A DNA stretch of 49,094 nucleotides from an uncultured Melioribacter sp. (GTDB lineage: Bacteria > Bacteroidota > Ignavibacteria > Ignavibacteriales > Melioribacteraceae): NCBI GenBank assembly GCA_964477915.1, contig CAYZGB010000003.1:1-49094 (forward strand), written 5' to 3'. Below, piece by piece: positions 1 through 49,094 of this stretch. Within the stretch, counting starts at the first letter, position 1; each line of letters begins with the position of its first letter. The translations under genes were made by a program, and so were the position numbers. Below the pieces are notes generated by a model. That model saw only the letters and a program-made list of their open reading frames with translations, ran no database searches and was not told the origin of the DNA.

Positions 1-563
1 AAACAAATGCTAAAATTTCATGGACACAAGTGGAAACCGGTTCTGCGGTAACGTGGAAATATCCAAGCTGTGTTCTAAAAGGCGATAATTCAATCGGAGA
101 ATTTTACTCGATTGCGGTTACTAACAATTATCAGCAAGCGGATACCGGAACAAAGATGATTCACATCGGCAAAAACACACGCAGCACAATTGTTTCAAAA
201 GGAATCTCGGCTGGGTTTAGTCAAAACTCTTACCGCGGATTGGTAAAAATAAATAAGAGTGCAGAAGGTGCAAGAAACTTTTCGCAATGCGATTCAATGT
301 TAATGGGCGATAAATGCGGTGCACATACGTTCCCTTACATCGAAGTAGATAACGACACCGCAACTGTTGAACACGAAGCGACCACATCAAAAGTTAGCGA
401 AGAACAAATTTTTTATTTAAACCAACGCGGACTTTCCACGGAAGACGCCGTAAATATGATTGTAAACGGTTTCTGTAAAGAAGTTTTCAGAGAATTACCG
501 ATGGAATTTGCAGTTGAAGCTCAAAAACTTTTGGAAATTAGTCTTGAAGGAAGTGTTGGTTAA
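1..563 (+). CDS. sufB: Fe-S cluster assembly protein SufB, C-terminal part (5' end lies upstream of the window)
   Basis: The frame is open from base 3 ([22 protein letters not shown]...). The C-terminal SufB-type sequence [36 protein letters not shown] is followed by sufC and sufD. Confidence 0.9.
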
Positions 564-642
564 ACAAGATACAAGATAAAAGATAAAAGTAAAAAGATAA
601 AAGAATGACAAATGATAAGTTTTGAATAAGGAGAAAACGGAA

Positions 643-1395
643 ATGCTTAAAATTAAAAATTTACACGCAAGTGTCGAAGGAAAAGAAATACTGAAAGGTT
701 TGGATTTTGAAGTAAACAAAGGCGAAGTTCACGCAATAATGGGACCTAACGGTTCCGGCAAAAGCACGCTTGCAAATGTGCTTGCAGGAAATCCGAATTA
801 CGAAGTTACCGAAGGCGAAATAATTTTCGAAGGGAAAAATTTGCTCGAACTTCCACCCGAAGATAGAGCAAGAGAAGGTGTTTTTCTTGCATTTCAATAT
901 CCGGTTGAAATTCCGGGGATTACAAATTCTACTTTCCTTAAAACCGCAATTGACGAAATACGTAAATATAAAGGAGAAAAAGAACTTACGGCTAAGGAAT
1001 TCCTTGATATGATTAGGGAAAAAGCCGCTATTCTCGAAATGGATAATTCGTTAATCAGTCGTGCGGTAAACGAAGGATTTTCCGGCGGCGAAAAGAAACG
1101 TAACGAAATTTTACAATTGCTGATGTTAAATCCCAAACTTGCAGTTCTTGACGAAACCGACTCGGGACTTGACATTGACGCACTTAAAATCGTTGCAAAA
1201 GGCGTAAACACTTACCGCTCGAACGATAACGCCGTAATTTTGGTAACACACTATCAACGCTTACTCGATTACATTGTTCCCGATTTCGTTCACGTTCTTT
1301 ACAAAGGTAAAATTGTTAAATCGGGTGGAAAAGAATTGGCACTTGAACTCGAAAAGAAAGGTTACGATTGGCTTAAAAACGGCGAAGTTGCATAA
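643..1395 (+). CDS. sufC: Fe-S cluster assembly ATPase SufC
   Basis: Walker [13 protein letters not shown] signature FSGGEKKR, Walker [13 protein letters not shown] and H-loop VTHYQR. I prefer ATG 643 over the TTG at 622 because AAGGAG at 628-633 sits 9 nt upstream of it. Confidence 0.93.
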
Positions 1396-1406
1396 GAGAG
1401 GAAACT

Positions 1407-2687
1407 ATGAAAAAAGATTTTTCACATAACGAAAGATTTGCGGAACTATATAAAAATTGGGCTTCTGAAAACAACATCACAATAAATCAAGAAGCACTTA
1501 ATAAATTTAATTCAACGCCCTTCCCTACATTAAAAGACGAAGATTGGCGATTTACCAATGTTGCACCGATTTTAAAACAAGATTTTTCACCAACAAAAAT
1601 TAACGATACGAAAATCTCAATTGATGATTACGCTTTTTTTGAAGACTCGATTAAAATAGTAATCAACAATGGATTTTACGATAAAACGAATTCGAAAATC
1701 GGAGAACTTCCTGAAGGCGTAATTATTAAGGGATTTGCGAACGCAATTAACGGAAACATTGAAATTATTAGTGAATATCTTAATGGCGAAAAAACAAACG
1801 AAAATGCATTCGAATTACTTAATAAACTTTTCGCAACGGACGGCGTGTTCATTCAAATTAAGGATAATGTAATTCTCGAACGCCCTGTTGAAGTATTTTT
1901 TGTTTCTTCTGCCGATGATAAACCGCTAATGATTTCGCCTCGAAATTTTATTGTGCTTGGTAAAAATTCGGAAGCGAAAATCATTTTCCGCAACATTAAT
2001 TTATCGGGGAATTTTTTCTTTAATTATTGCAATAATGTCTTGGCCGGAGAAAATTCCAATTTGCAATTTTATGAATTTCGAACAGAGCCAACCGATGCTT
2101 ATTTTATTGGCTCTACTTACAACGACATTAAAAATTCCGCTGTTTACAATCATTACACATTTGATTTGAATGGAAGACTTATCCGCAATAATTTCCGTGT
2201 TGATTTGAACGGCGAAAACATTGAATGCCATTTATACGGATTTTACGTAGGACAAGAAAAAAGACACGTTGATAATCACACTTACATTGCACACAACAAA
2301 CCGAATTGTTTCAGCAACGAAATTTACAAAGGCATTTTGGACAATGAAGCAAAAGCGGTCTTTGGCGGAAGAATTTACGTTGCGAAAGATTCACAAAAAA
2401 CAAATGCTTACCAATCGAATAAAACGGTTTTGCTTTCGGATAAAGCTCGGATAGACACAAAACCGCAGTTGGAAATTTACGCAGACGACGTTAAATGTAC
2501 GCATGGTGCAACGGTCGGGCAATTGGACAAAGAAATGCTCTTTTACATTATTTCCCGCGGAATTCCGAAAGACAAAGCCCGCTCGATGTTAATTAGCGCC
2601 TTTGCAGCAGATGTTATTGAAGGTGTAAAAATTCAAGACTTGAAAGAAAAAATAAACGAAATGATTCTCAACGTTTTGGATAAGTAA
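1407..2687 (+). CDS. sufD: Fe-S cluster assembly protein SufD
   Basis: SufB/D-family C-terminus KPQLEIYADDVKCTHGATVGQLDKEMLFYIISRGI. Its position is between sufC and sufS, with an AGAGAGG RBS. Confidence 0.85.
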   Translation: MKKDFSHNERFAELYKNWASENNITINQEALNKFNSTPFPTLKDEDWRFTNVAPILKQDFSPTKINDTKISIDDYAFFEDSIKIVINNGFYDKTNSKIGELPEGVIIKGFANAINGNIEIISEYLNGEKTNENAFELLNKLFATDGVFIQIKDNVILERPVEVFFVSSADDKPLMISPRNFIVLGKNSEAKIIFRNINLSGNFFFNYCNNVLAGENSNLQFYEFRTEPTDAYFIGSTYNDIKNSAVYNHYTFDLNGRLIRNNFRVDLNGENIECHLYGFYVGQEKRHVDNHTYIAHNKPNCFSNEIYKGILDNEAKAVFGGRIYVAKDSQKTNAYQSNKTVLLSDKARIDTKPQLEIYADDVKCTHGATVGQLDKEMLFYIISRGIPKDKARSMLISAFAADVIEGVKIQDLKEKINEMILNVLDK

Positions 2688-2689
2688 AG

Positions 2690-3904
2690 ATGTTCGACGT
2701 AAATAAAATACGAAACGATTTTCCGATTCTATCCCGTAAAATCAACGGGAAAAATCTTGTTTATTTCGATAACGCCGCAACAACACAAAAGCCGCAAAGT
2801 GTAATTAGTAGAATTACCGAATATTACGAAAACGAAAATGCAAACGTTCACCGTGGAGTTTACTATTTAAGTGCCGAAGTGACTCGTTTTTACGAAGAAG
2901 CAAGAGAAATAGTTAAAGAATTTTTGAATGCCCGCAGCACCAAAGAAATCCTTTTTACAAAAGGCACAACAGATTCAATTAATCTTGTTGCAAGTTCGCT
3001 TTGCAAAAGCGGAATGCTGAACGACGGCGACGAAATAATTATTTCCGAAGCGGAACATCACGCAAACATAGTTCCTTGGCAATTGTGCGGTAAAAAATTA
3101 ATTCTAAAACCAATTCCCGTTAATGAAAACGGTGTTCTCGAAATAGAAAAATTGCCCTTGTTAATAACCGAAAAAACGAAAGTAGTTTCGGTAGGACATA
3201 TTTCAAACGTAACGGGAACAATATACGACGTAGAGAAAATTATTTCAATTGCAAAAGAAAATAATCTACTAACTTTGCTTGATGGTGCACAAGCGGTTTC
3301 GCACGTTCCCGTTGATGTAACTGTATTGGACGTTGATTTTTACGCATTTTCCGGGCACAAAGTTTTTGCCCCAACCGGAATCGGTGTTCTTTACGCAAAA
3401 GAAAATTTACTTGAAAAAATGCTTCCGTATCAAGGCGGTGGCGAAATGATTGACGAAGTAAGTTTTGGAAAAACTACGTTTAACGAATTACCTTACAAAT
3501 TCGAAGCCGGCACACCGAATATTTCCGGTGCTTTGGCACTTGCCGAGGCGTTGAACTATCTGAAAAACATAGGCTTTACCGAAATTGAAGATTACGAAAA
3601 TCAACTTACGCAATTTGCTCTTTCGCAATTTGAAAAAATAGATGGCGTTTCACTTGTTGGTAAAGCCGAACAACGTGTGCCCGTCTTTTCTTTTGTAATC
3701 GATAGCATTCATCATTACGATTTGGGAACAATGCTCGATGTAAGCGGAATTGCTGTGAGAACAGGTCATCACTGTGCACAACCTTTGATGAAACGTTTCG
3801 GTATTACGGGAACAACTCGTGCATCGCTTGCATTTTACAATACAATTGACGAACTGGAATATTTTTTCGACAAATTAAATTACTCAATAAAAATCTTGAA
3901 GTGA
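2690..3904 (+). CDS. sufS: Cysteine desulfurase SufS (PLP-dependent, class V aminotransferase fold)
   Basis: PLP-lysine region FSGHKVFAPTGIG and catalytic cysteine loop RTGHHCAQPLM. It starts 3 nt after the sufD stop. Confidence 0.9.
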   Translation: MFDVNKIRNDFPILSRKINGKNLVYFDNAATTQKPQSVISRITEYYENENANVHRGVYYLSAEVTRFYEEAREIVKEFLNARSTKEILFTKGTTDSINLVASSLCKSGMLNDGDEIIISEAEHHANIVPWQLCGKKLILKPIPVNENGVLEIEKLPLLITEKTKVVSVGHISNVTGTIYDVEKIISIAKENNLLTLLDGAQAVSHVPVDVTVLDVDFYAFSGHKVFAPTGIGVLYAKENLLEKMLPYQGGGEMIDEVSFGKTTFNELPYKFEAGTPNISGALALAEALNYLKNIGFTEIEDYENQLTQFALSQFEKIDGVSLVGKAEQRVPVFSFVIDSIHHYDLGTMLDVSGIAVRTGHHCAQPLMKRFGITGTTRASLAFYNTIDELEYFFDKLNYSIKILK

Positions 3905-3907
3905 AAA

Positions 3908-4222
3908 ATGGTTGATAAAGAAAAAATCAAACAAGATGTAATTGAAGTTCTAAAAACAATCTACGACCCCGAAATCCCCGTAAATATTTGGGATTTGGGA
4001 TTGATTTATGAAATTAATGTTGATGACGACGGAATTGTTTTTATTAAAATGACTTTAACTGCACCAGCGTGTCCCGTGGCGGAAGCATTACCAATGCAGG
4101 TAAAACAAGAATTGATGAAGCTCGAAAGTGCCAAAGGTGTATCGGTTCAACTTGTTTGGGATCCGCCGTGGTCACTCGATATGATGAGCGACGAAGCTAA
4201 ACTGACTTTGGGTTATTTGTAA
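3908..4222 (+). CDS. DUF59/MIP18-family Fe-S assembly protein (SufT-like)
   Basis: IYDPEIPVNIWDLGLIY ... TLTAPACPV is the typical DUF59 core. The 104-aa protein is tightly linked to sufS. Confidence 0.8.
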   Translation: MVDKEKIKQDVIEVLKTIYDPEIPVNIWDLGLIYEINVDDDGIVFIKMTLTAPACPVAEALPMQVKQELMKLESAKGVSVQLVWDPPWSLDMMSDEAKLTLGYL

Positions 4223-4223
4223 A

Positions 4224-4643
4224 ATGCGTTTCAGTCCGCAAGAAGAATACGGATTACGCTGTTTAATAGCCGTTGCGAAAGCGTCGGAAGAAAAACGTTC
4301 GCTTACAATTCCCGAATTAAGTGAGTTGGAAAAAATTCCCGAGCCGACGGTAGCTAAAATTTTGCGTCAATTACGCATTGGCGGATTTTTAAAAAGCGTT
4401 CGTGGACACACCGGAGGATATTCGCTTGCACGTAATCCCGAAAAAATTCTAATTAGCGATGTTTTGTTAGCATTAGGCGGACGCTTATTTGATGAAGAAA
4501 CTTGTAATAAATTTTCCGGCGATTCCGATTTTTGCATTCACATTAAAAATTGCAACGTGCGAAAACTTTGGCAAAAAATACAAAGTGCAGTTGATACTGC
4601 ATTGCAAGGAATTACATTGGAAGATTTGTTACAAATGAAGTAA
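4224..4643 (+). CDS. Rrf2-family transcriptional regulator (IscR/SufR-like, probable Fe-S sensing)
   Basis: N-terminal winged HTH (LTIPELSELEKIPEPTVAKILRQLRIGGFLKSVRGHTGGYSLA). A three-Cys cluster follows (C-x9-C-x5-C: CNKFSGDSDFCIHIKNC). It starts 1 nt after the preceding stop. Confidence 0.8.
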   Translation: MRFSPQEEYGLRCLIAVAKASEEKRSLTIPELSELEKIPEPTVAKILRQLRIGGFLKSVRGHTGGYSLARNPEKILISDVLLALGGRLFDEETCNKFSGDSDFCIHIKNCNVRKLWQKIQSAVDTALQGITLEDLLQMK

Positions 4644-4889
4644 CCTTTATATTTTGAGGGCGTGCATTATTCCCTTTCCTTTCGGGCTTTACCAAAACCT
4701 ATTGAAACAAAGTTTCTTTTTCACACAGTTCGAAACTGATTTTTGAACAGCGTTAAAATCTGTGAAAATCCGTCGTATCCGCGTTATCCGTGTTCCGTTT
4801 TAAGAAACTGAACGCTAAAATTTAATTAACTTTTTCGAATTTTAATATCTTTTTCTCTTTTTCTTTTAACATCCAATTAAAATAATGCT

Positions 4890-4897
4890 TAATTTTG
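4890..4897 (+). promoter_or_regulatory. Candidate Bacteroidota-type -7 promoter element (TAnnTTTG)
   Basis: TAATTTTG lies about 40 nt upstream of the maeB ATG at 4937. This is a motif match only. Confidence 0.3.
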
Positions 4898-4936
4898 AAT
4901 GTGTTCAAAAAAAATTTATTCATTAGAGGTAAAAAA

Positions 4937-7204
4937 ATGTCAATAACAAAAGATGAAGCTCTGAAATATCACAGTGACGGACGCCCGGGGAAAATTGAGG
5001 TAATTCCTTCGAAACCTTGCTTTACGTCGAGGGAACTATCTCTTGCTTACACTCCTGGTGTTGCAATTCCTTGTCGTGAAATCGAACAAGATGAGGACAA
5101 AGTCTTTAATTACACTACAAAAGGGAATTTGGTAGCCGTTGTTTCAAACGGAACGGCAGTATTAGGTTTGGGAAATATCGGACCTCTTGCGGGCAAACCC
5201 GTAATGGAAGGGAAAGGAGTGTTATTCAAAAGATTTGCCGATATCGATGTTTTCGATATTGAAGTTAAAACAACCGATGTTGATGAATTTGTAAATACCG
5301 TAAAACAATTGGAACCAACATTCGGAGGAATTAACCTCGAAGATATTAAAGCACCACAATGCTTCGAAATTGAGGAACGCTTAAAAGAAGAAATGAATAT
5401 TCCGGTTTTCCACGATGACCAACACGGTACTGCAATAATTTCGTGTGCGGCGCTAATTAATGCAGCGGAAATAGCCGGTAAAAAATTGGAAGATATGCGT
5501 CTTGTTGTAGTTGGTGCGGGTGCTGCGGGAATTGCTTGTAGTAATCTTTATGTTGCTGCGGGCGTAAAACGCGAAAACATTTCAATGTTCGATTCAAAAG
5601 GGCACATCCACAAAGGAAGAAACGATTTAAATAAATACAAACAAATGTTTGCACAAGAAAATGCTTACGAATCGCTCGAAGAAGCAATGAAAGGCGCCGA
5701 CGCATTTTTAGGATTATCCAAAGCAAATTTGGTTTCGAAAGAAATGGTAAAAAATATGGCGGACGACCCGATTATTTTTGCAATGGCAAATCCTGATCCC
5801 GAAATTACTTATGAGGATGCCGTTGATGCTCGTCCTGACGTAATAATGGCAACCGGAAGAAGCGATTATCCTAACCAAGTAAATAACGTTCTCGGTTTTC
5901 CATTCATTTTCCGGGGTGCTTTGGATGTTCGTGCAACCACGATTAACGAAGAAATGAAAATGGCAGCCGTACGTGCTTTAGCGGATTTGGCAAAAGAAAA
6001 AGTACCGGATGTAGTTTCTCAAGCTTACGGCGGAAAACAATTTGAATTTGGGCGTGAATATATTATTCCAAAACCATTCGATCCAAGAGTTTTATGGAAA
6101 GTTGCACCGGCAGTTGCAAAAGCAGCAATTGATTCGGGAGTTGCACGTAAGAAAATTTATGATTGGGAAGAATATGAAGAACAACTTAAAGAACGCCTCG
6201 GATATTCCAAAGAAATTTTCCGTTTGATGTATCACAAAGCACAATTAACACCTAAACGTGTTGTTTATCCCGAAGGAGAAGAAGAAACTATTATTAGAGC
6301 GGCACACGGTGTTTACGTTGGAAAAATTGCACGTCCTATTCTTTTAGGTAATCGCGAAAAAATAATTAACAAAATTAAGGAATTAGGATACGTTCCCGGC
6401 GAATTTGACATTTGTGATCCTAAAGAAAAAGAAGAAAAAGTGTTGGAATTCGCTAAATACTATTACGAAAAAAGACAACGCAAAGGAATAACTTATAAAA
6501 AAGCATTAAGAAAAATGCAAGAACCGAATTACTTCGGTTCGATGCTTGTTCAATTCGGATATGCCGATGCACTCGTTGGTGGAATGACTACCGATTATGC
6601 AACGACAATTCGCCCTGCACTCGAAAGTGTAGGAATGGAAAAAGGAATAGATATTGTTTCGGGAATGAATATCATAATTATGCAGAGAAAAGTTTACTTC
6701 TTTGCCGATACTACAGTCAACATTAATCCGAATGCCGAAGATCTTGCATCTATTGCAATTTCAGCAGCCGAAACTGTTAGACGATTTGATATTGAACCGA
6801 AAATTGCGATGGTTTCTTACAGCAATTTCGGAAGCGTAAGAAACGAAGAAACAGAAAAAATTAAAAAAGCAGTTGCAATTGTAAAAGAACGTATGCCTGA
6901 ATTAAAGATAGACGGTGAAATGCAACTCGACGTTGCACTTAATCCTTCATTGGCAAAAGACCTTTTCGATTTTTCATCAATTAAAGGTGATGCCAATGTT
7001 CTTATCTTCCCAAATCTTACAGCAGGTAACGTTGCTTACAAACTAATGGAAAGACTTGCAAACGCAACGGTTATTGGACCAATATTAATGGGAATGAAAA
7101 AATCCATACACGTCTTGCAACGTTCAACAAGTGTTGATGATGTTATCAACGTTACGGCAATTGCAGTTGTTGATGCCGAATATAAAAGCAAAGGACAAAA
7201 TTAA
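4937..7204 (+). CDS. maeB: NADP-dependent malic enzyme (malic enzyme domain fused to a phosphate-acetyltransferase-like domain)
   Basis: [25 protein letters not shown], dinucleotide fold [11 protein letters not shown] and a C-terminal PTA-like half of about 330 aa. I prefer ATG 4937 (AGAGG RBS) over the TTG at 4895. Confidence 0.9.
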
Positions 7205-7232
7205 TAATTAAAAACTCTGTACATTTGTTTTA

Positions 7233-7270
7233 AGCGTCGTTCTTTTATAGAACGGCGCTTCTTCTTATCT
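7233..7270 (+). terminator. Rho-independent terminator after maeB
   Basis: Stem agcgtcgttc / gaacggcgct (one G-U pair), 7-nt loop, then a T-rich tail. Confidence 0.6.
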
Positions 7271-7297
7271 TTCCTTTTTCAATCATAAAAAATTATA

Positions 7298-7927
7298 ATG
7301 CTCAAAAGCTTCGGATTACTTACGGTTTCCGTCATTATTTTCTTTGCTGTAATGTTAACTTACGGCAATCTACTACGTTGTAAAGAAACACCTTTGCGCG
7401 AAGTTTTGGAAAAGAAAAAAATTGAACGGATTGAAAATCCGAAAATTATTGTTGAAACGGAAAATAATACACTGAAATTTTTTGATGGCAAAAATTTAAT
7501 TAAAAAATACAATGTTGATTTGGGACATTCCGATTTTAACCTTGTCAAAGTAAGAAAAAACTACTGCACTACGCCCAAAGGAATATTTTCAATCTGTAAA
7601 GAAACAAACAGCGAAAAATTTTATAAAAAGTTCCAATTAAGTTATCCCGATAGTTTTTACATTTACGAAGCCGAAAAATTATCTTTAATATCTAAAAAAA
7701 AGGCTTCTACAATGTTAAAAAATTTACGCTACGGATGTAGCATAAGCTTTGATAAAAAAATTTTCGGACCAAAAATTTATATTCACGGTTTCGGAAAGGC
7801 GAATTTCATTTTAAAAAATTTACCTTTTATTTTTAATTGGACAAACGGCTCAATAGCTTTGAGCAATGAAGATTTGGATGAATTAAGTCCCTACTTAAAT
7901 ATCGGGATGAAAATAATAATAATATAA
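7298..7927 (+). CDS. YkuD/L,D-transpeptidase-fold protein, membrane anchored, catalytic Cys apparently replaced by Ser
   Basis: N-terminal TM segment. TPKGIFSI ... QLSYPD ... IYIHG-x17-TNGSIALSNEDLDEL resembles the YkuD H...(S/T)xGC(I/V) layout. Confidence 0.5.
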   Translation: MLKSFGLLTVSVIIFFAVMLTYGNLLRCKETPLREVLEKKKIERIENPKIIVETENNTLKFFDGKNLIKKYNVDLGHSDFNLVKVRKNYCTTPKGIFSICKETNSEKFYKKFQLSYPDSFYIYEAEKLSLISKKKASTMLKNLRYGCSISFDKKIFGPKIYIHGFGKANFILKNLPFIFNWTNGSIALSNEDLDELSPYLNIGMKIIII

Positions 7928-7933
7928 AAACTC

Positions 7934-10048
7934 TTGAAACAAATTACATACATATTGTTTTTTTTAATTATTTCTTTCTCTTGTGCGAATGCACAAACTA
8001 TAAAACCAAAAGAATTAAATTCAATAAAATTCGAAGGTAACAATTCAATTCCGGATCACGTTCTGTTTAATGTTTTGTTTTCGCAGGAAACTCCAAGTTT
8101 TTTAAGCAAATTTTTTTACAAATTGAGTCCTTCACTTGGCAATCCTCCGATTTATTTTGACTCTTTATTAATCGAAAAAGATATTAAAAATTTGTTGATT
8201 ATCTATAAATCCTACGGTTTTTTCAAGACTAAAATTATCCCCAAAATTGAAAAATATGATACATACGTTGATTTGATCTATTTTATTAATGAAAGAGAGC
8301 GTTCGAAATACGGGAAATTAAGATTAATTGGTTTCGACAAAATTGATAGTAAAGTTCAACAAGAGATTAATAAAATTCAATTTATCGATACAACAACTTA
8401 TTATTCTGCAAATGAAATTTTTGAATATCAAACAAAAGTAATTGACGAGTTAAAAGATAACGGTTACTATCAAGCATATTTCGAAAAAACAAAAGCATTA
8501 GTCGATACATTAAAAAATTTAGTAAATGTTACGCTTATTTTAAATCCTGGGATTAGATACAAATTAGGGAATATTAAAGTTGAAATTAAAGGAAGCGATT
8601 ACACTTATGTACAACCAAAATTGGTAAATGAAATTATAAATTTAAAAGAAGGTTCTTGGTTTAACCATACTGAAATTGCAAATGCCGAAGCACGTCTTTA
8701 TCGTACCGATTTGTTCAGTTCTTCTGTAATTCAGTTAAACAACCCGGATTCGATAAAACAAATAATACCTATTGATGTAAAAACCACATTAAAATTACGT
8801 AATGACATTTCGCCGGAATTAATTGCGAATAACGAAGATAATGTATTTAACTTCGGTTTTTCGATCGGTTACACACGAAGAAATTTTTTTGGTGGTGCAC
8901 GCAAACTCAATTTACAAGCTTCCGCTACAATGCAAGATCCGATTTCAATTTTAAGTAATCTTACAAATCTCGATAGTTCTTTTTACGGTTATTCCGATGT
9001 ACGATTGAGCTTGGAACAACCGTTCCTTTTCGGCAAACCGGTTTACACCAAATTAGAGACTTACTATACACTTCAAAACAAACGAAATGAATATTTTTCA
9101 CAAATTTACGGTGTACGTTTGTTAACCGATTTTATACTTCCCCGCTATGTTTTTCTAAATGGATTAAGCGCTTTTATCCGTTCGGAAAATTCAACTTATT
9201 TTTATAAAAAAAATTACGTCTATAATCTTTTCAGAAATTATATTTTATCTAATCTTCCGCCGGAAGATCAGCAAGAGGCACTCGATTCGCTCAAAGAAGC
9301 AAATTTAAGTAACATAAGTAGTAGAGGACAAAACTTTTATCTCGGAGTAGATGCAGTTCGCAATACAACAGACGATTTCCGCTTTCCAACCAAGGGATAT
9401 TCTCTTTCACTTCATCTTGAAGATGGTAATAATTTATGGGCTTTGATAAAAAAAATTTTTAGTTCGAATTTCGAAAGACCTCAATACATAAAAGCAATTT
9501 TAACAACTGTTTATTATCCTAAAAGATTATCTACTTACACATCGGTATTTGGAATTAAATTTAAGATTGGAGAAATATATTTATTAAACGGAAAAAAATC
9601 GGAAATTCCTTTGGACGAAAGACTTTATTCTGGGGGTAGCAACTCTGTACGCGGTTGGAAAAATAGAGAGCTTGTTCCTAATAATTCCCAAATTGAAATA
9701 AACTCATCAAATCCCAAAGATTTGGAAGCAATTTTATTAAACAATTTTACACCCGGTGGATTTTCATTACTTGAAGGTTCGTTTGAATTTAGAAAAAAAT
9801 TAGTAAAAACTTTTGGTCTGGCTGTTTTTGTTGATTACGGTAATACATGGCTTGATTTTTCAGATTTCCGCTGGAACGAAGTTGCAGTTGCTTCCGGTTT
9901 CGGATTTAGATATTACACAGATTTCTTCCCAATCCGCTTCGATTTTGCCTTTAAGGTTTACGACCCTTACGATAGACGACCATTTACAAAAAAATCAATT
10001 TTCACGGAAACTTTTAATTTTCATCTTGGAATAGGCGAGGCGTTTTAA
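7934..10048 (+). CDS. Omp85/BamA-family outer-membrane protein (POTRA plus surface-antigen beta-barrel)
   Basis: Signal peptide MKQITYILFFLIISFSCANAQ with a TTG start. It has POTRA-like N-terminal modules, the barrel motif ERLYSGGSNSVRGW, and an aromatic C-terminal residue (...GIGEAF). Confidence 0.75.
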   Translation: MKQITYILFFLIISFSCANAQTIKPKELNSIKFEGNNSIPDHVLFNVLFSQETPSFLSKFFYKLSPSLGNPPIYFDSLLIEKDIKNLLIIYKSYGFFKTKIIPKIEKYDTYVDLIYFINERERSKYGKLRLIGFDKIDSKVQQEINKIQFIDTTTYYSANEIFEYQTKVIDELKDNGYYQAYFEKTKALVDTLKNLVNVTLILNPGIRYKLGNIKVEIKGSDYTYVQPKLVNEIINLKEGSWFNHTEIANAEARLYRTDLFSSSVIQLNNPDSIKQIIPIDVKTTLKLRNDISPELIANNEDNVFNFGFSIGYTRRNFFGGARKLNLQASATMQDPISILSNLTNLDSSFYGYSDVRLSLEQPFLFGKPVYTKLETYYTLQNKRNEYFSQIYGVRLLTDFILPRYVFLNGLSAFIRSENSTYFYKKNYVYNLFRNYILSNLPPEDQQEALDSLKEANLSNISSRGQNFYLGVDAVRNTTDDFRFPTKGYSLSLHLEDGNNLWALIKKIFSSNFERPQYIKAILTTVYYPKRLSTYTSVFGIKFKIGEIYLLNGKKSEIPLDERLYSGGSNSVRGWKNRELVPNNSQIEINSSNPKDLEAILLNNFTPGGFSLLEGSFEFRKKLVKTFGLAVFVDYGNTWLDFSDFRWNEVAVASGFGFRYYTDFFPIRFDFAFKVYDPYDRRPFTKKSIFTETFNFHLGIGEAF

Positions 10049-10472
10049 TTTTCGAATATCTAAAATTTTGATGTGCAACAAATTGAAAAAATCTTGGAAC
10101 TATCGTTTGCAATGACAATTTAATTTTTCTTTTCTGTTGTTCCAAAACCCGAGCTACGAGAAATCTTTAAATTAAATTTACCTCACAATCCGAAATCTTA
10201 TTATGTGCATAGTAAAGTAAAATCCCGTAGGAGCGAAAACTTTGCTGCTAAAGATTAGCCAATAAAATCAATGCTTCGTTGGAGTGAAACAGAGAAAGTC
10301 AATAAAATGAAAAAAATTTCTACACTGATTTTCGAACGAAATACAATTTTAATCAGCAAAAAAATAGTTTTAAACATTTATCATTCAACATTCAACATTC
10401 ATGATTTAAGTAAAGATTTCTCCTTATCAGAGAGCGTCGTCTTCGCCGAAATGACAGCAAAGTAAAAATAAT

Positions 10473-10988
10473 TCATTCATTTTCTATCGTAAATTTCCAA
10501 CCGCAGTAAAAATCTTTTACTTCATCCGGCGGACAAGAAATTACGTCGGTTTTTATTCGCGAATCAATTGTAGAAGCAAAAGTAGAAAACTCTATTATTC
10601 CTACGAATTTACAAGGAAACAAAGGTAAACCTTTTCTTTTTCTGGCACTTTGTACACGGCATTCAATCATTTTAAAAACAAGTGTGTTTTCATCTAACCA
10701 TTCAATTTGTTGCTTATTAATTGCAGCATAAAGACGAAACTTAAAAGCTTTTTCCAATGCTTTAAGTCCACCATTTTCGGGTATTCCAAATTCTTTCTTA
10801 ATTCGCTTTGCTTCAACCGCAGCAAAACGCTTCCACGATTTTTCATCCAAATCAATTGCGGTTTTCATATCGTAAGTTTCTTCGGCTGCTAAAAACCAAC
10901 TGCCGTCGTGAGCAAGCCAGTTTTTAGCATAAACTTCAATAACCTTTAACAGTTCTTCTTTCGATAAATTTTTGAAATCGTCAATCAT
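10473..10988 (-). CDS. Conserved cytoplasmic protein of unknown function (resembles the DUF6125 family from memory)
   Basis: The ORF is clean when started at ATG 10988 (MIDDFKNLSKEEL...). Motifs include NWLAHDGSWF and several Cys (CRVQSARKRKG...PCK...SCPPD...CGWKF). The family name is not verified. Confidence 0.6.
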   Translation of the reverse strand: MIDDFKNLSKEELLKVIEVYAKNWLAHDGSWFLAAEETYDMKTAIDLDEKSWKRFAAVEAKRIKKEFGIPENGGLKALEKAFKFRLYAAINKQQIEWLDENTLVFKMIECRVQSARKRKGLPLFPCKFVGIIEFSTFASTIDSRIKTDVISCPPDEVKDFYCGWKFTIENE

Positions 10989-11261
10989 TTTATCCTCACA
11001 AAATTTTTTGATTAGAACTTTTATAATTATAGTTTGTAAAACATTTAGCAACAATATAAATTCTAAAAATTGGAATTGCTAATAATTTATATTTCGAATT
11101 TAAAATTACAGATTTCACACTTTTTGCTAAAATTTGAAAATTTAGTATTTTAAGATGTAATTATTCACGAAAGATACTTTGTATAGTTTAACGATTGACA
11201 TATCGCTAATTATTGAAAACCTGGTAATCATTCTATCAGGTAACGATAAGTTATTGTGTAC

Positions 11262-11290
11262 GCCCTGAATTTTCAGGGCTTTTCTTTTTT
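11262..11290 (+). terminator. Intrinsic terminator inside the ilvE 5' leader (possible attenuator)
   Basis: gccctg-aatttt-cagggc followed by ttttctttttt, 20 nt upstream of the ilvE RBS. No upstream plus-strand gene needs it. Confidence 0.5.
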
Positions 11291-11311
11291 AAAAAAACGA
11301 AAGGTGAAATA

Positions 11312-12379
11312 ATGACATTTGTAGAAGAAAAAATTTCACAAGAGCAAACCGTAACATTACCGGAAAAATTGGAATTCGGACGAATTTTTACTCCTCATCT
11401 TCTTGAAATGGATTACGACGAAGCAAACGGAGGTTGGTCCGAACCCAAAATTGTTGACTTTCACAACATCACGTTGCACCCGGCAGCTTTGGTTTTACAT
11501 TACGGTTTGGAAATCTTCGAAGGAATGAAAGCTTACAGACAAGTGAACGGACGAATTGCTTTATTCCGTCCCGAAAAAAATTTTCAGCGGTTAAATCGCT
11601 CAGCTCGCCGATTAAGTATGCCGGAAATTGATATCGAGCTTGTTTTGGAGTATCTTAAAAAACTAATCAAAACTGATGCAGCATGGGTTCCAGCAAAACC
11701 GGATTATTCTCTTTATATTCGTCCCTTAATGATTGCAACTGATCCTGTTTTAGGTGTTCGTCCAGGAACGCAGTACAAATTTTTAATAATGTTAAGTCCG
11801 GTTGGTCCCTATTATCCCGAGGGCTTCAAACCGGTAAGTATTATGGCAACCGATAAATATGTACGTGCGGTAAGAAAAGGTGTAGGTGATTGTAAAACCG
11901 GTGGAAATTATGCTGCAAGTCTTCTTGCATTCAAAGAAGCACAGAAGGAAGGATACTCGCAAGTACTTTGGCTCGATGCTTTGGAATTAAAGTATATTGA
12001 AGAAGTAGGGACAATGAATATGTTCATTCACTTCAAAGACGAAGTTGCAACTGCACCGCTCTCAGGCTCAATTCTTCCGGGAGTAACGCGCGATTCTGTA
12101 ATTACGATATTAAAGGATTGGGGATACAATGTTACGGAAAGAAGAATTCCAATTGCGGAAGTTTTTGAGCGTTACGAAGACGGCTCGTTGGTTGAACTTT
12201 TCGGAAGTGGAACAGCCGCAGTAATTGCTGCAATAAGTAAATTAAAATACCACGATGACGTAATTACGTTTAATGAAGAAGAACCTGGTGAATTGGCGAA
12301 AAAACTTTATGATTATCTTACAGGTATCCAATACGGAAAAGAAGAAGATAAGTACGGTTGGATTACCTATATCGACTAA
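11312..12379 (+). CDS. ilvE: Branched-chain amino acid aminotransferase (class IV fold, about 355 aa type)
   Basis: PLP-lysine region GDCKTGGNYAASLLA, plus EGMKAYR and GVTRDS motifs. RBS is AAAGGTG. Confidence 0.9.
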   Translation: MTFVEEKISQEQTVTLPEKLEFGRIFTPHLLEMDYDEANGGWSEPKIVDFHNITLHPAALVLHYGLEIFEGMKAYRQVNGRIALFRPEKNFQRLNRSARRLSMPEIDIELVLEYLKKLIKTDAAWVPAKPDYSLYIRPLMIATDPVLGVRPGTQYKFLIMLSPVGPYYPEGFKPVSIMATDKYVRAVRKGVGDCKTGGNYAASLLAFKEAQKEGYSQVLWLDALELKYIEEVGTMNMFIHFKDEVATAPLSGSILPGVTRDSVITILKDWGYNVTERRIPIAEVFERYEDGSLVELFGSGTAAVIAAISKLKYHDDVITFNEEEPGELAKKLYDYLTGIQYGKEEDKYGWITYID

Positions 12380-12400
12380 TCTAAAAAACGCCCGATTAGA

Positions 12401-12432
12401 AAAGCGGACAAAAGATGTCCGCTTTTCTTTTG
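12401..12432. terminator. Bidirectional terminator between convergent ilvE and sthA
   Basis: gcggaca-aaaga-tgtccgc, flanked by an A run on one side and a T run on the other. Confidence 0.6.
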
Positions 12433-12452
12433 TCAATTATTTTACAATTTTA

Positions 12453-13835
12453 CTAATTGTAAACATCAACTTTATTTAACCCATTTAACGCAGCAACACG
12501 ATACGATTCTGCCATTGTCGGAAAATTAAATGTTGTGTTTATAAAATAAAGCAGATTATTTGCCTTGCCTTTTTGAGAAATAATTGCTTGCCCAATATGA
12601 ATTATTTCCGATGCTCCGTGACCAAAACAATGAATGCCCAATATTTTAAGTGTCTGCGGATGAAAAAGAATTTTTAGCATTCCGGTAGTGTGTCCGGTAA
12701 TTTGTGCTCTTGTAAGTGTACGGAAAAATGCTCTACCGCTTTCGTAAGGAATTTTCTTTTCGGTCAATTCTTTTTCAGTCATACCAATTGAACTTATCTC
12801 AGGCAATGTGTAAATACCAATAGGCATATTTTGTAGCAGTGTCATCTTCTCATGAAGTTTTGCTATATGCGAGGCTGCATATCTTCCTTGATCGTACGAA
12901 GCACTTGCAAGGTTCGGGAATCCAACAATATCACCAACAGCATAAATGTTTTCCAACTTTGTTTGTAAAAATTCATTAACAGGTATCGAACCTTTACGGT
13001 CGGTTGTTAAGCCAATATTTTCAAGTCCCAATTTATCGGAATTACCGGTTCTTCCTTGTGCCCAAAACAAATAGTCTGTACGGATTTTTTTATTGCTTTT
13101 AAGATAAACGGTTACACCGTCATCATCTGCCTCAACTTTTTCGTATTCTTCGTTATGCCTAATGATTACACCGTTTTCTCGCAAATGATACGAAAGAGCA
13201 TCAATAATTTCATCATCAAGAAATTCAAGTAATTTTGAACGAGTATTTATTAAATTGATTTTCGTACGCAATCCACGGAAAATTGAAGCATATTCACAAC
13301 CAATAATTCCGGCTCCATAAATAGTTAAAGAACGCGGATGTTCTTTAAGCCCAAGTATTTTATCGCTATCTAAAATTCTCGGATGAGAAAAATCTACATC
13401 TGGCGGATGATAAGGACGAGAGCCCGTTGCAATTATAAAATACTTTGCTCTGTATTTTTTCTTAACTCCACCCGGTGAAATTACTTCAATAGTGTTTTTA
13501 TCGAGAAATTTACCGTGACCGTTAATAATATCGACCCAATTTTTTTCGTAAAAGGAACGTCTTAATTTTGTTTGTTTATTGATTACATCGTAAGCGGTAG
13601 CTAATAATTCTGTAAAATCGGTAGTACGTAAGGCATCACGTTCTTCAAGTATTTCCGTTGCATGGCGTAACGATTTACTTGGGATTGTTCCTTTGTGAGT
13701 GGAGTGTCCTCCAATATTAGAAAAATAATCACATACAGCAACAGAAAAACCAACCTTTGTTAATTTCATTGCGGCACCTTCCCCACCAGGACCGCTACCA
13801 AGAACTATTGCATCGTAATCAAATTTTTTTGACAA
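12453..13835 (-). CDS. sthA: Soluble pyridine nucleotide transhydrogenase (Si-specific NAD(P)+ transhydrogenase)
   Basis: Near-collinear with E. coli SthA as I recall it: [28 protein letters not shown] without the redox disulfide, [11 protein letters not shown], and [19 protein letters not shown] at the C-terminus. Confidence 0.9.
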
Positions 13836-13859
13836 AATTTTTCCCTTTCTATTAAAAAT

Positions 13860-14639
13860 TTATGATAAGACTTTATTTACAATTTCTTTAACCTTTTCAA
13901 AAATCTGTGAATCTGTTGAAAAACCAAGGGATTTAGCTTTACTCATATATTTTGTGGCTTTTCCTTTTTTGCCAACTCTTTCGTAAACTTTTGATGCAGC
14001 AGCATACGCTTCCGCCAAACTATTATTATTTTTTATTGCTTTGTTATAGTATTTTAATGCTTTATTGTTATTTTTGAATACTTCGGACTGAAAATATCCA
14101 ATCACAAAATTTAATCCAGCATTGTTTGGACTTTCTTTTAATTTATCCATAAGCATTACATAAAGAGCGTAATCATCGTAAGATATTTTTTTATAATAAC
14201 CTTCTTTTAAGTAACTTACCATTCCGTTGAACTTCGGAATATCAAGATAACCCGTAATTATTGTAATAAATTCTCCTTTTGGAGTAAATAGTCCGGTTGA
14301 CGGATAACCTGTAACACCAGCAGCTTTTGCAAATTGATTGTTTTGGTATTCTTGCCCCATAAAATGAACTGTACCGGGTTTTTCGGGATTTAATCTAACC
14401 GGAATAAACATATCACGCATAATCTTTTGAACGCCAGCATCAGAATAAGTTTTTTCGTCCATTACTTTACACCATTTGCACCAATCCGTGTAAAAATCAA
14501 CAAGAAGAAATTTTCCTTCTTTCTGAGCCTTTGCAAGCCCTTCGTCAAATGAATGCCATTTAATTCCATTACCACCACCTGCAAAAGAAGAGGAAACAAA
14601 AGAGAAAAACAAAACAAATAAAAACAATGATTTCTTCAT
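13860..14639 (-). CDS. Secreted thioredoxin-fold protein with a TPR-like C-terminal region
   Basis: Signal peptide, a thioredoxin-like active site DFYTDWCKWCKVMD, and a helical C-terminus (ALKYYNKAIKNNNSLAEAY). Confidence 0.75.
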   Translation of the reverse strand: MKKSLFLFVLFFSFVSSSFAGGGNGIKWHSFDEGLAKAQKEGKFLLVDFYTDWCKWCKVMDEKTYSDAGVQKIMRDMFIPVRLNPEKPGTVHFMGQEYQNNQFAKAAGVTGYPSTGLFTPKGEFITIITGYLDIPKFNGMVSYLKEGYYKKISYDDYALYVMLMDKLKESPNNAGLNFVIGYFQSEVFKNNNKALKYYNKAIKNNNSLAEAYAAASKVYERVGKKGKATKYMSKAKSLGFSTDSQIFEKVKEIVNKVLS

Positions 14640-14746
14640 TAACTCACCTAAAATTGTTTATGATTGAAAATTGAATATAATTAATATAATCAAAAGTTAA
14701 AATAGGATAAAAGGTTTTATTAAAAATTTCCGAGGGTTATTTTTAC

Positions 14747-15322
14747 TTATTTAATTTTTCTCGAGCCAGGTTTAACTATTTCCAAACCGGCTTTACACAT
14801 CGGGCAATTTTCAGGTTCGTAAGTAACTACATCCAATTGAAGAACCGATTTAAATGGATAGCCAAAATCAACTTTACCGTTGCTTCTATCGACTATCGAA
14901 ATTACACCGGCAACAATTCCGCCATTTTGTTCAATAATATTAATTACTTCCTTTACCGAACCACCCGTTGTTACAACATCTTCACAAACAAGAAAACGTT
15001 CACCTTTGTTAATCGTAAACCCACGGCGGAGTTTCATTTCGTTATTTTCTCGTTCAGTGAAAATAAAACGTTTTCTGGTTTGTCGTGCGGTTTCGTAACC
15101 AACTATTAATCCGCCCATTGCAGGTGCAATTACACTTTCGAATTCCAACGTACTTAAAAATTCGGATAATTCATTAATAATTTTTTTTGTGTAATGTGGA
15201 TATTGCAGAACTTTAGCACATTGAAAATAGGTATCGCTGTGTTTTCCAGAAGTTAACAAAAAATGCCCTTTTAAAAGGGCATTTGTTTTTTCGAAAATTT
15301 CTATAATTTCATTGTGCGTCAT
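14747..15322 (-). CDS. pyrE: Orotate phosphoribosyltransferase
   Basis: LLKGHFLLTSGKHSDTYFQC and the PRPP-binding loop FLVCEDVVTTGGS. Confidence 0.9.
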   Translation of the reverse strand: MTHNEIIEIFEKTNALLKGHFLLTSGKHSDTYFQCAKVLQYPHYTKKIINELSEFLSTLEFESVIAPAMGGLIVGYETARQTRKRFIFTERENNEMKLRRGFTINKGERFLVCEDVVTTGGSVKEVINIIEQNGGIVAGVISIVDRSNGKVDFGYPFKSVLQLDVVTYEPENCPMCKAGLEIVKPGSRKIK

Positions 15323-15600
15323 TAAATTCTTTCTAACCTATCGGCAAGTCTAATATCAAGTTCGGTTACGCCGCCTTCGTCGTGCGTAGTAGTAGTTACA
15401 CGAACTTTATTGTATGAATGAATTAAAATCTCAGGATGGTGATTAAGTTTTTCGGCTTCAACACCAATTTTAACAACAAAACTTAAAGCATTGTAAAAGT
15501 CAACAAAATTGTATTCCTTTACCAATGCATTGTCTTTAAATTCCCAACCGTCCAAATCTTTTATTTTTTCTTTGATAACGGATTCGGTTAATGCTGCCAT
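15322..15600 (-). CDS. 4a-hydroxytetrahydrobiopterin (pterin-4-alpha-carbinolamine) dehydratase
   Basis: 92 aa with the HHPEILIHSYNKVRVTTTTHD motif. Its TAATG stop overlaps the pyrE start. Confidence 0.88.
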   Translation of the reverse strand: MAALTESVIKEKIKDLDGWEFKDNALVKEYNFVDFYNALSFVVKIGVEAEKLNHHPEILIHSYNKVRVTTTTHDEGGVTELDIRLADRLERI

Positions 15601-15616
15601 TTATACTCCTTTTTGA

Positions 15617-18151
15617 TTAAACTTTCTTACTAATGCCGGAATTTTCCTCTTCCGGATTTGTTTCCTTATTATCGGAATTTTTCTTACGTAATTTAACAAA
15701 AAATAATTTATCAGAACTCTTTTTATGCTTAGCTACAACCGTATCTCCAAATTCAAATGTTCCGAGTAATAATTCTTCAGCAAGCGGATCTTCCAAATAT
15801 TGTTGAACTGCCCTTCGTAACGGTCTTGCACCAAAATTAGGATCGTAACCTTTTTCAGCAATAAATTCAACGGCACTTTTCGATAGCTTAATTTTAATTC
15901 CCTTTTCAGCCAAATTGTTACGTAAATCTTCAGTTTCCAAATCAATTAATTTCTTAATATCTTCTTTTTCAAGATTTCTGAACACAATTATATCATCAAT
16001 CCTATTTAAGAATTCAGGATTGAAGAAATCTTTCATTGCGTCTTGAACTTTATTTTTAAGGTGATCGTATCTATCTTGCGAAGTGTTTTCAGCAAAACCA
16101 AAACCACCGGTTGATTTTATGTTTTTAGTTCCGGCGTTCGATGTCATTATAATAATTGTATTTTTGAAATCAACTTTCCTTCCCAAACTATCGGTTACTT
16201 GTCCATCATCAAGAATTTGTAATAGGACGTTAAAAACATCGGCGTGTGCTTTTTCCACTTCGTCGAAAAGAACAACACTGTACGGTTTACGTCTTACACG
16301 CTCGGTTAATTGTCCGCCTTCTTCGTAACCAACATATCCAGGAGGAGCACCAACAAGACGAGAGACGGCAAATTTTTCCATATACTCGGACATATCAATT
16401 CTAATCAAAGCATCTTCGGAATCGAAAAGATATTTTGCAAGAACCTTTGCCGTCTCAGTTTTACCAACTCCCGTCGGTCCTAAGAAAATGAAAGAACCGA
16501 TCGGCTTTTTCGGGTTTTTCAATCCAGCCCTTGCACGACGAATTGCTTTTGTTAATTTTATTATCGCTTCGTCTTGTCCAATGATGTGCTTCTTCAATTC
16601 TTTTTCCATATTCAACAATTTTTCGGACTCGGCTTGAACAACACGAGTTACCGGAATGCCAGTCATCATGGCAACAACTTCCGCAATATCGTCTTCTGTA
16701 ACTTCAAACGTCAAATTTTCCGCTTCTTTTTCCCACTCCGCTTTAGCTTTTTCCAATTCAAAAATTAATTGTTTTTCTCTATCGCGTAAATTTGCCGCTT
16801 GTTCAAAGTCCTGCTTCATTACAACTTCTTTCTTTTCTTCGCGGACTTTTTCAATTTCCTCTTCTAAAATTTTTATTTCGTTAGGTACATCGTAATGCCT
16901 CATATAAACACGCGAGCCGGCTTCGTCAATAACATCAATTGCTTTATCGGGGAAATATCTATCGGATAAATATCTATCCGTTAATCTAACGGCTTCTTCA
17001 ATGGCTTTATCGGTAAAGCGTACGTGGTGATGTTCTTCGTATTTAAATTTAATGTTCATCAAAATTTCAATTGTTTCTTCGGGACTTGGAGGCTCGACCA
17101 TTACCTTTTGAAAACGACGCTCCAAAGCGCCATCGGTTTCAACATACTTTCTATATTCATCTAACGTTGTTGCACCAATGCATTGAATATCACCACGTGC
17201 AAGTGCAGGCTTAAACATATTCGAAGCATCGAGTGAACCGGAGGCACCACCGGCACCAACTATTGTATGAAGTTCGTCAATAAAAAGAATTACGTCATCG
17301 GCTTTCTCCAATTCATTCATCAACGCTTTCATTCGTTCTTCAAATTGCCCACGATATTTTGTACCGGCAACCAAGCCAGCCAAATCCAAAGTAACAACAC
17401 GTTTATTCATTAATATTCGCGGAACTTCCTTTTTAACAATTCGTAATGCAAGTCCTTCCGCAATAGCTGTTTTACCAACACCGGGTTCACCAATCAAAAC
17501 CGGATTATTTTTTTTACGACGACTTAGAATTTGTGTTACTCGTTCTATTTCTTTTTCTCTACCAATTACCGGATCGAGTTTACCTTCCATTGCAAGTTTT
17601 GTTAAATCACGACCAAAGTTATCCAAAACGGGCGTTCTCGATTTTTCCGTTTTAGATGCTTGTTTTGAGAAGGCTTTTCCACGTTCTTCTCCTTCATAAA
17701 AGTTTTCAGCTTCTCTCATACCGTAAAGCTTATTAAGTTCATTTCTTGCCGACTCATAAGTTACGTTAAAACTACGCAAAATATTAGCAGCAATATTGTC
17801 TTCATCCCTTAAAATGCCCAATAGTAAATGTTCGGTATCAATAATACTTTTACGAAAGACTTTAACTTCTATTTGAGTTCTTTTTAAAACCTTTTCGGCT
17901 TGTTTTGTTAAAGGAAGTTCTCCTATTGTAATTGTGTAATTACCCGAAGAAATTGCTTCTTCAATAGATTTTTTCAAATTAATTAAACTTACACCCAAAT
18001 TGGTAATTATTTGAACGGCATTACCTTTCCCGAGTTTGATTATTCCAAGCAATAAATGCTCGGTTCCAATAAATTCGTTCCCGAGACGAAATGCCTCTTC
18101 CCTACTAAATTTTATTACGTCCTGTACGTCTTTAGAAAATTTATATTCCAT
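15617..18151 (-). CDS. clpC: ATP-dependent Clp protease ATP-binding subunit ClpC
   Basis: Double Clp_N repeat and two AAA+ modules (GEPGVGKTA and GPTGVGKTE). A UVR-like linker (FEQAANLRDREKQL) lies between them. Confidence 0.9.
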   Translation of the reverse strand: MEYKFSKDVQDVIKFSREEAFRLGNEFIGTEHLLLGIIKLGKGNAVQIITNLGVSLINLKKSIEEAISSGNYTITIGELPLTKQAEKVLKRTQIEVKVFRKSIIDTEHLLLGILRDEDNIAANILRSFNVTYESARNELNKLYGMREAENFYEGEERGKAFSKQASKTEKSRTPVLDNFGRDLTKLAMEGKLDPVIGREKEIERVTQILSRRKKNNPVLIGEPGVGKTAIAEGLALRIVKKEVPRILMNKRVVTLDLAGLVAGTKYRGQFEERMKALMNELEKADDVILFIDELHTIVGAGGASGSLDASNMFKPALARGDIQCIGATTLDEYRKYVETDGALERRFQKVMVEPPSPEETIEILMNIKFKYEEHHHVRFTDKAIEEAVRLTDRYLSDRYFPDKAIDVIDEAGSRVYMRHYDVPNEIKILEEEIEKVREEKKEVVMKQDFEQAANLRDREKQLIFELEKAKAEWEKEAENLTFEVTEDDIAEVVAMMTGIPVTRVVQAESEKLLNMEKELKKHIIGQDEAIIKLTKAIRRARAGLKNPKKPIGSFIFLGPTGVGKTETAKVLAKYLFDSEDALIRIDMSEYMEKFAVSRLVGAPPGYVGYEEGGQLTERVRRKPYSVVLFDEVEKAHADVFNVLLQILDDGQVTDSLGRKVDFKNTIIIMTSNAGTKNIKSTGGFGFAENTSQDRYDHLKNKVQDAMKDFFNPEFLNRIDDIIVFRNLEKEDIKKLIDLETEDLRNNLAEKGIKIKLSKSAVEFIAEKGYDPNFGARPLRRAVQQYLEDPLAEELLLGTFEFGDTVVAKHKKSSDKLFFVKLRKKNSDNKETNPEEENSGISKKV

Positions 18152-18263
18152 AGTTTTTCAATCTTTAATTAAACAAATTTAATTAGTGTAAATCGATAAA
18201 ACAAATTCTTTGTTTTAATTGACACATAGTTACATTTAAAAAAAATTGGTTCCAACCTCTTAT

Positions 18264-18289
18264 TAAAAAAGCCCGTCTTCTGACGGGCT
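18264..18289 (-). terminator. Rho-independent terminator after tonB
   Basis: On the minus strand: gcccgtc-agaa-gacgggc followed by tttttt. Confidence 0.6.
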
Positions 18290-18294
18290 AAAAA

Positions 18295-18966
18295 TTATCT
18301 TAACTTAAATAATATTGGCACCATCACCTGAACTTTTACAGGTTTTCCTCGCTGCATTCCGGGTTTGAATTTTGTTGCCATTACGGCTTTTACAGCTGCC
18401 TCGTCGCAACCAGCACCAATACCTTTAATAACTTCGGCTTTAACTACGTTGCCATGTTCATCAACATAAGCTTTTACGTAAACTCTACCTTGAACATTTG
18501 CACGTTTTGCAATTTCAGGATAAATAATTCTTTTTTGAATTGCTTCAATTCCACCAATTGGCTGAGGTTGTTGTTCAACAGCAACGAAAAATACCGGTTC
18601 TTCTTCTTTCTTTTCTTCTTTTGGTGGTGGCGGTGGTGGAGCAACATCAGCATTTTCATCCAATTCGGTAGATTCAATTTCAACATCATCAAGAACTTCG
18701 TCCGATGGTGCTTCTATTGGAATAGGGGGTTTAGGCGGTGGAGGTGGTGCAGTTTCTTGTTTTGTATGTTCTACATCCTCTACTTGTACAAGTTCTTGCG
18801 GACCTTCTTGTTTTATTACTTCCTTTTTTACTTCCGGGAAGTATTTAAATGCAATTATTACAATAGCTAATGCAATAATTAAACTTACTTCAAATATCCT
18901 TTGATAGTGCAATTTCAAATCGAATTTAGGATTTTTGGGTAAAGCCACTATAACCTCCTTTTTCAC
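18295..18966 (-). CDS. Energy transducer TonB-family protein
   Basis: N-terminal TM, Pro-rich spacers (PPPPPKPPIPIE, PPPPPPKEE) and a TonB C-terminal domain (YPEIAKRANVQGRVYVKAYVDEHGNV). Confidence 0.8.
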   Translation of the reverse strand: MKKEVIVALPKNPKFDLKLHYQRIFEVSLIIALAIVIIAFKYFPEVKKEVIKQEGPQELVQVEDVEHTKQETAPPPPPKPPIPIEAPSDEVLDDVEIESTELDENADVAPPPPPPKEEKKEEEPVFFVAVEQQPQPIGGIEAIQKRIIYPEIAKRANVQGRVYVKAYVDEHGNVVKAEVIKGIGAGCDEAAVKAVMATKFKPGMQRGKPVKVQVMVPILFKLR

Positions 18967-19094
18967 AAAAAATTAAGTTAAAATTTAAGAAAAGAGTTTT
19001 AGTTTGTCAACTCATATTCGTTTATTTCAAAGTATTAATATAACGCTTTCGAAATTTATAAACGAATATTTTCCAAAAGTTCCAAAATCATTTA

Positions 19095-20249
19095 TTAGTT
19101 AAAACTTTTTGATATTTCGTTTTGCGGATAACTTCCGAGTATTTTAAGAAATCTTGTAAAAGGATTAATTTGTTCAAGAGCTTGTTGAACGCGATTTTCC
19201 GCAATATTTCCTATAAAATCAAGATAAAACATTTCCTCCCAAGGGTTTCCGATAATTGGTCTGGATTCCAGTTTCGTTAAATTCAACGAGTGCTTTTTAA
19301 ATACGTTCAAAACATCAGCCAAAGCACCCGGGCTATGTGTTGTTGCAAAAACTATTGATGTTTTCGCTTCAATTCTTAAATCGAGCTCAACAGGTTTACG
19401 AGCAATAATAATAAACCGAGTAATATTTGCAGTTTGGTTTGCAATATTACGTTTAAGAATTTTAACACCAAAAAGTTTTGCTGCATCCTCGCTTGCTATT
19501 GCAGCAAATTCGGGATTGTTTTCTTCTTTTACTTTTTGAACAGATAAAGCGGTATCGGCATAAAATTCTATTTCCACATCATTCAAAGTTGCAAGAAAGT
19601 TACTACATTGAGCAGCCGCTTGATAGTGAGCAAAAATTTTTCTGATTTTATTAATTGGAATTTCTTCAATTGCAGAGAGGCAATGTTTAACCTCGAATTG
19701 CTCTTCGCCAATAATGGATAGGGTTGTATGCAATAGTAAATCGTAAACTTCGTTAATGCCACCCGAAGTAGTGTTTTCAATAGGCAAAACGGCAAAATCA
19801 GCCTCACCTGCTTCAACACTACGAATAACTTCGTCAAACCTTTTGTAACTTAAAAATTCAAGGTTCTTCTTTCTGTTCGAAAAAAACTTCCGCGTTGCAA
19901 GGTAACTATACGAACCTTTTATTCCTTGTATTGCAATTCTAATTTTATCGGGATTAAGCTCATTTTCTTCCGAGAGTTTGTAGAGGTAATTTTGTTGAAG
20001 TTTAACAGAATCGTCAATAATCACGGAATAGATTTTTTTAATTAAATTTTCGTCAACATTAAATTTCCTTCCAAGTTCTACAAGTCTGTTTATCAATTCT
20101 TCTTCGCGTGTTTTATCGCGTAAAGGAAAATCGAAACGTTCTTTTAATTCAATTACTTTTTGGCTTACTTCTCGCCGTTTACCGAGTAGTTCAATTATTT
20201 TTTCGTCGATTGAATTTATTTTATTACGTAATGCTTCCAATTCAGTCAT
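19095..20249 (-). CDS. pheA: Bifunctional chorismate mutase / prephenate dehydratase (P-protein)
   Basis: CM_2 N-terminus (LRNKINSIDEKIIELLGKRREVS), the PDT domain with ITRFIIIA, and an ACT domain with LTKLESRPI. Confidence 0.9.
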   Translation of the reverse strand: MTELEALRNKINSIDEKIIELLGKRREVSQKVIELKERFDFPLRDKTREEELINRLVELGRKFNVDENLIKKIYSVIIDDSVKLQQNYLYKLSEENELNPDKIRIAIQGIKGSYSYLATRKFFSNRKKNLEFLSYKRFDEVIRSVEAGEADFAVLPIENTTSGGINEVYDLLLHTTLSIIGEEQFEVKHCLSAIEEIPINKIRKIFAHYQAAAQCSNFLATLNDVEIEFYADTALSVQKVKEENNPEFAAIASEDAAKLFGVKILKRNIANQTANITRFIIIARKPVELDLRIEAKTSIVFATTHSPGALADVLNVFKKHSLNLTKLESRPIIGNPWEEMFYLDFIGNIAENRVQQALEQINPFTRFLKILGSYPQNEISKSFN

Positions 20250-20262
20250 TGCTTAACCTTAC

Positions 20263-20886
20263 TTATTCGTGAAATTTCTTTTCGCCCGCGGTTACCTCTA
20301 TATCGATGTAATCATCTTTAGAAGGAATTGCACACGAATAATTATGATTATACGCACAATAGGGATTGTAAGCTAAATTAAAATCTATTGTGTAAATGTG
20401 ATTAGGGTCATCGGATTTTTCAAAATCGAGATAACGCCCGACGCCGTATGTTTCTTTGCCGGTTGTTCTATCGGTAAACCAAATGCTATAATACCAAACA
20501 CCTCTTCGCGAACGGCTTTTGTAAACGTTAAGTTTATATTCTTTTCCGTCTTTTGTAAATTTTACATATCCAAAGCGAATTGTCGGGCGAGCTTCACCTT
20601 TAGTTCCGTAAATTACAAGCGAATCTTTTTGGGGATATTCGTAAAGTTTACTTTTGAAAACCCACGAAGGATCAACCGGATAATATTTTAACGGCTCGAA
20701 TTTAGGATGGTCTTTATAATTAAATGGCGAATGCGGATTTGTTCTCATCCATTCGTCTTTTTCTTTCCGTTCTTTTTCAATTTTAGCAATGTATTCTTTT
20801 TCTTCCGGGGTGTAATTTTTTCCGCAGGAAATTAAAACCAAACTAAAAAAAATTGTTAAATACAAAAATGCCTTGAATGTTTTCAT
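20263..20886 (-). CDS. DUF1684-family lipoprotein
   Basis: Lipobox LISC. Motifs are SPFNYKDHPKFEPLKYYPVDPSW and AYNPYCAYNHNYSCAIPS. Confidence 0.75.
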   Translation of the reverse strand: MKTFKAFLYLTIFFSLVLISCGKNYTPEEKEYIAKIEKERKEKDEWMRTNPHSPFNYKDHPKFEPLKYYPVDPSWVFKSKLYEYPQKDSLVIYGTKGEARPTIRFGYVKFTKDGKEYKLNVYKSRSRRGVWYYSIWFTDRTTGKETYGVGRYLDFEKSDDPNHIYTIDFNLAYNPYCAYNHNYSCAIPSKDDYIDIEVTAGEKKFHE

Positions 20887-20951
20887 CCCATACTCACAAA
20901 TAATTTAATAAATCAAAAACAAGAATTACTAAACAACGGTAACTAATAAAT

Positions 20952-23633
20952 CTATAAAATTTCTTTTAACGTTTTTACAAGTTTATCCTTCAATATTGGT
21001 TTGGGAACAAATGCATCGAAACCGGCATCAAGGTAACGTTCTTGGTCGCCAGGCATCATATAAGCCGTAGAAGCAATAACGGGAACATTTTTGTATGAAG
21101 GTAAATTTCTAATTTCGCGTAAAGCTTCAAGTCCGTTGTAATCGCCCATTAAATTTATATCCATTACAATAAAATCAAATTTTTTCGTTCGCAAAATCGG
21201 GAGTGCATCTTCGAACCGAGCAAATACTTCAATCTCTTTTAATTCTTTCATTTGTTGTTTAAATAGCAGTTGTGAATCTACTTGGTCTTCCAAAAGTAAA
21301 CATCTCAAATCATTTAATTTAACTTCTTTTTCCTGTTTTACAATTGGAGTTGTGCTAACTCTCGATTTATTTTGTACAGGAACTTGTTGATTTGAGATAT
21401 TTTTAGCAGCAACTCTTTCTTCGGCGTTTATTCCAATGTTCGGTTTATTTTCGGCTTTAATTGAGTTTACTTCCGGTTTAGTTGCCTTTTTGTTAGTTGC
21501 AACAATTGTTTCTATGCTCTTAGGAAATTTTGCACCAAAACCAACAATAGAACCGTGCTTTTCAACTTCAGAAAAATCAACGCCAAGTAAATCAGAAAGC
21601 TTACGGAAAAGGCGAACGGCAAATCTTGAAACATTATAATTACGACGAACAATCGCTTCGTCTTCGGTTAAGTATTCATTCATCGCTTTTAGTAAATTAT
21701 CGGAAATTCCGGATTTCAAATCTTTAACATAAATCAAAACCCGGTCGTTATCCGGTTGGGCAGAAAGGTAAACTTGTTCTTCTTTAGTTCCACGAATTGC
21801 AAATTCCCAAAGCTGCGAAAGAAACATTATTGTTAAGTGTTTATCGTTATTTAAAACAATGGAGGAAGAAATTTTTCCGTACTTAAGTTCAACGTTACTT
21901 GCTTTAGCAATTTTTTTAACGTTCTCCTCTATTTTATCGAGAATTTCGACAAAGCCAAATTCTTCCGGTTTAATTCTAATCTGGTTCTGTTCAATTGCAG
22001 CATATTCGGTAGCTGCATCAATTAGTTGCATTAATGCTTGTTGATTTTCGGAAATAATTTGTGCCGATTCTTTTTGTTCGGGCGTCGGATTTTCAAGGCT
22101 TTCGAGTAATTCTTGAGTAAATCCTATTATTACATTTATCGGTGTTAAAATTTCGTGGAACAAGTGCGAAAGAAATGAAACATCAATTGAAGAACTCGAC
22201 TTATTTTCGTTTGTCGGAATTTCTACATTAGTTTTTCTTTCCAACTGATTTTGAATTTTAATAATTATTGAATAACCGGTTAGTTCCTCAAAAACATCGA
22301 ATAAAGGAATAGAAAGCATTTCGGAATTAAGAACCTTGCCGGTTTTTGTTTTAAGTGAAATTTGTGCTTCAATGTTTTCCGTAGTATGATTCAAAAATAT
22401 TTTTTTATTTATCTTCGATCTTTCTTTTTCGGAAAGCAACGAAATAAATGTTTTATTCTCCAATTCGCTTAATGAATATCCCAAATGTTTTTCGGCAGAT
22501 GAATTTACCTTAGAAATAAAACCATCAGCATCGGTTTCTATTACAAGTTCGTTAGCAAAGCTTAATATTGTATTCAACTCGCGCTGAGCTTTGTTAATTT
22601 CGGCAAGTTTTGTAATATCTTTAACAAAAGTTAAAATTGCTTTGCGTCCTTCAAACTCCAATTCCTTCCTTTTTAGTTGAACAACTACAATTGAACCATC
22701 AGATAATTTATGACGTACAGGTTTTTCAAATACCGTATCATCTAACTCCGTATAATCAATAAGGGATTGAATATCTTCCGGCAAATACAAATCGGTTAAA
22801 TCCATTTGCAAAAATTTATCGAGAGGATAACCGTAAAATTTAATTGCAGCCTTATTAACCGAAAGGAATTTTAAGTTTTCCTCATCATAAATAAAAAGCG
22901 GGTAAGGACTGGTGTCTAATATTTTGTCAATCATATTCAAAACCGAAATTTTTGATAAATTTTTATTTTTTTCTTCTTCGAAAATAATTAAAGTTGCAAT
23001 AAAAACATTTTGAGAATTAAATATTTTTTTTACCTTAACTTGAACATCGTTTTCAACATCCTTAAAAATCTTAATACGGGATGAAAATTCCTCTTGCTCA
23101 GGGTCAAGTAAAAATTCGTTTATTTGCGAGGAAAAATCATTAGGGAAAACTTCATTTATCCGAAGACCAATTTCCAGCGGAGTTTCTTCAAATATTTTAG
23201 CAAAATTTTTGCTGTATTTAGCTAACATTCCCTGATAATTAAAAAGTGCTGCTGCAATTGGTAATTCTTCAAATGCTTTAAGAATATAATTAAACTCACT
23301 ATCGTATATTGAAATAGCTTCGTTTGGTTGGATTAATCCACAGCTTGCAACAACTTCGTTATTTGAACTAATAATAGGAATTTTAATTATTTTATAATGA
23401 ATAGAGTCTTTTTCCTCAAAAACAAAATTTTCGGTAACTGCAATTGTTTTGGTTTTTTCAAGCAGCTCGTTTAAAACCGCAATTTGCTTTACAACTGAAT
23501 TTTGAAAAGCATTTTTTTCTTCATTACCGGTAATTGTAGATATTGATGAAAATTTTTCTGTTTCGGAATTCGCAATTATAATTTTTCCATTTTTATCTGC
23601 TAACCAAAAAGCAATAGAAATTTTATTCAACAA
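20952..23633 (-). CDS. PAS-domain hybrid sensor histidine kinase / response regulator (main body; true 5' end probably at 24088, see poly(A) interruption)
   Basis: Several PAS-like modules, H-box FLSHLFHEILTPINVIIGF and a C-terminal receiver (LLLEDQ ... FIVMDINL ... ASTA ... PKP). The frame stays open for 114 start-less codons upstream of the listed TTG. Confidence 0.8.
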   Translation of the reverse strand: MLNKISIAFWLADKNGKIIIANSETEKFSSISTITGNEEKNAFQNSVVKQIAVLNELLEKTKTIAVTENFVFEEKDSIHYKIIKIPIISSNNEVVASCGLIQPNEAISIYDSEFNYILKAFEELPIAAALFNYQGMLAKYSKNFAKIFEETPLEIGLRINEVFPNDFSSQINEFLLDPEQEEFSSRIKIFKDVENDVQVKVKKIFNSQNVFIATLIIFEEEKNKNLSKISVLNMIDKILDTSPYPLFIYDEENLKFLSVNKAAIKFYGYPLDKFLQMDLTDLYLPEDIQSLIDYTELDDTVFEKPVRHKLSDGSIVVVQLKRKELEFEGRKAILTFVKDITKLAEINKAQRELNTILSFANELVIETDADGFISKVNSSAEKHLGYSLSELENKTFISLLSEKERSKINKKIFLNHTTENIEAQISLKTKTGKVLNSEMLSIPLFDVFEELTGYSIIIKIQNQLERKTNVEIPTNENKSSSSIDVSFLSHLFHEILTPINVIIGFTQELLESLENPTPEQKESAQIISENQQALMQLIDAATEYAAIEQNQIRIKPEEFGFVEILDKIEENVKKIAKASNVELKYGKISSSIVLNNDKHLTIMFLSQLWEFAIRGTKEEQVYLSAQPDNDRVLIYVKDLKSGISDNLLKAMNEYLTEDEAIVRRNYNVSRFAVRLFRKLSDLLGVDFSEVEKHGSIVGFGAKFPKSIETIVATNKKATKPEVNSIKAENKPNIGINAEERVAAKNISNQQVPVQNKSRVSTTPIVKQEKEVKLNDLRCLLLEDQVDSQLLFKQQMKELKEIEVFARFEDALPILRTKKFDFIVMDINLMGDYNGLEALREIRNLPSYKNVPVIASTAYMMPGDQERYLDAGFDAFVPKPILKDKLVKTLKEIL

Positions 23634-23926
23634 AGATAAAACTTGTTGTTTTTCGATTAAAGAAAGTGGAAAACTTTTTCGAATAATATCTAATACAGAA
23701 ACTAAATCTTTATTTGGAATAAGTTGCTCAACCCGTTCGATATTAATTTTGAAATTTGCCTGATTTAATTCAAGAGTTGGGGAAACATCTAAAATTAATA
23801 AAAACTTTTGATTTTGAAGTGGAAAAACAGAAACGTTGATTAATTCTTTTTCACCGGCAATATTTGTAAGACGGATCTTATCGAGAAATGGTGACTTTGA
23901 GTGGGTAATTTTTTCCCAGTGTTCAG

Positions 23927-24088
23927 TTATGTCCGAATTTTTTTTTTTAATAAGGAAATTACATCCAATCCGGGATTAACTTTAGAACCTAAAACAAATT
24001 CCATTGAAGAGTTGGTTGCAATAATGTGTCCGTTTTTATCAATGATTACTGATGGCTTACTAATATTTATTAACAATTCGGAATACAT
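23927..24088 (-). CDS. 53-codon 5' fragment of the sensor kinase gene (first half of an N-terminal PAS domain), out of frame with the main body
   Basis: ATG 24088 lies 2 nt after the upstream gene's stop. The translation MYSELLINISKPSVIIDKNGHIIATNSSMEFVLGSKVNPGLDVISLLKKKIRT* ends just after the A11 tract. Confidence 0.6.
   Translation of the reverse strand: MYSELLINISKPSVIIDKNGHIIATNSSMEFVLGSKVNPGLDVISLLKKKIRT
23938..23948 (-). repeat. Homopolymer tract: 11 A on the coding (minus) strand, 11 T on the plus strand
   Basis: Counted directly from ...gtccgaa + 11 t + aataagg.... It is the junction between the two reading frames of the kinase gene. Confidence 0.95.
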
Positions 24089-24090
24089 TT

Positions 24091-25884
24091 TTACTTTTTC
24101 TTACTTGGAATTTGTACAGTAATAATATCAGTCCAATCCGAAACAGATTCTTCGCTTGCAGCACGAACTCGATAATCGTACGTGGTACCGCGGTAAACAC
24201 CTTCATCATTGAATGTAGTAACATTAGGTGCAACTACTCCAACACGTTCAAACTGACCACCACCGGTAAATCTTCTTTCAATTTCAAACCAACCTTCGTT
24301 ATGTGAATTATCAAGCCAGGTTAAAATTACACGTGGCGTTGGATCAGCAACCGCTTGCAAATTAGTAGGTGCAATAAGCGGTGTTCTGGCTTCGTTAGTA
24401 AAACCGGAATAAAGTGTATTTTTAAATGCTCTAACTTTGAAGTAATAAACAGTATCGCGATTAAGTCCGGCAACCGTATAATTTGTAGTGTTTGCAGATA
24501 ATGTTTTGAATAAAGTGAAATCGTGTGTAGCCGTTGCTTGCCAAATTTCAAAACCGTCTTCATCAGTGGAATTATCATTCCAACTTAATAAAAATGCAGT
24601 TCCGGGAGATAACTCCGAAATTGTTAAATTACTTGGATTTTTAGGCGGAAGGATTGGTACGTAAGCAGTATCTTCGTTCGAAAACATAGAATACGAACCG
24701 TTACCGGATAAATAACGAACTCTGTAAACATAAGTAAATCCAGGTGTGTAATTCGAATCGTAGAAAACCGTTTCATCCGGTCCAGTGGAAGCAATGCTTT
24801 CAAATAAATTTTCCGAACCGTAAATTTTTCTTTGGATCTGAGTCCCAAATTCCATATTCGAATTATCGTTCCACGTAAGTTTAACTTTTCGTGCATCCAT
24901 ATCGAACTGAGCAAGCAAGTTTGTCGGAGGCTGAATTGAAGATGAGCTTGTACGTACCGTCGTAATATTCGAGCTTGGCATACTGCTTGGAAGTACAGCA
25001 AATACTTGATAAGCATATACCGTGTTTGGTTGTAATCCTTCGTCAAAATATTCTATGGTATTAGGCGGAACAGTCGCAGCATCAACCCAATTTGTGTAAT
25101 CACCATTATTATCGATAGTTGTTCTTTTTACAAGAAAGGCATTTTCACTAACCGAATTATCTTTCCAAATTAGACGAACAACAGTAGCACCAAGTGCTTC
25201 GGCTCTCAAATCGGTTGGAGCATCTCTACCACTTTCTCCGTTCGAGCTTACTTCATTCGAAAACTTGGAATAACCGTATTGATTTTTAGCACGAACTTTA
25301 TAATAATAAGCAGTATAAGAATCTAACCCAATATCCCGATAATTCGTTGTATTTTCGTTGAAAACTTTGTAGGGCTCTCCACCATAGCTTTCGTTATCTC
25401 CAACGCTTCTCCAAAGTTCATACATATTTTCATTATTCGAATTGTCTTTCCAGCGGAGCAAAACTTCGTGTTCGTTAAATGTTGATAAAATTAAATCGGA
25501 AGGTGCACGGGGAACACCGGTTACATAAACTTTTTGTACTTTGCTTTGCGATATTCCACCACCGTCTTTGTAGCCGTTAATGTAATATTCTATTGTTGAA
25601 CCAATTGCATCCTCGGTAACAGTAAAATATAGGCTTGAATCCGAAACAAATGTACCGACTGAATGCCCCTCTACAAAAATTTCGTATAAACCAATTGAAG
25701 CATTGTGAGTTTCAAGTAAAACATCGTTTTTCCCAACGTAAACCGTATCACCGGTTATGGGGTATGCAATATTTAAAACTTCTGTTTCTCCCGGAGGATT
25801 TGAAACAGCTTCCACGCATCCGTAGGAAATTACAAATACGGGGAGAAGTACAAGAAACAGTAAAAATATTCTATTTTTTTTCAT
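24091..25884 (-). CDS. Secreted (possibly lipo-)protein with five fibronectin type III repeats
   Basis: Signal peptide MKKNRIFLLFLVLLPVFVISYGC. Five repeats carry W-x-D-N-S-x-x-E (RWKDNSNNE, IWKDNSVSE, TWNDNSNME, SWNDNSTDE, TWLDNSHNE). Alternative ATGs lie at 25896 and 25905. Confidence 0.75.
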   Translation of the reverse strand: MKKNRIFLLFLVLLPVFVISYGCVEAVSNPPGETEVLNIAYPITGDTVYVGKNDVLLETHNASIGLYEIFVEGHSVGTFVSDSSLYFTVTEDAIGSTIEYYINGYKDGGGISQSKVQKVYVTGVPRAPSDLILSTFNEHEVLLRWKDNSNNENMYELWRSVGDNESYGGEPYKVFNENTTNYRDIGLDSYTAYYYKVRAKNQYGYSKFSNEVSSNGESGRDAPTDLRAEALGATVVRLIWKDNSVSENAFLVKRTTIDNNGDYTNWVDAATVPPNTIEYFDEGLQPNTVYAYQVFAVLPSSMPSSNITTVRTSSSSIQPPTNLLAQFDMDARKVKLTWNDNSNMEFGTQIQRKIYGSENLFESIASTGPDETVFYDSNYTPGFTYVYRVRYLSGNGSYSMFSNEDTAYVPILPPKNPSNLTISELSPGTAFLLSWNDNSTDEDGFEIWQATATHDFTLFKTLSANTTNYTVAGLNRDTVYYFKVRAFKNTLYSGFTNEARTPLIAPTNLQAVADPTPRVILTWLDNSHNEGWFEIERRFTGGGQFERVGVVAPNVTTFNDEGVYRGTTYDYRVRAASEESVSDWTDIITVQIPSKKK

Positions 25885-27853
25885 TAATATTTTCATAATC
25901 AACAAGTAATGAACGTGTATCGTGACTTTCTAATTTATCAACATAAAGATACAAAATTTGTGTTTTATTATCGTATTTGTATTCATCAATTTTGGTATTA
26001 ATAATATCCGATGATAGTTTTACATTATAAACGGGTTTATTTATAAATATTTTTACAACAAAATTATACATATCATCATCGCTTGGGTTCGAAATTTCAA
26101 CGGCTAATCTTCGTTTGCTTCTAACATCCAATCTTATTTCAACTCCGTGTTTACGGAACCACCAATCTTTTAATCCGTCTATCGAAGTAACCCAAATATT
26201 TTTTTCTTGCAAATATTTTAATACTTTTTTCAAAACAGCAATGTTTTCCGCACGAAGTTGACCGTCCGTATGAATTTTAAGAATATACAATCCACCGGTA
26301 AATTTTATTCTATCAATATCTTCATAATAAGTGTACTCTTGGAATTCCGGTTCTTTCAAATGAAAATCTCGTAAAATTACATAATCGTCTCGCGAAGTAT
26401 TGGAAATCACAAGAATTTTCTTACCGCCATAAATCTCCGTTTTTGGAACTAATCGATCTATTAATGAATCGGCAAAAATTACATCCATATCGTTTTGGGA
26501 CATAACTTGCAATGTGGATTTGTCAAAAAATCCATAAAGCGGCATAATTTTAGTAACTTTTGTTCCAAGTACGGAATCGGCAAGATTTTTCGCATTAAGA
26601 ATAACTGCCCGCTGTTCATCTAAACTACTTAATTTATTCGTGGTATCTAATAAAGATTCCTTGTAACCTAAATCGACAATTAATCCTATATCTCTTGTTT
26701 GGGAAACATTTCGTAATTGTTTTTTCAATAAATTCACATTGTCAACACTTGTAAATATTGAAGAAGTAAAATCAGTAAAACTAGATAATGCACTTAGGTT
26801 TTTGAAATTTTGCGGCTCTTTATCTATTACAGGAACAAATATTGCAGCAGCAACGTAAGGTGAGGGCCAATCGATAAATTGAACCGTTGGACGATAAAGT
26901 AACCAATTTAGAGAGCTTGTAAATAATCTATCGAAATAAATGTAATCTTCTTGCCCGCCAATAACGGAATTGAGTTCAAATCCGTACCAAACAAATCTTC
27001 CTTTACCATACGTTCCATATGCAATGCCTGCACTTTTTTGGATATTTTCGAGAACAAGTCCACGTTCGTGACGGAAATCGTACCAATAACTAGCCTGAAT
27101 TGTTCGTGGTTCAAGAACTTCGGCATAAATTGGTCTATCCCATGTTGCAATATTAAGTGTATATCCGGTTGGCACACCGGCTGTAATAGGTAAATTGCCT
27201 CTAATTGTGTGAATTCTTCGAGTTCCTTCCTCCGGGTCAATCTCTTTGGTAAATTTCAAACCAAAAACTTCTGTAAAGAAATTCCAACCGTCCCATTTCC
27301 CATCAGGAGAAAAAGTTGCGATTCCGGTTGTTGCAAATAAGCTCCCGCCCTTTTTCAAAAATTTTCTGATTTGAACTTTTTCTCTATCACTAATTGCTTT
27401 TGCTCCGGGAGCAATCAGTAATTTGTATTTAGATAAAACTCCAACTTCAATATCCAAATCCGTAATTAAATCGTATTTAACTTTATGACTATTGAGGAAA
27501 TTTTCCCACGTCGAAACAATATCGCTAATCCAAGTACTGCCCTCCGGTAAAATATTTTCCGTAAAACCGGAATAAAGTAAAGCAACTTGCGTTCTTTCTT
27601 CTAAAGCTGCTTTGATATTCTTTTCAGTTGGAGCAATTTCATCAATTTCAATTCTTCCGAAAGCACCTTGAATAATCAGCAAATAAAACATTATTCCGGC
27701 AACCAATAGAGCAACACCGCCGAAAATAATTATCAATAAATTTACCCGAAGTCCTTTAATCTTATTTTCTTCATCAAATTGTTCTTCGGTATTATCAACA
27801 TTAACCGGTTTGTTTTCAGGTTTCTTTTTCCGTTTCCAGAATTTTAACGCCAC
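25871..27853 (-). CDS. Single-pass membrane-anchored periplasmic protein: GATase1/ThuA-like domain plus CE4 (polysaccharide deacetylase)-like C-terminal domain
   Basis: Basic N-terminus plus a TM segment (LLIIIFGGVALLVAGIMFYLLII). The middle region is KLLIAPGAKAISDREKVQIRKFLKKGGSLFATT ... YGKGRFVWYGFEL. The C-terminal layout ends GGLYILKIHTDG ... LQEKNIWVTSIDGLKDWW. Domain calls are by eye. Confidence 0.6.
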   Translation of the reverse strand: MALKFWKRKKKPENKPVNVDNTEEQFDEENKIKGLRVNLLIIIFGGVALLVAGIMFYLLIIQGAFGRIEIDEIAPTEKNIKAALEERTQVALLYSGFTENILPEGSTWISDIVSTWENFLNSHKVKYDLITDLDIEVGVLSKYKLLIAPGAKAISDREKVQIRKFLKKGGSLFATTGIATFSPDGKWDGWNFFTEVFGLKFTKEIDPEEGTRRIHTIRGNLPITAGVPTGYTLNIATWDRPIYAEVLEPRTIQASYWYDFRHERGLVLENIQKSAGIAYGTYGKGRFVWYGFELNSVIGGQEDYIYFDRLFTSSLNWLLYRPTVQFIDWPSPYVAAAIFVPVIDKEPQNFKNLSALSSFTDFTSSIFTSVDNVNLLKKQLRNVSQTRDIGLIVDLGYKESLLDTTNKLSSLDEQRAVILNAKNLADSVLGTKVTKIMPLYGFFDKSTLQVMSQNDMDVIFADSLIDRLVPKTEIYGGKKILVISNTSRDDYVILRDFHLKEPEFQEYTYYEDIDRIKFTGGLYILKIHTDGQLRAENIAVLKKVLKYLQEKNIWVTSIDGLKDWWFRKHGVEIRLDVRSKRRLAVEISNPSDDDMYNFVVKIFINKPVYNVKLSSDIINTKIDEYKYDNKTQILYLYVDKLESHDTRSLLVDYENINEKK

Positions 27854-28332
27854 CGCAATGGTTCCTCGTCTTCTTTATTCGCTCTTTTTGTTTCTTCAAC
27901 ACCGGTATAGCCGGCCGAGGTATAACGACTAAATCTACTGCGTGTATCATATCTTTCCGCGTTAATCGTTGAACGCCTTGGCGAAGGAGGTGCAGCAGGT
28001 GTTTCTTCGTCCATCGAAAGACCTAAAATTGTAGGCCTCATCTCGGGACGAGTATTTCCCGCATCTGTTGTAAACATTGGAGAAGTTTCGCGAGTTGAAT
28101 ACAATGATTGAGCATAAGTAGAACGTAAACCGGCATTTCCGGTTACACGTAACGTATCTTGTGCCACTTGTGGAGTAACAAGTTCTGCGGGAATTGCTTC
28201 CGGTTTCGGTTGCTCTGCTGTTTTCCCTTTTTTCTCTCTTAATTTGTAAAGTACGTATGCACCTACCGAGAGAATAAACGTCGAAACAGTAGCGACCAGA
28301 ATTATTAAAGATAATATAGGTATTAATTCCAT
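27844..28332 (-). CDS. Small single-TM protein with a Pro/Thr/Arg/Ser-rich disordered tail
   Basis: An AGGAG RBS precedes the TM segment LIPILSLIILVATVSTFILSVGAYVLY and a low-complexity tail. It overlaps the next gene by 10 nt. Confidence 0.6.
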   Translation of the reverse strand: MELIPILSLIILVATVSTFILSVGAYVLYKLREKKGKTAEQPKPEAIPAELVTPQVAQDTLRVTGNAGLRSTYAQSLYSTRETSPMFTTDAGNTRPEMRPTILGLSMDEETPAAPPSPRRSTINAERYDTRSRFSRYTSAGYTGVEETKRANKEDEEPLRWR

Positions 28333-28356
28333 TTTATATACTCCTGAAATTACTTT

Positions 28357-29751
28357 CTATTTTTTTATTCCTACTCGTTCGAGTTTTCCCCAACTCATTG
28401 CCAATCCTAAAAATTCTTCAATTGTTGCCATTCCTTTGGTAATATCAATCATAAGAACGAAGAAGATTCTGTAAATCAAAGAGTAAGGAATTAATCTTGC
28501 CTCTTCTTTTTCGGCAGATACACAGAAAATTGCAGCCATAAAGTCAAGAATAGCAATGCCAAACCACCAAAAAACAATCAAACTTGTCATTCCATAAAAC
28601 AAAGCGACAACAATAAAGAAAAGATTAGCAAAGATATTCATTGCCGGCCAAAGTAATGCTTCGAAAGCCATTGACCATAAAATAAGCGTATTATTAAAAT
28701 TAATTATCGGATTGTACAAAAACTTTTTATGTTTACGAATTGCTTGCAAAATTCCACGCGTCCAACGATAACGTTGCTTTAACAACTGAAATAGTGTTGA
28801 TGGTGCTTCCGTCCAAGCTTGGGCTTCCGGTTCGTATTCAATTTTCCAACCTTTTGCCAAAATTTTAAGTGTTAAATCGGCATCCTCGGCAAAAGTATCG
28901 CTTGAATAATAACCAGCATCGTGTAAAGCTCTCTTTCTAAAAATACCAATCGGACCCGGAATAATATTTACCATTTTTAAGAAACCCTGTGCCGAACGAG
29001 CCATATTCAAACCTTCGATATATTCGAGAGCCTGCAAATCCAAAAGAGGTTTTCCACGATTTATTACTTTTACATTTCCAGCTACTGCACCAACTTCCGG
29101 ATCTACAAAATGTCTCATCCCCATTTTCAGAGTTTTGGGAGATAATGCCGAATCACCGTCCATACACAAAACAAATTCTGCTTCGGAATATTGTATTCCT
29201 GCATTCAAAGCTTTCGACTTTCCACCATTCGGTTTATTTATTAAAGAAACTTTGACCCAAGACATTTTCCCTTTATGTAATCCTACCAAGGATTCACCAA
29301 TTTCGGCTGTATTATCAGTTGAACCGTCATTAACAATAATTATTTCATAATTGGGATAATCCAATTTTAGTAACGATTCAATTGAATCTTTCAAAACCTT
29401 GCCTTCGTTGTAAACAGGAACAATAATGGAAACAAAAGGTGAGTAAAAGGGTTTTTCCTCAACCGTGTATTTTGACATATAAAAATAAGATAGCCAAATC
29501 AAGGTAAAATACCGAGCTAACAAAATAAACAGAAATAAAACCAAAGCAACAATTGAAGCGTAAACAAAAAGTCCGCTTAATGGAAGAATTGTCATTGGAA
29601 GAGTTATAGCAATGATAATGATTAAAATAATAGAAATTATTCCCGAAATAATAGCCGATTTGAGCTTCTCCTTTTTAAAGTCTCTTTTTGGAGGCTCAAT
29701 CTCTCTATTATCCAAAACAATTTTCAGTTTTTCTTTTTTTGCATTATTCAT
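28357..29751 (-). CDS. Processive family-2 glycosyltransferase (PgaC/IcaA/BcsA-core-like polysaccharide synthase), no PilZ domain
   Basis: N-terminal TMs; motifs VPVYNEG, NDGSTD, GGKSKALNAG, CMDGDS, FAEDADLT and QRYRWTRG (QxxRW); C-terminal TM bundle. Confidence 0.88.
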   Translation of the reverse strand: MNNAKKEKLKIVLDNREIEPPKRDFKKEKLKSAIISGIISIILIIIIAITLPMTILPLSGLFVYASIVALVLFLFILLARYFTLIWLSYFYMSKYTVEEKPFYSPFVSIIVPVYNEGKVLKDSIESLLKLDYPNYEIIIVNDGSTDNTAEIGESLVGLHKGKMSWVKVSLINKPNGGKSKALNAGIQYSEAEFVLCMDGDSALSPKTLKMGMRHFVDPEVGAVAGNVKVINRGKPLLDLQALEYIEGLNMARSAQGFLKMVNIIPGPIGIFRKRALHDAGYYSSDTFAEDADLTLKILAKGWKIEYEPEAQAWTEAPSTLFQLLKQRYRWTRGILQAIRKHKKFLYNPIINFNNTLILWSMAFEALLWPAMNIFANLFFIVVALFYGMTSLIVFWWFGIAILDFMAAIFCVSAEKEEARLIPYSLIYRIFFVLMIDITKGMATIEEFLGLAMSWGKLERVGIKK

Positions 29752-29895
29752 TGTTATGCCTTAATTATGTGCGAATTTTTTTCGCTAAAACTCCTTTAAA
29801 ATATAATATAAATTATAAATCTTTTCAAGATAATATCTTACAAAAAATATTTAAAGTATTCATCTAAATTTTCAGCGTATCTTTTTGAAAAATAA

Positions 29896-32748
29896 TCAAA
29901 ACGGTGTCCATTGCAAACTAACACCAATTGCACGAGAACGATAACCGAGATAATATCTTTGCGATTGACGGAAAAATACAAAACCGCTTATGAACAAATT
30001 ATCGTAAGGTTTATATCCGGCATCTAATCTTGCATCCCAAATAAAATAAGTTGTTTTGGGTACATATCCAATTTTTCCACTAAACTTTAAATTCCATTGC
30101 TTGTCTTTATAAAAATTCCATTCTCCCCAAATAGAATGCGAAGAATAATCTTGCGGAGAGTAATAATATGTTGACGTAAATTGATAGTCAATATAATTGA
30201 ATTCGTAACCCAATATGTAATTTCCGCCAAAATGTCTTCCAATTCTAAACAAAAAATCGTTTCCCCAATTATTTCTGGTTAAAGAGCCGGGTAAGGCACG
30301 TAAAAATGCCCAATATCCACGCATTGTTAAATTCGTGGGGAAATTATAATATCCGCTTAACTTGTAAATTTGCGATGTAATTTTGTAAGGCACTAAATAT
30401 GGTGAGTATAGAATTTCAGCACCATCTCCTTGTTGGAAAAATCCACTAATGCTATATTTCCCGGAATCAGCATAAGTTGCAATTACTTCATATTCTCTTC
30501 TATTATAATAATCACCGAACATCCTTCCAATTCCACCGGTTATCCTCAACTTTTTTGTTGGAACAATGTGCAGATAAAACATCAATCGATGAAAATAATT
30601 ATTTATGTTTCCATCGGACAAAATTCCGTAACGATATCCGGCACCAACCGATATCCACCGAAAGAGTCCGGTATTAGCATCAACACCAATGTAACCGTAT
30701 GTAAAATCAAGTAAATCATTAAAATAGTAGATGTACGGATTTAGATATAAATAAGAAAATAAATCATACCAAAGCGATGAGAAAAATCCCGGACCACCTT
30801 CTCCAACACCAGGCGGAAGCCAACTCAATCTTTTTTCGATTGAATATTTGTCCCATAAACTGTCCGGGACTGAATCATAGGCTTTTCTTGCATTATCAAA
30901 TTCTTTCATTCTTAAATAAGAATCCCCAAGGAAAACTTTAACTTCGGCATTTGTCGAATCTTTTTGAGCTAATTTTTCAAATTCTTGTAGAGCCTCGGTG
31001 GAATCCCCGCCCCAAAAAAGACTTTTTGCTTTTAACAAACGAACCTGTTCGTTATCGTTTAAAGCAAGGGCTTTATCGTACGTCATTGCAGCGGAATCGT
31101 ATTTATTTAAGACCATATATGCGCTTGCCAACGAAAGCAATACAGGATAATCGTCCATATTTAATTCTTGCGGTTTAGAAAAATATTCGTTGTATTTTTC
31201 TACGGCTTCTTCAAAACGGCTTTGGTGATAAAGCGAATCCCCCTCGGCAGCTATTGTTAAATATTTTTCATACTCTTTCTTTAATCTCAAAAGTTCATAC
31301 ATATTACTTAATTCTTTTACATCGTCGTTATCAGGAGCAAGGCTTTCTCCAAGTTCCACATAATGCTGCAAAGAGTCCAAATTGTTTTGATTATAATAAT
31401 ATAGCCCCAAAGTTGTAATTGCAGTAACGTTTTTCGGATCTTCTTTTAAAACATCATATAAGTTTTCTTTCGGGGCTTCGCTTTCGTCCAAAGTCCATAC
31501 ACCTAACTGCCCTGCGAGTAATTTATAATCAAGCTTATTTCCCCCATTATCCAGAACATCTTTAATTATTTCATAGGCTTTATCAAAATCGCGTTGATAA
31601 GAATATACTTTTGCCAGCTCGTATTTTGCATTAAAATCATCGGGCATTAGTTTTAGATATTTTTCTAATAACCCTTTTGCTTTATCATATTCTTCCAAAT
31701 TCATATAATTTTTAGCTAAATCCAAAATTGCTTGTCTATCCGTAGAATCTTTTGCTACGGATTGTTCGGCAATTGCAATTTTTTGCTTGTAGTAATTATC
31801 CAATCTTTCTTTTAACTTTTTATACCTTTCGTCATCCGAATATTTTTCCGCAAGAATAGCAAGTTGATCTTTTGCTTCCTGATATCTTTTTTTATTTAAT
31901 AACTCACGTACAAGTTTAAAACGAATGTTGTCGTTTTCGGGATTCTTAGATAATTGACGATAATATTTATCAATTAAGTAAACTTTTTCGAAATCTCTCG
32001 GTTGATACTGAACCAAATAACCTTTTCTCATTGCCAATTCCAAACCATCTTCGGCTTCTTTAAAATAAGGTTTAAAACTTAACGCTGTTCGAAATGCATT
32101 TTCCGCAGTTTTATATTTACCAAGCCAAAGTGTAAAATATCCGTAACGGCTCCACAACCTCCAATCGTCAGGATAGCGTTCAACGTATTTTTTTAATATT
32201 TTTTCGCCTTTTTTTATATGCTTTGTTTTGGTAAGAATTATTGTATATCGGATAATTTCATCGGGTGAAGCATTCGGATCGCGTTTTAGATATTCGTCGT
32301 ACCACTTTTCCGCAAGGTCCCATTTTTCCATCCAACGATAACATTTACCAATTTCCAAATAATCAATTGCACTTTCGGGATTAATAGCCAACTCCCTTTT
32401 ATGCCCTTCTATTTTTGATTCAAGAATTTTATACCAAACTTTAATTGTTCTATTCAAATTCTTTTTATACTCCGGATTACCCGGGTCTAAAGCCACTGCA
32501 CGTCTAAAATCCAATACGGCATATTTATAAATTCCTTGTACCTCATAACACAATCCACGTAAATTATATCCATCTGCCTTTTGTGGATTTTGTGCTACAT
32601 ATTTATTTAGAACGTCAATTGCTTCTGCATATTTACCAATTTTCATTTGCCTAATGGCATAACGCTTCAATTGTTCGGCAGATCTTTGTCCAAAAGCAGT
32701 TAGTGAAAAAATTGAAATCAAAAGCAATATTTTGGCTAGTCGGTTCAT
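29896..32748 (-). CDS. Outer-membrane export protein: N-terminal TPR array plus C-terminal beta-barrel (BcsC/PgaA/PelB-like architecture)
   Basis: A signal peptide is followed by about 600 aa of TPR-type repeats. The last ~300 aa are rich in Y/G/F alternating strands and end ...GVSLQWTPF (aromatic terminal residue). Confidence 0.72.
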   Translation of the reverse strand: MNRLAKILLLISIFSLTAFGQRSAEQLKRYAIRQMKIGKYAEAIDVLNKYVAQNPQKADGYNLRGLCYEVQGIYKYAVLDFRRAVALDPGNPEYKKNLNRTIKVWYKILESKIEGHKRELAINPESAIDYLEIGKCYRWMEKWDLAEKWYDEYLKRDPNASPDEIIRYTIILTKTKHIKKGEKILKKYVERYPDDWRLWSRYGYFTLWLGKYKTAENAFRTALSFKPYFKEAEDGLELAMRKGYLVQYQPRDFEKVYLIDKYYRQLSKNPENDNIRFKLVRELLNKKRYQEAKDQLAILAEKYSDDERYKKLKERLDNYYKQKIAIAEQSVAKDSTDRQAILDLAKNYMNLEEYDKAKGLLEKYLKLMPDDFNAKYELAKVYSYQRDFDKAYEIIKDVLDNGGNKLDYKLLAGQLGVWTLDESEAPKENLYDVLKEDPKNVTAITTLGLYYYNQNNLDSLQHYVELGESLAPDNDDVKELSNMYELLRLKKEYEKYLTIAAEGDSLYHQSRFEEAVEKYNEYFSKPQELNMDDYPVLLSLASAYMVLNKYDSAAMTYDKALALNDNEQVRLLKAKSLFWGGDSTEALQEFEKLAQKDSTNAEVKVFLGDSYLRMKEFDNARKAYDSVPDSLWDKYSIEKRLSWLPPGVGEGGPGFFSSLWYDLFSYLYLNPYIYYFNDLLDFTYGYIGVDANTGLFRWISVGAGYRYGILSDGNINNYFHRLMFYLHIVPTKKLRITGGIGRMFGDYYNRREYEVIATYADSGKYSISGFFQQGDGAEILYSPYLVPYKITSQIYKLSGYYNFPTNLTMRGYWAFLRALPGSLTRNNWGNDFLFRIGRHFGGNYILGYEFNYIDYQFTSTYYYSPQDYSSHSIWGEWNFYKDKQWNLKFSGKIGYVPKTTYFIWDARLDAGYKPYDNLFISGFVFFRQSQRYYLGYRSRAIGVSLQWTPF

Positions 32749-34130
32749 TCTCCCAAAAAGTCAGTTATCGGGATATAAAGATTTTCAGTAGTAGTTGGCG
32801 AAGAAAGGTAATCTAAAATTGTTTCTGCACGGTCTAAATTTTCATCAACTTCATAATTAAAAAGCTTTACAAGATCTTTTGCTTCTTCTTTTGTAAAACC
32901 AAGATTTAGAATATTTGTATAAACATTTCTAACTATTTCAAAAATTCGTTCGTCTGTACTACGAGGAACAAGCACCATTGTTAAATCACCGATATAGCAA
33001 ATTTTCTCGCGTCTTTGAGTAGAGGCAACAATAATTCCTTTTATGTCGTCTAAGTTTACTCCTTTGGTTTCGAGCAAAGCGATGGAAACCGCAAACGAAA
33101 TAATATTAAATTTATCCGAAGTACTTCTAAATAATACAATTTGATTATTAATAATTAACGAAAAATCATTGTAGTTGTAAACGTTCGAAGCATTAACATT
33201 TACTACGCGAGTTGGAGTTTCCGTTTTTCTTGCTACTTCATTATTAATTTTTTCTGTTTCAATTCCACTTTCCGCATCAGTTCCGTAAACAGGATTTTCG
33301 TTAATCTCGTGTAAATTCCTTGCATAAAGTTCGTCGGCTTCTTCATCATAAACTCTTGAAATTTTTTCGGCTTCTCTTTCACGAACATCTGTAACAGAAA
33401 GATTTATTTCATTCTCCTCACCTAAGTTTACAACTACACCTTTGTATGGCAAAATTTTATATTGCTCCGAAAATTGTCCTTCCGTATGTCCAATATTTGG
33501 TGTGATAATAACCGTACCGCCGTAAAATTTTTTATCAATCTTACGAGCATCTTTTTTCAAATAAACCACACCGGTTACCAAACTAACTACCAAATCAACA
33601 ATTTCATTTGCTCTTCTTGTAGCCGGTTCGGCAATTACAAAGAGACTTGTAATGTCTCTATTTTCAATTTCTTCAAGTAAATGTAAAAAAGATTTTTTAA
33701 GGGTTGCCAAATCGCGAAAACCAACATAAGGTGTTAATTCATCGAAAACAATTCTTTGAGGATTGTATTGTTTACTAACACTAATTATATCATTTAAGTA
33801 TTCAATTAAAAGTTCATCGTTAACATTCGAACTATATATTTCTTCAGGACTTGCTACACGCACTACGATAATTAAATTTTTATCCATATATTTTTGAATA
33901 TCAAAATTTAGTGATGCGGCTTGAATCATCAAGTCTTTGGGACGCATATTTGTAAAATAAACACAAACTTCCCCTTCTTCAGCGGAAGCCTTGGCAAACT
34001 GTAATCCAAGTAATGTTCTTCCCGATTTTCTAGCACCAATTACAAGGTAACTTCCACCTTCGTAAACACCACCCCATTTTTTATCTATTAAATTAAATCC
34101 AGATTTATGTAACCTTATTGGTAAACTCAT
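32745..34130 (-). CDS. KaiC/RecA-like P-loop protein with Walker A Lys->Arg, fused to a C-terminal domain that loosely resembles a degenerate GGDEF domain
   Basis: LIDKKWGGVYEGGSYLVIGARKSGRTLLGLQFA (GxxxxGRT instead of GK[ST]) and Walker B-like RIVFDELTP. The C-terminal ...REKICYIGDLTMVLVPRS is aligned by eye to R-x-GGDEF-x-ll. Its stop overlaps the next gene by 4 nt. Confidence 0.6.
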   Translation of the reverse strand: MSLPIRLHKSGFNLIDKKWGGVYEGGSYLVIGARKSGRTLLGLQFAKASAEEGEVCVYFTNMRPKDLMIQAASLNFDIQKYMDKNLIIVVRVASPEEIYSSNVNDELLIEYLNDIISVSKQYNPQRIVFDELTPYVGFRDLATLKKSFLHLLEEIENRDITSLFVIAEPATRRANEIVDLVVSLVTGVVYLKKDARKIDKKFYGGTVIITPNIGHTEGQFSEQYKILPYKGVVVNLGEENEINLSVTDVREREAEKISRVYDEEADELYARNLHEINENPVYGTDAESGIETEKINNEVARKTETPTRVVNVNASNVYNYNDFSLIINNQIVLFRSTSDKFNIISFAVSIALLETKGVNLDDIKGIIVASTQRREKICYIGDLTMVLVPRSTDERIFEIVRNVYTNILNLGFTKEEAKDLVKLFNYEVDENLDRAETILDYLSSPTTTENLYIPITDFLGE

Positions 34131-34264
34131 AATTTTTATTCCTAAATTTTCTCGTTAAATCCCAATTATCATACCAAAAATTTTTGCGTTTTTTTTTCAT
34201 TTTGACACAAAAAATAAAATATATTTTGTCCGAAATACCAAATTGTATTAAAATGAGACAATAA

Positions 34265-35908
34265 TTATCTCAAATTTCCAAACACGAATACAGCAGTGGC
34301 ATTAGCGGAAATTGTCGGTTCATTGCAAACATAATCATTTCTGTCATCTCTGTAATACGCATCGTCCGTTTGAAAAGCAGAAAATTTATCTTTTGTTTCG
34401 TAATTAATATTTAAATCACCATAAATTTTCTTCATAACGGGACCACCTGTTAATCCACCAGGTAATTTTCCTTTGTTAAAATATGCAACCTGATGATGAA
34501 AATGCTTTGTGTAATTTGCACCTTTGCCATAAATAAAACTAATTCCCCAAGGATTTCTACCTAAAATGTAGTCGCGGTTAATAAACTCAATTTTATCAAA
34601 CGTGTTATCATTTGTAAATTTTTTATATAAAATATTCGTTAATGCTACTCCGAGTAAATTCATATTACTACCCCAATATAAGTCAACGCCCTCACCAAAA
34701 ACTTTACTTTCGGAATGTTTTTTAAATTTTATTAATGATTTTTGAAGAAATTCAATAAAAGCCTTATCATATTTGGCAATTTTGTAATCCGCAATATTTG
34801 CAACATTTCCCCAGCCCCACCAAGCCTCCGTACCGGCTTTTCTTGCAAAATTTTCCGAATCTTGCAGATATTTTTCATTTCCGGTTAATTCATACAATTC
34901 AATTGCAGCAAGCGAAAGTTTTCCGTTAAATTTCGTATCCCTGTAAAAACCGGTTCCGGTTGTATCCAAATCGTCGCTTTCGTTAATCAGTTCGTAAAAG
35001 CCAATTGCAGTATTTTTAAGCTTTTCGGCAAATTCCGAGTAATGAATTTTATTTTCCCAAATTTTTGAGCCAAGTGCCAATGCAGCTACATAAATACCAA
35101 TTAGATTTTTGCCAATACCTATAAAACCGGGTCTATCAAATTGTAGCGGGTCGTTTTCTGGTAATCGCCAGCCGACTTTCTGATCTTTTTCATTCTGGAC
35201 TTGCGTTACTAATTTTCTGTTTTTATAATTGGCACGTAATAACCAATCAAGTCCAATTTTTGCTTCCTCAAGAATATCCGGCACTTGATTTTTATTCAAA
35301 TCGAATGAAAATTTTTCAGGAGCAAAATCATAAGAAAAAAGTAGTAAATATGTGGAAAATGCAATTGTGTTCAAAAACTTAGTGTAATCGCCCGCATCGT
35401 GCCAACCTCCGGTTACATCAAAAATTTCGTGTCTTTCCTTGCCATTTTCTATAATTGAAGTAACATCGGAAATATGACATTTTTTATGCAAATAAGGATG
35501 AGTGGGACCGCATCTTTGAACTTCAAAAAATTTCAGTAAATATGAAGCAAAACCCGAATAAACATTATCGGAAATTTCAAATTGAGGAGATTTTGAATCA
35601 GCTATTAATAATGCAAATCGCCCTTTATTTTTGAAATCGCTAAAATCAATTTCGTATGAATAAGGAAATGAAGCATATTTTCCTTTTGAATTTCTAATGA
35701 AATCGGAAAAAACTTTTACATTAACTTTATCAACTAAATAAAACCTCCGACCGGTTAAATTAATATTACTGAGAACTATTGCAGATTTAACATCATCGGT
35801 ATTGAATCCTACTTGATTTACGCGAATATAAATTTTAGGATTTCCGTTACTTTGAGCTGTTGAACAACCGGAAAATATTAACAATAAAACGAATAAAATC
35901 CGCTTCAT
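34265..35908 (-). CDS. Glycoside hydrolase family 9 endoglucanase lipoprotein (CelD_N Ig-like domain plus GH9 catalytic domain)
   Basis: Lipobox LIFSGC, Ig-like N-terminus IYIRVNQVGFN, GH9 signature DVTGGWHDAGDYTKF, and C-terminal YRDDRNDYVCNEPTISANA. Confidence 0.88.
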   Translation of the reverse strand: MKRILFVLLLIFSGCSTAQSNGNPKIYIRVNQVGFNTDDVKSAIVLSNINLTGRRFYLVDKVNVKVFSDFIRNSKGKYASFPYSYEIDFSDFKNKGRFALLIADSKSPQFEISDNVYSGFASYLLKFFEVQRCGPTHPYLHKKCHISDVTSIIENGKERHEIFDVTGGWHDAGDYTKFLNTIAFSTYLLLFSYDFAPEKFSFDLNKNQVPDILEEAKIGLDWLLRANYKNRKLVTQVQNEKDQKVGWRLPENDPLQFDRPGFIGIGKNLIGIYVAALALGSKIWENKIHYSEFAEKLKNTAIGFYELINESDDLDTTGTGFYRDTKFNGKLSLAAIELYELTGNEKYLQDSENFARKAGTEAWWGWGNVANIADYKIAKYDKAFIEFLQKSLIKFKKHSESKVFGEGVDLYWGSNMNLLGVALTNILYKKFTNDNTFDKIEFINRDYILGRNPWGISFIYGKGANYTKHFHHQVAYFNKGKLPGGLTGGPVMKKIYGDLNINYETKDKFSAFQTDDAYYRDDRNDYVCNEPTISANATAVFVFGNLR

Positions 35909-36031
35909 TTTTACCTCATATAAAAAAAACTTAAAATTTGATAGTAAGTAAAAAAATATTAAATTTCAATTCCAAAACGAAACCTTTTTAGCACTCTTGA
36001 ATCTAATCTGCTAAAAAAATCGGAGAACTTA

Positions 36032-36286
36032 ATGGAACAAAAAAAGCAACCTAAAGTTATTATTTTTACTACGCCTACTTGCCGATTTTGCAACGCTGCA
36101 AAAAGATATTTTAGAGAAAAGAAAATTAAATTTACAGATGTTGATGTTTCTCGCGATATGAGAGCTGCTCGCGATATGCAAAGAAGAACCGGACAAACCG
36201 GTGTTCCTGTAATTTTAATCAATAACCGTCCTATCGTTGGATTTGACAAACCTAAAATAAACAAACTTTTGGGAATTAGAGGATAA
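36032..36286 (+). CDS. Glutaredoxin-like protein (YruB/NrdH-like small thiol-disulfide oxidoreductase)
   Basis: 84 aa with VIIFTTPTCRFCNAAKRYF (CxxC) and GVPVILINNRPIVGFD. Confidence 0.85.
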   Translation: MEQKKQPKVIIFTTPTCRFCNAAKRYFREKKIKFTDVDVSRDMRAARDMQRRTGQTGVPVILINNRPIVGFDKPKINKLLGIRG

Positions 36287-36293
36287 CAAAAAA

Positions 36294-36317
36294 GGCTGCC
36301 CTAAGCAGCCTTTTTTA
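36294..36317 (+). terminator. Rho-independent terminator after the glutaredoxin-like gene
   Basis: ggctgc-cctaa-gcagcc followed by tttttt. Confidence 0.65.
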
Positions 36318-36325
36318 TTCAAAAT

Positions 36326-36418
36326 TTATCTTAAAATAAATGTTTGGCAAGCTAATAATGCGGAAATAGTTACCAGTAAAAAGAATGTAACGAAAATAAA
36401 TCTACCTAATCTGGACAT
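36326..36418 (-). CDS. Candidate 30-aa hydrophobic small protein (below the ORF-track cutoff)
   Basis: AAAGGTGG, then 5 nt, then ATG. The translation is MSRLGRFIFVTFFLLVTISALLACQTFILR*. It lies between two terminator-like hairpins. Confidence 0.3.
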   Translation of the reverse strand: MSRLGRFIFVTFFLLVTISALLACQTFILR

Positions 36419-36455
36419 TTTTTCCACCTTTCATTTTATTTGAAAGAACATATAA

Positions 36456-36473
36456 GCGTCCATTTATGGACGC
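36456..36473 (-). terminator. Hairpin downstream of the T9SS cargo gene (weak terminator)
   Basis: gcgtcca-taaa-tggacgc on the minus strand, with only a modest T-rich tail. Confidence 0.4.
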
Positions 36474-36493
36474 CTTAAAAATTAAATTGATAA

Positions 36494-39400
36494 TTATTTT
36501 AACAACATCAATTTTTTAACCGATACGAAGTTCCCAGCGGAAATTCGATAGAAATAAATACCGGAAGAAACTTTCTTACCGTTATTATCCGTTGCATTCC
36601 AAACAACGCTATAATATCCGGCAGATAAATCACTCGAAACAAGTGTTTTTATTTCTTTACCAGTAATATCATAAATCTTTAATGTTACAAAAGATTGTTC
36701 CGGTAATTGGAATTTAATCGTTGTTGTCGGGTTAAACGGGTTCGGGTAATTTTGCGAGAGTTCAAATTTCGCTGGAATTTGTGAGCCGTTATTAACAGCA
36801 GTTGGAGTATAAGTTGTAAATTTACCGACCGGCGAATAATATGATTCACCATTTTGATTAACCGATTTTACTCGCCAGAAATATTTTTGATTTTCTTGAA
36901 GTCCGTTAATCTGAACAAAAGGCTCGGAAATATTATCTATTTCGATAGGATTTGTGAAATCCTGAGTTGTTGAATATTCAATAACATAATTTAATGTTGA
37001 CTCCGATTGAGCAGGTAAAACCCAACTTACAATCGGAGATGTTACAGTAATATTAACATTGTTAGGACTTCCAGGTAAAGGTGTAACTGGATTTGAACCC
37101 GGATTTACCGTAAAATGATAAGTTGAAGAATAGTTGGAATAAGTACTTCCTCCATAAAACGATCTAACTTTCCAGTAGTAAGTTGCACCAGGTGTTAAAC
37201 CGGTTAAAGAAAGTGAATTAGATGTAGAAGTAGTTGTAGTTGTTACGGAAGGATCAAATACATCGGATGTACTGTAAGTAATTTCATAATTCTGAATACC
37301 AGTTGTTGAACCATTTACATACCAGTACAAAGTTACATTGTCATCGTAAATCACCGAACCATCATCGGGAGCAGAAAGTATTGGAACACCGGCTGTTGAA
37401 GGACCAACAACAGTGAAAGAACCTTCCGACCAAGCAGAGTAATTACTTCCGTCGTAGGAAGCAACTGCCCAGTAATAAGTTGAACCGTAAGTTAAGCTTG
37501 TTGTAAATGTATAATATGTTGTATTCAAATTCGTAATATCGGCACTTCCATCGTAATCGGTAAGCCAATCGGTTGAATTGCTACCTTCTTTCCAACGAAC
37601 TACATATTTAGTTAATCCAAGTGAAGAACCTTCAAGATACCAGTATAAGGTAGGCTGATTTGTGTAAACTACCGGATTTCCGGTTGGATAAGTAACAACA
37701 GGATAACCATTCGAAACGCCGCCGGCAATTGTAAATGTACCAACCGGATTTGACCATGCGGATTGGCTTGAACCGTTATTTGAGCGAACTCTCCAATAAT
37801 ATGTTGTTCCAGCTGTTAAACCGGAAGCGTGAATGTAGGTTACATTCGTTGTTGTTGAACCGGTGTAATCCGGTGAAGCAAAAGTATTATCATCATCAAC
37901 CTGAATATCATAAGTTAAACCTATTCCCGAATCATTAATATACCAATATAAATATGGAGAAGTTGTGTAAATTGTTACGCCTCCGGTAGGATATGAAACA
38001 ATCGGAACTACCAACGTTCCGCTTCCGTGAGTGCTAAATGATTCTACACTTGACCAATCTCCAAATTCCGAGGTAGCCGCATAATATGGACGGACTTCCC
38101 AATAATATGTTGTTCCAGGAGTTAAACCTGAGAGCGTATGATACATTGCACTTGTTGCAGTTGCTATGTTTGCATCCGTCGGTTCGCTTACAGCACTTGC
38201 ATCGTTTAATTCACCATTTGCATCTACACTATTGCTTGTTGCATAACGAACTTGATAAGTTACACCGGTTGCATATTGATCAACATACCAATATAGAGTT
38301 GGTGAATTTGTATAAACGGTAGCCCCGCCAATAGGATATGACGGAAAAACCGTAACAGTTGCACCACCGGCAGTATCAAAATAATAAGTAGATGAGTAAT
38401 CAACAACTTCGTTTGAGGCATTAAGAACAATTACTCGCCAGTAATATCTTTTTCCGCCGTTGACACTTAATGAATAATAAGTATTTGTAGTAGTTACGGA
38501 AGTTGCAGATGCCCATTCCGAAGTTGTTGGCGGAGTATTATCACTCTGATCGGTTTCTTGATACTGAAGTTTATATTGTAACGTTCCGGTAGATTGATTA
38601 ATTATCCAACCAAGTTGTACTGTTGTTAAATAAACAGTTGCACCATTATCAGGATTTGTAAGAGTTGGAGTTACATCCGGGAATGTAGTAAAATGATAAG
38701 TTGAACTATAATACTCATTTCCGGCATTATCAACCGAAGCAACTCGCCAGTAATAGATTGTACCATTGCTTAACGGGAAATTATTATCTGCTTCTGTAAA
38801 TGCTTTGCTTAAATTTGTTCCTTCATCTTCTTCGAAAATTGGTGTTGCAAAATCACTTGCATCATCAACATAAATTTTGTAGGAAACAGCACCGGTTACA
38901 GCTTGCCAAGTCATTGTAGGTTCAATAGCAACTCCGGTCAAACCATTTACAGGAGCAGTTAACGTCGGTCCCGGAATTGTTAAAGTAAAACTTCCAGTTG
39001 TACTTACCTTGGACTCTCCATTATTTGGAGCTGTCGCATCATTTACTGTTGCAGTAACCTTCCAATAATAAACACCGGCAGAAGGAAGTGAAATTGATGT
39101 TGTTAATACTCCAGATACTGTGGAATTACCAACTACATTATTAAAAGCATTATCAGTTGCAACAACAACATCAAAATCCACATTGGAATAGTTTCCCGCC
39201 ATACTCCAGTTAAAGGTTGTTGTAGAAGAATAACTACCACTTGGATCAATTAATGAGGGAGTAGCAAGTTCCGTAGTGAAAGAGTAACTGTGCCAAGAAC
39301 CATCCGTCCCTGCTCCGTCTGTATCAGTATCTTTCACACGCCAATAATAAGTAGTATTATTAACAACAGTAACAGAAAGAGAAGTTGCGGAAGTACCGGA

Positions 39401-39619
39401 AATAGTAGCATTAGGGGATGCAAAAGTTGCATCGTCATCAAACTCTGCATCGTAAGGGCCATTGCCGTTGCCATCATCAAAATCCGTCCAACTAACAGAA
39501 GTTAGTGTTGCAGAAACTGATGTAGCTCCATCGGCTGGCGTTACAGGAGTTTGAGAATATATCTGTGATGAAAAAACTGCGAAAAGTAAAACAAGTAAGG
39601 TAAGCTTGAGACGTTCCAT
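36494..39619 (-). CDS. Large secreted repeat protein with a C-terminal T9SS (Por_Secre_tail) sorting domain
   Basis: Signal peptide and nine Fn3/Ig-like modules, each ending in a (T/G)xYYW(R/K)V motif. The C-terminus is NYPNPFNPTTTIKFQLPE...GIYFYRISAGNFVSVKKLMLLK. Confidence 0.85.
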   Translation of the reverse strand: MERLKLTLLVLLFAVFSSQIYSQTPVTPADGATSVSATLTSVSWTDFDDGNGNGPYDAEFDDDATFASPNATISGTSATSLSVTVVNNTTYYWRVKDTDTDGAGTDGSWHSYSFTTELATPSLIDPSGSYSSTTTFNWSMAGNYSNVDFDVVVATDNAFNNVVGNSTVSGVLTTSISLPSAGVYYWKVTATVNDATAPNNGESKVSTTGSFTLTIPGPTLTAPVNGLTGVAIEPTMTWQAVTGAVSYKIYVDDASDFATPIFEEDEGTNLSKAFTEADNNFPLSNGTIYYWRVASVDNAGNEYYSSTYHFTTFPDVTPTLTNPDNGATVYLTTVQLGWIINQSTGTLQYKLQYQETDQSDNTPPTTSEWASATSVTTTNTYYSLSVNGGKRYYWRVIVLNASNEVVDYSSTYYFDTAGGATVTVFPSYPIGGATVYTNSPTLYWYVDQYATGVTYQVRYATSNSVDANGELNDASAVSEPTDANIATATSAMYHTLSGLTPGTTYYWEVRPYYAATSEFGDWSSVESFSTHGSGTLVVPIVSYPTGGVTIYTTSPYLYWYINDSGIGLTYDIQVDDDNTFASPDYTGSTTTNVTYIHASGLTAGTTYYWRVRSNNGSSQSAWSNPVGTFTIAGGVSNGYPVVTYPTGNPVVYTNQPTLYWYLEGSSLGLTKYVVRWKEGSNSTDWLTDYDGSADITNLNTTYYTFTTSLTYGSTYYWAVASYDGSNYSAWSEGSFTVVGPSTAGVPILSAPDDGSVIYDDNVTLYWYVNGSTTGIQNYEITYSTSDVFDPSVTTTTTSTSNSLSLTGLTPGATYYWKVRSFYGGSTYSNYSSTYHFTVNPGSNPVTPLPGSPNNVNITVTSPIVSWVLPAQSESTLNYVIEYSTTQDFTNPIEIDNISEPFVQINGLQENQKYFWRVKSVNQNGESYYSPVGKFTTYTPTAVNNGSQIPAKFELSQNYPNPFNPTTTIKFQLPEQSFVTLKIYDITGKEIKTLVSSDLSAGYYSVVWNATDNNGKKVSSGIYFYRISAGNFVSVKKLMLLK

Positions 39620-39722
39620 AACATCTCCTTTATTTTGTTGGTTTAATATAATAATATTAATATTGACTTCAAAATATCAGGGAAAAGAACATTTGGGTAT
39701 GATTTAAATCACAATTTGAATT

Positions 39723-41057
39723 TTATTGAAAATTTTCCGTAAGATGATTTTTTGCTAAAATAAAAACTTCTTTCCAATTATCTATTTGTGGTTGACGGAA
39801 AATAGTTATTGAAGGATACCATGTTGATTTACTTTCATCCATTCCCCAGCGCCAATCGTGATTTTTAGAAAGCAAGAGTAAAACCGGTTTTCCCATTGCA
39901 CCGGATAGATGTGGAATAACTGTATCGGTAGTAATAATTAAATCGAGATTATCAATAATAGCGGCGGTATCCGAAAAATCTTTTAGATATTCGGATAAAT
40001 TCACGACTTCATTTTCGAGTAAAAACTCTTTTTCGCGATCAAAAATATCTTTTTGCAAAGAGAAAAAAACTGTGTTTTTTATTTCAAATATTTCCTTAAA
40101 GAATTTAACATTCGTCGAGCGAATATGATTTTTTGCAAATGTTGGATTTCCACGCCACGCGATGCCTATCTTTTTTTTGTCAGTATTTAACAAAGCACGC
40201 CATCGTTCGGATTTTTCTTTATCAGCAAAAATATACGGAATATCAATTGGGATATTTTCTTTATTAATCTTTAAAGCATAAGGCAAACTCATTAACGGAA
40301 TTTGCAAATCGTATTTTGACATTGGTGAAAAGTCCGGACGCGTTGGGACAACTCGGTCAATAAAATCAACGTTTTTGAGCAATCCTAATAATTCAATTTG
40401 AACTTCTAGAATTATTTCTCCAACTCTTTCCTTTGCAATTTTCAAAAATCGGATAAATTGAATTACATCACCGAAGCCTTGATCCGCATAAACATAAAGA
40501 GTTTTATCTTTTGCCACTTCCCCGTTCCAACGTTTGCCCGGCAATTCTTTCCGCTTTAATTCATCACTTTTAAATCGATATTCGAAAAGTTCAAATCCTT
40601 TTTCGTAATTACCGGTTAATAAATATAGCATTGACAAATTGTAATATGCGGAATAATAATCTGGATTTATCTTAATTGAGATTTCGTACTCCGAAATTGC
40701 TTCGAAAACTTTTCCACTTTCGGCAAGTGCCAAAGCATAATTGTAATGTGCCAAATAATTTTTTGGATCTCTTTCAACAGCTTGACGGAAATAATTTAAG
40801 GCAATATCAATATCTCCTTTACGAAAGAATGCTATCCCCAAATTAATTAGTGGTGTTGCCGAGTTTGTTTCAATTTCCGAGACCTTTTTTAGTTTTTCAA
40901 CTGCTTTCGAAAAATCGCCCGTCTGCAAATAAACAAAAGCAAGTAAATTAAGGACTCCCGTATTACCCGGTTCTTCAACCTCTTTATTTACAAGTAATTT
41001 TCTCGCTTCCGAAAATTTTCCTTCGTTTAATAAAGATTTTATTTCAACTGGAATCAT
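39723..41057 (-). CDS. TPR-repeat protein fused to a GT9 (heptosyltransferase-like, GT-B) domain
   Basis: N-terminal TPRs, then YADQGFGDVIQFIRFLKIAKE, IAWRGNP...N.IRS and TTDTVIPHLSGAMGKPVLLLLSKNHDWRWG. Confidence 0.75.
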   Translation of the reverse strand: MIPVEIKSLLNEGKFSEARKLLVNKEVEEPGNTGVLNLLAFVYLQTGDFSKAVEKLKKVSEIETNSATPLINLGIAFFRKGDIDIALNYFRQAVERDPKNYLAHYNYALALAESGKVFEAISEYEISIKINPDYYSAYYNLSMLYLLTGNYEKGFELFEYRFKSDELKRKELPGKRWNGEVAKDKTLYVYADQGFGDVIQFIRFLKIAKERVGEIILEVQIELLGLLKNVDFIDRVVPTRPDFSPMSKYDLQIPLMSLPYALKINKENIPIDIPYIFADKEKSERWRALLNTDKKKIGIAWRGNPTFAKNHIRSTNVKFFKEIFEIKNTVFFSLQKDIFDREKEFLLENEVVNLSEYLKDFSDTAAIIDNLDLIITTDTVIPHLSGAMGKPVLLLLSKNHDWRWGMDESKSTWYPSITIFRQPQIDNWKEVFILAKNHLTENFQ

Positions 41058-44000
41058 TTTTCACCTTCCAAAACTTTGAGTAATCTATTCTCCAATTCAC
41101 TTATTACGCTATCCCAATTTCCGTATTCTTTTTGACGTAACAAAATAGCGCTCGGGTAAAACTTTGTCTTTTCACCGGCAGAACCCCATCTCCAATCGGG
41201 ACTGTAATGCAATAACCCAATTGACTTTTTCCCCAATGCTCCCGCAAGATGAAGAAACACTGTGTCAATCGAAATAATCAAATCCATTGTATTCATTAGT
41301 TTGGCAATTGAATAAAAATCCGTAAAATATTTTTCTTCCCAAATAACATTGCTAAATTTATTGATAAAAGAAAATTCTTCATTGTTTAATTCTTTTTGTA
41401 ATAAATAAAATTCTAAATTTTTGTGTGCAAATAAATTTTCAAATCTCTTTAAATCCAAATGCCTTTTTCTTTGATGTACAGGGAAAGGATTACCTCTCCA
41501 AGCAATAGCAATTTTAGGTCTATCGGTTTTGATTGAAAATTTTTCATCTACGTCAATATATTTTCCCGGTGAAAATATTTTACGAAATACCTTGTAATAA
41601 AGGGGGAAAAGCGAAACAACCGGAATTGAATAATCATAGTTAGCAGCATTAACATAATTTATATTTAACGCTTCGTAAATAAATTTTTGCTTTTCAAATA
41701 ACGGAACAAGAGAATCTCGAACCGCTACTGATATTTTATTTTTTTGTGCAAAAGGAATAACGAACCTGATGAATTGAATTGTATCGCCTATTCCTTGTTC
41801 CTCAAAAATTAAGATATTTTTGTTTTCAAGTTCATTTAATTTTTCCGGTAATCTCGGATTTATTAACGGCGGATTTATTTTAAATCGTGCGTCGTAAAAA
41901 TCAAATCCTTCTTCAAATTTATTTTGCGAAAATTTAACTTCGGATAGAGCCAATTTGTATTCCGCTTTTTCTTCGATAGATAATGCGGTAATAATTTCTC
42001 GCTCAGCTTTTTCAAATTCCTTTTCCTCTTGAAAAATCAAGCCTAAATTGTAATGCAATTCGGCATCGTCTTTATTTTCAGTTAATAGTTTAATATAAAT
42101 TTCTTTTGCATTTTTAATTTCGCCAATTGTATAAAACACAGAAGCAAGATTAAACCAAGCGTAATAATAACTTGGCGAAAGCGAAATTGCTTTGGTGTAA
42201 TATTTTATTGCATCAGAGAAGTTTTCTTTTTCAACAAAAAATTTACCTAATAAGAAATTAATTTTCGCAGAATTCCCAAACGTGGATTTTATTTTATCGA
42301 GATTACGTTCGAAGTTTTGCAATTCACCAGTAGTTAGCAACAACAACAAATAATTGTAATAAATATCTTCCGATAGAACATCGGGGAAAAGTTTTTCGTA
42401 AAACTTGCGTGCCTCTTTCAATTGCCCGAGTTTATGGTAAGCGAGTGCAATGTTAAAAATAATTTCATTCGACTCGTTTCCATTATTGTATGCCTCCAAA
42501 AGTATTTTCAATCCTTCTTGCATTTTGCCGATTGAGAACAAATGCAATGCGTTGTTCAGAAAAATTTCAGCCGTTTCGTTTACATCAACAATTTGATTAT
42601 TTGATTTTCCAAATCTTTCTTTCAACGTCAAAGAAACTTTTTTCAAAACATCATTCCAATTTCCTAATTTATCTTGAATAAACATTTCAACATTATTGTA
42701 CCAATCGGTTTGTTTTCCGTCTTGCCAACGCCAATCGGAATTTTTGGGAAGCAAAAGCAAAGTATTGATTTTTAAAGTTAAGGCAAGATGAACAATTGCA
42801 GTATCAACTGAAACAAGTAAATCAATTTCGGGAAGTAATTTCGCAGTATCAAAAAAATCGTTTATCGATTCGGATAAATCAATAATTCCGTGTTTACTTA
42901 AAATCGCTTTTTCTTCCTCAGTAGGGGTCGGCTCAAACGAATAAATTTCGCATTTGCAATTTTCGAATGCACTTAATAATTGAGCTAATTTTATTGAACG
43001 ATATTTATCATTTTCGTGATTTGCATTTCCCCGCCAAAAAATTCCAACACGATTTTGAGTTAATTTAACATTTGATTTTTGAACATCGAAAAGAGATGAA
43101 GCTAACGAAACATTTTCAGCATTTAATAAAAACGGCAAACTTAACAACGAAATTTTACAATCGTAATTTTTTAATTCAGAATTTTCTTCATCCCTAATAA
43201 AAACAGCATCAAAAAGACCGCTCGCTTCAAAAAGCCTTGCCAGGGCTTTACGAACTACAATCCCAATTTTTTTCGCATTTACATATTTTACAAAGCGAAG
43301 GAATTGAATTGAGTCACCAAAACCTTGCTCTTCGTAGAAAAGAATTTTTAAGTTACTTGCATTCGTTAAATTTTCACATTCAGGTAATTGAATTAAATTT
43401 TGAAAATAATCTTTTTTTCGTTTCCGCCATTCGAATTCTTCCCAAGCCTTGCCGTAACGCCCGAACCTCAATAAAATCAAGGATTTGTTCCAATGTGCCT
43501 CGGCAAATCCGGGATTAATATTAATTGCTTTATCATAAAATTCTAATGCCTTCTCGTATTCGTAAAGTTTTTCGTACAGCACTCCAATATTGTAATAAAT
43601 TGAATCTTCTTCGGAATAACCGGTTGATAAAGATTTTTCAAAAAGTTGAATCGCATTTTTGTATTCACTATTCATTCTCTTAATCGATGCTAACAAATAA
43701 TATGCTTCCGGGAAATGATTATTGACTTCTAGTATTTGATTTAACAAGGCTTCCGCTTTATTGAATTTTTCGGCTTCAAAATAGTTCTTTGCCGCATTAT
43801 ATAAAAAAGAGATTTCATCTTTATTTATTTCGAACAAATCAAAGTAAGTTTGAGCTGCACGAATTTTATTTCCACTCTTTTCGTATGCTTTTGCAAGTAT
43901 GCTTAATAATTGGGGAAAAGTTTTGTTTAGTTGGTTTTCTTCAATAAAATCAATAACCTTTTTAGCTCCGCCACGTTTAATTTTTTTTTCGAGGAATGTT

Positions 44001-44116
44001 AAAAATTTGCTTGAAATTTTTTCATTGTTAAAAATATCGGTAAGAATTAATACAACATTGCCCTCTCTGTTTGTCAATAAGCTTTCAAAATCAATATTTT
44101 CAACCTCCTCTTTCAT
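41054..44116 (-). CDS. Tandem (TPR-GT9) x 2 fusion protein
   Basis: Two copies of the same module. Copy 1 has YEEQGFGDSIQFLRF ... FWRGNANHEND ... VSVDTAIVHLALTL...DWRWQ. Copy 2 has FEEQGIGDTIQFIRF ... AWRGNPFPVHQ ... ISIDTVFLHLAGALG...DWRWG. Each copy is preceded by TPRs. Confidence 0.75.
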   Translation of the reverse strand: MKEEVENIDFESLLTNREGNVVLILTDIFNNEKISSKFLTFLEKKIKRGGAKKVIDFIEENQLNKTFPQLLSILAKAYEKSGNKIRAAQTYFDLFEINKDEISFLYNAAKNYFEAEKFNKAEALLNQILEVNNHFPEAYYLLASIKRMNSEYKNAIQLFEKSLSTGYSEEDSIYYNIGVLYEKLYEYEKALEFYDKAININPGFAEAHWNKSLILLRFGRYGKAWEEFEWRKRKKDYFQNLIQLPECENLTNASNLKILFYEEQGFGDSIQFLRFVKYVNAKKIGIVVRKALARLFEASGLFDAVFIRDEENSELKNYDCKISLLSLPFLLNAENVSLASSLFDVQKSNVKLTQNRVGIFWRGNANHENDKYRSIKLAQLLSAFENCKCEIYSFEPTPTEEEKAILSKHGIIDLSESINDFFDTAKLLPEIDLLVSVDTAIVHLALTLKINTLLLLPKNSDWRWQDGKQTDWYNNVEMFIQDKLGNWNDVLKKVSLTLKERFGKSNNQIVDVNETAEIFLNNALHLFSIGKMQEGLKILLEAYNNGNESNEIIFNIALAYHKLGQLKEARKFYEKLFPDVLSEDIYYNYLLLLLTTGELQNFERNLDKIKSTFGNSAKINFLLGKFFVEKENFSDAIKYYTKAISLSPSYYYAWFNLASVFYTIGEIKNAKEIYIKLLTENKDDAELHYNLGLIFQEEKEFEKAEREIITALSIEEKAEYKLALSEVKFSQNKFEEGFDFYDARFKINPPLINPRLPEKLNELENKNILIFEEQGIGDTIQFIRFVIPFAQKNKISVAVRDSLVPLFEKQKFIYEALNINYVNAANYDYSIPVVSLFPLYYKVFRKIFSPGKYIDVDEKFSIKTDRPKIAIAWRGNPFPVHQRKRHLDLKRFENLFAHKNLEFYLLQKELNNEEFSFINKFSNVIWEEKYFTDFYSIAKLMNTMDLIISIDTVFLHLAGALGKKSIGLLHYSPDWRWGSAGEKTKFYPSAILLRQKEYGNWDSVISELENRLLKVLEGEK

Positions 44117-45629
44117 TCGATGCTTTTTTTAATTTATCAATTATTCCTTGCAATTTGTTTTTCAATTCCGAGTTTTCCGAATGATGTTCTTTAACCACAT
44201 TTAATAACATTTCCAATTTAGGAAGATTCATTTGCTTTAAATATATATTGAACAAGTACCAAAAAGTCATTAAATCTTCCGGGTTTAATTCCAGTGCTTT
44301 TTCAAAATACTTTACACTAATTTCCGGGTATTTTGAAATTAACCGACTTCCCGCTGCGTAATTGAACGTATAATCATTTTCAAAATAAGGTTTTAATAAA
44401 CTTAAACTTTCCTTAATCGTAAAATCATTCAAGTAAGAAAAAGATTTAACAAGGGAATTTATATCAATTTTATTTTTGATTTTCTCAAAATTTTCCATTG
44501 TGGATTTATCAATTAATCCTCTACTGAAAATTTCGTGATAAAACTCCATTACCATTTTATCTTCTTCTGCAATTTCAACACGCGAAAGTTTCTCAAAAAA
44601 GAATTCAAAAAGTTCTTTGTTTGAAATAATCAAAGCAACGTTGATTCCGTAAAGCAACATATTTTTTTCGTTGATGAAAATATCAAATTTTGTCGTCCGT
44701 TTTCCTTCCAATAATTCCTGATTGTAATTGTAAGCTTTAATTACGTGTGAAGAAATAATTCCCTTTTTATCTTCACCTTGCCACATATCCAAATAAACAT
44801 TAGAAAGCAATACGTGAAGCAATGGTGAACTCTCCACATATTCCAAACCTTTTTTAGCGTATGTTTCCGCTTGTTGTAAATTGCCTTTATGGAATTCGCT
44901 TGCCGCCAAATATCGATACGCTTGTGCAAGATGATTTTCGTCCAGTACCGGATTTTCGATCACCTTCAAAAAATATGGGACAGATTTTTCCGTTTCTTCA
45001 AGCATCATATACGATTGCCCGATTTGAAAAGCATCGTAAATCGAACCGGTTTCTTCATAATCCTTTAATAACAAATCAAGATTTCTACGAGCCTTCTTTA
45101 AAAGAATTTCTTTATCTACATTATACCCTAAATGAATAATGGTTATGTTTGAGTCCAAAAATTCGTAACCTAATGCACGTAATGAAGGCTCAATCTGTTC
45201 GTGAACTTTCCCGGTAAATCGGGCTTTCGGATCGTATCTGAAAAATCTTAAAAATTTCATTGAGGAAGGCAAAGCATCTTGCTCGGAATGACTTACAACA
45301 TTACAAAAATATGCAATATTACTATTATTTGTAATGTAACGTTTTATTTCATTAATAGAATCTTTATCGAGGCGTTCATCAGCATCAAGATATAAAACCC
45401 AATCGGAAGTTACCTTTGATAATCCAAAATTACGAGCAGCGGAAAAATCATTTTGCCATTCGAAGTGAAAAATTTTGGCATTGTTTTGTTTAGCAATTTC
45501 AAGTGTTTTATCGGTAGAACCGGTATCGACTAAAACTATTTCATCAACAACATTTTTTACGGAATCAAAGCACCCTTGAAGATATTTCTCTTCGTTTTTA
45601 ACAATAATGCATAATGCAATTGTTGACAT
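44100..45629 (-). CDS. Family-2 glycosyltransferase with a C-terminal TPR/helical-repeat domain (SunS-like architecture)
   Basis: CIIVKNEEKYL, VLVDTGSTDKT, WQNDFSAARN, YLDADERL, FRYDPKARFTGKVHE and IIHLGYN, followed by a helical repeat region. Confidence 0.8.
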   Translation of the reverse strand: MSTIALCIIVKNEEKYLQGCFDSVKNVVDEIVLVDTGSTDKTLEIAKQNNAKIFHFEWQNDFSAARNFGLSKVTSDWVLYLDADERLDKDSINEIKRYITNNSNIAYFCNVVSHSEQDALPSSMKFLRFFRYDPKARFTGKVHEQIEPSLRALGYEFLDSNITIIHLGYNVDKEILLKKARRNLDLLLKDYEETGSIYDAFQIGQSYMMLEETEKSVPYFLKVIENPVLDENHLAQAYRYLAASEFHKGNLQQAETYAKKGLEYVESSPLLHVLLSNVYLDMWQGEDKKGIISSHVIKAYNYNQELLEGKRTTKFDIFINEKNMLLYGINVALIISNKELFEFFFEKLSRVEIAEEDKMVMEFYHEIFSRGLIDKSTMENFEKIKNKIDINSLVKSFSYLNDFTIKESLSLLKPYFENDYTFNYAAGSRLISKYPEISVKYFEKALELNPEDLMTFWYLFNIYLKQMNLPKLEMLLNVVKEHHSENSELKNKLQGIIDKLKKASNERGG

Positions 45630-47743
45630 TAATTATTTCCGGTATCGTTATCGTCAAGTCCTAAGGCTCTGTTAACTTTTACCAGTTCACTTAAAGCGTA
45701 TTTATTATGAGGATTTATCTTTAGCGATTTTTCCAAATATTTTTTCGCTTCTTCGTCTTTTCCCATTAAGAAATGTACAGTCCCCAAGCCTGCGTAACCT
45801 TGTGCTGTTTCGGGATTATACTCAACAGATTTTTTGAAATGTTCTAATGCAGTTTCATTATCTTGAATTCCCAAATAATTAAAGCCAAGGAAATTATTTA
45901 TGCTTGATAATGCAAATGATTTATCCTCTTCTTTAAAGTTTTCAATAATTAACTTTTCGGCTTCCAATAATTTCTCAATTGCTTCTCTAAATTCTTTAAC
46001 TGCAAAATCATCGTAAGCATCTTCAATTAACTTTTCAATTTTTTCTTCCGGTGTTAGTTCATCACTTCCATCTATTTCCATATTTGTTGGGTCAATGTCT
46101 TTTTCCAACAATTTACTAACCTTTTTCAAACCGGCTTCGGCAAATTTATTACCTGGGTCATTCTTTATAGCCCATTCGTACATTACTTTTGCATTTTCAT
46201 CTTCTTCAAGCAGATAGAAAATTTCGCCAAGTCCGGCACAGGCTTGGGAACTTTCGGGGTTAAGAACCAATGCATTTTCGAATGATTTTCTTGCTTCATC
46301 AAACTGATTTAATCCCAAATAACAAAAACCTTCAAAATTCAAAATGCTTGCTAATGCAATTTTGCCTTCTCGGTGACTGGGAGTTTCTTCATAAAAATTT
46401 TGTGCTTTTTTCAAATCTTCAATTGCCGATGCAAAATTTTTATTTGTAAATTTTTCGTAAGCAGATGTAATTAGTTCATTAAATTCTTCACTATCTTCAA
46501 TATCAATTCCCAATTTTAAGGTATTATGATCGGCAGGTAATCCGAGGGACTTATTCACTTTTGCCAAACCGGCAATCGCAAAACTATTTAGAGGATTATT
46601 TTTAACCGCCCATTCGTACATTACTTTTGCCTGCTTGTCATTTCCGGTTAAATAAAAAACTTCGCCAATACCGGCACAAGCTTGCGAACTATCGGGATTA
46701 AGTTCCAACGATTTTTCGAATGTTTCTTGCGCTTCAGCGATTTTTTCCACAGCTAAATAATTAACTCCGATAAAATTCTTAATTCTTGCAAGAACATCAT
46801 TTTTATTTTCAATTTCCGATCCTTCTATCTCCATAAAAAGATTATTTAAGATTTCAATTGCTTCGTTAAATTCCTTCGCTTCAAATTTTGAAAAAGCTCG
46901 GGACATTTCTTCTTCAACTTTACGCTCTATTTCCTCATCGGAAATTGTTTCTTTTAAGCTGTGAACTGGAGATAATCCAAGATCTTGATTAACTTTTGCT
47001 AAACCGACTAAAGCGTATTCATCATTCGGAGACACTTTAAGAGCCTGCTCATACATTATTTTACTATCTTTTTTCAACCCTTTTTTGTAGAAGTACTCAC
47101 CTAAACCAATAAAAGCGGGAGCAGAATTTTTATCAACTGTAAGAACCTTTTCAAAAACTTCGCGTGCTTTTTCCAAATTATTTTCGGCAAGCAAAATATT
47201 TCCTTTTAGCAAAAGGACATCAACGTTATTTTTATCTTCAATTTCGTTTAATTTATCAAGCGCTTCGGAATATTTGTTATCGATAAACAAAGAATATGCG
47301 TCGTCATATTTCTTTTCATCGCTGTTTTCATCAATTTCTTCATCTAATGAATTGTGATCGGAGGGATAGCCTAAATATTTGTTAATATTTCTTAAAGCAG
47401 TAATTGCCCGAATATTTTCAGGTTCGTTCTTAACAGCCCATTCGAACATTTTTTTTGCTTCTTCTTTCATTTCGGCAATGAAAAATATTTGTCCCAAACC
47501 AAGACAAGCTTCAGCAGAGTTCGGATTTAGTTCCAAAGCCTTTTGGAAAGCTTCCAATGCAAATTCAACATCTTCTTGTTCAAGTGCAATAACTCCTCTT
47601 AAAACATTAATATCTTCAAGTGATATTTCATTTGCATTTTCTTCAAAAGAATTTTCGGCTTCGGACAAAGCATTTTGTGCTTCGTCAAAATTCCCTTCCT
47701 TAAACAATTCGTAAGCTCTTTGAAACTTTTCTATAAAGCTCAT
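45629..47743 (-). CDS. Cytoplasmic TPR-repeat protein built from five ~140-147 aa modules
   Basis: No signal peptide. The repeated block is (S/A)xAxxGLGExFY...AKxMYEWAxKNxPxN..AxxGLxKVNxxLGL, each copy followed by an acidic linker. Confidence 0.8.
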   Translation of the reverse strand: MSFIEKFQRAYELFKEGNFDEAQNALSEAENSFEENANEISLEDINVLRGVIALEQEDVEFALEAFQKALELNPNSAEACLGLGQIFFIAEMKEEAKKMFEWAVKNEPENIRAITALRNINKYLGYPSDHNSLDEEIDENSDEKKYDDAYSLFIDNKYSEALDKLNEIEDKNNVDVLLLKGNILLAENNLEKAREVFEKVLTVDKNSAPAFIGLGEYFYKKGLKKDSKIMYEQALKVSPNDEYALVGLAKVNQDLGLSPVHSLKETISDEEIERKVEEEMSRAFSKFEAKEFNEAIEILNNLFMEIEGSEIENKNDVLARIKNFIGVNYLAVEKIAEAQETFEKSLELNPDSSQACAGIGEVFYLTGNDKQAKVMYEWAVKNNPLNSFAIAGLAKVNKSLGLPADHNTLKLGIDIEDSEEFNELITSAYEKFTNKNFASAIEDLKKAQNFYEETPSHREGKIALASILNFEGFCYLGLNQFDEARKSFENALVLNPESSQACAGLGEIFYLLEEDENAKVMYEWAIKNDPGNKFAEAGLKKVSKLLEKDIDPTNMEIDGSDELTPEEKIEKLIEDAYDDFAVKEFREAIEKLLEAEKLIIENFKEEDKSFALSSINNFLGFNYLGIQDNETALEHFKKSVEYNPETAQGYAGLGTVHFLMGKDEEAKKYLEKSLKINPHNKYALSELVKVNRALGLDDNDTGNN

Positions 47744-47902
47744 AATTTAATCCTTAATTTTTTTACGACGCATTATTTTAATACAGCAATTAAGTGCATA
47801 TTTTATGCCAACACAATAATTAAAATCGTTGGGCTAAATATTTCAAACTTTTGCCTTAAAATAAGCAGTTGCCTAATATTAGCCAAATAGAAATTCGATT
47901 TA

Positions 47903-48724
47903 TTACAGATATTTTTTTGAAACGTGTTTGATAATTTTATTGTAAGCATCATCAACAGTATCGCAAAAATCAAATAATTTTAAGTCTTTTTTGCTAATTG
48001 TTCCGGCATCAACAAATTCTTGGAAATTGATTGTCTTTTTCCAATATTCCGAACCGTAGATAATGATTTTCAAATCCTTATGGATTTTACGAGTTTGAAC
48101 TAATGTCATCGCTTCAAAAAGTTCGTCCATTGTTCCGAAACCGCCCGGGAAAACTATTAAAGCTTTAGCCATATAAATAAGCCAAAATTTACGTACAAAA
48201 AAGTAATGAAATTCAAAAGCCAATTCGGGCGAAACGTAGTCGTTTACGTATTGTTCAAACGGCAAACTAATATTCATACCAATTGATTTTCCTTTCGCTT
48301 CTTTTGCCCCGCGGTTAGCCGCTTCCATAATTCCAGGACCACCACCACTTGCAATAATAAATTTTCTTTCGGGATGGCCGAGTTCATTTGACCAAAGTGT
48401 TAAACGTTTCGCCAATTCGCGTGCATCTTCGTAGTATTTCGAAAATTCCAAATCTCTTTCGGCTTTTTGTAATTTTTGCTTGTAATTTCTGCCTTTATTC
48501 TTTTGTTTTTTCAACTCACGTAAATTCTTTTGTGCTTCCGCTTTTGATAATAACCTTGCAGAACCGAAAAACACAAAAGTATCGGTAATTCCATATTTAC
48601 TAAATCTTGCATCCGGTTCAATAAATTCTGCAAGTACACGAATTTCCCTTGCTTCGTGCGAAGTCAGAAACTCAATATTTTTATACGCTTTTTTAGGTTT
48701 AATTTTTTTCTTGTTCATTTTCAC
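47903..48724 (-). CDS. LOG-family / TIGR00730 Rossmann-fold nucleotide-binding protein (cytokinin riboside 5'-monophosphate phosphoribohydrolase-like)
   Basis: GGGPGIMEAANRGA and PGGFGTMDELFE motifs. Confidence 0.85.
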   Translation of the reverse strand: MKMNKKKIKPKKAYKNIEFLTSHEAREIRVLAEFIEPDARFSKYGITDTFVFFGSARLLSKAEAQKNLRELKKQKNKGRNYKQKLQKAERDLEFSKYYEDARELAKRLTLWSNELGHPERKFIIASGGGPGIMEAANRGAKEAKGKSIGMNISLPFEQYVNDYVSPELAFEFHYFFVRKFWLIYMAKALIVFPGGFGTMDELFEAMTLVQTRKIHKDLKIIIYGSEYWKKTINFQEFVDAGTISKKDLKLFDFCDTVDDAYNKIIKHVSKKYL

Positions 48725-48740
48725 TCCAATTTTTTAAAAT

Positions 48741-48767
48741 AAAAATTCCCCGTTATCTGGCGGGGAA
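48741..48767 (-). terminator. Rho-independent terminator after the OsmC-like gene
   Basis: On the minus strand: ttccccg-ccagataa-cggggaa followed by tttttatttt. Confidence 0.55.
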
Positions 48768-48788
48768 TAATATTAAATAATCTTTAAA

Positions 48789-49094
48789 TTAATTTTCTTC
48801 GCTGGTATCAACAATTTTATATGTGTGAGTAATTTCAACAGAAGGTCTTAACATTGCAGTAACACCGCAATATTTATCCTGCGAAAGTTCAATTGCTCTT
48901 TCAATATCTTTTTGTTTTACGTTTTTACCGTAAAAAACATATTCGAGTTTAATGCTTTTATATACTTTCGGGTGTTCTTCGGTTTCTTCGGCGGTAATGT
49001 TCATTTCAAAACCGTCAAGTTTAACTCTCTTCTTTTGAAGTATTGCCGCTACGTCGCTTGCAGTACAACCGCCCAAGCTTAAAAGCAAAAGTTC
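48789..49094 (-). CDS. OsmC/Ohr-family protein, C-terminal part (5' end beyond the window)
   Basis: The frame is open to the window edge (ELLLLSLGGCTASDV...). The two conserved Cys contexts are GGCTAS and DKYCGV. Confidence 0.8.
   Translation of the reverse strand, partial: ELLLLSLGGCTASDVAAILQKKRVKLDGFEMNITAEETEEHPKVYKSIKLEYVFYGKNVKQKDIERAIELSQDKYCGVTAMLRPSVEITHTYKIVDTSEEN

What the first reader, a model, noticed from the sequence alone, without database searches (positions are those of the whole stretch)
20952..35908. Non-canonical synthase-dependent exopolysaccharide secretion locus
Eight co-directional, mostly overlapping minus-strand genes supply every functional class of a synthase-dependent EPS machine, but in a combination I do not recognise as bcs, pga, pel or alg.
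- Synthase: an inner-membrane processive GT2 with D,D,D,QxxRW motifs (GGKSKALN, MDGDS, AEDAD, QRYRWTRG) and no PilZ domain.
- Export: a 950-aa TPR plus beta-barrel outer-membrane protein with the BcsC/PgaA/PelB architecture.
- Glycanase: a periplasmic lipoprotein of family GH9 (GGWHDAGDYTKF), not the GH8 of BcsZ.
- Modification: a CE4-like periplasmic protein.
- Extras: a degenerate KaiC-like ATPase, a small TM/disordered protein, an Fn3x5 lipoprotein and a PAS hybrid kinase.
Gene linkage supports co-transcription. KaiC-like/TPR-OMP overlap by 4 nt, small/660-aa by 10 nt and 660-aa/Fn3 by 14 nt. The Fn3 stop lies 2 nt from the kinase ATG. The polymer is unknown; a PgaC-like synthase paired with a GH9 beta-1,4-glucanase-type hydrolase is an unusual combination.
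Basis: partly seen in the sequence, partly recalled or inferred. Interest (0 to 1): 0.8.

Follow-up and report, generated by a model that had tools for sequence, protein, structure and literature searches.

The report
Lineage-specific polysaccharide synthesis and export locus
An eight-gene cluster, kept in the same order across Melioribacteraceae/Ignavibacteria genomes, most likely builds and exports an unknown surface polysaccharide; it follows the logic of the known Pga/Ica and cellulose systems but uses several parts with no described counterpart.

Summary
Eight minus-strand genes lie at 20952-35908 with the stated motifs and junctions. The same genes, in the same order, occur in every sufficiently long related locus from 80 Melioribacteraceae/Ignavibacteria species genomes, and in divergent metagenome loci, while the flanking genes differ.

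The core is a KaiC-like pseudo-ATPase, a TPR protein with an orphan C-terminal domain, a PgaC/IcaA-like GT2 synthase, a small one-helix membrane protein and a ~630-aa membrane-anchored CE4-fold protein. The GH9 hydrolase, the Fn3 lipoprotein, the PAS sensor protein, a GDSL-like gene and a true CE4 paralog are accessory.

- The CE4-fold protein lacks the His-His and Arg residues of active deacetylases.
- The "kinase" has no recognisable ATP-binding domain, and here an A11 tract splits it by a frameshift.
- The C-terminal "barrel" matches no known porin family. Its composition fits a barrel, but no structure was obtained.
- The GT2, small membrane protein, CE4-family order mirrors icaA-icaD-icaB and pgaC-pgaD.

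Verdict: a real, uncharacterised synthase-dependent system, and a new variant of a known kind. The polymer is unknown: most likely HexNAc-based, possibly beta-1,4-linked. Function is inferred from sequence only.

The parts
34265..35908 (-). GH9 glycoside hydrolase with an N-terminal CelD_N Ig-like domain; probable lipoprotein (MKRILFVLLLIFSGC). Accessory member and first gene of the unit.
   Evidence: Pfam Glyco_hydro_9 at 4.7e-76 and CelD_N at 2.9e-14. The best PDB match is endoglucanase CelD, 1clc, at 1e-30. The DAGD motif and the C-terminal NEP Glu can be read in the translation. It lies upstream of the KaiC-like gene, typically 120-190 nt away (range 117-761 nt), in 69 related loci. It is absent in L089 and L091, and sits on the opposite strand downstream in L090.
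32745..34130 (-). Cytoplasmic single-domain KaiC/RecA-like protein with a degenerate Walker A, a disordered linker (about residues 230-311) and a ~145-aa C-terminal alpha/beta domain of unknown family.
   Evidence: Pfam KaiC at 6e-24. Walker A reads G-x-R-K-S-G-R-T, with Arg in place of Lys in all 21 homologs; Walker B (FDELT) is intact. In the AF2 model (pLDDT 75) the N-domain matches KaiC, FlaH and PH0186. The C-domain has no Pfam or PDB match. The gene overlaps the next gene by 4 nt.
29896..32748 (-). 950-aa secreted protein: signal peptide, about 600 aa of TPR repeats, then a 311-aa C-terminal domain (residues 640-950, nt 29899-30831) that is probably an outer-membrane beta-barrel.
   Evidence: TPR families score up to 1.6e-38. 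The C-terminal domain has only 92 relatives among 1.84 billion cluster representatives; in the full-length hits (about 735-1130 aa) it lies at the C-terminus, and many hits are shorter fragments. It has no Pfam or PDB match. Composition is 24% Y+F+W, 11% Gly and no Cys, and the protein ends QWTPF. Dyad alternation is 0.40, against 0.43 for the PgaA barrel and 0.22 for its own TPR part.
28357..29751 (-). Membrane-embedded GT2 synthase with two N-terminal and at least three C-terminal TM helices and the DxD, ED and QxxRW motifs; no PilZ or other regulatory domain.
   Evidence: Pfam GT2 families. The best NCBIfam model is PgaC_IcaA at 4.4e-62 and 210 bits (cut-off 422), ahead of NodC at 101 bits and CelA at 75 bits. 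It is 32% identical to E. coli PgaC, 4e-43, with the ED and QRxRW motifs aligned. PDB matches include 6yv7, HAS and BcsA. TM scan.
27844..28332 (-). 162-aa protein with one N-terminal TM helix followed by a basic stretch and a Pro/Ser/Thr/Arg-rich, probably disordered tail. It occupies the position of PgaD/IcaD.
   Evidence: No Pfam or NCBIfam match. One TM helix at residues 3-21. A gene of this kind sits between the GT2 and the ~630-aa gene in all related loci. It overlaps the next gene by 10 nt.
25871..27853 (-). 660-aa membrane-anchored protein, probably facing the periplasm: one TM helix, a GATase1/GH42M/ThuA-like domain, a CE4-fold (NodB-type) domain without the canonical catalytic residues, and a C-terminal beta-sandwich.
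   Evidence: The window protein itself gives only weak ThuA, GH42M and ABC_transp_aux hits. Of 20 homologs, 12 hit PF01522, best 1.4e-8. In the AF2 model (pLDDT 72) Foldseek finds CE4 deacetylases 3rxz, 3qbu and 1z7a at TM about 0.6-0.66, plus NDST1 and PelA. Motif 2 (HxxxH) aligns to G-F/Y-L-E-S-L and motif 3 (RPP) aligns to MPLYG. A paralog in L091 keeps LHGDKHD and FRPPE.
24091..25905 (-). Lipoprotein with five Fn3-like repeats (W-x-DNS-x-x-E motif at residues 152, 247, 345, 442 and 530). The probable start is the ATG at 25884. Accessory member.
   Evidence: Pfam fn3 at 1.1e-22. Five repeats found by motif search, and a signal/TM segment at residues 13-31. Present in most related loci, absent in L089, and replaced by a CE4 paralog in L091.
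20952..24090 (-). Soluble multi-PAS / HisKA / receiver protein ('hybrid kinase') with a degenerate ATP-binding domain. In this genome a frameshift at an A11 tract (23938-23948) splits it into a 53-codon ORF (24088-23927) and an 893-aa ORF (23633-20952).
   Evidence: PAS, HisKA and Response_reg are detected, but HATPase_c scores only E = 0.17. The precomputed Pfam lists for the L004, L089 and L091 homologs also show no HATPase_c. The frame downstream of the tract is open from 23939, and one extra A would fuse the two parts into about 1045 aa. The same A11 occurs in two other assemblies. Intact 1034-1145-aa versions exist in L077, L005, L091 and L093.

Best explanation
This is a lineage-specific (Melioribacteraceae/Ignavibacteriota) synthase-dependent polysaccharide synthesis and export system.

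Shown by the analysis:
- A PgaC/IcaA-like membrane GT2 with all processive-synthase motifs.
- A TPR-rich secreted protein.
- A membrane-anchored CE4-fold protein.
- A GH9 hydrolase.
- All of these are held in a fixed gene order across many species.

Inferred:
- The GT2 polymerises a UDP-sugar, most likely UDP-GlcNAc or another HexNAc, at the inner face of the membrane and threads the chain through its own channel. The small one-helix protein encoded next to it would help, in the role of PgaD/IcaD.
- The 660-aa protein receives the chain in the periplasm. Because it has lost the CE4 metal and catalytic residues, it more likely binds or guides the polymer than deacetylates it.
- The TPR protein scaffolds the periplasmic parts, and its C-terminal domain forms the outer-membrane pore.
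- The GH9 lipoprotein trims or releases chains, the job done by BcsZ, the PgaB C-domain, PelA or AlgL in known systems. That would point to a beta-1,4 linkage.
- The Fn3 lipoprotein binds the product at the cell surface.
- The KaiC-like pseudo-ATPase and the PAS/HisKA/receiver protein regulate synthase activity from the cytoplasm, in place of the c-di-GMP receptors of the classical systems.
For: - Domain assignments.
- GT2 topology and motifs.
- CE4 fold of the 660-aa protein.
- Eight-gene synteny at 30-90% identity in 80 species genomes, with unconserved flanks.
- The same cluster around the most divergent homologs of the C-terminal domain.
- Translational-coupling-type overlaps at three junctions.
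- The unit starts after a divergent glutaredoxin gene and a terminator-like hairpin.
- The barrel-like domain has 92 relatives among 1.84 billion cluster representatives, and all seven divergent members looked up lie next to a KaiC-like gene, six of them within this cluster.
- A paralog with intact CE4 motifs (L091) and a GDSL/SGNH-like gene (30 of 74 loci) appear as optional members. Both are typical polysaccharide-modifying enzymes.
Against: - No experiment exists and the polymer is unknown.
- The barrel is not demonstrated. No structure was obtained, and there is no homology to PgaA or BcsC or to any Pfam barrel family, including those of AlgE and NfrA.
- The CE4-fold protein lacks the catalytic residues.
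- GH9 enzymes are known for beta-1,4 substrates, whereas the closest GT2 relatives make beta-1,6-GlcNAc, so the parts give conflicting hints about the polymer.
- GH9 is missing from some divergent clusters, and the M. roseus GH9 genes were published as catabolic endoglucanases (PMC3534657).
- One locus (L088) has the KaiC-like/TPR pair without the synthase genes.
- Gaps of 134 and 144 nt leave room for internal promoters, and co-transcription was not tested.
Confidence: 0.65

Rival explanations
1. The GH9 is an ordinary catabolic endoglucanase that merely sits next to the cluster. The polysaccharide machine would then be the five core genes alone, and GH9 would say nothing about the polymer.
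For: M. roseus GH9 genes were assigned to cellulose degradation, and cell-bound CMCase bands of matching size were seen (PMC3534657). GH9 is absent from clusters L089 and L091. There is a 134-nt gap to the next gene. The closest solved relatives are cellulases and a xyloglucanase.
Against: GH9 lies directly upstream of the KaiC-like gene, typically at 120-190 nt (range 117-761 nt), in 69 loci, while the genes upstream of it vary. It is linked again in a different arrangement in L090, downstream on the opposite strand. No other cellulolytic genes are nearby in the window. Dedicated hydrolases are a standard part of synthase-dependent systems (established knowledge: BcsZ, PgaB-C, PelA, AlgL).
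Confidence: 0.2
2. The product is not a secreted high-molecular-weight exopolysaccharide. It would be a short oligosaccharide or a cell-bound glycan, for example NodC/NodB-style chito-oligosaccharides or a periplasmic glycan, and the TPR protein would be a scaffold rather than a pore.
For: NodC is the second-best NCBIfam model at 101 bits. The GT2 plus CE4-family pairing also occurs in Nod factor synthesis (established knowledge). The barrel is unproven.
Against: PgaC_IcaA scores twice as high as NodC. The C-terminal domain has outer-membrane-protein composition and a terminal Phe. A ~600-aa TPR region fused to such a domain is the architecture of PgaA, BcsC and PelB. The CE4-fold protein lacks the catalytic residues that NodB needs.
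Confidence: 0.1
3. The KaiC-like protein and the TPR/C-terminal-domain protein form a separate envelope module with another role, such as assembly or regulation of an outer-membrane complex, which is only recruited next to the synthase genes.
For: The two genes overlap by 4 nt here and are adjacent in every locus. In L088 they occur without the GT2, small and CE4-like genes and are followed by MacAB/TolC-type efflux genes.
Against: In the six other divergent loci examined the pair is followed by the GT2 set, as it is in all 80 genome loci. A cytoplasmic ATPase-like protein and an outer-membrane protein have no obvious direct contact. L088 may be a decayed or rearranged locus.
Confidence: 0.08

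Closest known systems
PgaABCD / IcaADBC poly-beta-1,6-N-acetylglucosamine systems
   Same: The GT2 is a clear PgaC/IcaA homolog: best NCBIfam model and 32% identity to E. coli PgaC. A small membrane protein is encoded directly after the synthase, as with pgaD and icaD. A CE4-family protein follows it, as icaB does. A TPR protein with a C-terminal domain of about 300 aa matches the size and layout of PgaA.
   Different: The GT2 scores 210 bits against an equivalog cut-off of 422. The small protein has one helix and a long tail and no similarity to PgaD. The CE4-fold protein lacks His-His and Arg, carries an extra GATase1-like domain, and shows no similarity to PgaB. The C-terminal domain shows no homology to the PgaA barrel. 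The hydrolase is GH9 rather than GH153. A KaiC-like protein, an Fn3 lipoprotein and a PAS sensor are added, and no c-di-GMP element was found.
Bacterial cellulose synthase (BcsA-B-Z-C with BcsE/Q/R)
   Same: It has a processive GT2 with QxxRW, a dedicated beta-1,4-type endoglucanase-family hydrolase, and a TPR outer-membrane protein. It also has a cytoplasmic regulator built on a degenerate RecA/KaiC-like domain, as in the BcsE N-terminal domain (PMC7439463). A YYSPQ(D/E)Y motif in the C-terminal domain also occurs in the E. coli BcsC barrel.
   Different: There is no PilZ domain and no BcsB. CelA models score only 75 bits. The hydrolase is GH9, not GH8. Similarity to BcsC is not significant (hhalign probability 1.4%; 2.8 bits). 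The C-domain of the KaiC-like protein shows no similarity to BcsE.
NfrA/NfrB exopolysaccharide system of E. coli
   Same: It is a minimal synthase-dependent system made of a GT2 synthase and a TPR plus barrel outer-membrane protein (PMC8669469, seen; details from general knowledge).
   Different: NfrB carries a c-di-GMP-binding MshEN domain, which is absent here. No Pfam NfrA_C match was found. There is no epimerase gene here.
Pel system (PelA-G)
   Same: Both have a TPR/porin protein and a multidomain periplasmic modifier containing a CE4 domain. PelA (9cgy) is among the structural matches of the 660-aa model.
   Different: The Pel synthase is a GT4 enzyme (PelF) with PelD, PelE and PelG. No homologs of those, or of PelC, are present here.
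Plant KORRIGAN (GH9) with cellulose synthase
   Same: A GH9 endoglucanase-family enzyme is genetically tied to a processive GT2 synthase (general knowledge, not tested here).
   Different: It is eukaryotic and membrane-anchored, and it works with CesA rosettes. There is no operon or outer membrane.

Membership tests
Synthase-dependent exopolysaccharide secretion systems (general class) | Inner-membrane processive GT2 synthase with DxD, (T)ED and QxxRW motifs and its own TM channel | tested here: met
   The motifs MDGDS, AEDAD and QRYRW are present and align with those of PgaC. There are two N-terminal and at least three C-terminal TM segments. Matches include PgaC_IcaA, HAS and BcsA.
Synthase-dependent exopolysaccharide secretion systems (general class) | Outer-membrane protein with periplasmic TPR repeats and a C-terminal beta-barrel porin | tested here: inconclusive
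   TPR repeats are confirmed. The C-terminal 311 aa has barrel-like composition, dyad alternation and a terminal Phe, but no homology to any known barrel. No structure model could be made.
Synthase-dependent exopolysaccharide secretion systems (general class) | Dedicated periplasmic glycoside hydrolase or lyase | tested here: met
   A GH9 with a signal/lipobox sequence and the catalytic DAGD and Glu motifs, linked to the cluster in 69 loci. Activity on the product was not tested.
Synthase-dependent exopolysaccharide secretion systems (general class) | c-di-GMP receptor controlling the synthase (PilZ, PgaCD interface, PelD, Alg44, MshEN) | tested here: not met
   Pfam and NCBIfam report no PilZ, GGDEF, EAL or MshEN domain in any of the eight proteins. 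A PgaCD-type composite site cannot be excluded from sequence.
PgaABCD (PNAG) system | PgaC/IcaA equivalog synthase | tested here: not met
   TIGR03937 scores 210.4 bits against a cut-off of 422.3. It is a homolog, not an equivalog.
PgaABCD (PNAG) system | PgaB-type CE4 de-N-acetylase with the Asp-His-His metal site, plus a GH153 domain | tested here: not met
   The CE4 fold is present, but the His-His and Arg positions are replaced. hhalign against E. coli PgaB gives probability 0.2%. There is no GH153 domain.
PgaABCD (PNAG) system | PgaA porin homology | tested here: not met
   TIGR03939 matches only the TPR region, at 47 bits against a cut-off of 367. hhalign of the C-terminal profile against the PgaA barrel gives probability 7.6%.
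Bcs cellulose synthase | BcsA with a C-terminal PilZ domain, BcsB partner, GH8 BcsZ | tested here: not met
   CelA models score 75 and 56 bits against cut-offs of 699 and 992. There is no PilZ and no BcsB-like protein. The hydrolase is GH9.
CE4 carbohydrate esterases (active enzymes) | Motifs TFDD, H(S/T)xxH and RxPY, which provide the Asp-His-His metal site and the catalytic base and acid | tested here: not met
   The profile-to-PDB alignment places G-F/Y-L-E-S-L at HSxxH and MPLYG at RPPxG. No DD is found after the first strand. The paralog in L091 keeps LHGDKHD and FRPPE.
GH9 glycoside hydrolases | GH9 catalytic domain with the DAGD Asp pair and a C-terminal catalytic Glu | tested here: met
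   PF00759 scores 257 bits over the full model. HDAGDY and NEP are present in the translation. Substrate was not tested.
KaiC/RecA-like ATPases | Walker A GxxxxGK(S/T) and Walker B hhhhDE | tested here: not met
   Walker A is G-x-R-K-S-G-R-T, with Arg replacing Lys in all 21 sequences; Walker B is intact. The fold is KaiC-like. It is a single domain, not the double domain of KaiC.
Hybrid histidine kinases | HisKA with the phospho-acceptor His, an HATPase_c catalytic domain and a receiver domain | tested here: not met
   HisKA (FHEILTPIN) and the receiver domain are present. HATPase_c scores only E = 0.17 and 12.7 bits and is also unlisted for the L004, L089 and L091 homologs. The gene is frameshifted here.

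The most novel reading that the evidence does not exclude
The cluster secretes a polymer type not yet known from synthase-dependent systems: a beta-1,4-linked HexNAc/hexosamine (chitin- or chitosan-like) exopolysaccharide. It would be made by a PgaC-like synthase, handled by a catalytically dead CE4-fold chaperone (with live CE4 or SGNH modifiers in some lineages) and cut by a GH9. Control would come not from c-di-GMP but from a KaiC-like pseudo-ATPase and a PAS phosphorelay protein. Export would run through an outer-membrane domain family unrelated in sequence to PgaA, BcsC, PelB or AlgE.
Probability: 0.2. Interest if true: 0.8.

Novelty: new variant of a known kind. Interest (0 to 1): 0.55.

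Why it matters
Only a handful of synthase-dependent polysaccharide systems are understood (alginate, cellulose, PNAG, Pel, Nfr), nearly all from Proteobacteria and Firmicutes, and all are switched by c-di-GMP.

This locus would add a system from a deep, environmentally widespread lineage (Ignavibacteriota, common in subsurface, hot-spring and wastewater biofilms). It has an orphan export domain, a pseudo-enzyme in place of the usual deacetylase, and a different regulatory logic.

Cultured relatives carry it (Melioribacter sp. Ez-97 and OK-6-Me, Stygiobacter electus), so it can be tested directly. It also cautions against counting the cluster's GH9 as a catabolic cellulase in genome surveys.

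Tried and rejected
1. A word-indexed protein search with the C-terminal 311 aa returned nothing. The exhaustive HMMER search then found 92 relatives, so the first result was a limit of the tool.

2. The C-terminal profile (A4) was compared with the PDB, Pfam, the E. coli PgaA barrel and the BcsC barrel. No match was significant. Only a YYSPQ(D/E)Y motif is shared with BcsC, which I treat as a hint.

3. I tested whether the C-terminal domain of the KaiC-like protein is a degenerate GGDEF domain, which would give a BcsE-like architecture. The AF2 secondary-structure order (alpha-beta-alpha-alpha-beta-beta-alpha-alpha-beta-alpha) is compatible with this. However, Pfam, a PDB profile search and hhalign against E. 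coli BcsE gave nothing, and the Foldseek output was filled by KaiC hits to the N-domain. The idea is neither supported nor excluded.

4. hhalign of the 660-aa family against PgaB showed no similarity.

5. Rfam scans of the window at gathering thresholds, and of the locus at relaxed E-values, found no riboswitch or other RNA element.

6. The sigma-70 promoter scan gave no more hits than shuffled sequence. It is not informative for this phylum.

7. Six literature searches found no description of this cluster.

8. Both structure-prediction jobs went to the 660-aa and KaiC-like proteins, so the barrel could not be modelled.

Full report
**What is in the sequence**

The window has eight consecutive minus-strand ORFs between 20952 and 35908. 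Pfam and NCBIfam give the following:
- 34265-35908: GH9 with a CelD_N Ig-like domain (257 bits).
- 32745-34130: a single KaiC/RecA-like domain (6e-24) followed by about 230 unassigned residues.
- 29896-32748: a 950-aa protein rich in TPR repeats up to about residue 630.
- 28357-29751: a GT2 whose best curated model is PgaC_IcaA (4.4e-62, 210 bits, below the equivalog cut-off of 422). NodC follows at 101 bits and CelA at 75 bits.
- 27844-28332: a 162-aa protein with no match.
- 25871-27853: a 660-aa protein with only weak ThuA, GH42M and ABC_transp_aux hits.
- 24091-25905: an Fn3-repeat protein.
- 20952-23633: a protein with PAS, HisKA and receiver domains.

Only three of the seven junctions overlap. 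Two gaps, of 134 and 144 nt, are AT-rich and have no terminator-like hairpin.

The gene upstream of GH9 is a glutaredoxin gene on the plus strand (36032-36286). Beyond it lie two minus-strand terminator-like hairpins. GH9 therefore opens a transcription unit.

**Is it more than chance?**

The 660-aa protein has hundreds of homologs, all from Ignavibacteria/Melioribacteraceae. A scan of one genome per species found 138 genomes with a relative. The best 80 are all Melioribacteraceae or Ignavibacteriota and include three cultured strains.

I ran tblastn with the eight window proteins against all fetched loci. All eight appear in the same order and strand wherever the contig is long enough, at identities from about 30% (Fn3, TPR) to 70-90% (GT2). 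The window's flanking genes are not conserved. The cluster is a conserved unit.

**The synthase**

The GT2 has two N-terminal and at least three C-terminal hydrophobic helices. It aligns with E. coli PgaC at 32% identity (4e-43), and the ED and QRxRW motifs are in register. Solved relatives are the minimal cellulose-synthase-like mannosyltransferase 6yv7, hyaluronan synthases and BcsA.

It therefore belongs with membrane-integrated processive synthases. It has no PilZ or other appended domain. It is a PgaC homolog but not an equivalog, so the sugar and the linkage cannot be read from it.

**The CE4-like protein**

The window protein itself does not reach PF01522, but 12 of 20 homologs do (best 1.4e-8). 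An AlphaFold2 model (pLDDT 72) matches CE4-fold deacetylases (3rxz, 3qbu, 1z7a, TM about 0.6-0.66). It also matches NDST1 and PelA. Its N-terminal domain matches the GATase1-like trimerisation domain of GH42 enzymes.

The profile-to-PDB alignment shows that CE4 motif 2 (H-S-x-x-H) is replaced by G-F/Y-L-E-S-L and motif 3 (R-P-P) by M-P-L-Y-G. No Asp-Asp follows the first strand.

A divergent locus (L091) carries a second, secreted paralog. It is 29% identical over the full length (2e-80), keeps LHGDKHD and FRPPE, and hits PF01522 at 1.5e-12. The core 660-aa family is thus a CE4 descendant that lost the classical metal and catalytic residues. Many acidic residues remain invariant. I read it as a polymer-binding or guiding subunit, or as an enzyme with a non-canonical site. 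It should not be counted as a proven deacetylase.

**The TPR protein**

Residues 640-950 have no Pfam or PDB match, even as a 15-sequence profile. An exhaustive HMMER search of 1.84 billion cluster representatives found only 92 relatives. In the full-length hits (about 735-1130 aa) the domain lies at the C-terminus; many hits are shorter fragments. hhalign against the E. coli PgaA and BcsC barrels gave probabilities of 7.6% and 1.4%. The only shared element is YYSPQ(D/E)Y with BcsC residues 1024-1030, which is not statistically supported.

Several features favour a barrel:
- 24% aromatic residues, 11% glycine and no cysteine.
- A C-terminal Phe here, and F, L or Y in homologs.
- Pervasive hydrophobic/polar alternation. 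Coverage is 0.40, against 0.43 for the PgaA barrel, 0.38 for BcsC and 0.22 for the protein's own TPR part. This measure separates poorly from some soluble proteins, which score 0.30-0.35.
- A length equal to the 16-strand PgaA barrel.

I rate the barrel likely but not shown.

**The KaiC-like protein**

The AF2 model (pLDDT 75) has a KaiC/FlaH-like N-domain, a disordered linker (residues 230-311) and a compact alpha/beta C-domain. In all 21 aligned homologs the Walker A reads G-x-R-K-S-G-R-T, with Arg in place of the catalytic Lys, while Walker B (FDELT) is intact. This points to a nucleotide-binding but non-hydrolysing protein.

BcsE of the E. coli cellulose system also starts with a degenerate RecA/KaiC-like domain (PMC7439463). 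I tested whether the C-domain is a degenerate GGDEF domain, as in BcsE. The secondary-structure order is compatible, but no sequence method supports it.

**The sensor protein**

The ATG 2 nt after the Fn3 stop opens a frame that ends after 53 codons, just past an A11 tract at 23938-23948. The next frame is open from 23939 into the 893-aa ORF. One extra A would give a protein of about 1045 aa, the size of the intact homologs (1034-1145 aa in L077, L005, L091 and L093).

Two other assemblies of the same species have the same A11. This could be a shared homopolymer assembly error, a real pseudogene, or a site of transcriptional or translational slippage. I cannot tell which.

Independently of this, the region between HisKA and the receiver scores only E = 0.17 for HATPase_c. 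The homologs in L004, L089 and L091 also list no HATPase_c. "Kinase" is therefore uncertain. The protein has no TM helix.

**Core and accessory genes**

I looked up the most divergent homologs of the C-terminal domain.
- L089 has KaiC, TPR, GT2, small protein, a 626-aa protein and a sensor, with no GH9 and no Fn3.
- L090 has Fn3, and GH9 lies downstream on the opposite strand.
- L091 has the true CE4 paralog in place of Fn3 and no GH9.
- L092 and L093 carry the full eight-gene set; L094 carries the seven genes from KaiC-like to the sensor, and the truncated ORF upstream of its KaiC-like gene was not identified.
- L088 has only the KaiC/TPR pair, followed by efflux genes.

In 30 of 74 Melioribacteraceae loci a GDSL/SGNH-like gene sits between the TPR gene and the GT2. 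It is absent here.

The core is therefore the KaiC-like protein, the TPR/C-terminal-domain protein, the GT2, the small TM protein and the ~630-aa CE4-fold protein. GH9, Fn3, the sensor, the GDSL-like gene and the live CE4 are optional. GH9 is nevertheless tightly linked in the family to which the window belongs. It lies upstream of the KaiC-like gene, typically at 120-190 nt, in 69 loci, whatever lies further upstream.

**Mechanism**

The best-supported reading is a synthase-dependent system with Pga/Ica-like logic. The GT2 polymerises and translocates the chain, helped by the small membrane protein in the PgaD/IcaD position. The anchored CE4-fold protein and the TPR scaffold handle the chain in the periplasm. 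The C-terminal domain of the TPR protein forms the pore. GH9 trims or releases the polymer, and Fn3 binds the product. The KaiC-like and PAS proteins regulate. Only the domain identities and the linkage are shown; every functional step is inferred.

The polymer is open. The GT2 lineage, the CE4 ancestry and the optional CE4/SGNH genes point to an acetylated, HexNAc-type chain. All characterised GH9 enzymes act on beta-1,4 linkages (general knowledge), and this one is closest to endoglucanases. A beta-1,4 HexNAc/hexosamine polymer would reconcile the two hints, but a cellulose-like glucan or PNAG cannot be excluded.

**Comparison and novelty**

The locus fails the membership tests for Pga and for Bcs. 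For Pga, the synthase is below the equivalog cut-off, there is no PgaB similarity and no PgaA barrel homology. For Bcs, there is no PilZ, no BcsB and no GH8. It works like both.

No paper describing it was found. The M. roseus genome paper lists that species' GH9 genes as catabolic endoglucanases (PMC3534657).

I class the locus as a new variant of a known kind. It is of moderate interest because of the orphan export domain, the pseudo-enzyme subunit, the missing c-di-GMP module and the availability of cultured carriers.

Noticed in passing
window 23927-24090, A11 tract at 23938-23948 (minus strand): The sensor-kinase gene is split by a frameshift at an 11-A homopolymer. One extra A would restore a protein of about 1045 aa. 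The same A11 is present in two other assemblies of the species. It could be an assembly error, a pseudogene, or a slippage or phase-variation site.
   Followed up: partly
window 21294-21986 (minus strand; residues 550-780 of the 893-aa ORF): The region where the ATP-binding (HATPase_c) domain should be scores only E = 0.17. The L004, L089 and L091 homologs also list no HATPase_c. The protein may be a phosphorelay or phosphatase component rather than an autokinase.
   Followed up: partly
window 36032-36286 (+): An 84-aa glutaredoxin gene (CRFC motif; PF00462 at 2e-18) lies on the opposite strand in what looks like a long intergenic region upstream of GH9. The true GH9 upstream region is therefore only about 120 nt and is divergent.
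   Followed up: yes
window 36290-36420 (minus strand): A roughly 30-codon ORF with a lipoprotein-like signal (MSRLGRFIFVTFFLLVTISALLAC...) is followed by a strong hairpin plus T-run (GGCTGC..GCAGCC, about 36290-36318).
   Followed up: no
window 39723-47743 (minus strand): A second run of four co-directional genes is dominated by TPR repeats. It includes a GT2-TPR fusion (44100-45629) and a 1020-aa TPR protein with a GT9-like C-terminus (41054-44116). It may be a separate glycosylation system.
   Followed up: no
window 36494-39619 (minus strand): A 1041-aa protein has Ig/Fn3 domains and a C-terminal Por_Secre_tail, so it is a type IX secretion cargo. Homologs flank the cluster only in some relatives.
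   Followed up: no
L077:6561-7790, L005:6573-7808 and 28 other loci: A ~410-aa GDSL/SGNH-like gene sits between the TPR gene and the GT2 in 30 of 74 related loci but not in the window. SGNH-fold proteins acetylate alginate and cellulose in known systems.
   Followed up: partly
L091:12699-14435: This is a secreted paralog of the 660-aa protein that keeps the CE4 His-x-x-x-His and Arg-Pro-Pro motifs. It sits where the Fn3 gene is in other loci, which suggests one live and one dead CE4 copy in that lineage.
   Followed up: partly
L088:4891-9127: The KaiC-like and TPR/C-terminal-domain gene pair occurs without the GT2, small and CE4-like genes, and is followed by MacAB/TolC-type efflux genes.
   Followed up: no
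window 30130-30170 (residues ~221-228 of the C-terminal domain) and E. coli BcsC residues 1024-1030: The most conserved motif of the orphan C-terminal domain, YYSPQ(D/E)Y-x-SHS-x-W, resembles GGYYSPQEY in the BcsC barrel. The overall similarity is not significant.
   Followed up: partly
L088, L089, L091, L092 (gene just upstream of the KaiC-like gene or GH9): A fatty-acid hydroxylase family gene (PF04116) lies directly upstream of the cluster in several divergent loci. NlpC/P60 and MR_MLE (peptidoglycan peptide recycling) genes lie further upstream in many loci.
   Followed up: no
window 29899-30831 as query: The word-indexed protein search returned no hit for this aromatic-rich domain, not even the window's own protein, whereas the exhaustive HMMER search found 92.
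   Followed up: yes

Follow-up and report, generated by a model that had tools for sequence, protein, structure and literature searches.

The stretch of DNA analyzed here, referred to as the window, comprises 49,094 nucleotides from an uncultured Melioribacter sp. (GCA_964477915.1 CAYZGB010000003.1:1-49094). A sensor kinase gene forms the last gene of a long minus-strand cluster that encodes TPR proteins, GT2 and GT9 transferases, a GH9 hydrolase, a KaiC-like ATPase, a processive GT2 synthase, and FN3/T9SS-tail surface proteins. On this strand, an ATG at 24088-24086 sits 2 nt past the TAA of the upstream FN3-repeat gene (24091-25905) and opens a frame of 53 codons, ORF1, which begins with MYSELL, ends with SLLKKKIRT, and is closed by a TAA at 23929-23927, just past a run of 11 A's. 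Relative to the frame opened by ATG 24088, that of the kinase lies at -1. Its first ATG, GTG, or TTG is the TTG at 23633, 114 codons after position 23975, and the remaining wrong frame is likewise closed, by a TGA four codons past the A11 tract. Insertion of a single A (TTA AAA AAA AAA AAT TCG ...) produces an uninterrupted protein of 1045 aa, for which the predicted junction peptide is ...DVISLLKKKNSDITE. The initial annotation had given these coordinates, the 53 codons, the A11 run, the -1 relation, and a product of about 1045 aa, and all of them held when the strand was reread and the ORF listing consulted; the listing also agreed that the 114 upstream kinase codons contain no ATG, GTG, or TTG. 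The features are as follows.

23927..24088, minus strand: ORF1, zero frame, N-terminal half of PAS-1 (N-cap helix, strands A and B, helices C to E)
23938..23948, minus strand: A11 slippery tract, TT[A AAA AAA AAA A]TT in the zero frame, putative site of the required -1 shift or +1 A
23927..23929, minus strand: zero-frame stop TAA, 3 codons past the tract
20952..23975, minus strand: kinase (-1) frame, open from 23975 to the stop at 20954-20952, predicted to be read after the shift from 23939 on
23787..24088, minus strand: PAS-1, fused aa 1-101, across both frames, with the tract-encoded KKK at aa 48-50 (AF2 and Foldseek)
23634..23939, minus strand: segment from the tract to the first start, second half of PAS-1 and a helical linker, fused aa 51-152, no start codon
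23325..23633, minus strand: PAS-2-like domain, fused aa ~153-255, with the annotated TTG start of an 893-aa gene call at its beginning (low-confidence AF2 model and Foldseek matches to tandem-PAS proteins)
22260..22931, minus strand: two Pfam PAS domains, fused aa 387-610
21987..22175, minus strand: HisKA phospho-acceptor domain, H-box FHEILTPIN, fused aa 639-701 (Pfam, E 1e-9)
20967..21299, minus strand: C-terminal receiver (REC; Response_reg), fused aa 931-1041 (Pfam, E 2e-16)

No other homopolymer in the 49-kb, 34%-GC window is as long as the A11 tract. Runs of A or T with lengths of 7, 8, 9, 10, and 11 nt occur 43, 14, 2, 0, and 1 times, respectively, and since these counts drop roughly 3-fold per step, A11 is by length alone only mildly unusual and within chance for such AT-rich sequence. 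It is the position of the tract and its conservation that are beyond chance.

The kinase frame from 23975 was used as the query in an exhaustive HMMER search, which returned 107 relatives, mostly of 1050-1200 aa, and most of these have ~40-50 residues N-terminal of the point equivalent to the tract. The N-termini of 11 uninterrupted homologs were built into an HMM, which ORF1 matched by itself (aa 8-39, 19.7 bits, E 2.5e-8 in a single-sequence search space, Z=1), and the +1A fusion matched the same HMM colinearly through the tract with 85 bits. In a 41-sequence alignment, the fusion was colinear with 36 uninterrupted homologs, with junction gaps of at most 1 residue. The columns that hold the tract-encoded lysines form a variable loop in the wider family in this alignment; because these homologous columns vary, KKK is no requirement at the protein level. 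Together, these comparisons show that the two frames are one ancestral ORF.

The N-terminal region of the fused protein was modeled with AF2. With an MSA from which the fused relatives had been excluded, aa 1-101 were modeled at a pLDDT of 83 in the canonical PAS topology (E13-16, E21-25, H27-33, H43-48, H54-64, E68-75, E81-90, and E96-101), and KKK 48-50 lay between helices. All 50 of the top 50 Foldseek matches of this model in the PDB were PAS or LOV domains, with target-normalized TM scores of 0.6-0.73. A single-sequence AF2 model of aa 1-260 was poor (pLDDT 47), and no Pfam PAS domain was matched within fused aa 1-152 at E <=1; PAS-1 is too diverged in sequence for a Pfam match. The initial annotation had proposed that the tract splits an N-terminal PAS domain, and the AF2 fold and the Foldseek matches bore this out, without Pfam support for aa 1-152. 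The label is right because the HMM colinearity, the predicted fold, and the Foldseek matches all bear on it. Toward the C terminus, Pfam HATPase_c found no match in the fusion. Between HisKA and REC, the fusion can be aligned with the CA domains of SrrB and HK853, as well as with RetS and DivL, and the N-box Asn is replaced in the CA alignment (LIDNASRYT in SrrB versus LWEFAIRGT in the query). On this evidence, the gene is predicted to encode one hybrid sensor kinase of ~1045 aa with the architecture PAS-PAS-PAS-PAS-HisKA-(degenerate CA)-REC.

The initial annotation had called for the tract to be compared in related genomes, and five further lineages were found to carry A10 at the same offset. 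The four protein clusters closest to the kinase share 54-56% identity with it, and in each of them the annotated protein is short, at 955-967 aa; the cluster members all have truncated lengths. In each relative locus, an ORF of ~50 codons starts where the FN3 gene stops and runs to (L/V)-K-K-K on the poly(A) tract. The zero-frame stop in the relatives follows 1-9 codons past the tract, and the -1 frame runs from KKK-S... into the kinase. The sixth lineage, Melioribacteraceae bacterium S143_55 (L014), came from scanning genomes with an alignment of the fused N-termini of the other five. The tracts read as follows in the zero frame.

Window: TTA AAA AAA AAA ATT, A11
L002: TTA AAA AAA AAA GCC CTG, A10
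L003: TTA AAA AAA AAA GCC TTG, A10
L004: TTA AAA AAA AAA GCC ATG, A10
L005: GTA AAA AAA AAA GTC TAA, A10
L014: GTA AAA AAA AAA GTC TGA, A10

The relatives have A10 instead of A11 because the next codon of their -1 frame is AGC or AGT and not AAT. Exactly -1, or +1 A, is needed in all six of the Melioribacteraceae lineages. The T and the following A10 are invariant in 11 of 11 alignment columns, compared with about 10 of 90 in the flanks. Lysine codons are 78-85% AAA in the kinase genes, so part of this conservation is cheap given KKK. The five lineages with a full-length kinase share 52-62% amino acid identity over the kinase and 63-74% over the FN3 neighbor; over the partial L014 sequence, identity to L005 is ~73-75%, and the GC content of the locus ranges from 34% to 42% across lineages.

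Other searches were less productive. A word-index protein search with the fused N-terminus gave no match, the query having no 5-mers in common with the relatives at that divergence, and a scan of genome contigs with a single protein query likewise gave no match. The sole match in a scan of metagenome contigs was a 99%-identical fragment that begins downstream of the tract. The initial annotation had also raised the prospect that orthologues start at the internal TTG and lack the upstream half of the PAS domain. This did not hold for the close orthologues, which carry that half, but one distant relative (P0114/L012), in which the kinase begins 3 nt past the FN3 stop, has no PAS-1 at all. Since this relative does without it, PAS-1 is dispensable in the family.

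Long homopolymers are a classic site of under-calling, and exactly +1 is needed in every case. A sequencing or assembly error, with a true tract one A longer everywhere and an ordinary intact gene, was weighed against the length of the tract in independent data. In the species of the window, A11 was present in 7 of 7 independent observations, namely, three MAGs and four run assemblies. The two additional MAGs are from NCBI and are 99.2-99.4% identical to the window. The four public runs come from two studies, one of them a 2019 hydrothermal-vent metagenome, and their contigs cross the tract at 86x, 83x, 10x, and 5.5x. These k-mer assemblies differ at the locus by several SNPs and by zero indels. 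The run-level evidence consists of assembled contigs from the window species, in which low-frequency variants of tract length may be missed. The L004 lineage carries A10 in five of five assemblies: an NCBI MAG, two JGI metagenomes, an ENA MEGAHIT contig, and the GTDB representative 'uncultured Melioribacter sp.'; two of the five are MEGAHIT contigs (k141/k151 names). The other A/T8-9 runs inside coding sequence at these loci are all in frame, which argues against a general homopolymer problem. An error also leaves unexplained why six lineages whose synonymous sites are saturated all have a pure A tract fixed in what is otherwise a variable loop. A clean A12, as an assembly error would give, was not what the run contigs contained, and we rejected the error suggested in the initial annotation as highly improbable on the strength of A11 in two further MAGs and four run assemblies and of the MEGAHIT and JGI assemblies of sister lineages.

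The same data bear on phase variation, in which replication slippage would toggle the tract in and out of frame and the assemblies would show the OFF state. Homopolymers of at least 10 nt are mutable, and surface-polysaccharide genes such as the neighboring ones are a typical phase-variable trait (PMC3711429). Neither an in-frame (ON) allele nor a length variant was present in 13 assemblies and four run assemblies from six lineages, however, and all lineages are in one and the same of the two OFF frames. Tract length is equal among strains whose flanks differ by 0.3-0.8% SNPs. In the run covered at 83x (X2), SNP bubbles at about 30x were kept and there was no bubble for tract length. A joint in the same run (23959>24541), with a loose end at 23939, was considered as a tract variant and rejected, as one unrelated contig shares 21 nt of a low-complexity T-run; the depth of that contig accounts exactly for the extra depth in the bin (71.5 x 21/41 = 36.6). 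The phase switch that the initial annotation had proposed, for a kinase that may control the putative EPS operon, did not survive the lack of any length variant or in-frame allele in these assemblies, and we consider it a very slim prospect.

Selection was compared between the two halves of PAS-1 and the remainder of the protein. Across lineages, synonymous sites are saturated in every segment (pS 0.72-0.74), and pN/pS is 0.61 for ORF1, 0.56 from the tract to PAS-2 (102 codons), and 0.38 for the rest. In the unsaturated L005/L014 pair (dS 0.8-1.3), dN/dS is 0.11 for ORF1, 0.16 from the tract to PAS-2, and 0.17 for the rest, the last value covering the comparable part of the rest. By these measures, both halves of PAS-1 are under purifying selection and as constrained as the remainder of the protein. 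Between the tract and PAS-2, the -1 frame of the window holds no ATG, GTG, or TTG, and none is conserved in the relatives. In the absence of a conserved start codon, the selected segment from the tract to PAS-2 would be translatable only from ATG 24088 with a change of frame. The comparison thus argues for a frame change that is both required and selected.

These results also address a decaying 5' end, in which an inactivating frameshift would have left a shorter kinase without PAS-1, translated from TTG 23633, with ORF1 as a remnant. Gene callers annotate the kinase in that way, TTG 23633 lies exactly at the beginning of PAS-2, and the distant relative P0114 is naturally without PAS-1. Against this, ORF1 and the 102-103 codons that follow the tract are open in every tract-bearing lineage despite synonymous saturation, dN/dS in both segments (0.11-0.16) is as low as in the rest of the gene, no internal start is conserved, and the tract itself is conserved. 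Purifying selection on both halves led us to reject the simple mutational frameshift, or pseudogene, that the initial annotation had listed, and there is little chance that the 5' end is decaying. Selection on both halves would also be expected if ORF1 and a downstream protein, made by termination-reinitiation at a noncanonical codon, were reassembled into one PAS domain, and the zero-frame stop is indeed close to the tract. The distance from tract to stop varies from 1 to 9 codons, however, there is no canonical start nearby, and an invariant A10-11 would be left unexplained. We know of no precedent for a PAS domain split at that helix, and we regard such a two-piece domain as extremely unlikely.

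With error, phase switching, and pseudogene formation rejected, programmed slippage was kept as the remaining candidate among those in the initial annotation. We put a probability of roughly 80% on the reading that a conserved poly(A) tract interrupts the frame within the first PAS domain and that the kinase is made by programmed recoding, -1 at the tract, most likely through RNA-polymerase slippage. Under this reading, standard decoding would yield only the 53-aa half-PAS peptide, and a fraction of expression events would shift -1 at the tract to give the full-length kinase. The RNA polymerase would slip on the A10-11 run and add one A in part of the transcripts, a programmed transcriptional realignment, and -1 ribosomal frameshifting on A_AAA_AAA may contribute. 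The transcriptional and the ribosomal routes would lead to the identical junction, ...L-K-K-K-N/S.... The locus combines the sequence-level hallmarks of programmed transcriptional realignment, namely, at least nine A's at a frame junction, colinearity, and a conserved offset with selection.

A purely translational version, nested within the recoding reading, would keep the transcripts faithful at A11 and assign the shift to -1 programmed ribosomal frameshifting. The heptamer A_AAA_AAA, a perfect X_XXY_YYZ, occurs twice inside UUA AAA AAA AAA and is present in the zero frame in all six lineages; shifting at it has been proven for some IS elements (PMC4066793), and its product would be the same as that of the +1A route. 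Stimulators of ribosomal frameshifting were sought on both sides of the tract. Folding of the 98 nt of window RNA 3' of the tract was no more stable than that of shuffled sequences (-12.8 kcal/mol versus a shuffle mean of -12.5, z -0.10), no Rfam family matched at the site, and in the lineage alignment the 45 nt upstream contain neither an SD-like element nor a purine-rich block that is conserved at a constant distance. At runs of at least nine A's, bacterial RNA polymerase adds or drops A's efficiently without a further signal or stimulator (PMC5009743, PMC4256274), and transcript heterogeneity is expected anyway at A10-11. The tract is also 3-4 nt longer than the heptamer needs, which is a weak argument given that AAA is the preferred Lys codon. 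A purely ribosomal shift is, in our estimate, a genuine alternative but an unlikely one. On account of the precedents at A>=9 and of the failure to find a ribosomal stimulator, RNA-polymerase slippage that adds one A is favored as the most likely mechanism.

We infer the slippage itself, the machine responsible, its efficiency, and its purpose. Values from experimentally studied A9-A11 sites suggest a shift efficiency of about 10-30%. The zero-frame half-PAS product is unlikely to fold or function, so that the probable role of the site is to keep the kinase at a low, fixed yield. This yield would be held at a fixed low fraction of that of the upstream surface-polysaccharide genes, with which the kinase gene would be cotranscribed and translationally coupled.

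Several known systems resemble the locus in part. Chlorobi is the phylum nearest to Ignavibacteriota. A close parallel is the T6SS gene tssM1 of Citrobacter rodentium (Gueguen et al. 2014, PMC4256274), likewise a chromosomal, nonmobile gene that is interrupted just past an A11 run encoding Lys-Lys-Lys and that requires an extra A in the mRNA for the full-length product, with about 20% transcriptional frameshifting. In tssM1, the short and long products are both functional and their ratio matters, whereas the zero-frame product here is a half-domain of 53 aa. The tssM1 site is confined to one species and one Yersinia case, and the present one is conserved across six deeply diverged lineages; recoding in tssM1 is experimentally proven, whereas in the kinase it is predicted from sequence. 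A conserved A run at the frame junction of a cellular gene is also a property of dnaX, with A9 in Thermus thermophilus and A10 in the Chlorobi (PMC5009743, PMC3711429). The long product of Chlorobi dnaX is encoded in two ORFs, as is the kinase here, and the Chlorobi case is itself only predicted. In contrast to the sensor kinase, dnaX encodes a clamp-loader subunit, and its recoding results in tau and gamma, both of them functional, in a ratio of about 1:1.

Poly(A) rescue in the insect endosymbionts Buchnera and Blochmannia likewise concerns out-of-frame genes, which stay functional because 12-50% of their transcripts are corrected by slippage (PMC5009743). That rescue is seen as a tolerated, lineage-specific decay in tiny, drifting, very AT-rich genomes, whereas the organisms here are free-living and the site has been kept to synonymous saturation. 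The -1 frameshifting of E. coli dnaX and IS elements (A_AAA_AAG and A_AAA_AAA; PMC4066793) shares with the kinase a zero-frame A heptamer and the direction of the shift; unlike that type, the site has no stem-loop or upstream SD-like element that we could find, and its tract is longer than a heptamer. Phase-variable contingency loci resemble it in having a long homopolymer in the 5' part of a coding sequence beside surface-structure genes and differ in that no length polymorphism and no ON allele is present in any assembly. The kinase site would thus belong to a known class, programmed transcriptional realignment at poly(A), and what would be new is recoding in a sensor kinase, for which no earlier report was found. 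The part of a 70-page review of frameshifting and slippage that was available to us makes no mention of histidine or sensor kinases or of two-component systems, and full-text literature searches returned no report of recoding in a histidine kinase, in Ignavibacteria, or in Melioribacter.

The comparative evidence is unusually clean, with six lineages, saturated synonymous sites, and selection on either side of the tract. If the recoding reading is true, public annotations of the gene are all wrong, since they give a 'hypothetical' ORF of 53-76 aa and a kinase that lacks its N terminus and starts at an arbitrary internal codon, and a real feature would be lost in pipelines that flag pseudogenes or 'fix' homopolymers. 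Few conserved recoding sites are known in ordinary bacterial chromosomal genes, among them prfB, dnaX, copA, tssM, and some T3SS genes, and this case would extend the list to a sensor kinase and to a phylum that has received little study. More tentatively, the poly(A) tract may be a selected regulatory device for two-component signaling rather than a merely tolerated indel. The efficiency of slippage would then determine the dose of a RetS-like hybrid kinase expressed from the 3' end of a long surface-polysaccharide operon, and might also tune it in response to temperature, NTP pools, or elongation rate. If this is true, the site would be the first conserved example of recoding to be described for a bacterial sensor kinase and for Ignavibacteriota, and the dose of the regulator would be uncoupled from that of the structural genes with which it is cotranscribed.

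The hybrid sensor kinase is the final gene of a long same-strand cluster that resembles a surface-polysaccharide system:

24091-47743, minus strand: gene cluster encoding TPR proteins, a GT2-TPR protein, a TPR-GT9 protein, an Ig/FN3 protein bearing a T9SS C-terminal sorting tail, a GH9 glycoside hydrolase, a KaiC-like ATPase, a processive GT2 synthase, 162-aa and 660-aa proteins of no clear family, and a putative lipoprotein of 604 aa with FN3 repeats

Synteny between the window and L002, one of the loci compared, extends across GT2, the two proteins of no clear family (162 aa and ~660 aa), FN3, and the kinase. Every relative has the FN3 gene upstream of the kinase, and those whose contig extends far enough also show the ~660-aa gene. 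With the listed TTG as its start, the FN3 gene shares 35 nt with the 3' end of the 660-aa ORF that lies upstream of it (25871-25905, minus strand). Because the FN3 gene is called at 590 aa in L002 versus 604 aa in the window, its real start is probably further downstream than the listed TTG.

Public annotations of the kinase gene were compared across L002, L003-L011, L013, L014, and the window. Everywhere, gene callers divide the gene into a 53-76-aa "hypothetical" ORF and a kinase whose internal start is arbitrary. The kinase is called at 893, 955, 963, or 967 aa, with starts that fall in non-homologous alignment columns. Therefore, every public protein record of this gene has a wrong N-terminus.

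One distant relative has a different kinase N-terminus:

L012:1-3471 (ENA ERZ23498684): kinase P0114, 36% identical

This kinase starts 3 nt past the FN3 gene stop, in the linker ahead of PAS-2, and its locus contains neither the N-terminal PAS domain (PAS-1) nor the poly(A) site. P0114 is a natural variant without PAS-1 in an unchanged gene neighborhood.

In X2, a public sequencing run of the window species, a single Logan contig links 21 nt of the T-run region (23939-23959) to 24541-24564. This contig continues into unrelated sequence on both sides and represents either a chance match of low complexity or a chimera; a deletion or tract variant was rejected.

The second-longest homopolymer within a gene lies in the TPR-GT9 gene:

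43981-43989: T9 on the plus strand, A9 on the minus strand

This run is in frame, ~43 codons into the 1020-aa gene (41054-44116). With 9 nt, it has the length needed for some slippage during transcription; in this gene, slippage would lower the yield of the protein, not restore it.

Pfam identified HisKA and REC domains in the kinase and no match to HATPase_c. Between these two domains lies a region that may be a degenerate catalytic (CA) domain:

21300-21986, minus strand: putative degenerate CA region, fused aa 702-930

The CA domains of SrrB and HK853 can be aligned with these residues, as can the noncanonical kinases RetS and DivL. In the SrrB alignment, the N-box asparagine is substituted (LWEFAIRGT versus LIDNASRYT), and the G boxes appear degenerate. 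The kinase may be a RetS-like pseudo-kinase or a phosphorelay partner, not an autokinase.

Follow-up and report, generated by a model that had tools for sequence, protein, structure and literature searches.

A conserved Ignavibacteria-lineage cassette of soluble TPR and glycosyltransferase proteins with possible origins in flagellin glycosylation islands

What is the substrate of a set of co-oriented genes that encode TPR repeats and glycosyltransferase domains? The question arises from four overlapping genes in the window (the whole 49,094-nt stretch of DNA from an uncultured Melioribacter sp. that was analysed), which are followed by the gene for a repeat protein with a T9SS sorting domain (Table 1). 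The initial annotation proposed that these enzymes glycosylate the adjacent T9SS cargo in the cytoplasm. Its description of the locus proved accurate: the four minus-strand genes overlap by 1, 17 and 4 nt, the gap to the cargo gene is 103 nt, and domain searches agree that the four genes encode only TPR and glycosyltransferase modules, with a weak GT9 call backed by structure. Likewise, no TM-like segment was detected in any of the four (maximum 19-residue Kyte-Doolittle mean ≤1.53), in keeping with the claim that they lack signal peptides and TM segments.

Table 1. Features of the cassette and the gene that follows it
Feature	Position (nt)	Strand	Basis
T704, 704 aa, TPR repeats only; cassette gene 1	45629-47743	minus	ORF; only TPR families matched
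GT2-TPR, 509 aa	44100-45629	minus	ORF; Glycos_transf_2 then TPR
(TPR-GT9-like)x2, 1020 aa	41054-44116	minus	ORF; TPR, GT9-like, TPR, GT9-like (PF01075)
TPR-GT9-like, 444 aa; final cassette gene	39723-41057	minus	ORF; TPR + GT9-like
AT-rich spacer, 103 nt, cassette to cargo	39620-39722	minus	
Cargo gene, 1041 aa, Ig/fn3 repeats + T9SS type A CTD	36494-39619	minus	Pfam + NCBIfam; judged outside system

The GT2-TPR protein begins with a GT-A domain that spans residues ~1-200 (nt 45030-45629; PF00535, E 7e-27) and is followed by a helical/TPR region, and the motifs VDTGSTD and YLDADE (DxD) are invariant across orthologues. The best solved relative is GmaR (22ao; E 3e-33, residues 4-192), the GT domain of which moves GlcNAc onto flagellin (PMC9638930), and the second is the peptide S-glycosyltransferase SunS (7msp; E 4e-26). 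Moreover, of the 27 informative metagenomic loci with a full-length GT2-TPR relative that falls outside the cassette clade, 26 have genes for flagellin, a FlaG-like 112-aa protein and FliD immediately downstream or within three genes, and a GT2-TPR with the same flagellin-FlaG-FliD layout is found in a named Ignavibacteria MAG (L173). In a neighbor-joining tree (which carries no support values) the cassette GT2-TPRs form a single clade nested among these flagellin-adjacent proteins.

The remaining enzymes carry GT9-like modules. Those of the 1020-aa protein (PF01075, E 2.6e-10) span residues ~216-510 (nt 42587-43471) and ~726-1020 (nt 41057-41941), and both retain QG(F/I)GD, WRGN, DT...H, DWRW and NW; orthologues hold the same cassette position at five other loci (L001, L008, L003, L011 and L006). 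In the 444-aa protein, TPRs (residues 1-164, nt 40566-41057) precede a GT9-like GT-B domain (residues 165-444, nt 39726-40565) that scores 19.9 bits against Pfam GT9, under the 22-bit cutoff. AlphaFold models of this protein had a pLDDT of 94.9 at full length and 95.3 for the GT domain alone, and the best Foldseek matches of the latter were 3TOV, WaaF (1PSW), WaaC (2H1H) and TibC (4RAP), with TM-scores of 0.55-0.68; the GT9-like fold is thereby confirmed. Family-invariant residues are kept in all three GT9-like modules. These modules belong to a very large, uncharacterised family (14,410 50%-identity representatives at E<=1e-30) whose members often occur in multi-module proteins. TPR-GT9-like genes adjoin GT2-TPR in flagellin loci (L096, L098-L100, L110, L111, L119, L173, L027 and L075), and flagellin or FliD lies within 10 kb of 8 of 80 family members sampled at random from GTDB. 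Note that because the modules in the window are about equidistant (36-40% identity) from flagellin-linked and unlinked members of the family, the link to flagellin rests mainly on GT2-TPR and T704.

T704 consists of five ~140-aa units, each closed by the signature SSQACAGLGE..Y...AK.MYEWAVKN.P.N..A.AGLAKVN..LG(L/Y)P.DHN(S/T)L. It is the best-conserved protein of the cassette, with 75, 71, 57 and 54% identity to orthologues compared to 53, 54, 42 and 43% for GT2-TPR. The family is small (58 clusters). One cluster comes from a Rhodothermaceae MAG and another bears just the label 'bacterium'; all the others are from Ignavibacteria, Chlorobi or Melioribacteraceae MAGs. The repeat signature also occurs within a flagellin island (L027), in a TPR-Methyltransf_24 protein encoded directly upstream of GT2-TPR.

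The cassette recurs as a unit, with its genes coupled or overlapping, in 10 distinct arrangements in Ignavibacteria-type MAGs. The two closest relatives (53-75% identity over the four whole proteins and 68% in the 444-aa protein's GT9-like domain) share the upstream LOG gene with the window cassette, and a methyltransferase or PAS kinase gene lies downstream of them in place of the cargo gene. In 2 of the 10 arrangements the gene next after the cassette encodes a CTD, slightly above the ~2% background expectation (nominal P about 0.01-0.06), and the two encoded proteins, with fn3/Ig repeats in the window and DUF4874/DUF4832 in L006, are unrelated outside the sorting domain.

These contexts bear on the proposal that the cassette glycosylates the adjacent Ser/Thr-rich protein, or T9SS cargo generally, before Sec export and in the manner of TibC/AAH. 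The features ascribed to the cargo were borne out: it contains 14.6% Thr, 11.8% Ser, 8.2% Tyr and 7.1% Asn (window means 5.4, 6.4, 5.0 and 6.3%), and its type A sorting domain scores 39.6 bits against TIGR04183 (cutoff 23). The protein has a signal-peptide-like N-terminus, six Ig_Rha78A_N stretches and three fn3 stretches. In the spacer, a GGAG precedes the cargo ATG by 5 nt, and the G+A-rich tract AAAGGAGA stops 4 nt short of that codon; the 103 nt contain no terminator-like hairpin, and matches to sigma-70-like promoters are weak. The short, terminator-free gap favours the proposal, as do the abundance of hydroxyl residues, the structural resemblance of the GT9-like domain to TibC, the second, unrelated T9SS protein after the cassette in L006/L007, and a CTD-bearing gene that ends two genes upstream in L008. 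However, the Thr/Ser/Tyr/Asn richness reflects beta-sandwich Ig/fn3 domains and not mucin-like linkers, and the cargo gene has its own terminator-like hairpin (36454-36475) and is followed by an exopolysaccharide-type cluster. The 444-aa protein contains no Cys and therefore cannot form an iron-binding cluster of the TibC type. The adjacency is not conserved, and in most arrangements the cassette occurs without such cargo, an outcome that the initial annotation had itself listed as counting against its hypothesis. At the other cassette loci L001-L012 the repeat body of the cargo has no homologue, and the only stretches homologous to the cargo are the CTD regions of nearby T9SS proteins, which are cassette-adjacent solely in L006/L007; by tblastn, body and CTD are both absent from L173-L176. 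We thus regard glycosylation of T9SS cargo as very improbable and judge the downstream repeat protein to be an incidental neighbour that is not part of the system. What stands of the original proposal is its core, soluble fusion proteins that modify protein in the cytoplasm, which is consistent with the homology of GT2-TPR to GmaR/SunS, the OGT/SPY-like architecture of the TPR-GT9-like model and its GT9/TibC-like GT domain.

Where, then, does the cassette come from? The relatives of its enzymes adjoin flagellin genes and not the LPS or capsule genes that the initial annotation had named as a setting that would count against its hypothesis. On balance, we give roughly even weight to the explanation that this is a conserved Ignavibacteria-lineage cassette for soluble cytoplasmic protein glycosylation, which arose from the flagellin islands of the same group and for which flagellin is the most likely substrate. 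The GmaR-like GT2-TPR would place the first sugar onto Ser/Thr residues of the substrate, and the three GT9-like modules would extend the glycan, perhaps with a nucleotide-activated heptose or a similar sugar, or modify additional sites. The TPR arms and the five units of T704 may dock the substrate and hold the enzymes together. The gene for flagellin, the putative substrate, would lie elsewhere in the genome, and the protein would be modified ahead of export by the flagellar apparatus. Ignavibacterium album is flagellated (PMC3362086).

No flagellin gene was found in the ~10 kb fetched flanks of the 10 T704-type cassettes, as against 26/27 loci in the sister group; the T704-type clade has therefore lost its linkage to the flagellin locus and may now act on a different substrate. 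The cassette could have left that locus in the course of acquiring a new role in glycosylating another protein, either an abundant client, cytoplasmic or exported, that docks on T704 or the linkers of T704 itself. We consider this less probable, though it merits some weight: T704 is a clade-specific addition that is better conserved than the enzymes, and its S/T-containing linkers, LG(L/Y)P.DHN(S/T)L, are invariant in orthologues. Against it, no candidate substrate gene is conserved beside the cassette in the 10 contexts, and the T704 repeat is already present within the flagellin island L027, so that T704 need not signal a new substrate.

We also entertained the idea that the acceptor is not a protein. 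On this view the enzymes would synthesise or modify a glycan, either cytoplasmic or lipid-linked (LPS core, an O-antigen-like polymer or a glycolipid), and the TPRs would do no more than assemble the enzymes. Most GT9 enzymes that have been characterised are LPS heptosyltransferases, and the top fold hits include WaaC and WaaF; giant multi-GT/methyltransferase proteins flank many cassettes; and in L003/L011 the cassette is flanked by GT1 and APH-type kinase genes, recalling the chain-terminating systems of ABC-dependent O-antigen synthesis, and lies ~3 kb from uppS-bamA-skp-lpxD. In L174, GmhA-like and HldE-like genes lie ahead of the cassette. We nevertheless think a non-protein acceptor unlikely. 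The four cassette proteins are all soluble, and the 10 contexts contain no accompanying membrane, lipid-carrier or export genes, and specifically no initiating polyprenyl-phosphate transferase, flippase, ABC exporter or polymerase. Moreover, fusion of TPRs to every catalytic module is a hallmark of the protein-directed OGT, SPY, FlmG and GmaR, and the flagellin loci of the sister group hold the same kind of giant multi-GT proteins.

Several known systems invite comparison. TibC/AAH (BAHT) and WaaC/WaaF (GT9) provide the nearest solved folds for the GT domain of the 444-aa protein; their N-lobe GD and C-lobe DT...H motifs are present in the window modules, and the GmhA-like and HldE-like genes ahead of the L174 cassette are a further point of likeness. 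Identity to the window GT9-like domain, however, is just 9-12%, TibC and WaaC lack the TPR fusion, and the window cassette has no autotransporter or LPS-core context. OGT and SPINDLY (GT41) share with the 444-aa protein an N-terminal TPR superhelix and a C-terminal GT-B catalytic domain and were the top Foldseek matches of the full-length model, but it is the TPRs that account for this similarity (TM 0.33-0.41, rmsd >13 A); taken by itself, the catalytic domain resembles GT9 rather than GT41, and Pfam searches gave no GT41 match.

FlmG, the flagellin pseudaminyl/legionaminyl transferase of Caulobacter and Brevundimonas, is soluble and cytoplasmic and shares with the TPR-GT9-like proteins a two-part plan of N-terminal TPRs and a C-terminal GT-B domain; in FlmG the TPRs bind flagellin, whereas donor choice lies with the GT-B domain of ~290 aa (PMC7591256; bioRxiv 10.1101/2022.03.25.485807). 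The likeness is one of architecture, and flagellin loci in several phyla encode proteins of the TPR-GT9-like family. Unlike FlmG, the window has three such modules, of which two are fused, alongside a GT2-TPR, and Pse/Leg biosynthesis genes are not near its cassette. The tripartite Maf-2/GlfM system offers a precedent for separate specificity factors of flagellin glycosyltransferases (bioRxiv 10.1101/2023.12.03.569772), and T704 might have such a role as a separately encoded specificity or adaptor protein; unlike the 704-aa TPR protein, however, GlfM is a small four-helix bundle, and Maf enzymes bear no relation to GT2 or GT9. GmaR, the flagellin beta-O-GlcNAc transferase and MogR anti-repressor of Listeria monocytogenes, is longer (637 aa) than the window GT2-TPR (509 aa), in which no similarity to the linker/anti-repressor region of GmaR was detected. 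Although the window GT2-TPR is not beside flagellin in the window and shares its operon with the GT9-like enzymes and the separate TPR protein T704, the N-terminal ~190-aa GT-A (GT2) domain of GmaR is clearly homologous to its own, TPR repeats follow in both, and the relatives of the window GT2-TPR are encoded directly upstream of flagellin.

The four cassette genes and the downstream cargo gene (which encodes a 1041-aa Ig/fn3-repeat protein with a T9SS sorting domain) lie exactly where the initial annotation had placed them; in particular, its open reading frames, the overlaps of 1, 17 and 4 nt between the cassette genes, and the 103-nt gap before the cargo gene all match the called ORFs. Its description of the cassette as encoding four soluble TPR and glycosyltransferase (GT) proteins was also borne out, since no TM-like or signal-like segment was detected in any of the four, as was its description of a Thr/Ser/Tyr/Asn-rich, T9SS-sorted neighbour. 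The cargo begins with a hydrophobic N-terminus (MERLKLTLLVLLFAVFSSQIYSQ) that qualifies as a Sec signal peptide, contains six Ig_Rha78A_N and three fn3 stretches (Pfam/NCBIfam), and scores above the cutoffs for a T9SS type A sorting domain (TIGR04183, 39.6 bits against 23; PF18962, 33 bits against 27). Its content of T, S, Y and N is 14.6, 11.8, 8.2 and 7.1 %, compared with window means of 5.4, 6.4, 5.0 and 6.3 %. (Note that, on the side away from the cassette, the cargo gene is bordered by a cluster resembling a synthase-dependent exopolysaccharide system, to which the cargo may be functionally tied.)

Features of the window and of two comparison loci
Feature	Position	Strand	Description
T704, 704 aa	45629-47743	minus	TPR families only (Pfam, NCBIfam)
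GT2-TPR, 509 aa	44100-45629	minus	GT2 (E 7e-27) and TPR (Pfam, NCBIfam)
(TPR-GT9-like)x2, 1020 aa	41054-44116	minus	TPR; weak C-terminal GT9-profile match (E 2.6e-10)
TPR-GT9-like, 444 aa	39723-41057	minus	TPR; weak C-terminal GT9-profile match (E 5e-4), under Pfam cutoff
Cargo, 1041 aa	36494-39619	minus	signal peptide, Ig_Rha78A_N/fn3 stretches, T9SS type A sorting domain
LOG/TIGR00730 gene	47903-48724		
Exopolysaccharide-type cluster	28357-35908	minus	comprises the next four rows
GH9 endoglucanase lipoprotein	34265-35908	minus	
KaiC-like ATPase	32745-34130	minus	
TPR protein, 950 aa	29896-32748	minus	signal peptide; C-terminal ...QWTPF typical of outer-membrane barrels
GT2 synthase, 6 TM	28357-29751	minus	
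Three genes before a T704-type cassette	L174:410-2456		same strand; 1.5-Mb contig
TPR-Methyltransf_24-TPR protein, 682 aa	L027:5176-7221		Bacteroidota MAG flagellin island

The GT2-TPR protein belongs to GT2 (GT-A), as it scores 94.9 bits against PF00535 (cutoff 23.3), and the VDTGSTD and YLDADE (DxD) motifs are invariant across seven orthologues. Its best solved sequence relatives are the GT domain of GmaR (22ao; E 3e-33, residues 4-192) and SunS (E 4e-26). (Note that it reaches 98.5 bits against the model for SunS-family peptide S-glycosyltransferases, TIGR04195, whose equivalog cutoff is 350, and is thus related to that family but not a member of it.) In GmaR, a GT domain of ~180 residues, followed by TPRs, transfers GlcNAc to flagellin (PMC9638930). 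GT2-TPR likewise has an N-terminal GmaR-homologous GT domain and then TPR repeats (Pfam matches at residues 202-264 and 435-452), but it is 128 aa shorter than GmaR; at E<=0.01 it matched only the GmaR GT-domain chain, with no match to the C-terminal linker and anti-repressor (MogR-binding) domain, and the GmaR-type linkage to a flagellin gene is absent, there being no flagellar gene in the window.

Scanning GTDB with the single GT2-TPR protein as query found no relative; the window species is apparently absent from the GTDB representatives. Metagenomes were scanned with a GT2-TPR alignment, and T704-type cassettes (those with an orthologue of the TPR-only protein T704) ranked first, followed by full-length relatives at 30-40 % identity. 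For these non-cassette relatives, 26 of the 27 loci with informative flanks carry a flagellin-type set downstream, either immediately or within three genes of GT2-TPR, comprising one to five flagellin genes, a 112-aa FlaG-like gene, FliD, and 110-aa and 86-aa genes, with Pfam support from Flagellin_N/C and FliD_N/C. A named Ignavibacteria MAG (L173) has this layout as well; the order there is GT4, TPR-methyltransferase, 1345-aa multi-GT, 889-aa TPR-GT (which contains a GT9-like module), GT2-TPR, flagellin, 112-aa gene and FliD, and TPR-GT9-like genes stand beside GT2-TPR in many such loci. Moreover, in a neighbour-joining tree of 49 GT2-TPRs, built without support values, the T704-type proteins form one clade nested among the flagellin-adjacent ones. 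Flagellin-type and T704-type clusters alike encode very large soluble proteins of 1,300-2,600 aa with several enzyme modules (in L104, L116, L122, L108, L102, L123, L176 and JGI 3300042731), in which as many as four GT2 domains are combined with GT1/GT4, methyltransferase, polysaccharide deacetylase, radical-SAM and TPR parts.

Our preferred reading of the cassette is a compact offshoot of the islands that glycosylate flagellin: a soluble system of several enzymes, guided by TPRs, for protein O-glycosylation. The most parsimonious putative substrate is flagellin. Ignavibacteria include flagellated members (PMC3362086), and at least one flagellin-type locus (L113) itself carries a T9SS protein. 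A serious alternative is that the cassette has moved to a new substrate, because no T704-type cassette has a flagellin gene within 10 kb and the GT9-like modules are at much the same distance from relatives with and without a flagellin link.

T704 is a clade-specific addition and is more conserved than the enzymes: identities between orthologues are 75, 71, 57 and 54 %, versus 53, 54, 42 and 43 % for GT2-TPR. The T704 family is lineage-restricted (58 clusters). Of the cassette components, T704 is the one most likely to define the substrate. The T704 repeat (SSQACAGLGE..., MYEWAVKN..., KVNK.LG) recurs at 38-40 % identity in the 682-aa protein of L027, in which two T704-type units precede a Methyltransf_24 insertion and a third follows it, and which is encoded directly upstream of GT2-TPR. 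This protein is plausibly an evolutionary precursor or sibling of T704, and related TPR-methyltransferases are present in Ignavibacteriaceae.

The match of the GT9 profile PF01075 (threshold 22) to the two remaining cassette proteins covers only its last ~55 positions, with 40.5 bits for the 1020-aa protein and 19.9 bits for the 444-aa protein. The isolated GT9-like domain had no match by sequence in the PDB, so structure prediction was needed; AlphaFold models of the 444-aa protein had a pLDDT of 94.9 at full length and 95.3 for the GT domain. With Foldseek, the full-length model resembled SPY/OGT only through its TPR-plus-GT-B architecture (TM 0.33-0.41), whereas the GT domain alone matched GT9 3TOV, WaaF 1PSW and WaaC 2H1H (TM 0.61-0.68; 0.55-0.68 overall, at 9-12 % identity, when the protein heptosyltransferase TibC is included). 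(Membership of GT41, the OGT/SPY/HMW1C family, was rejected, as there was no PF13844 match and the isolated GT domain matches GT9 and not OGT.) All three GT9-like modules retain QG(F/I)GD, WRGN, DT...H, DWRW and NW, and QGFGD and DT..PH show little or no variation among 53-66 homologues. The domain therefore has the GT-B fold, the N-lobe G-D and the C-lobe D-(S/T)-x-x-x-H of GT9, positions that we take to correspond to the catalytic residues of WaaC. Thus, the GT9 label in the initial annotation stands at the level of fold or superfamily, but not in the sense of ordinary heptosyltransferases or TibC-like enzymes. TibC has an iron-binding Cys site, and enzymes of the TibC/AAH type form a dodecameric ring; the 444-aa protein contains no cysteine and so lacks the Cys cluster of the TibC/AAH (BAHT) enzymes, its GT domain is similar in fold to TibC but only 9-11 % identical, and the window holds no autotransporter substrate gene of the kind found in TibC/AAH systems. 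The 444-aa protein, which is soluble, does share with FlmG (TPR 1-313, GT 309-596; PMC7591256) an N-terminal TPR region (residues 1-164) and a C-terminal GT-B domain of the ~290-aa class (165-444).

The TPR-GT9-like family at large comprises 14,410 representatives at 50 % identity (E<=1e-30, public data), many of which contain 3-6 modules, with lengths of up to ~3,100 aa, and no characterised member was confirmed save for a possible link to FlmG. Cyanobacterial megaproteins in GTDB (Microcoleus- and Hormoscilla-type; L033, L037, L040, L042, L046, L053 and L057) reach 3,250-3,540 aa with 5-7 modules, and Sporomusa silvacetica (L074) has seven copies in tandem, spread over about six ORFs. Among 103 operon-like neighbours of 80 diverse family genes, Pfam identified TPR (8), GT2 (6), methyltransferases (5) and UbiA (4) with no dominant partner, so that the broad family offers no single context. 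Flagellin or FliD occurs within 10 kb of 8 of 80 members sampled across GTDB (from Planctomycetota, Neomarinimicrobiota, a deltaproteobacterium, Bacteroidota, Armatimonadota and Rhodospirillaceae), where about 1 % was the estimated chance expectation. The genes in Undibacterium (L005) and on an Azospirillum plasmid (L177) are lone or amid methyltransferases and GTs, with no flagellar genes in either context. (Note that homologues of ~43 % identity labelled DPANN, namely P0017, P0028 and P0043 from Pacearchaeota and Nanoarchaeota MAGs, are due either to lateral gene transfer or to contamination during binning.)

Ten genomic arrangements of the four-gene cassette were found, in MAGs of the Ignavibacteria, Chlorobi and Melioribacteraceae types.

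Genomic arrangements of the four-gene cassette
Arrangement	Locus	Upstream	Downstream
1	window	OsmC-like, LOG	fn3 T9SS cargo
2	L001	LOG	methyltransferase, other strand
3	L008/9/10/L093	LOG	PAS kinase, sigma-54 regulator
4	L003/4/11/12/L094	giant multi-GT	GT1, APH kinase
5	L006/7	giant multi-GT	GT1, then DUF4874/DUF4832 T9SS protein
6	L175	two giant multi-GT proteins	GT1, melibiase on other strand
7	L176	2566-aa multi-GT	methyltransferase-GT1
8	JGI 3300042731	2593-aa multi-GT with radical-SAM domain	methyltransferase-GT1
9	L174/L095	GmhA-like, HldE-like, GT10-like, GT2-MTase-GT2	EamA
10 (split cassette; single TPR-GT9 7 kb away)	L002		

The only hint that the GT9-like modules use a nucleotide-heptose-like donor (ADP-heptose in GT9 heptosyltransferases) comes from L174: three same-strand genes ahead of the cassette encode an HldE-like protein whose two domains stand in the opposite order, a GmhA-like SIS isomerase and an epimerase, the HldE-like and GmhA-like proteins both scoring below NCBIfam equivalog cutoffs. 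The LOG/TIGR00730 gene (window, L001, L008 and L006; 81-83 % identical between genomes) is the immediate upstream neighbour of the cassette in three arrangements and sits 7 kb off in a fourth. As a cassette member it was rejected, being upstream in only those three arrangements, 160 nt off, and elsewhere in L006; we judged it to be a syntenic remnant rather than a functional partner.

The cargo is not a conserved partner of the cassette. A gene with a T9SS C-terminal sorting domain (CTD) follows the cassette in only two of the ten arrangements, and the sorting domain is the sole part common to the two otherwise unrelated proteins, which argues against the earlier proposal that the adjacent T9SS cargo is the substrate. 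In arrangements 2 and 3, which hold the closest relatives (for the 444-aa protein, 68 % identity within the GT9-like domain; for the four proteins at full length, 43-75 %), the upstream gene is as in the window and the downstream genes differ. A glycosylation system for T9SS cargo is the least supported part of the initial annotation, and we give it a low but non-zero probability: two adjacencies in ten slightly exceed a background T9SS gene density of ~2 % that is itself not reliably estimated. The 103-nt spacer contains no terminator, so that read-through from the cassette is possible; the cargo gene has a terminator of its own and an exopolysaccharide-type cluster on its other side. (Our home-made CTD HMM, with 6 matches in 2033 ORFs, was too insensitive to measure the background, and the adjacency therefore carries no firm P value.) It is also rather unlikely, in our estimation, that Ignavibacteria have re-targeted a flagellin-glycosylation toolkit to new clients, possibly Sec/T9SS-exported surface proteins like the cargo, with T704 as a multivalent docking platform feeding the GT2 and three GT9-like modules; if true, this would be the first case, beyond flagella and autotransporters, of cytoplasmic protein glycosylation by a GT2/GT9 route.

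Returning to the cassette as an offshoot of flagellin-glycosylation islands, analogy with GmaR, FlmG and Maf/GlfM suggests that docking of the substrate and of the partner enzymes would fall to the TPR arms and T704, that GT2 would start the glycan and that the GT9-like modules would extend it. Ignavibacteria carry large flagellin-linked islands of TPR-fused glycosyltransferases, one branch of which has been packed into a compact four-gene cassette with a dedicated TPR protein. Identifying the substrate and the donor of the cassette would provide a first functional handle on the GT9-like family and would put to the test whether a separate TPR scaffold can take over substrate docking.

To our knowledge, cytoplasmic protein O-glycosylation by TPR-fused GTs is understood in only a few cases, namely OGT/SPY, GmaR, FlmG and Maf. 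Taken singly, the parts of the cassette belong to known types, with a GT2-TPR like GmaR, TPR-GT-B fusions in the style of FlmG/OGT and a fold like that of GT9/TibC. What is new is their fixed four-gene combination, the stand-alone, five-unit, lineage-restricted TPR protein, and the detachment from the flagellin locus.
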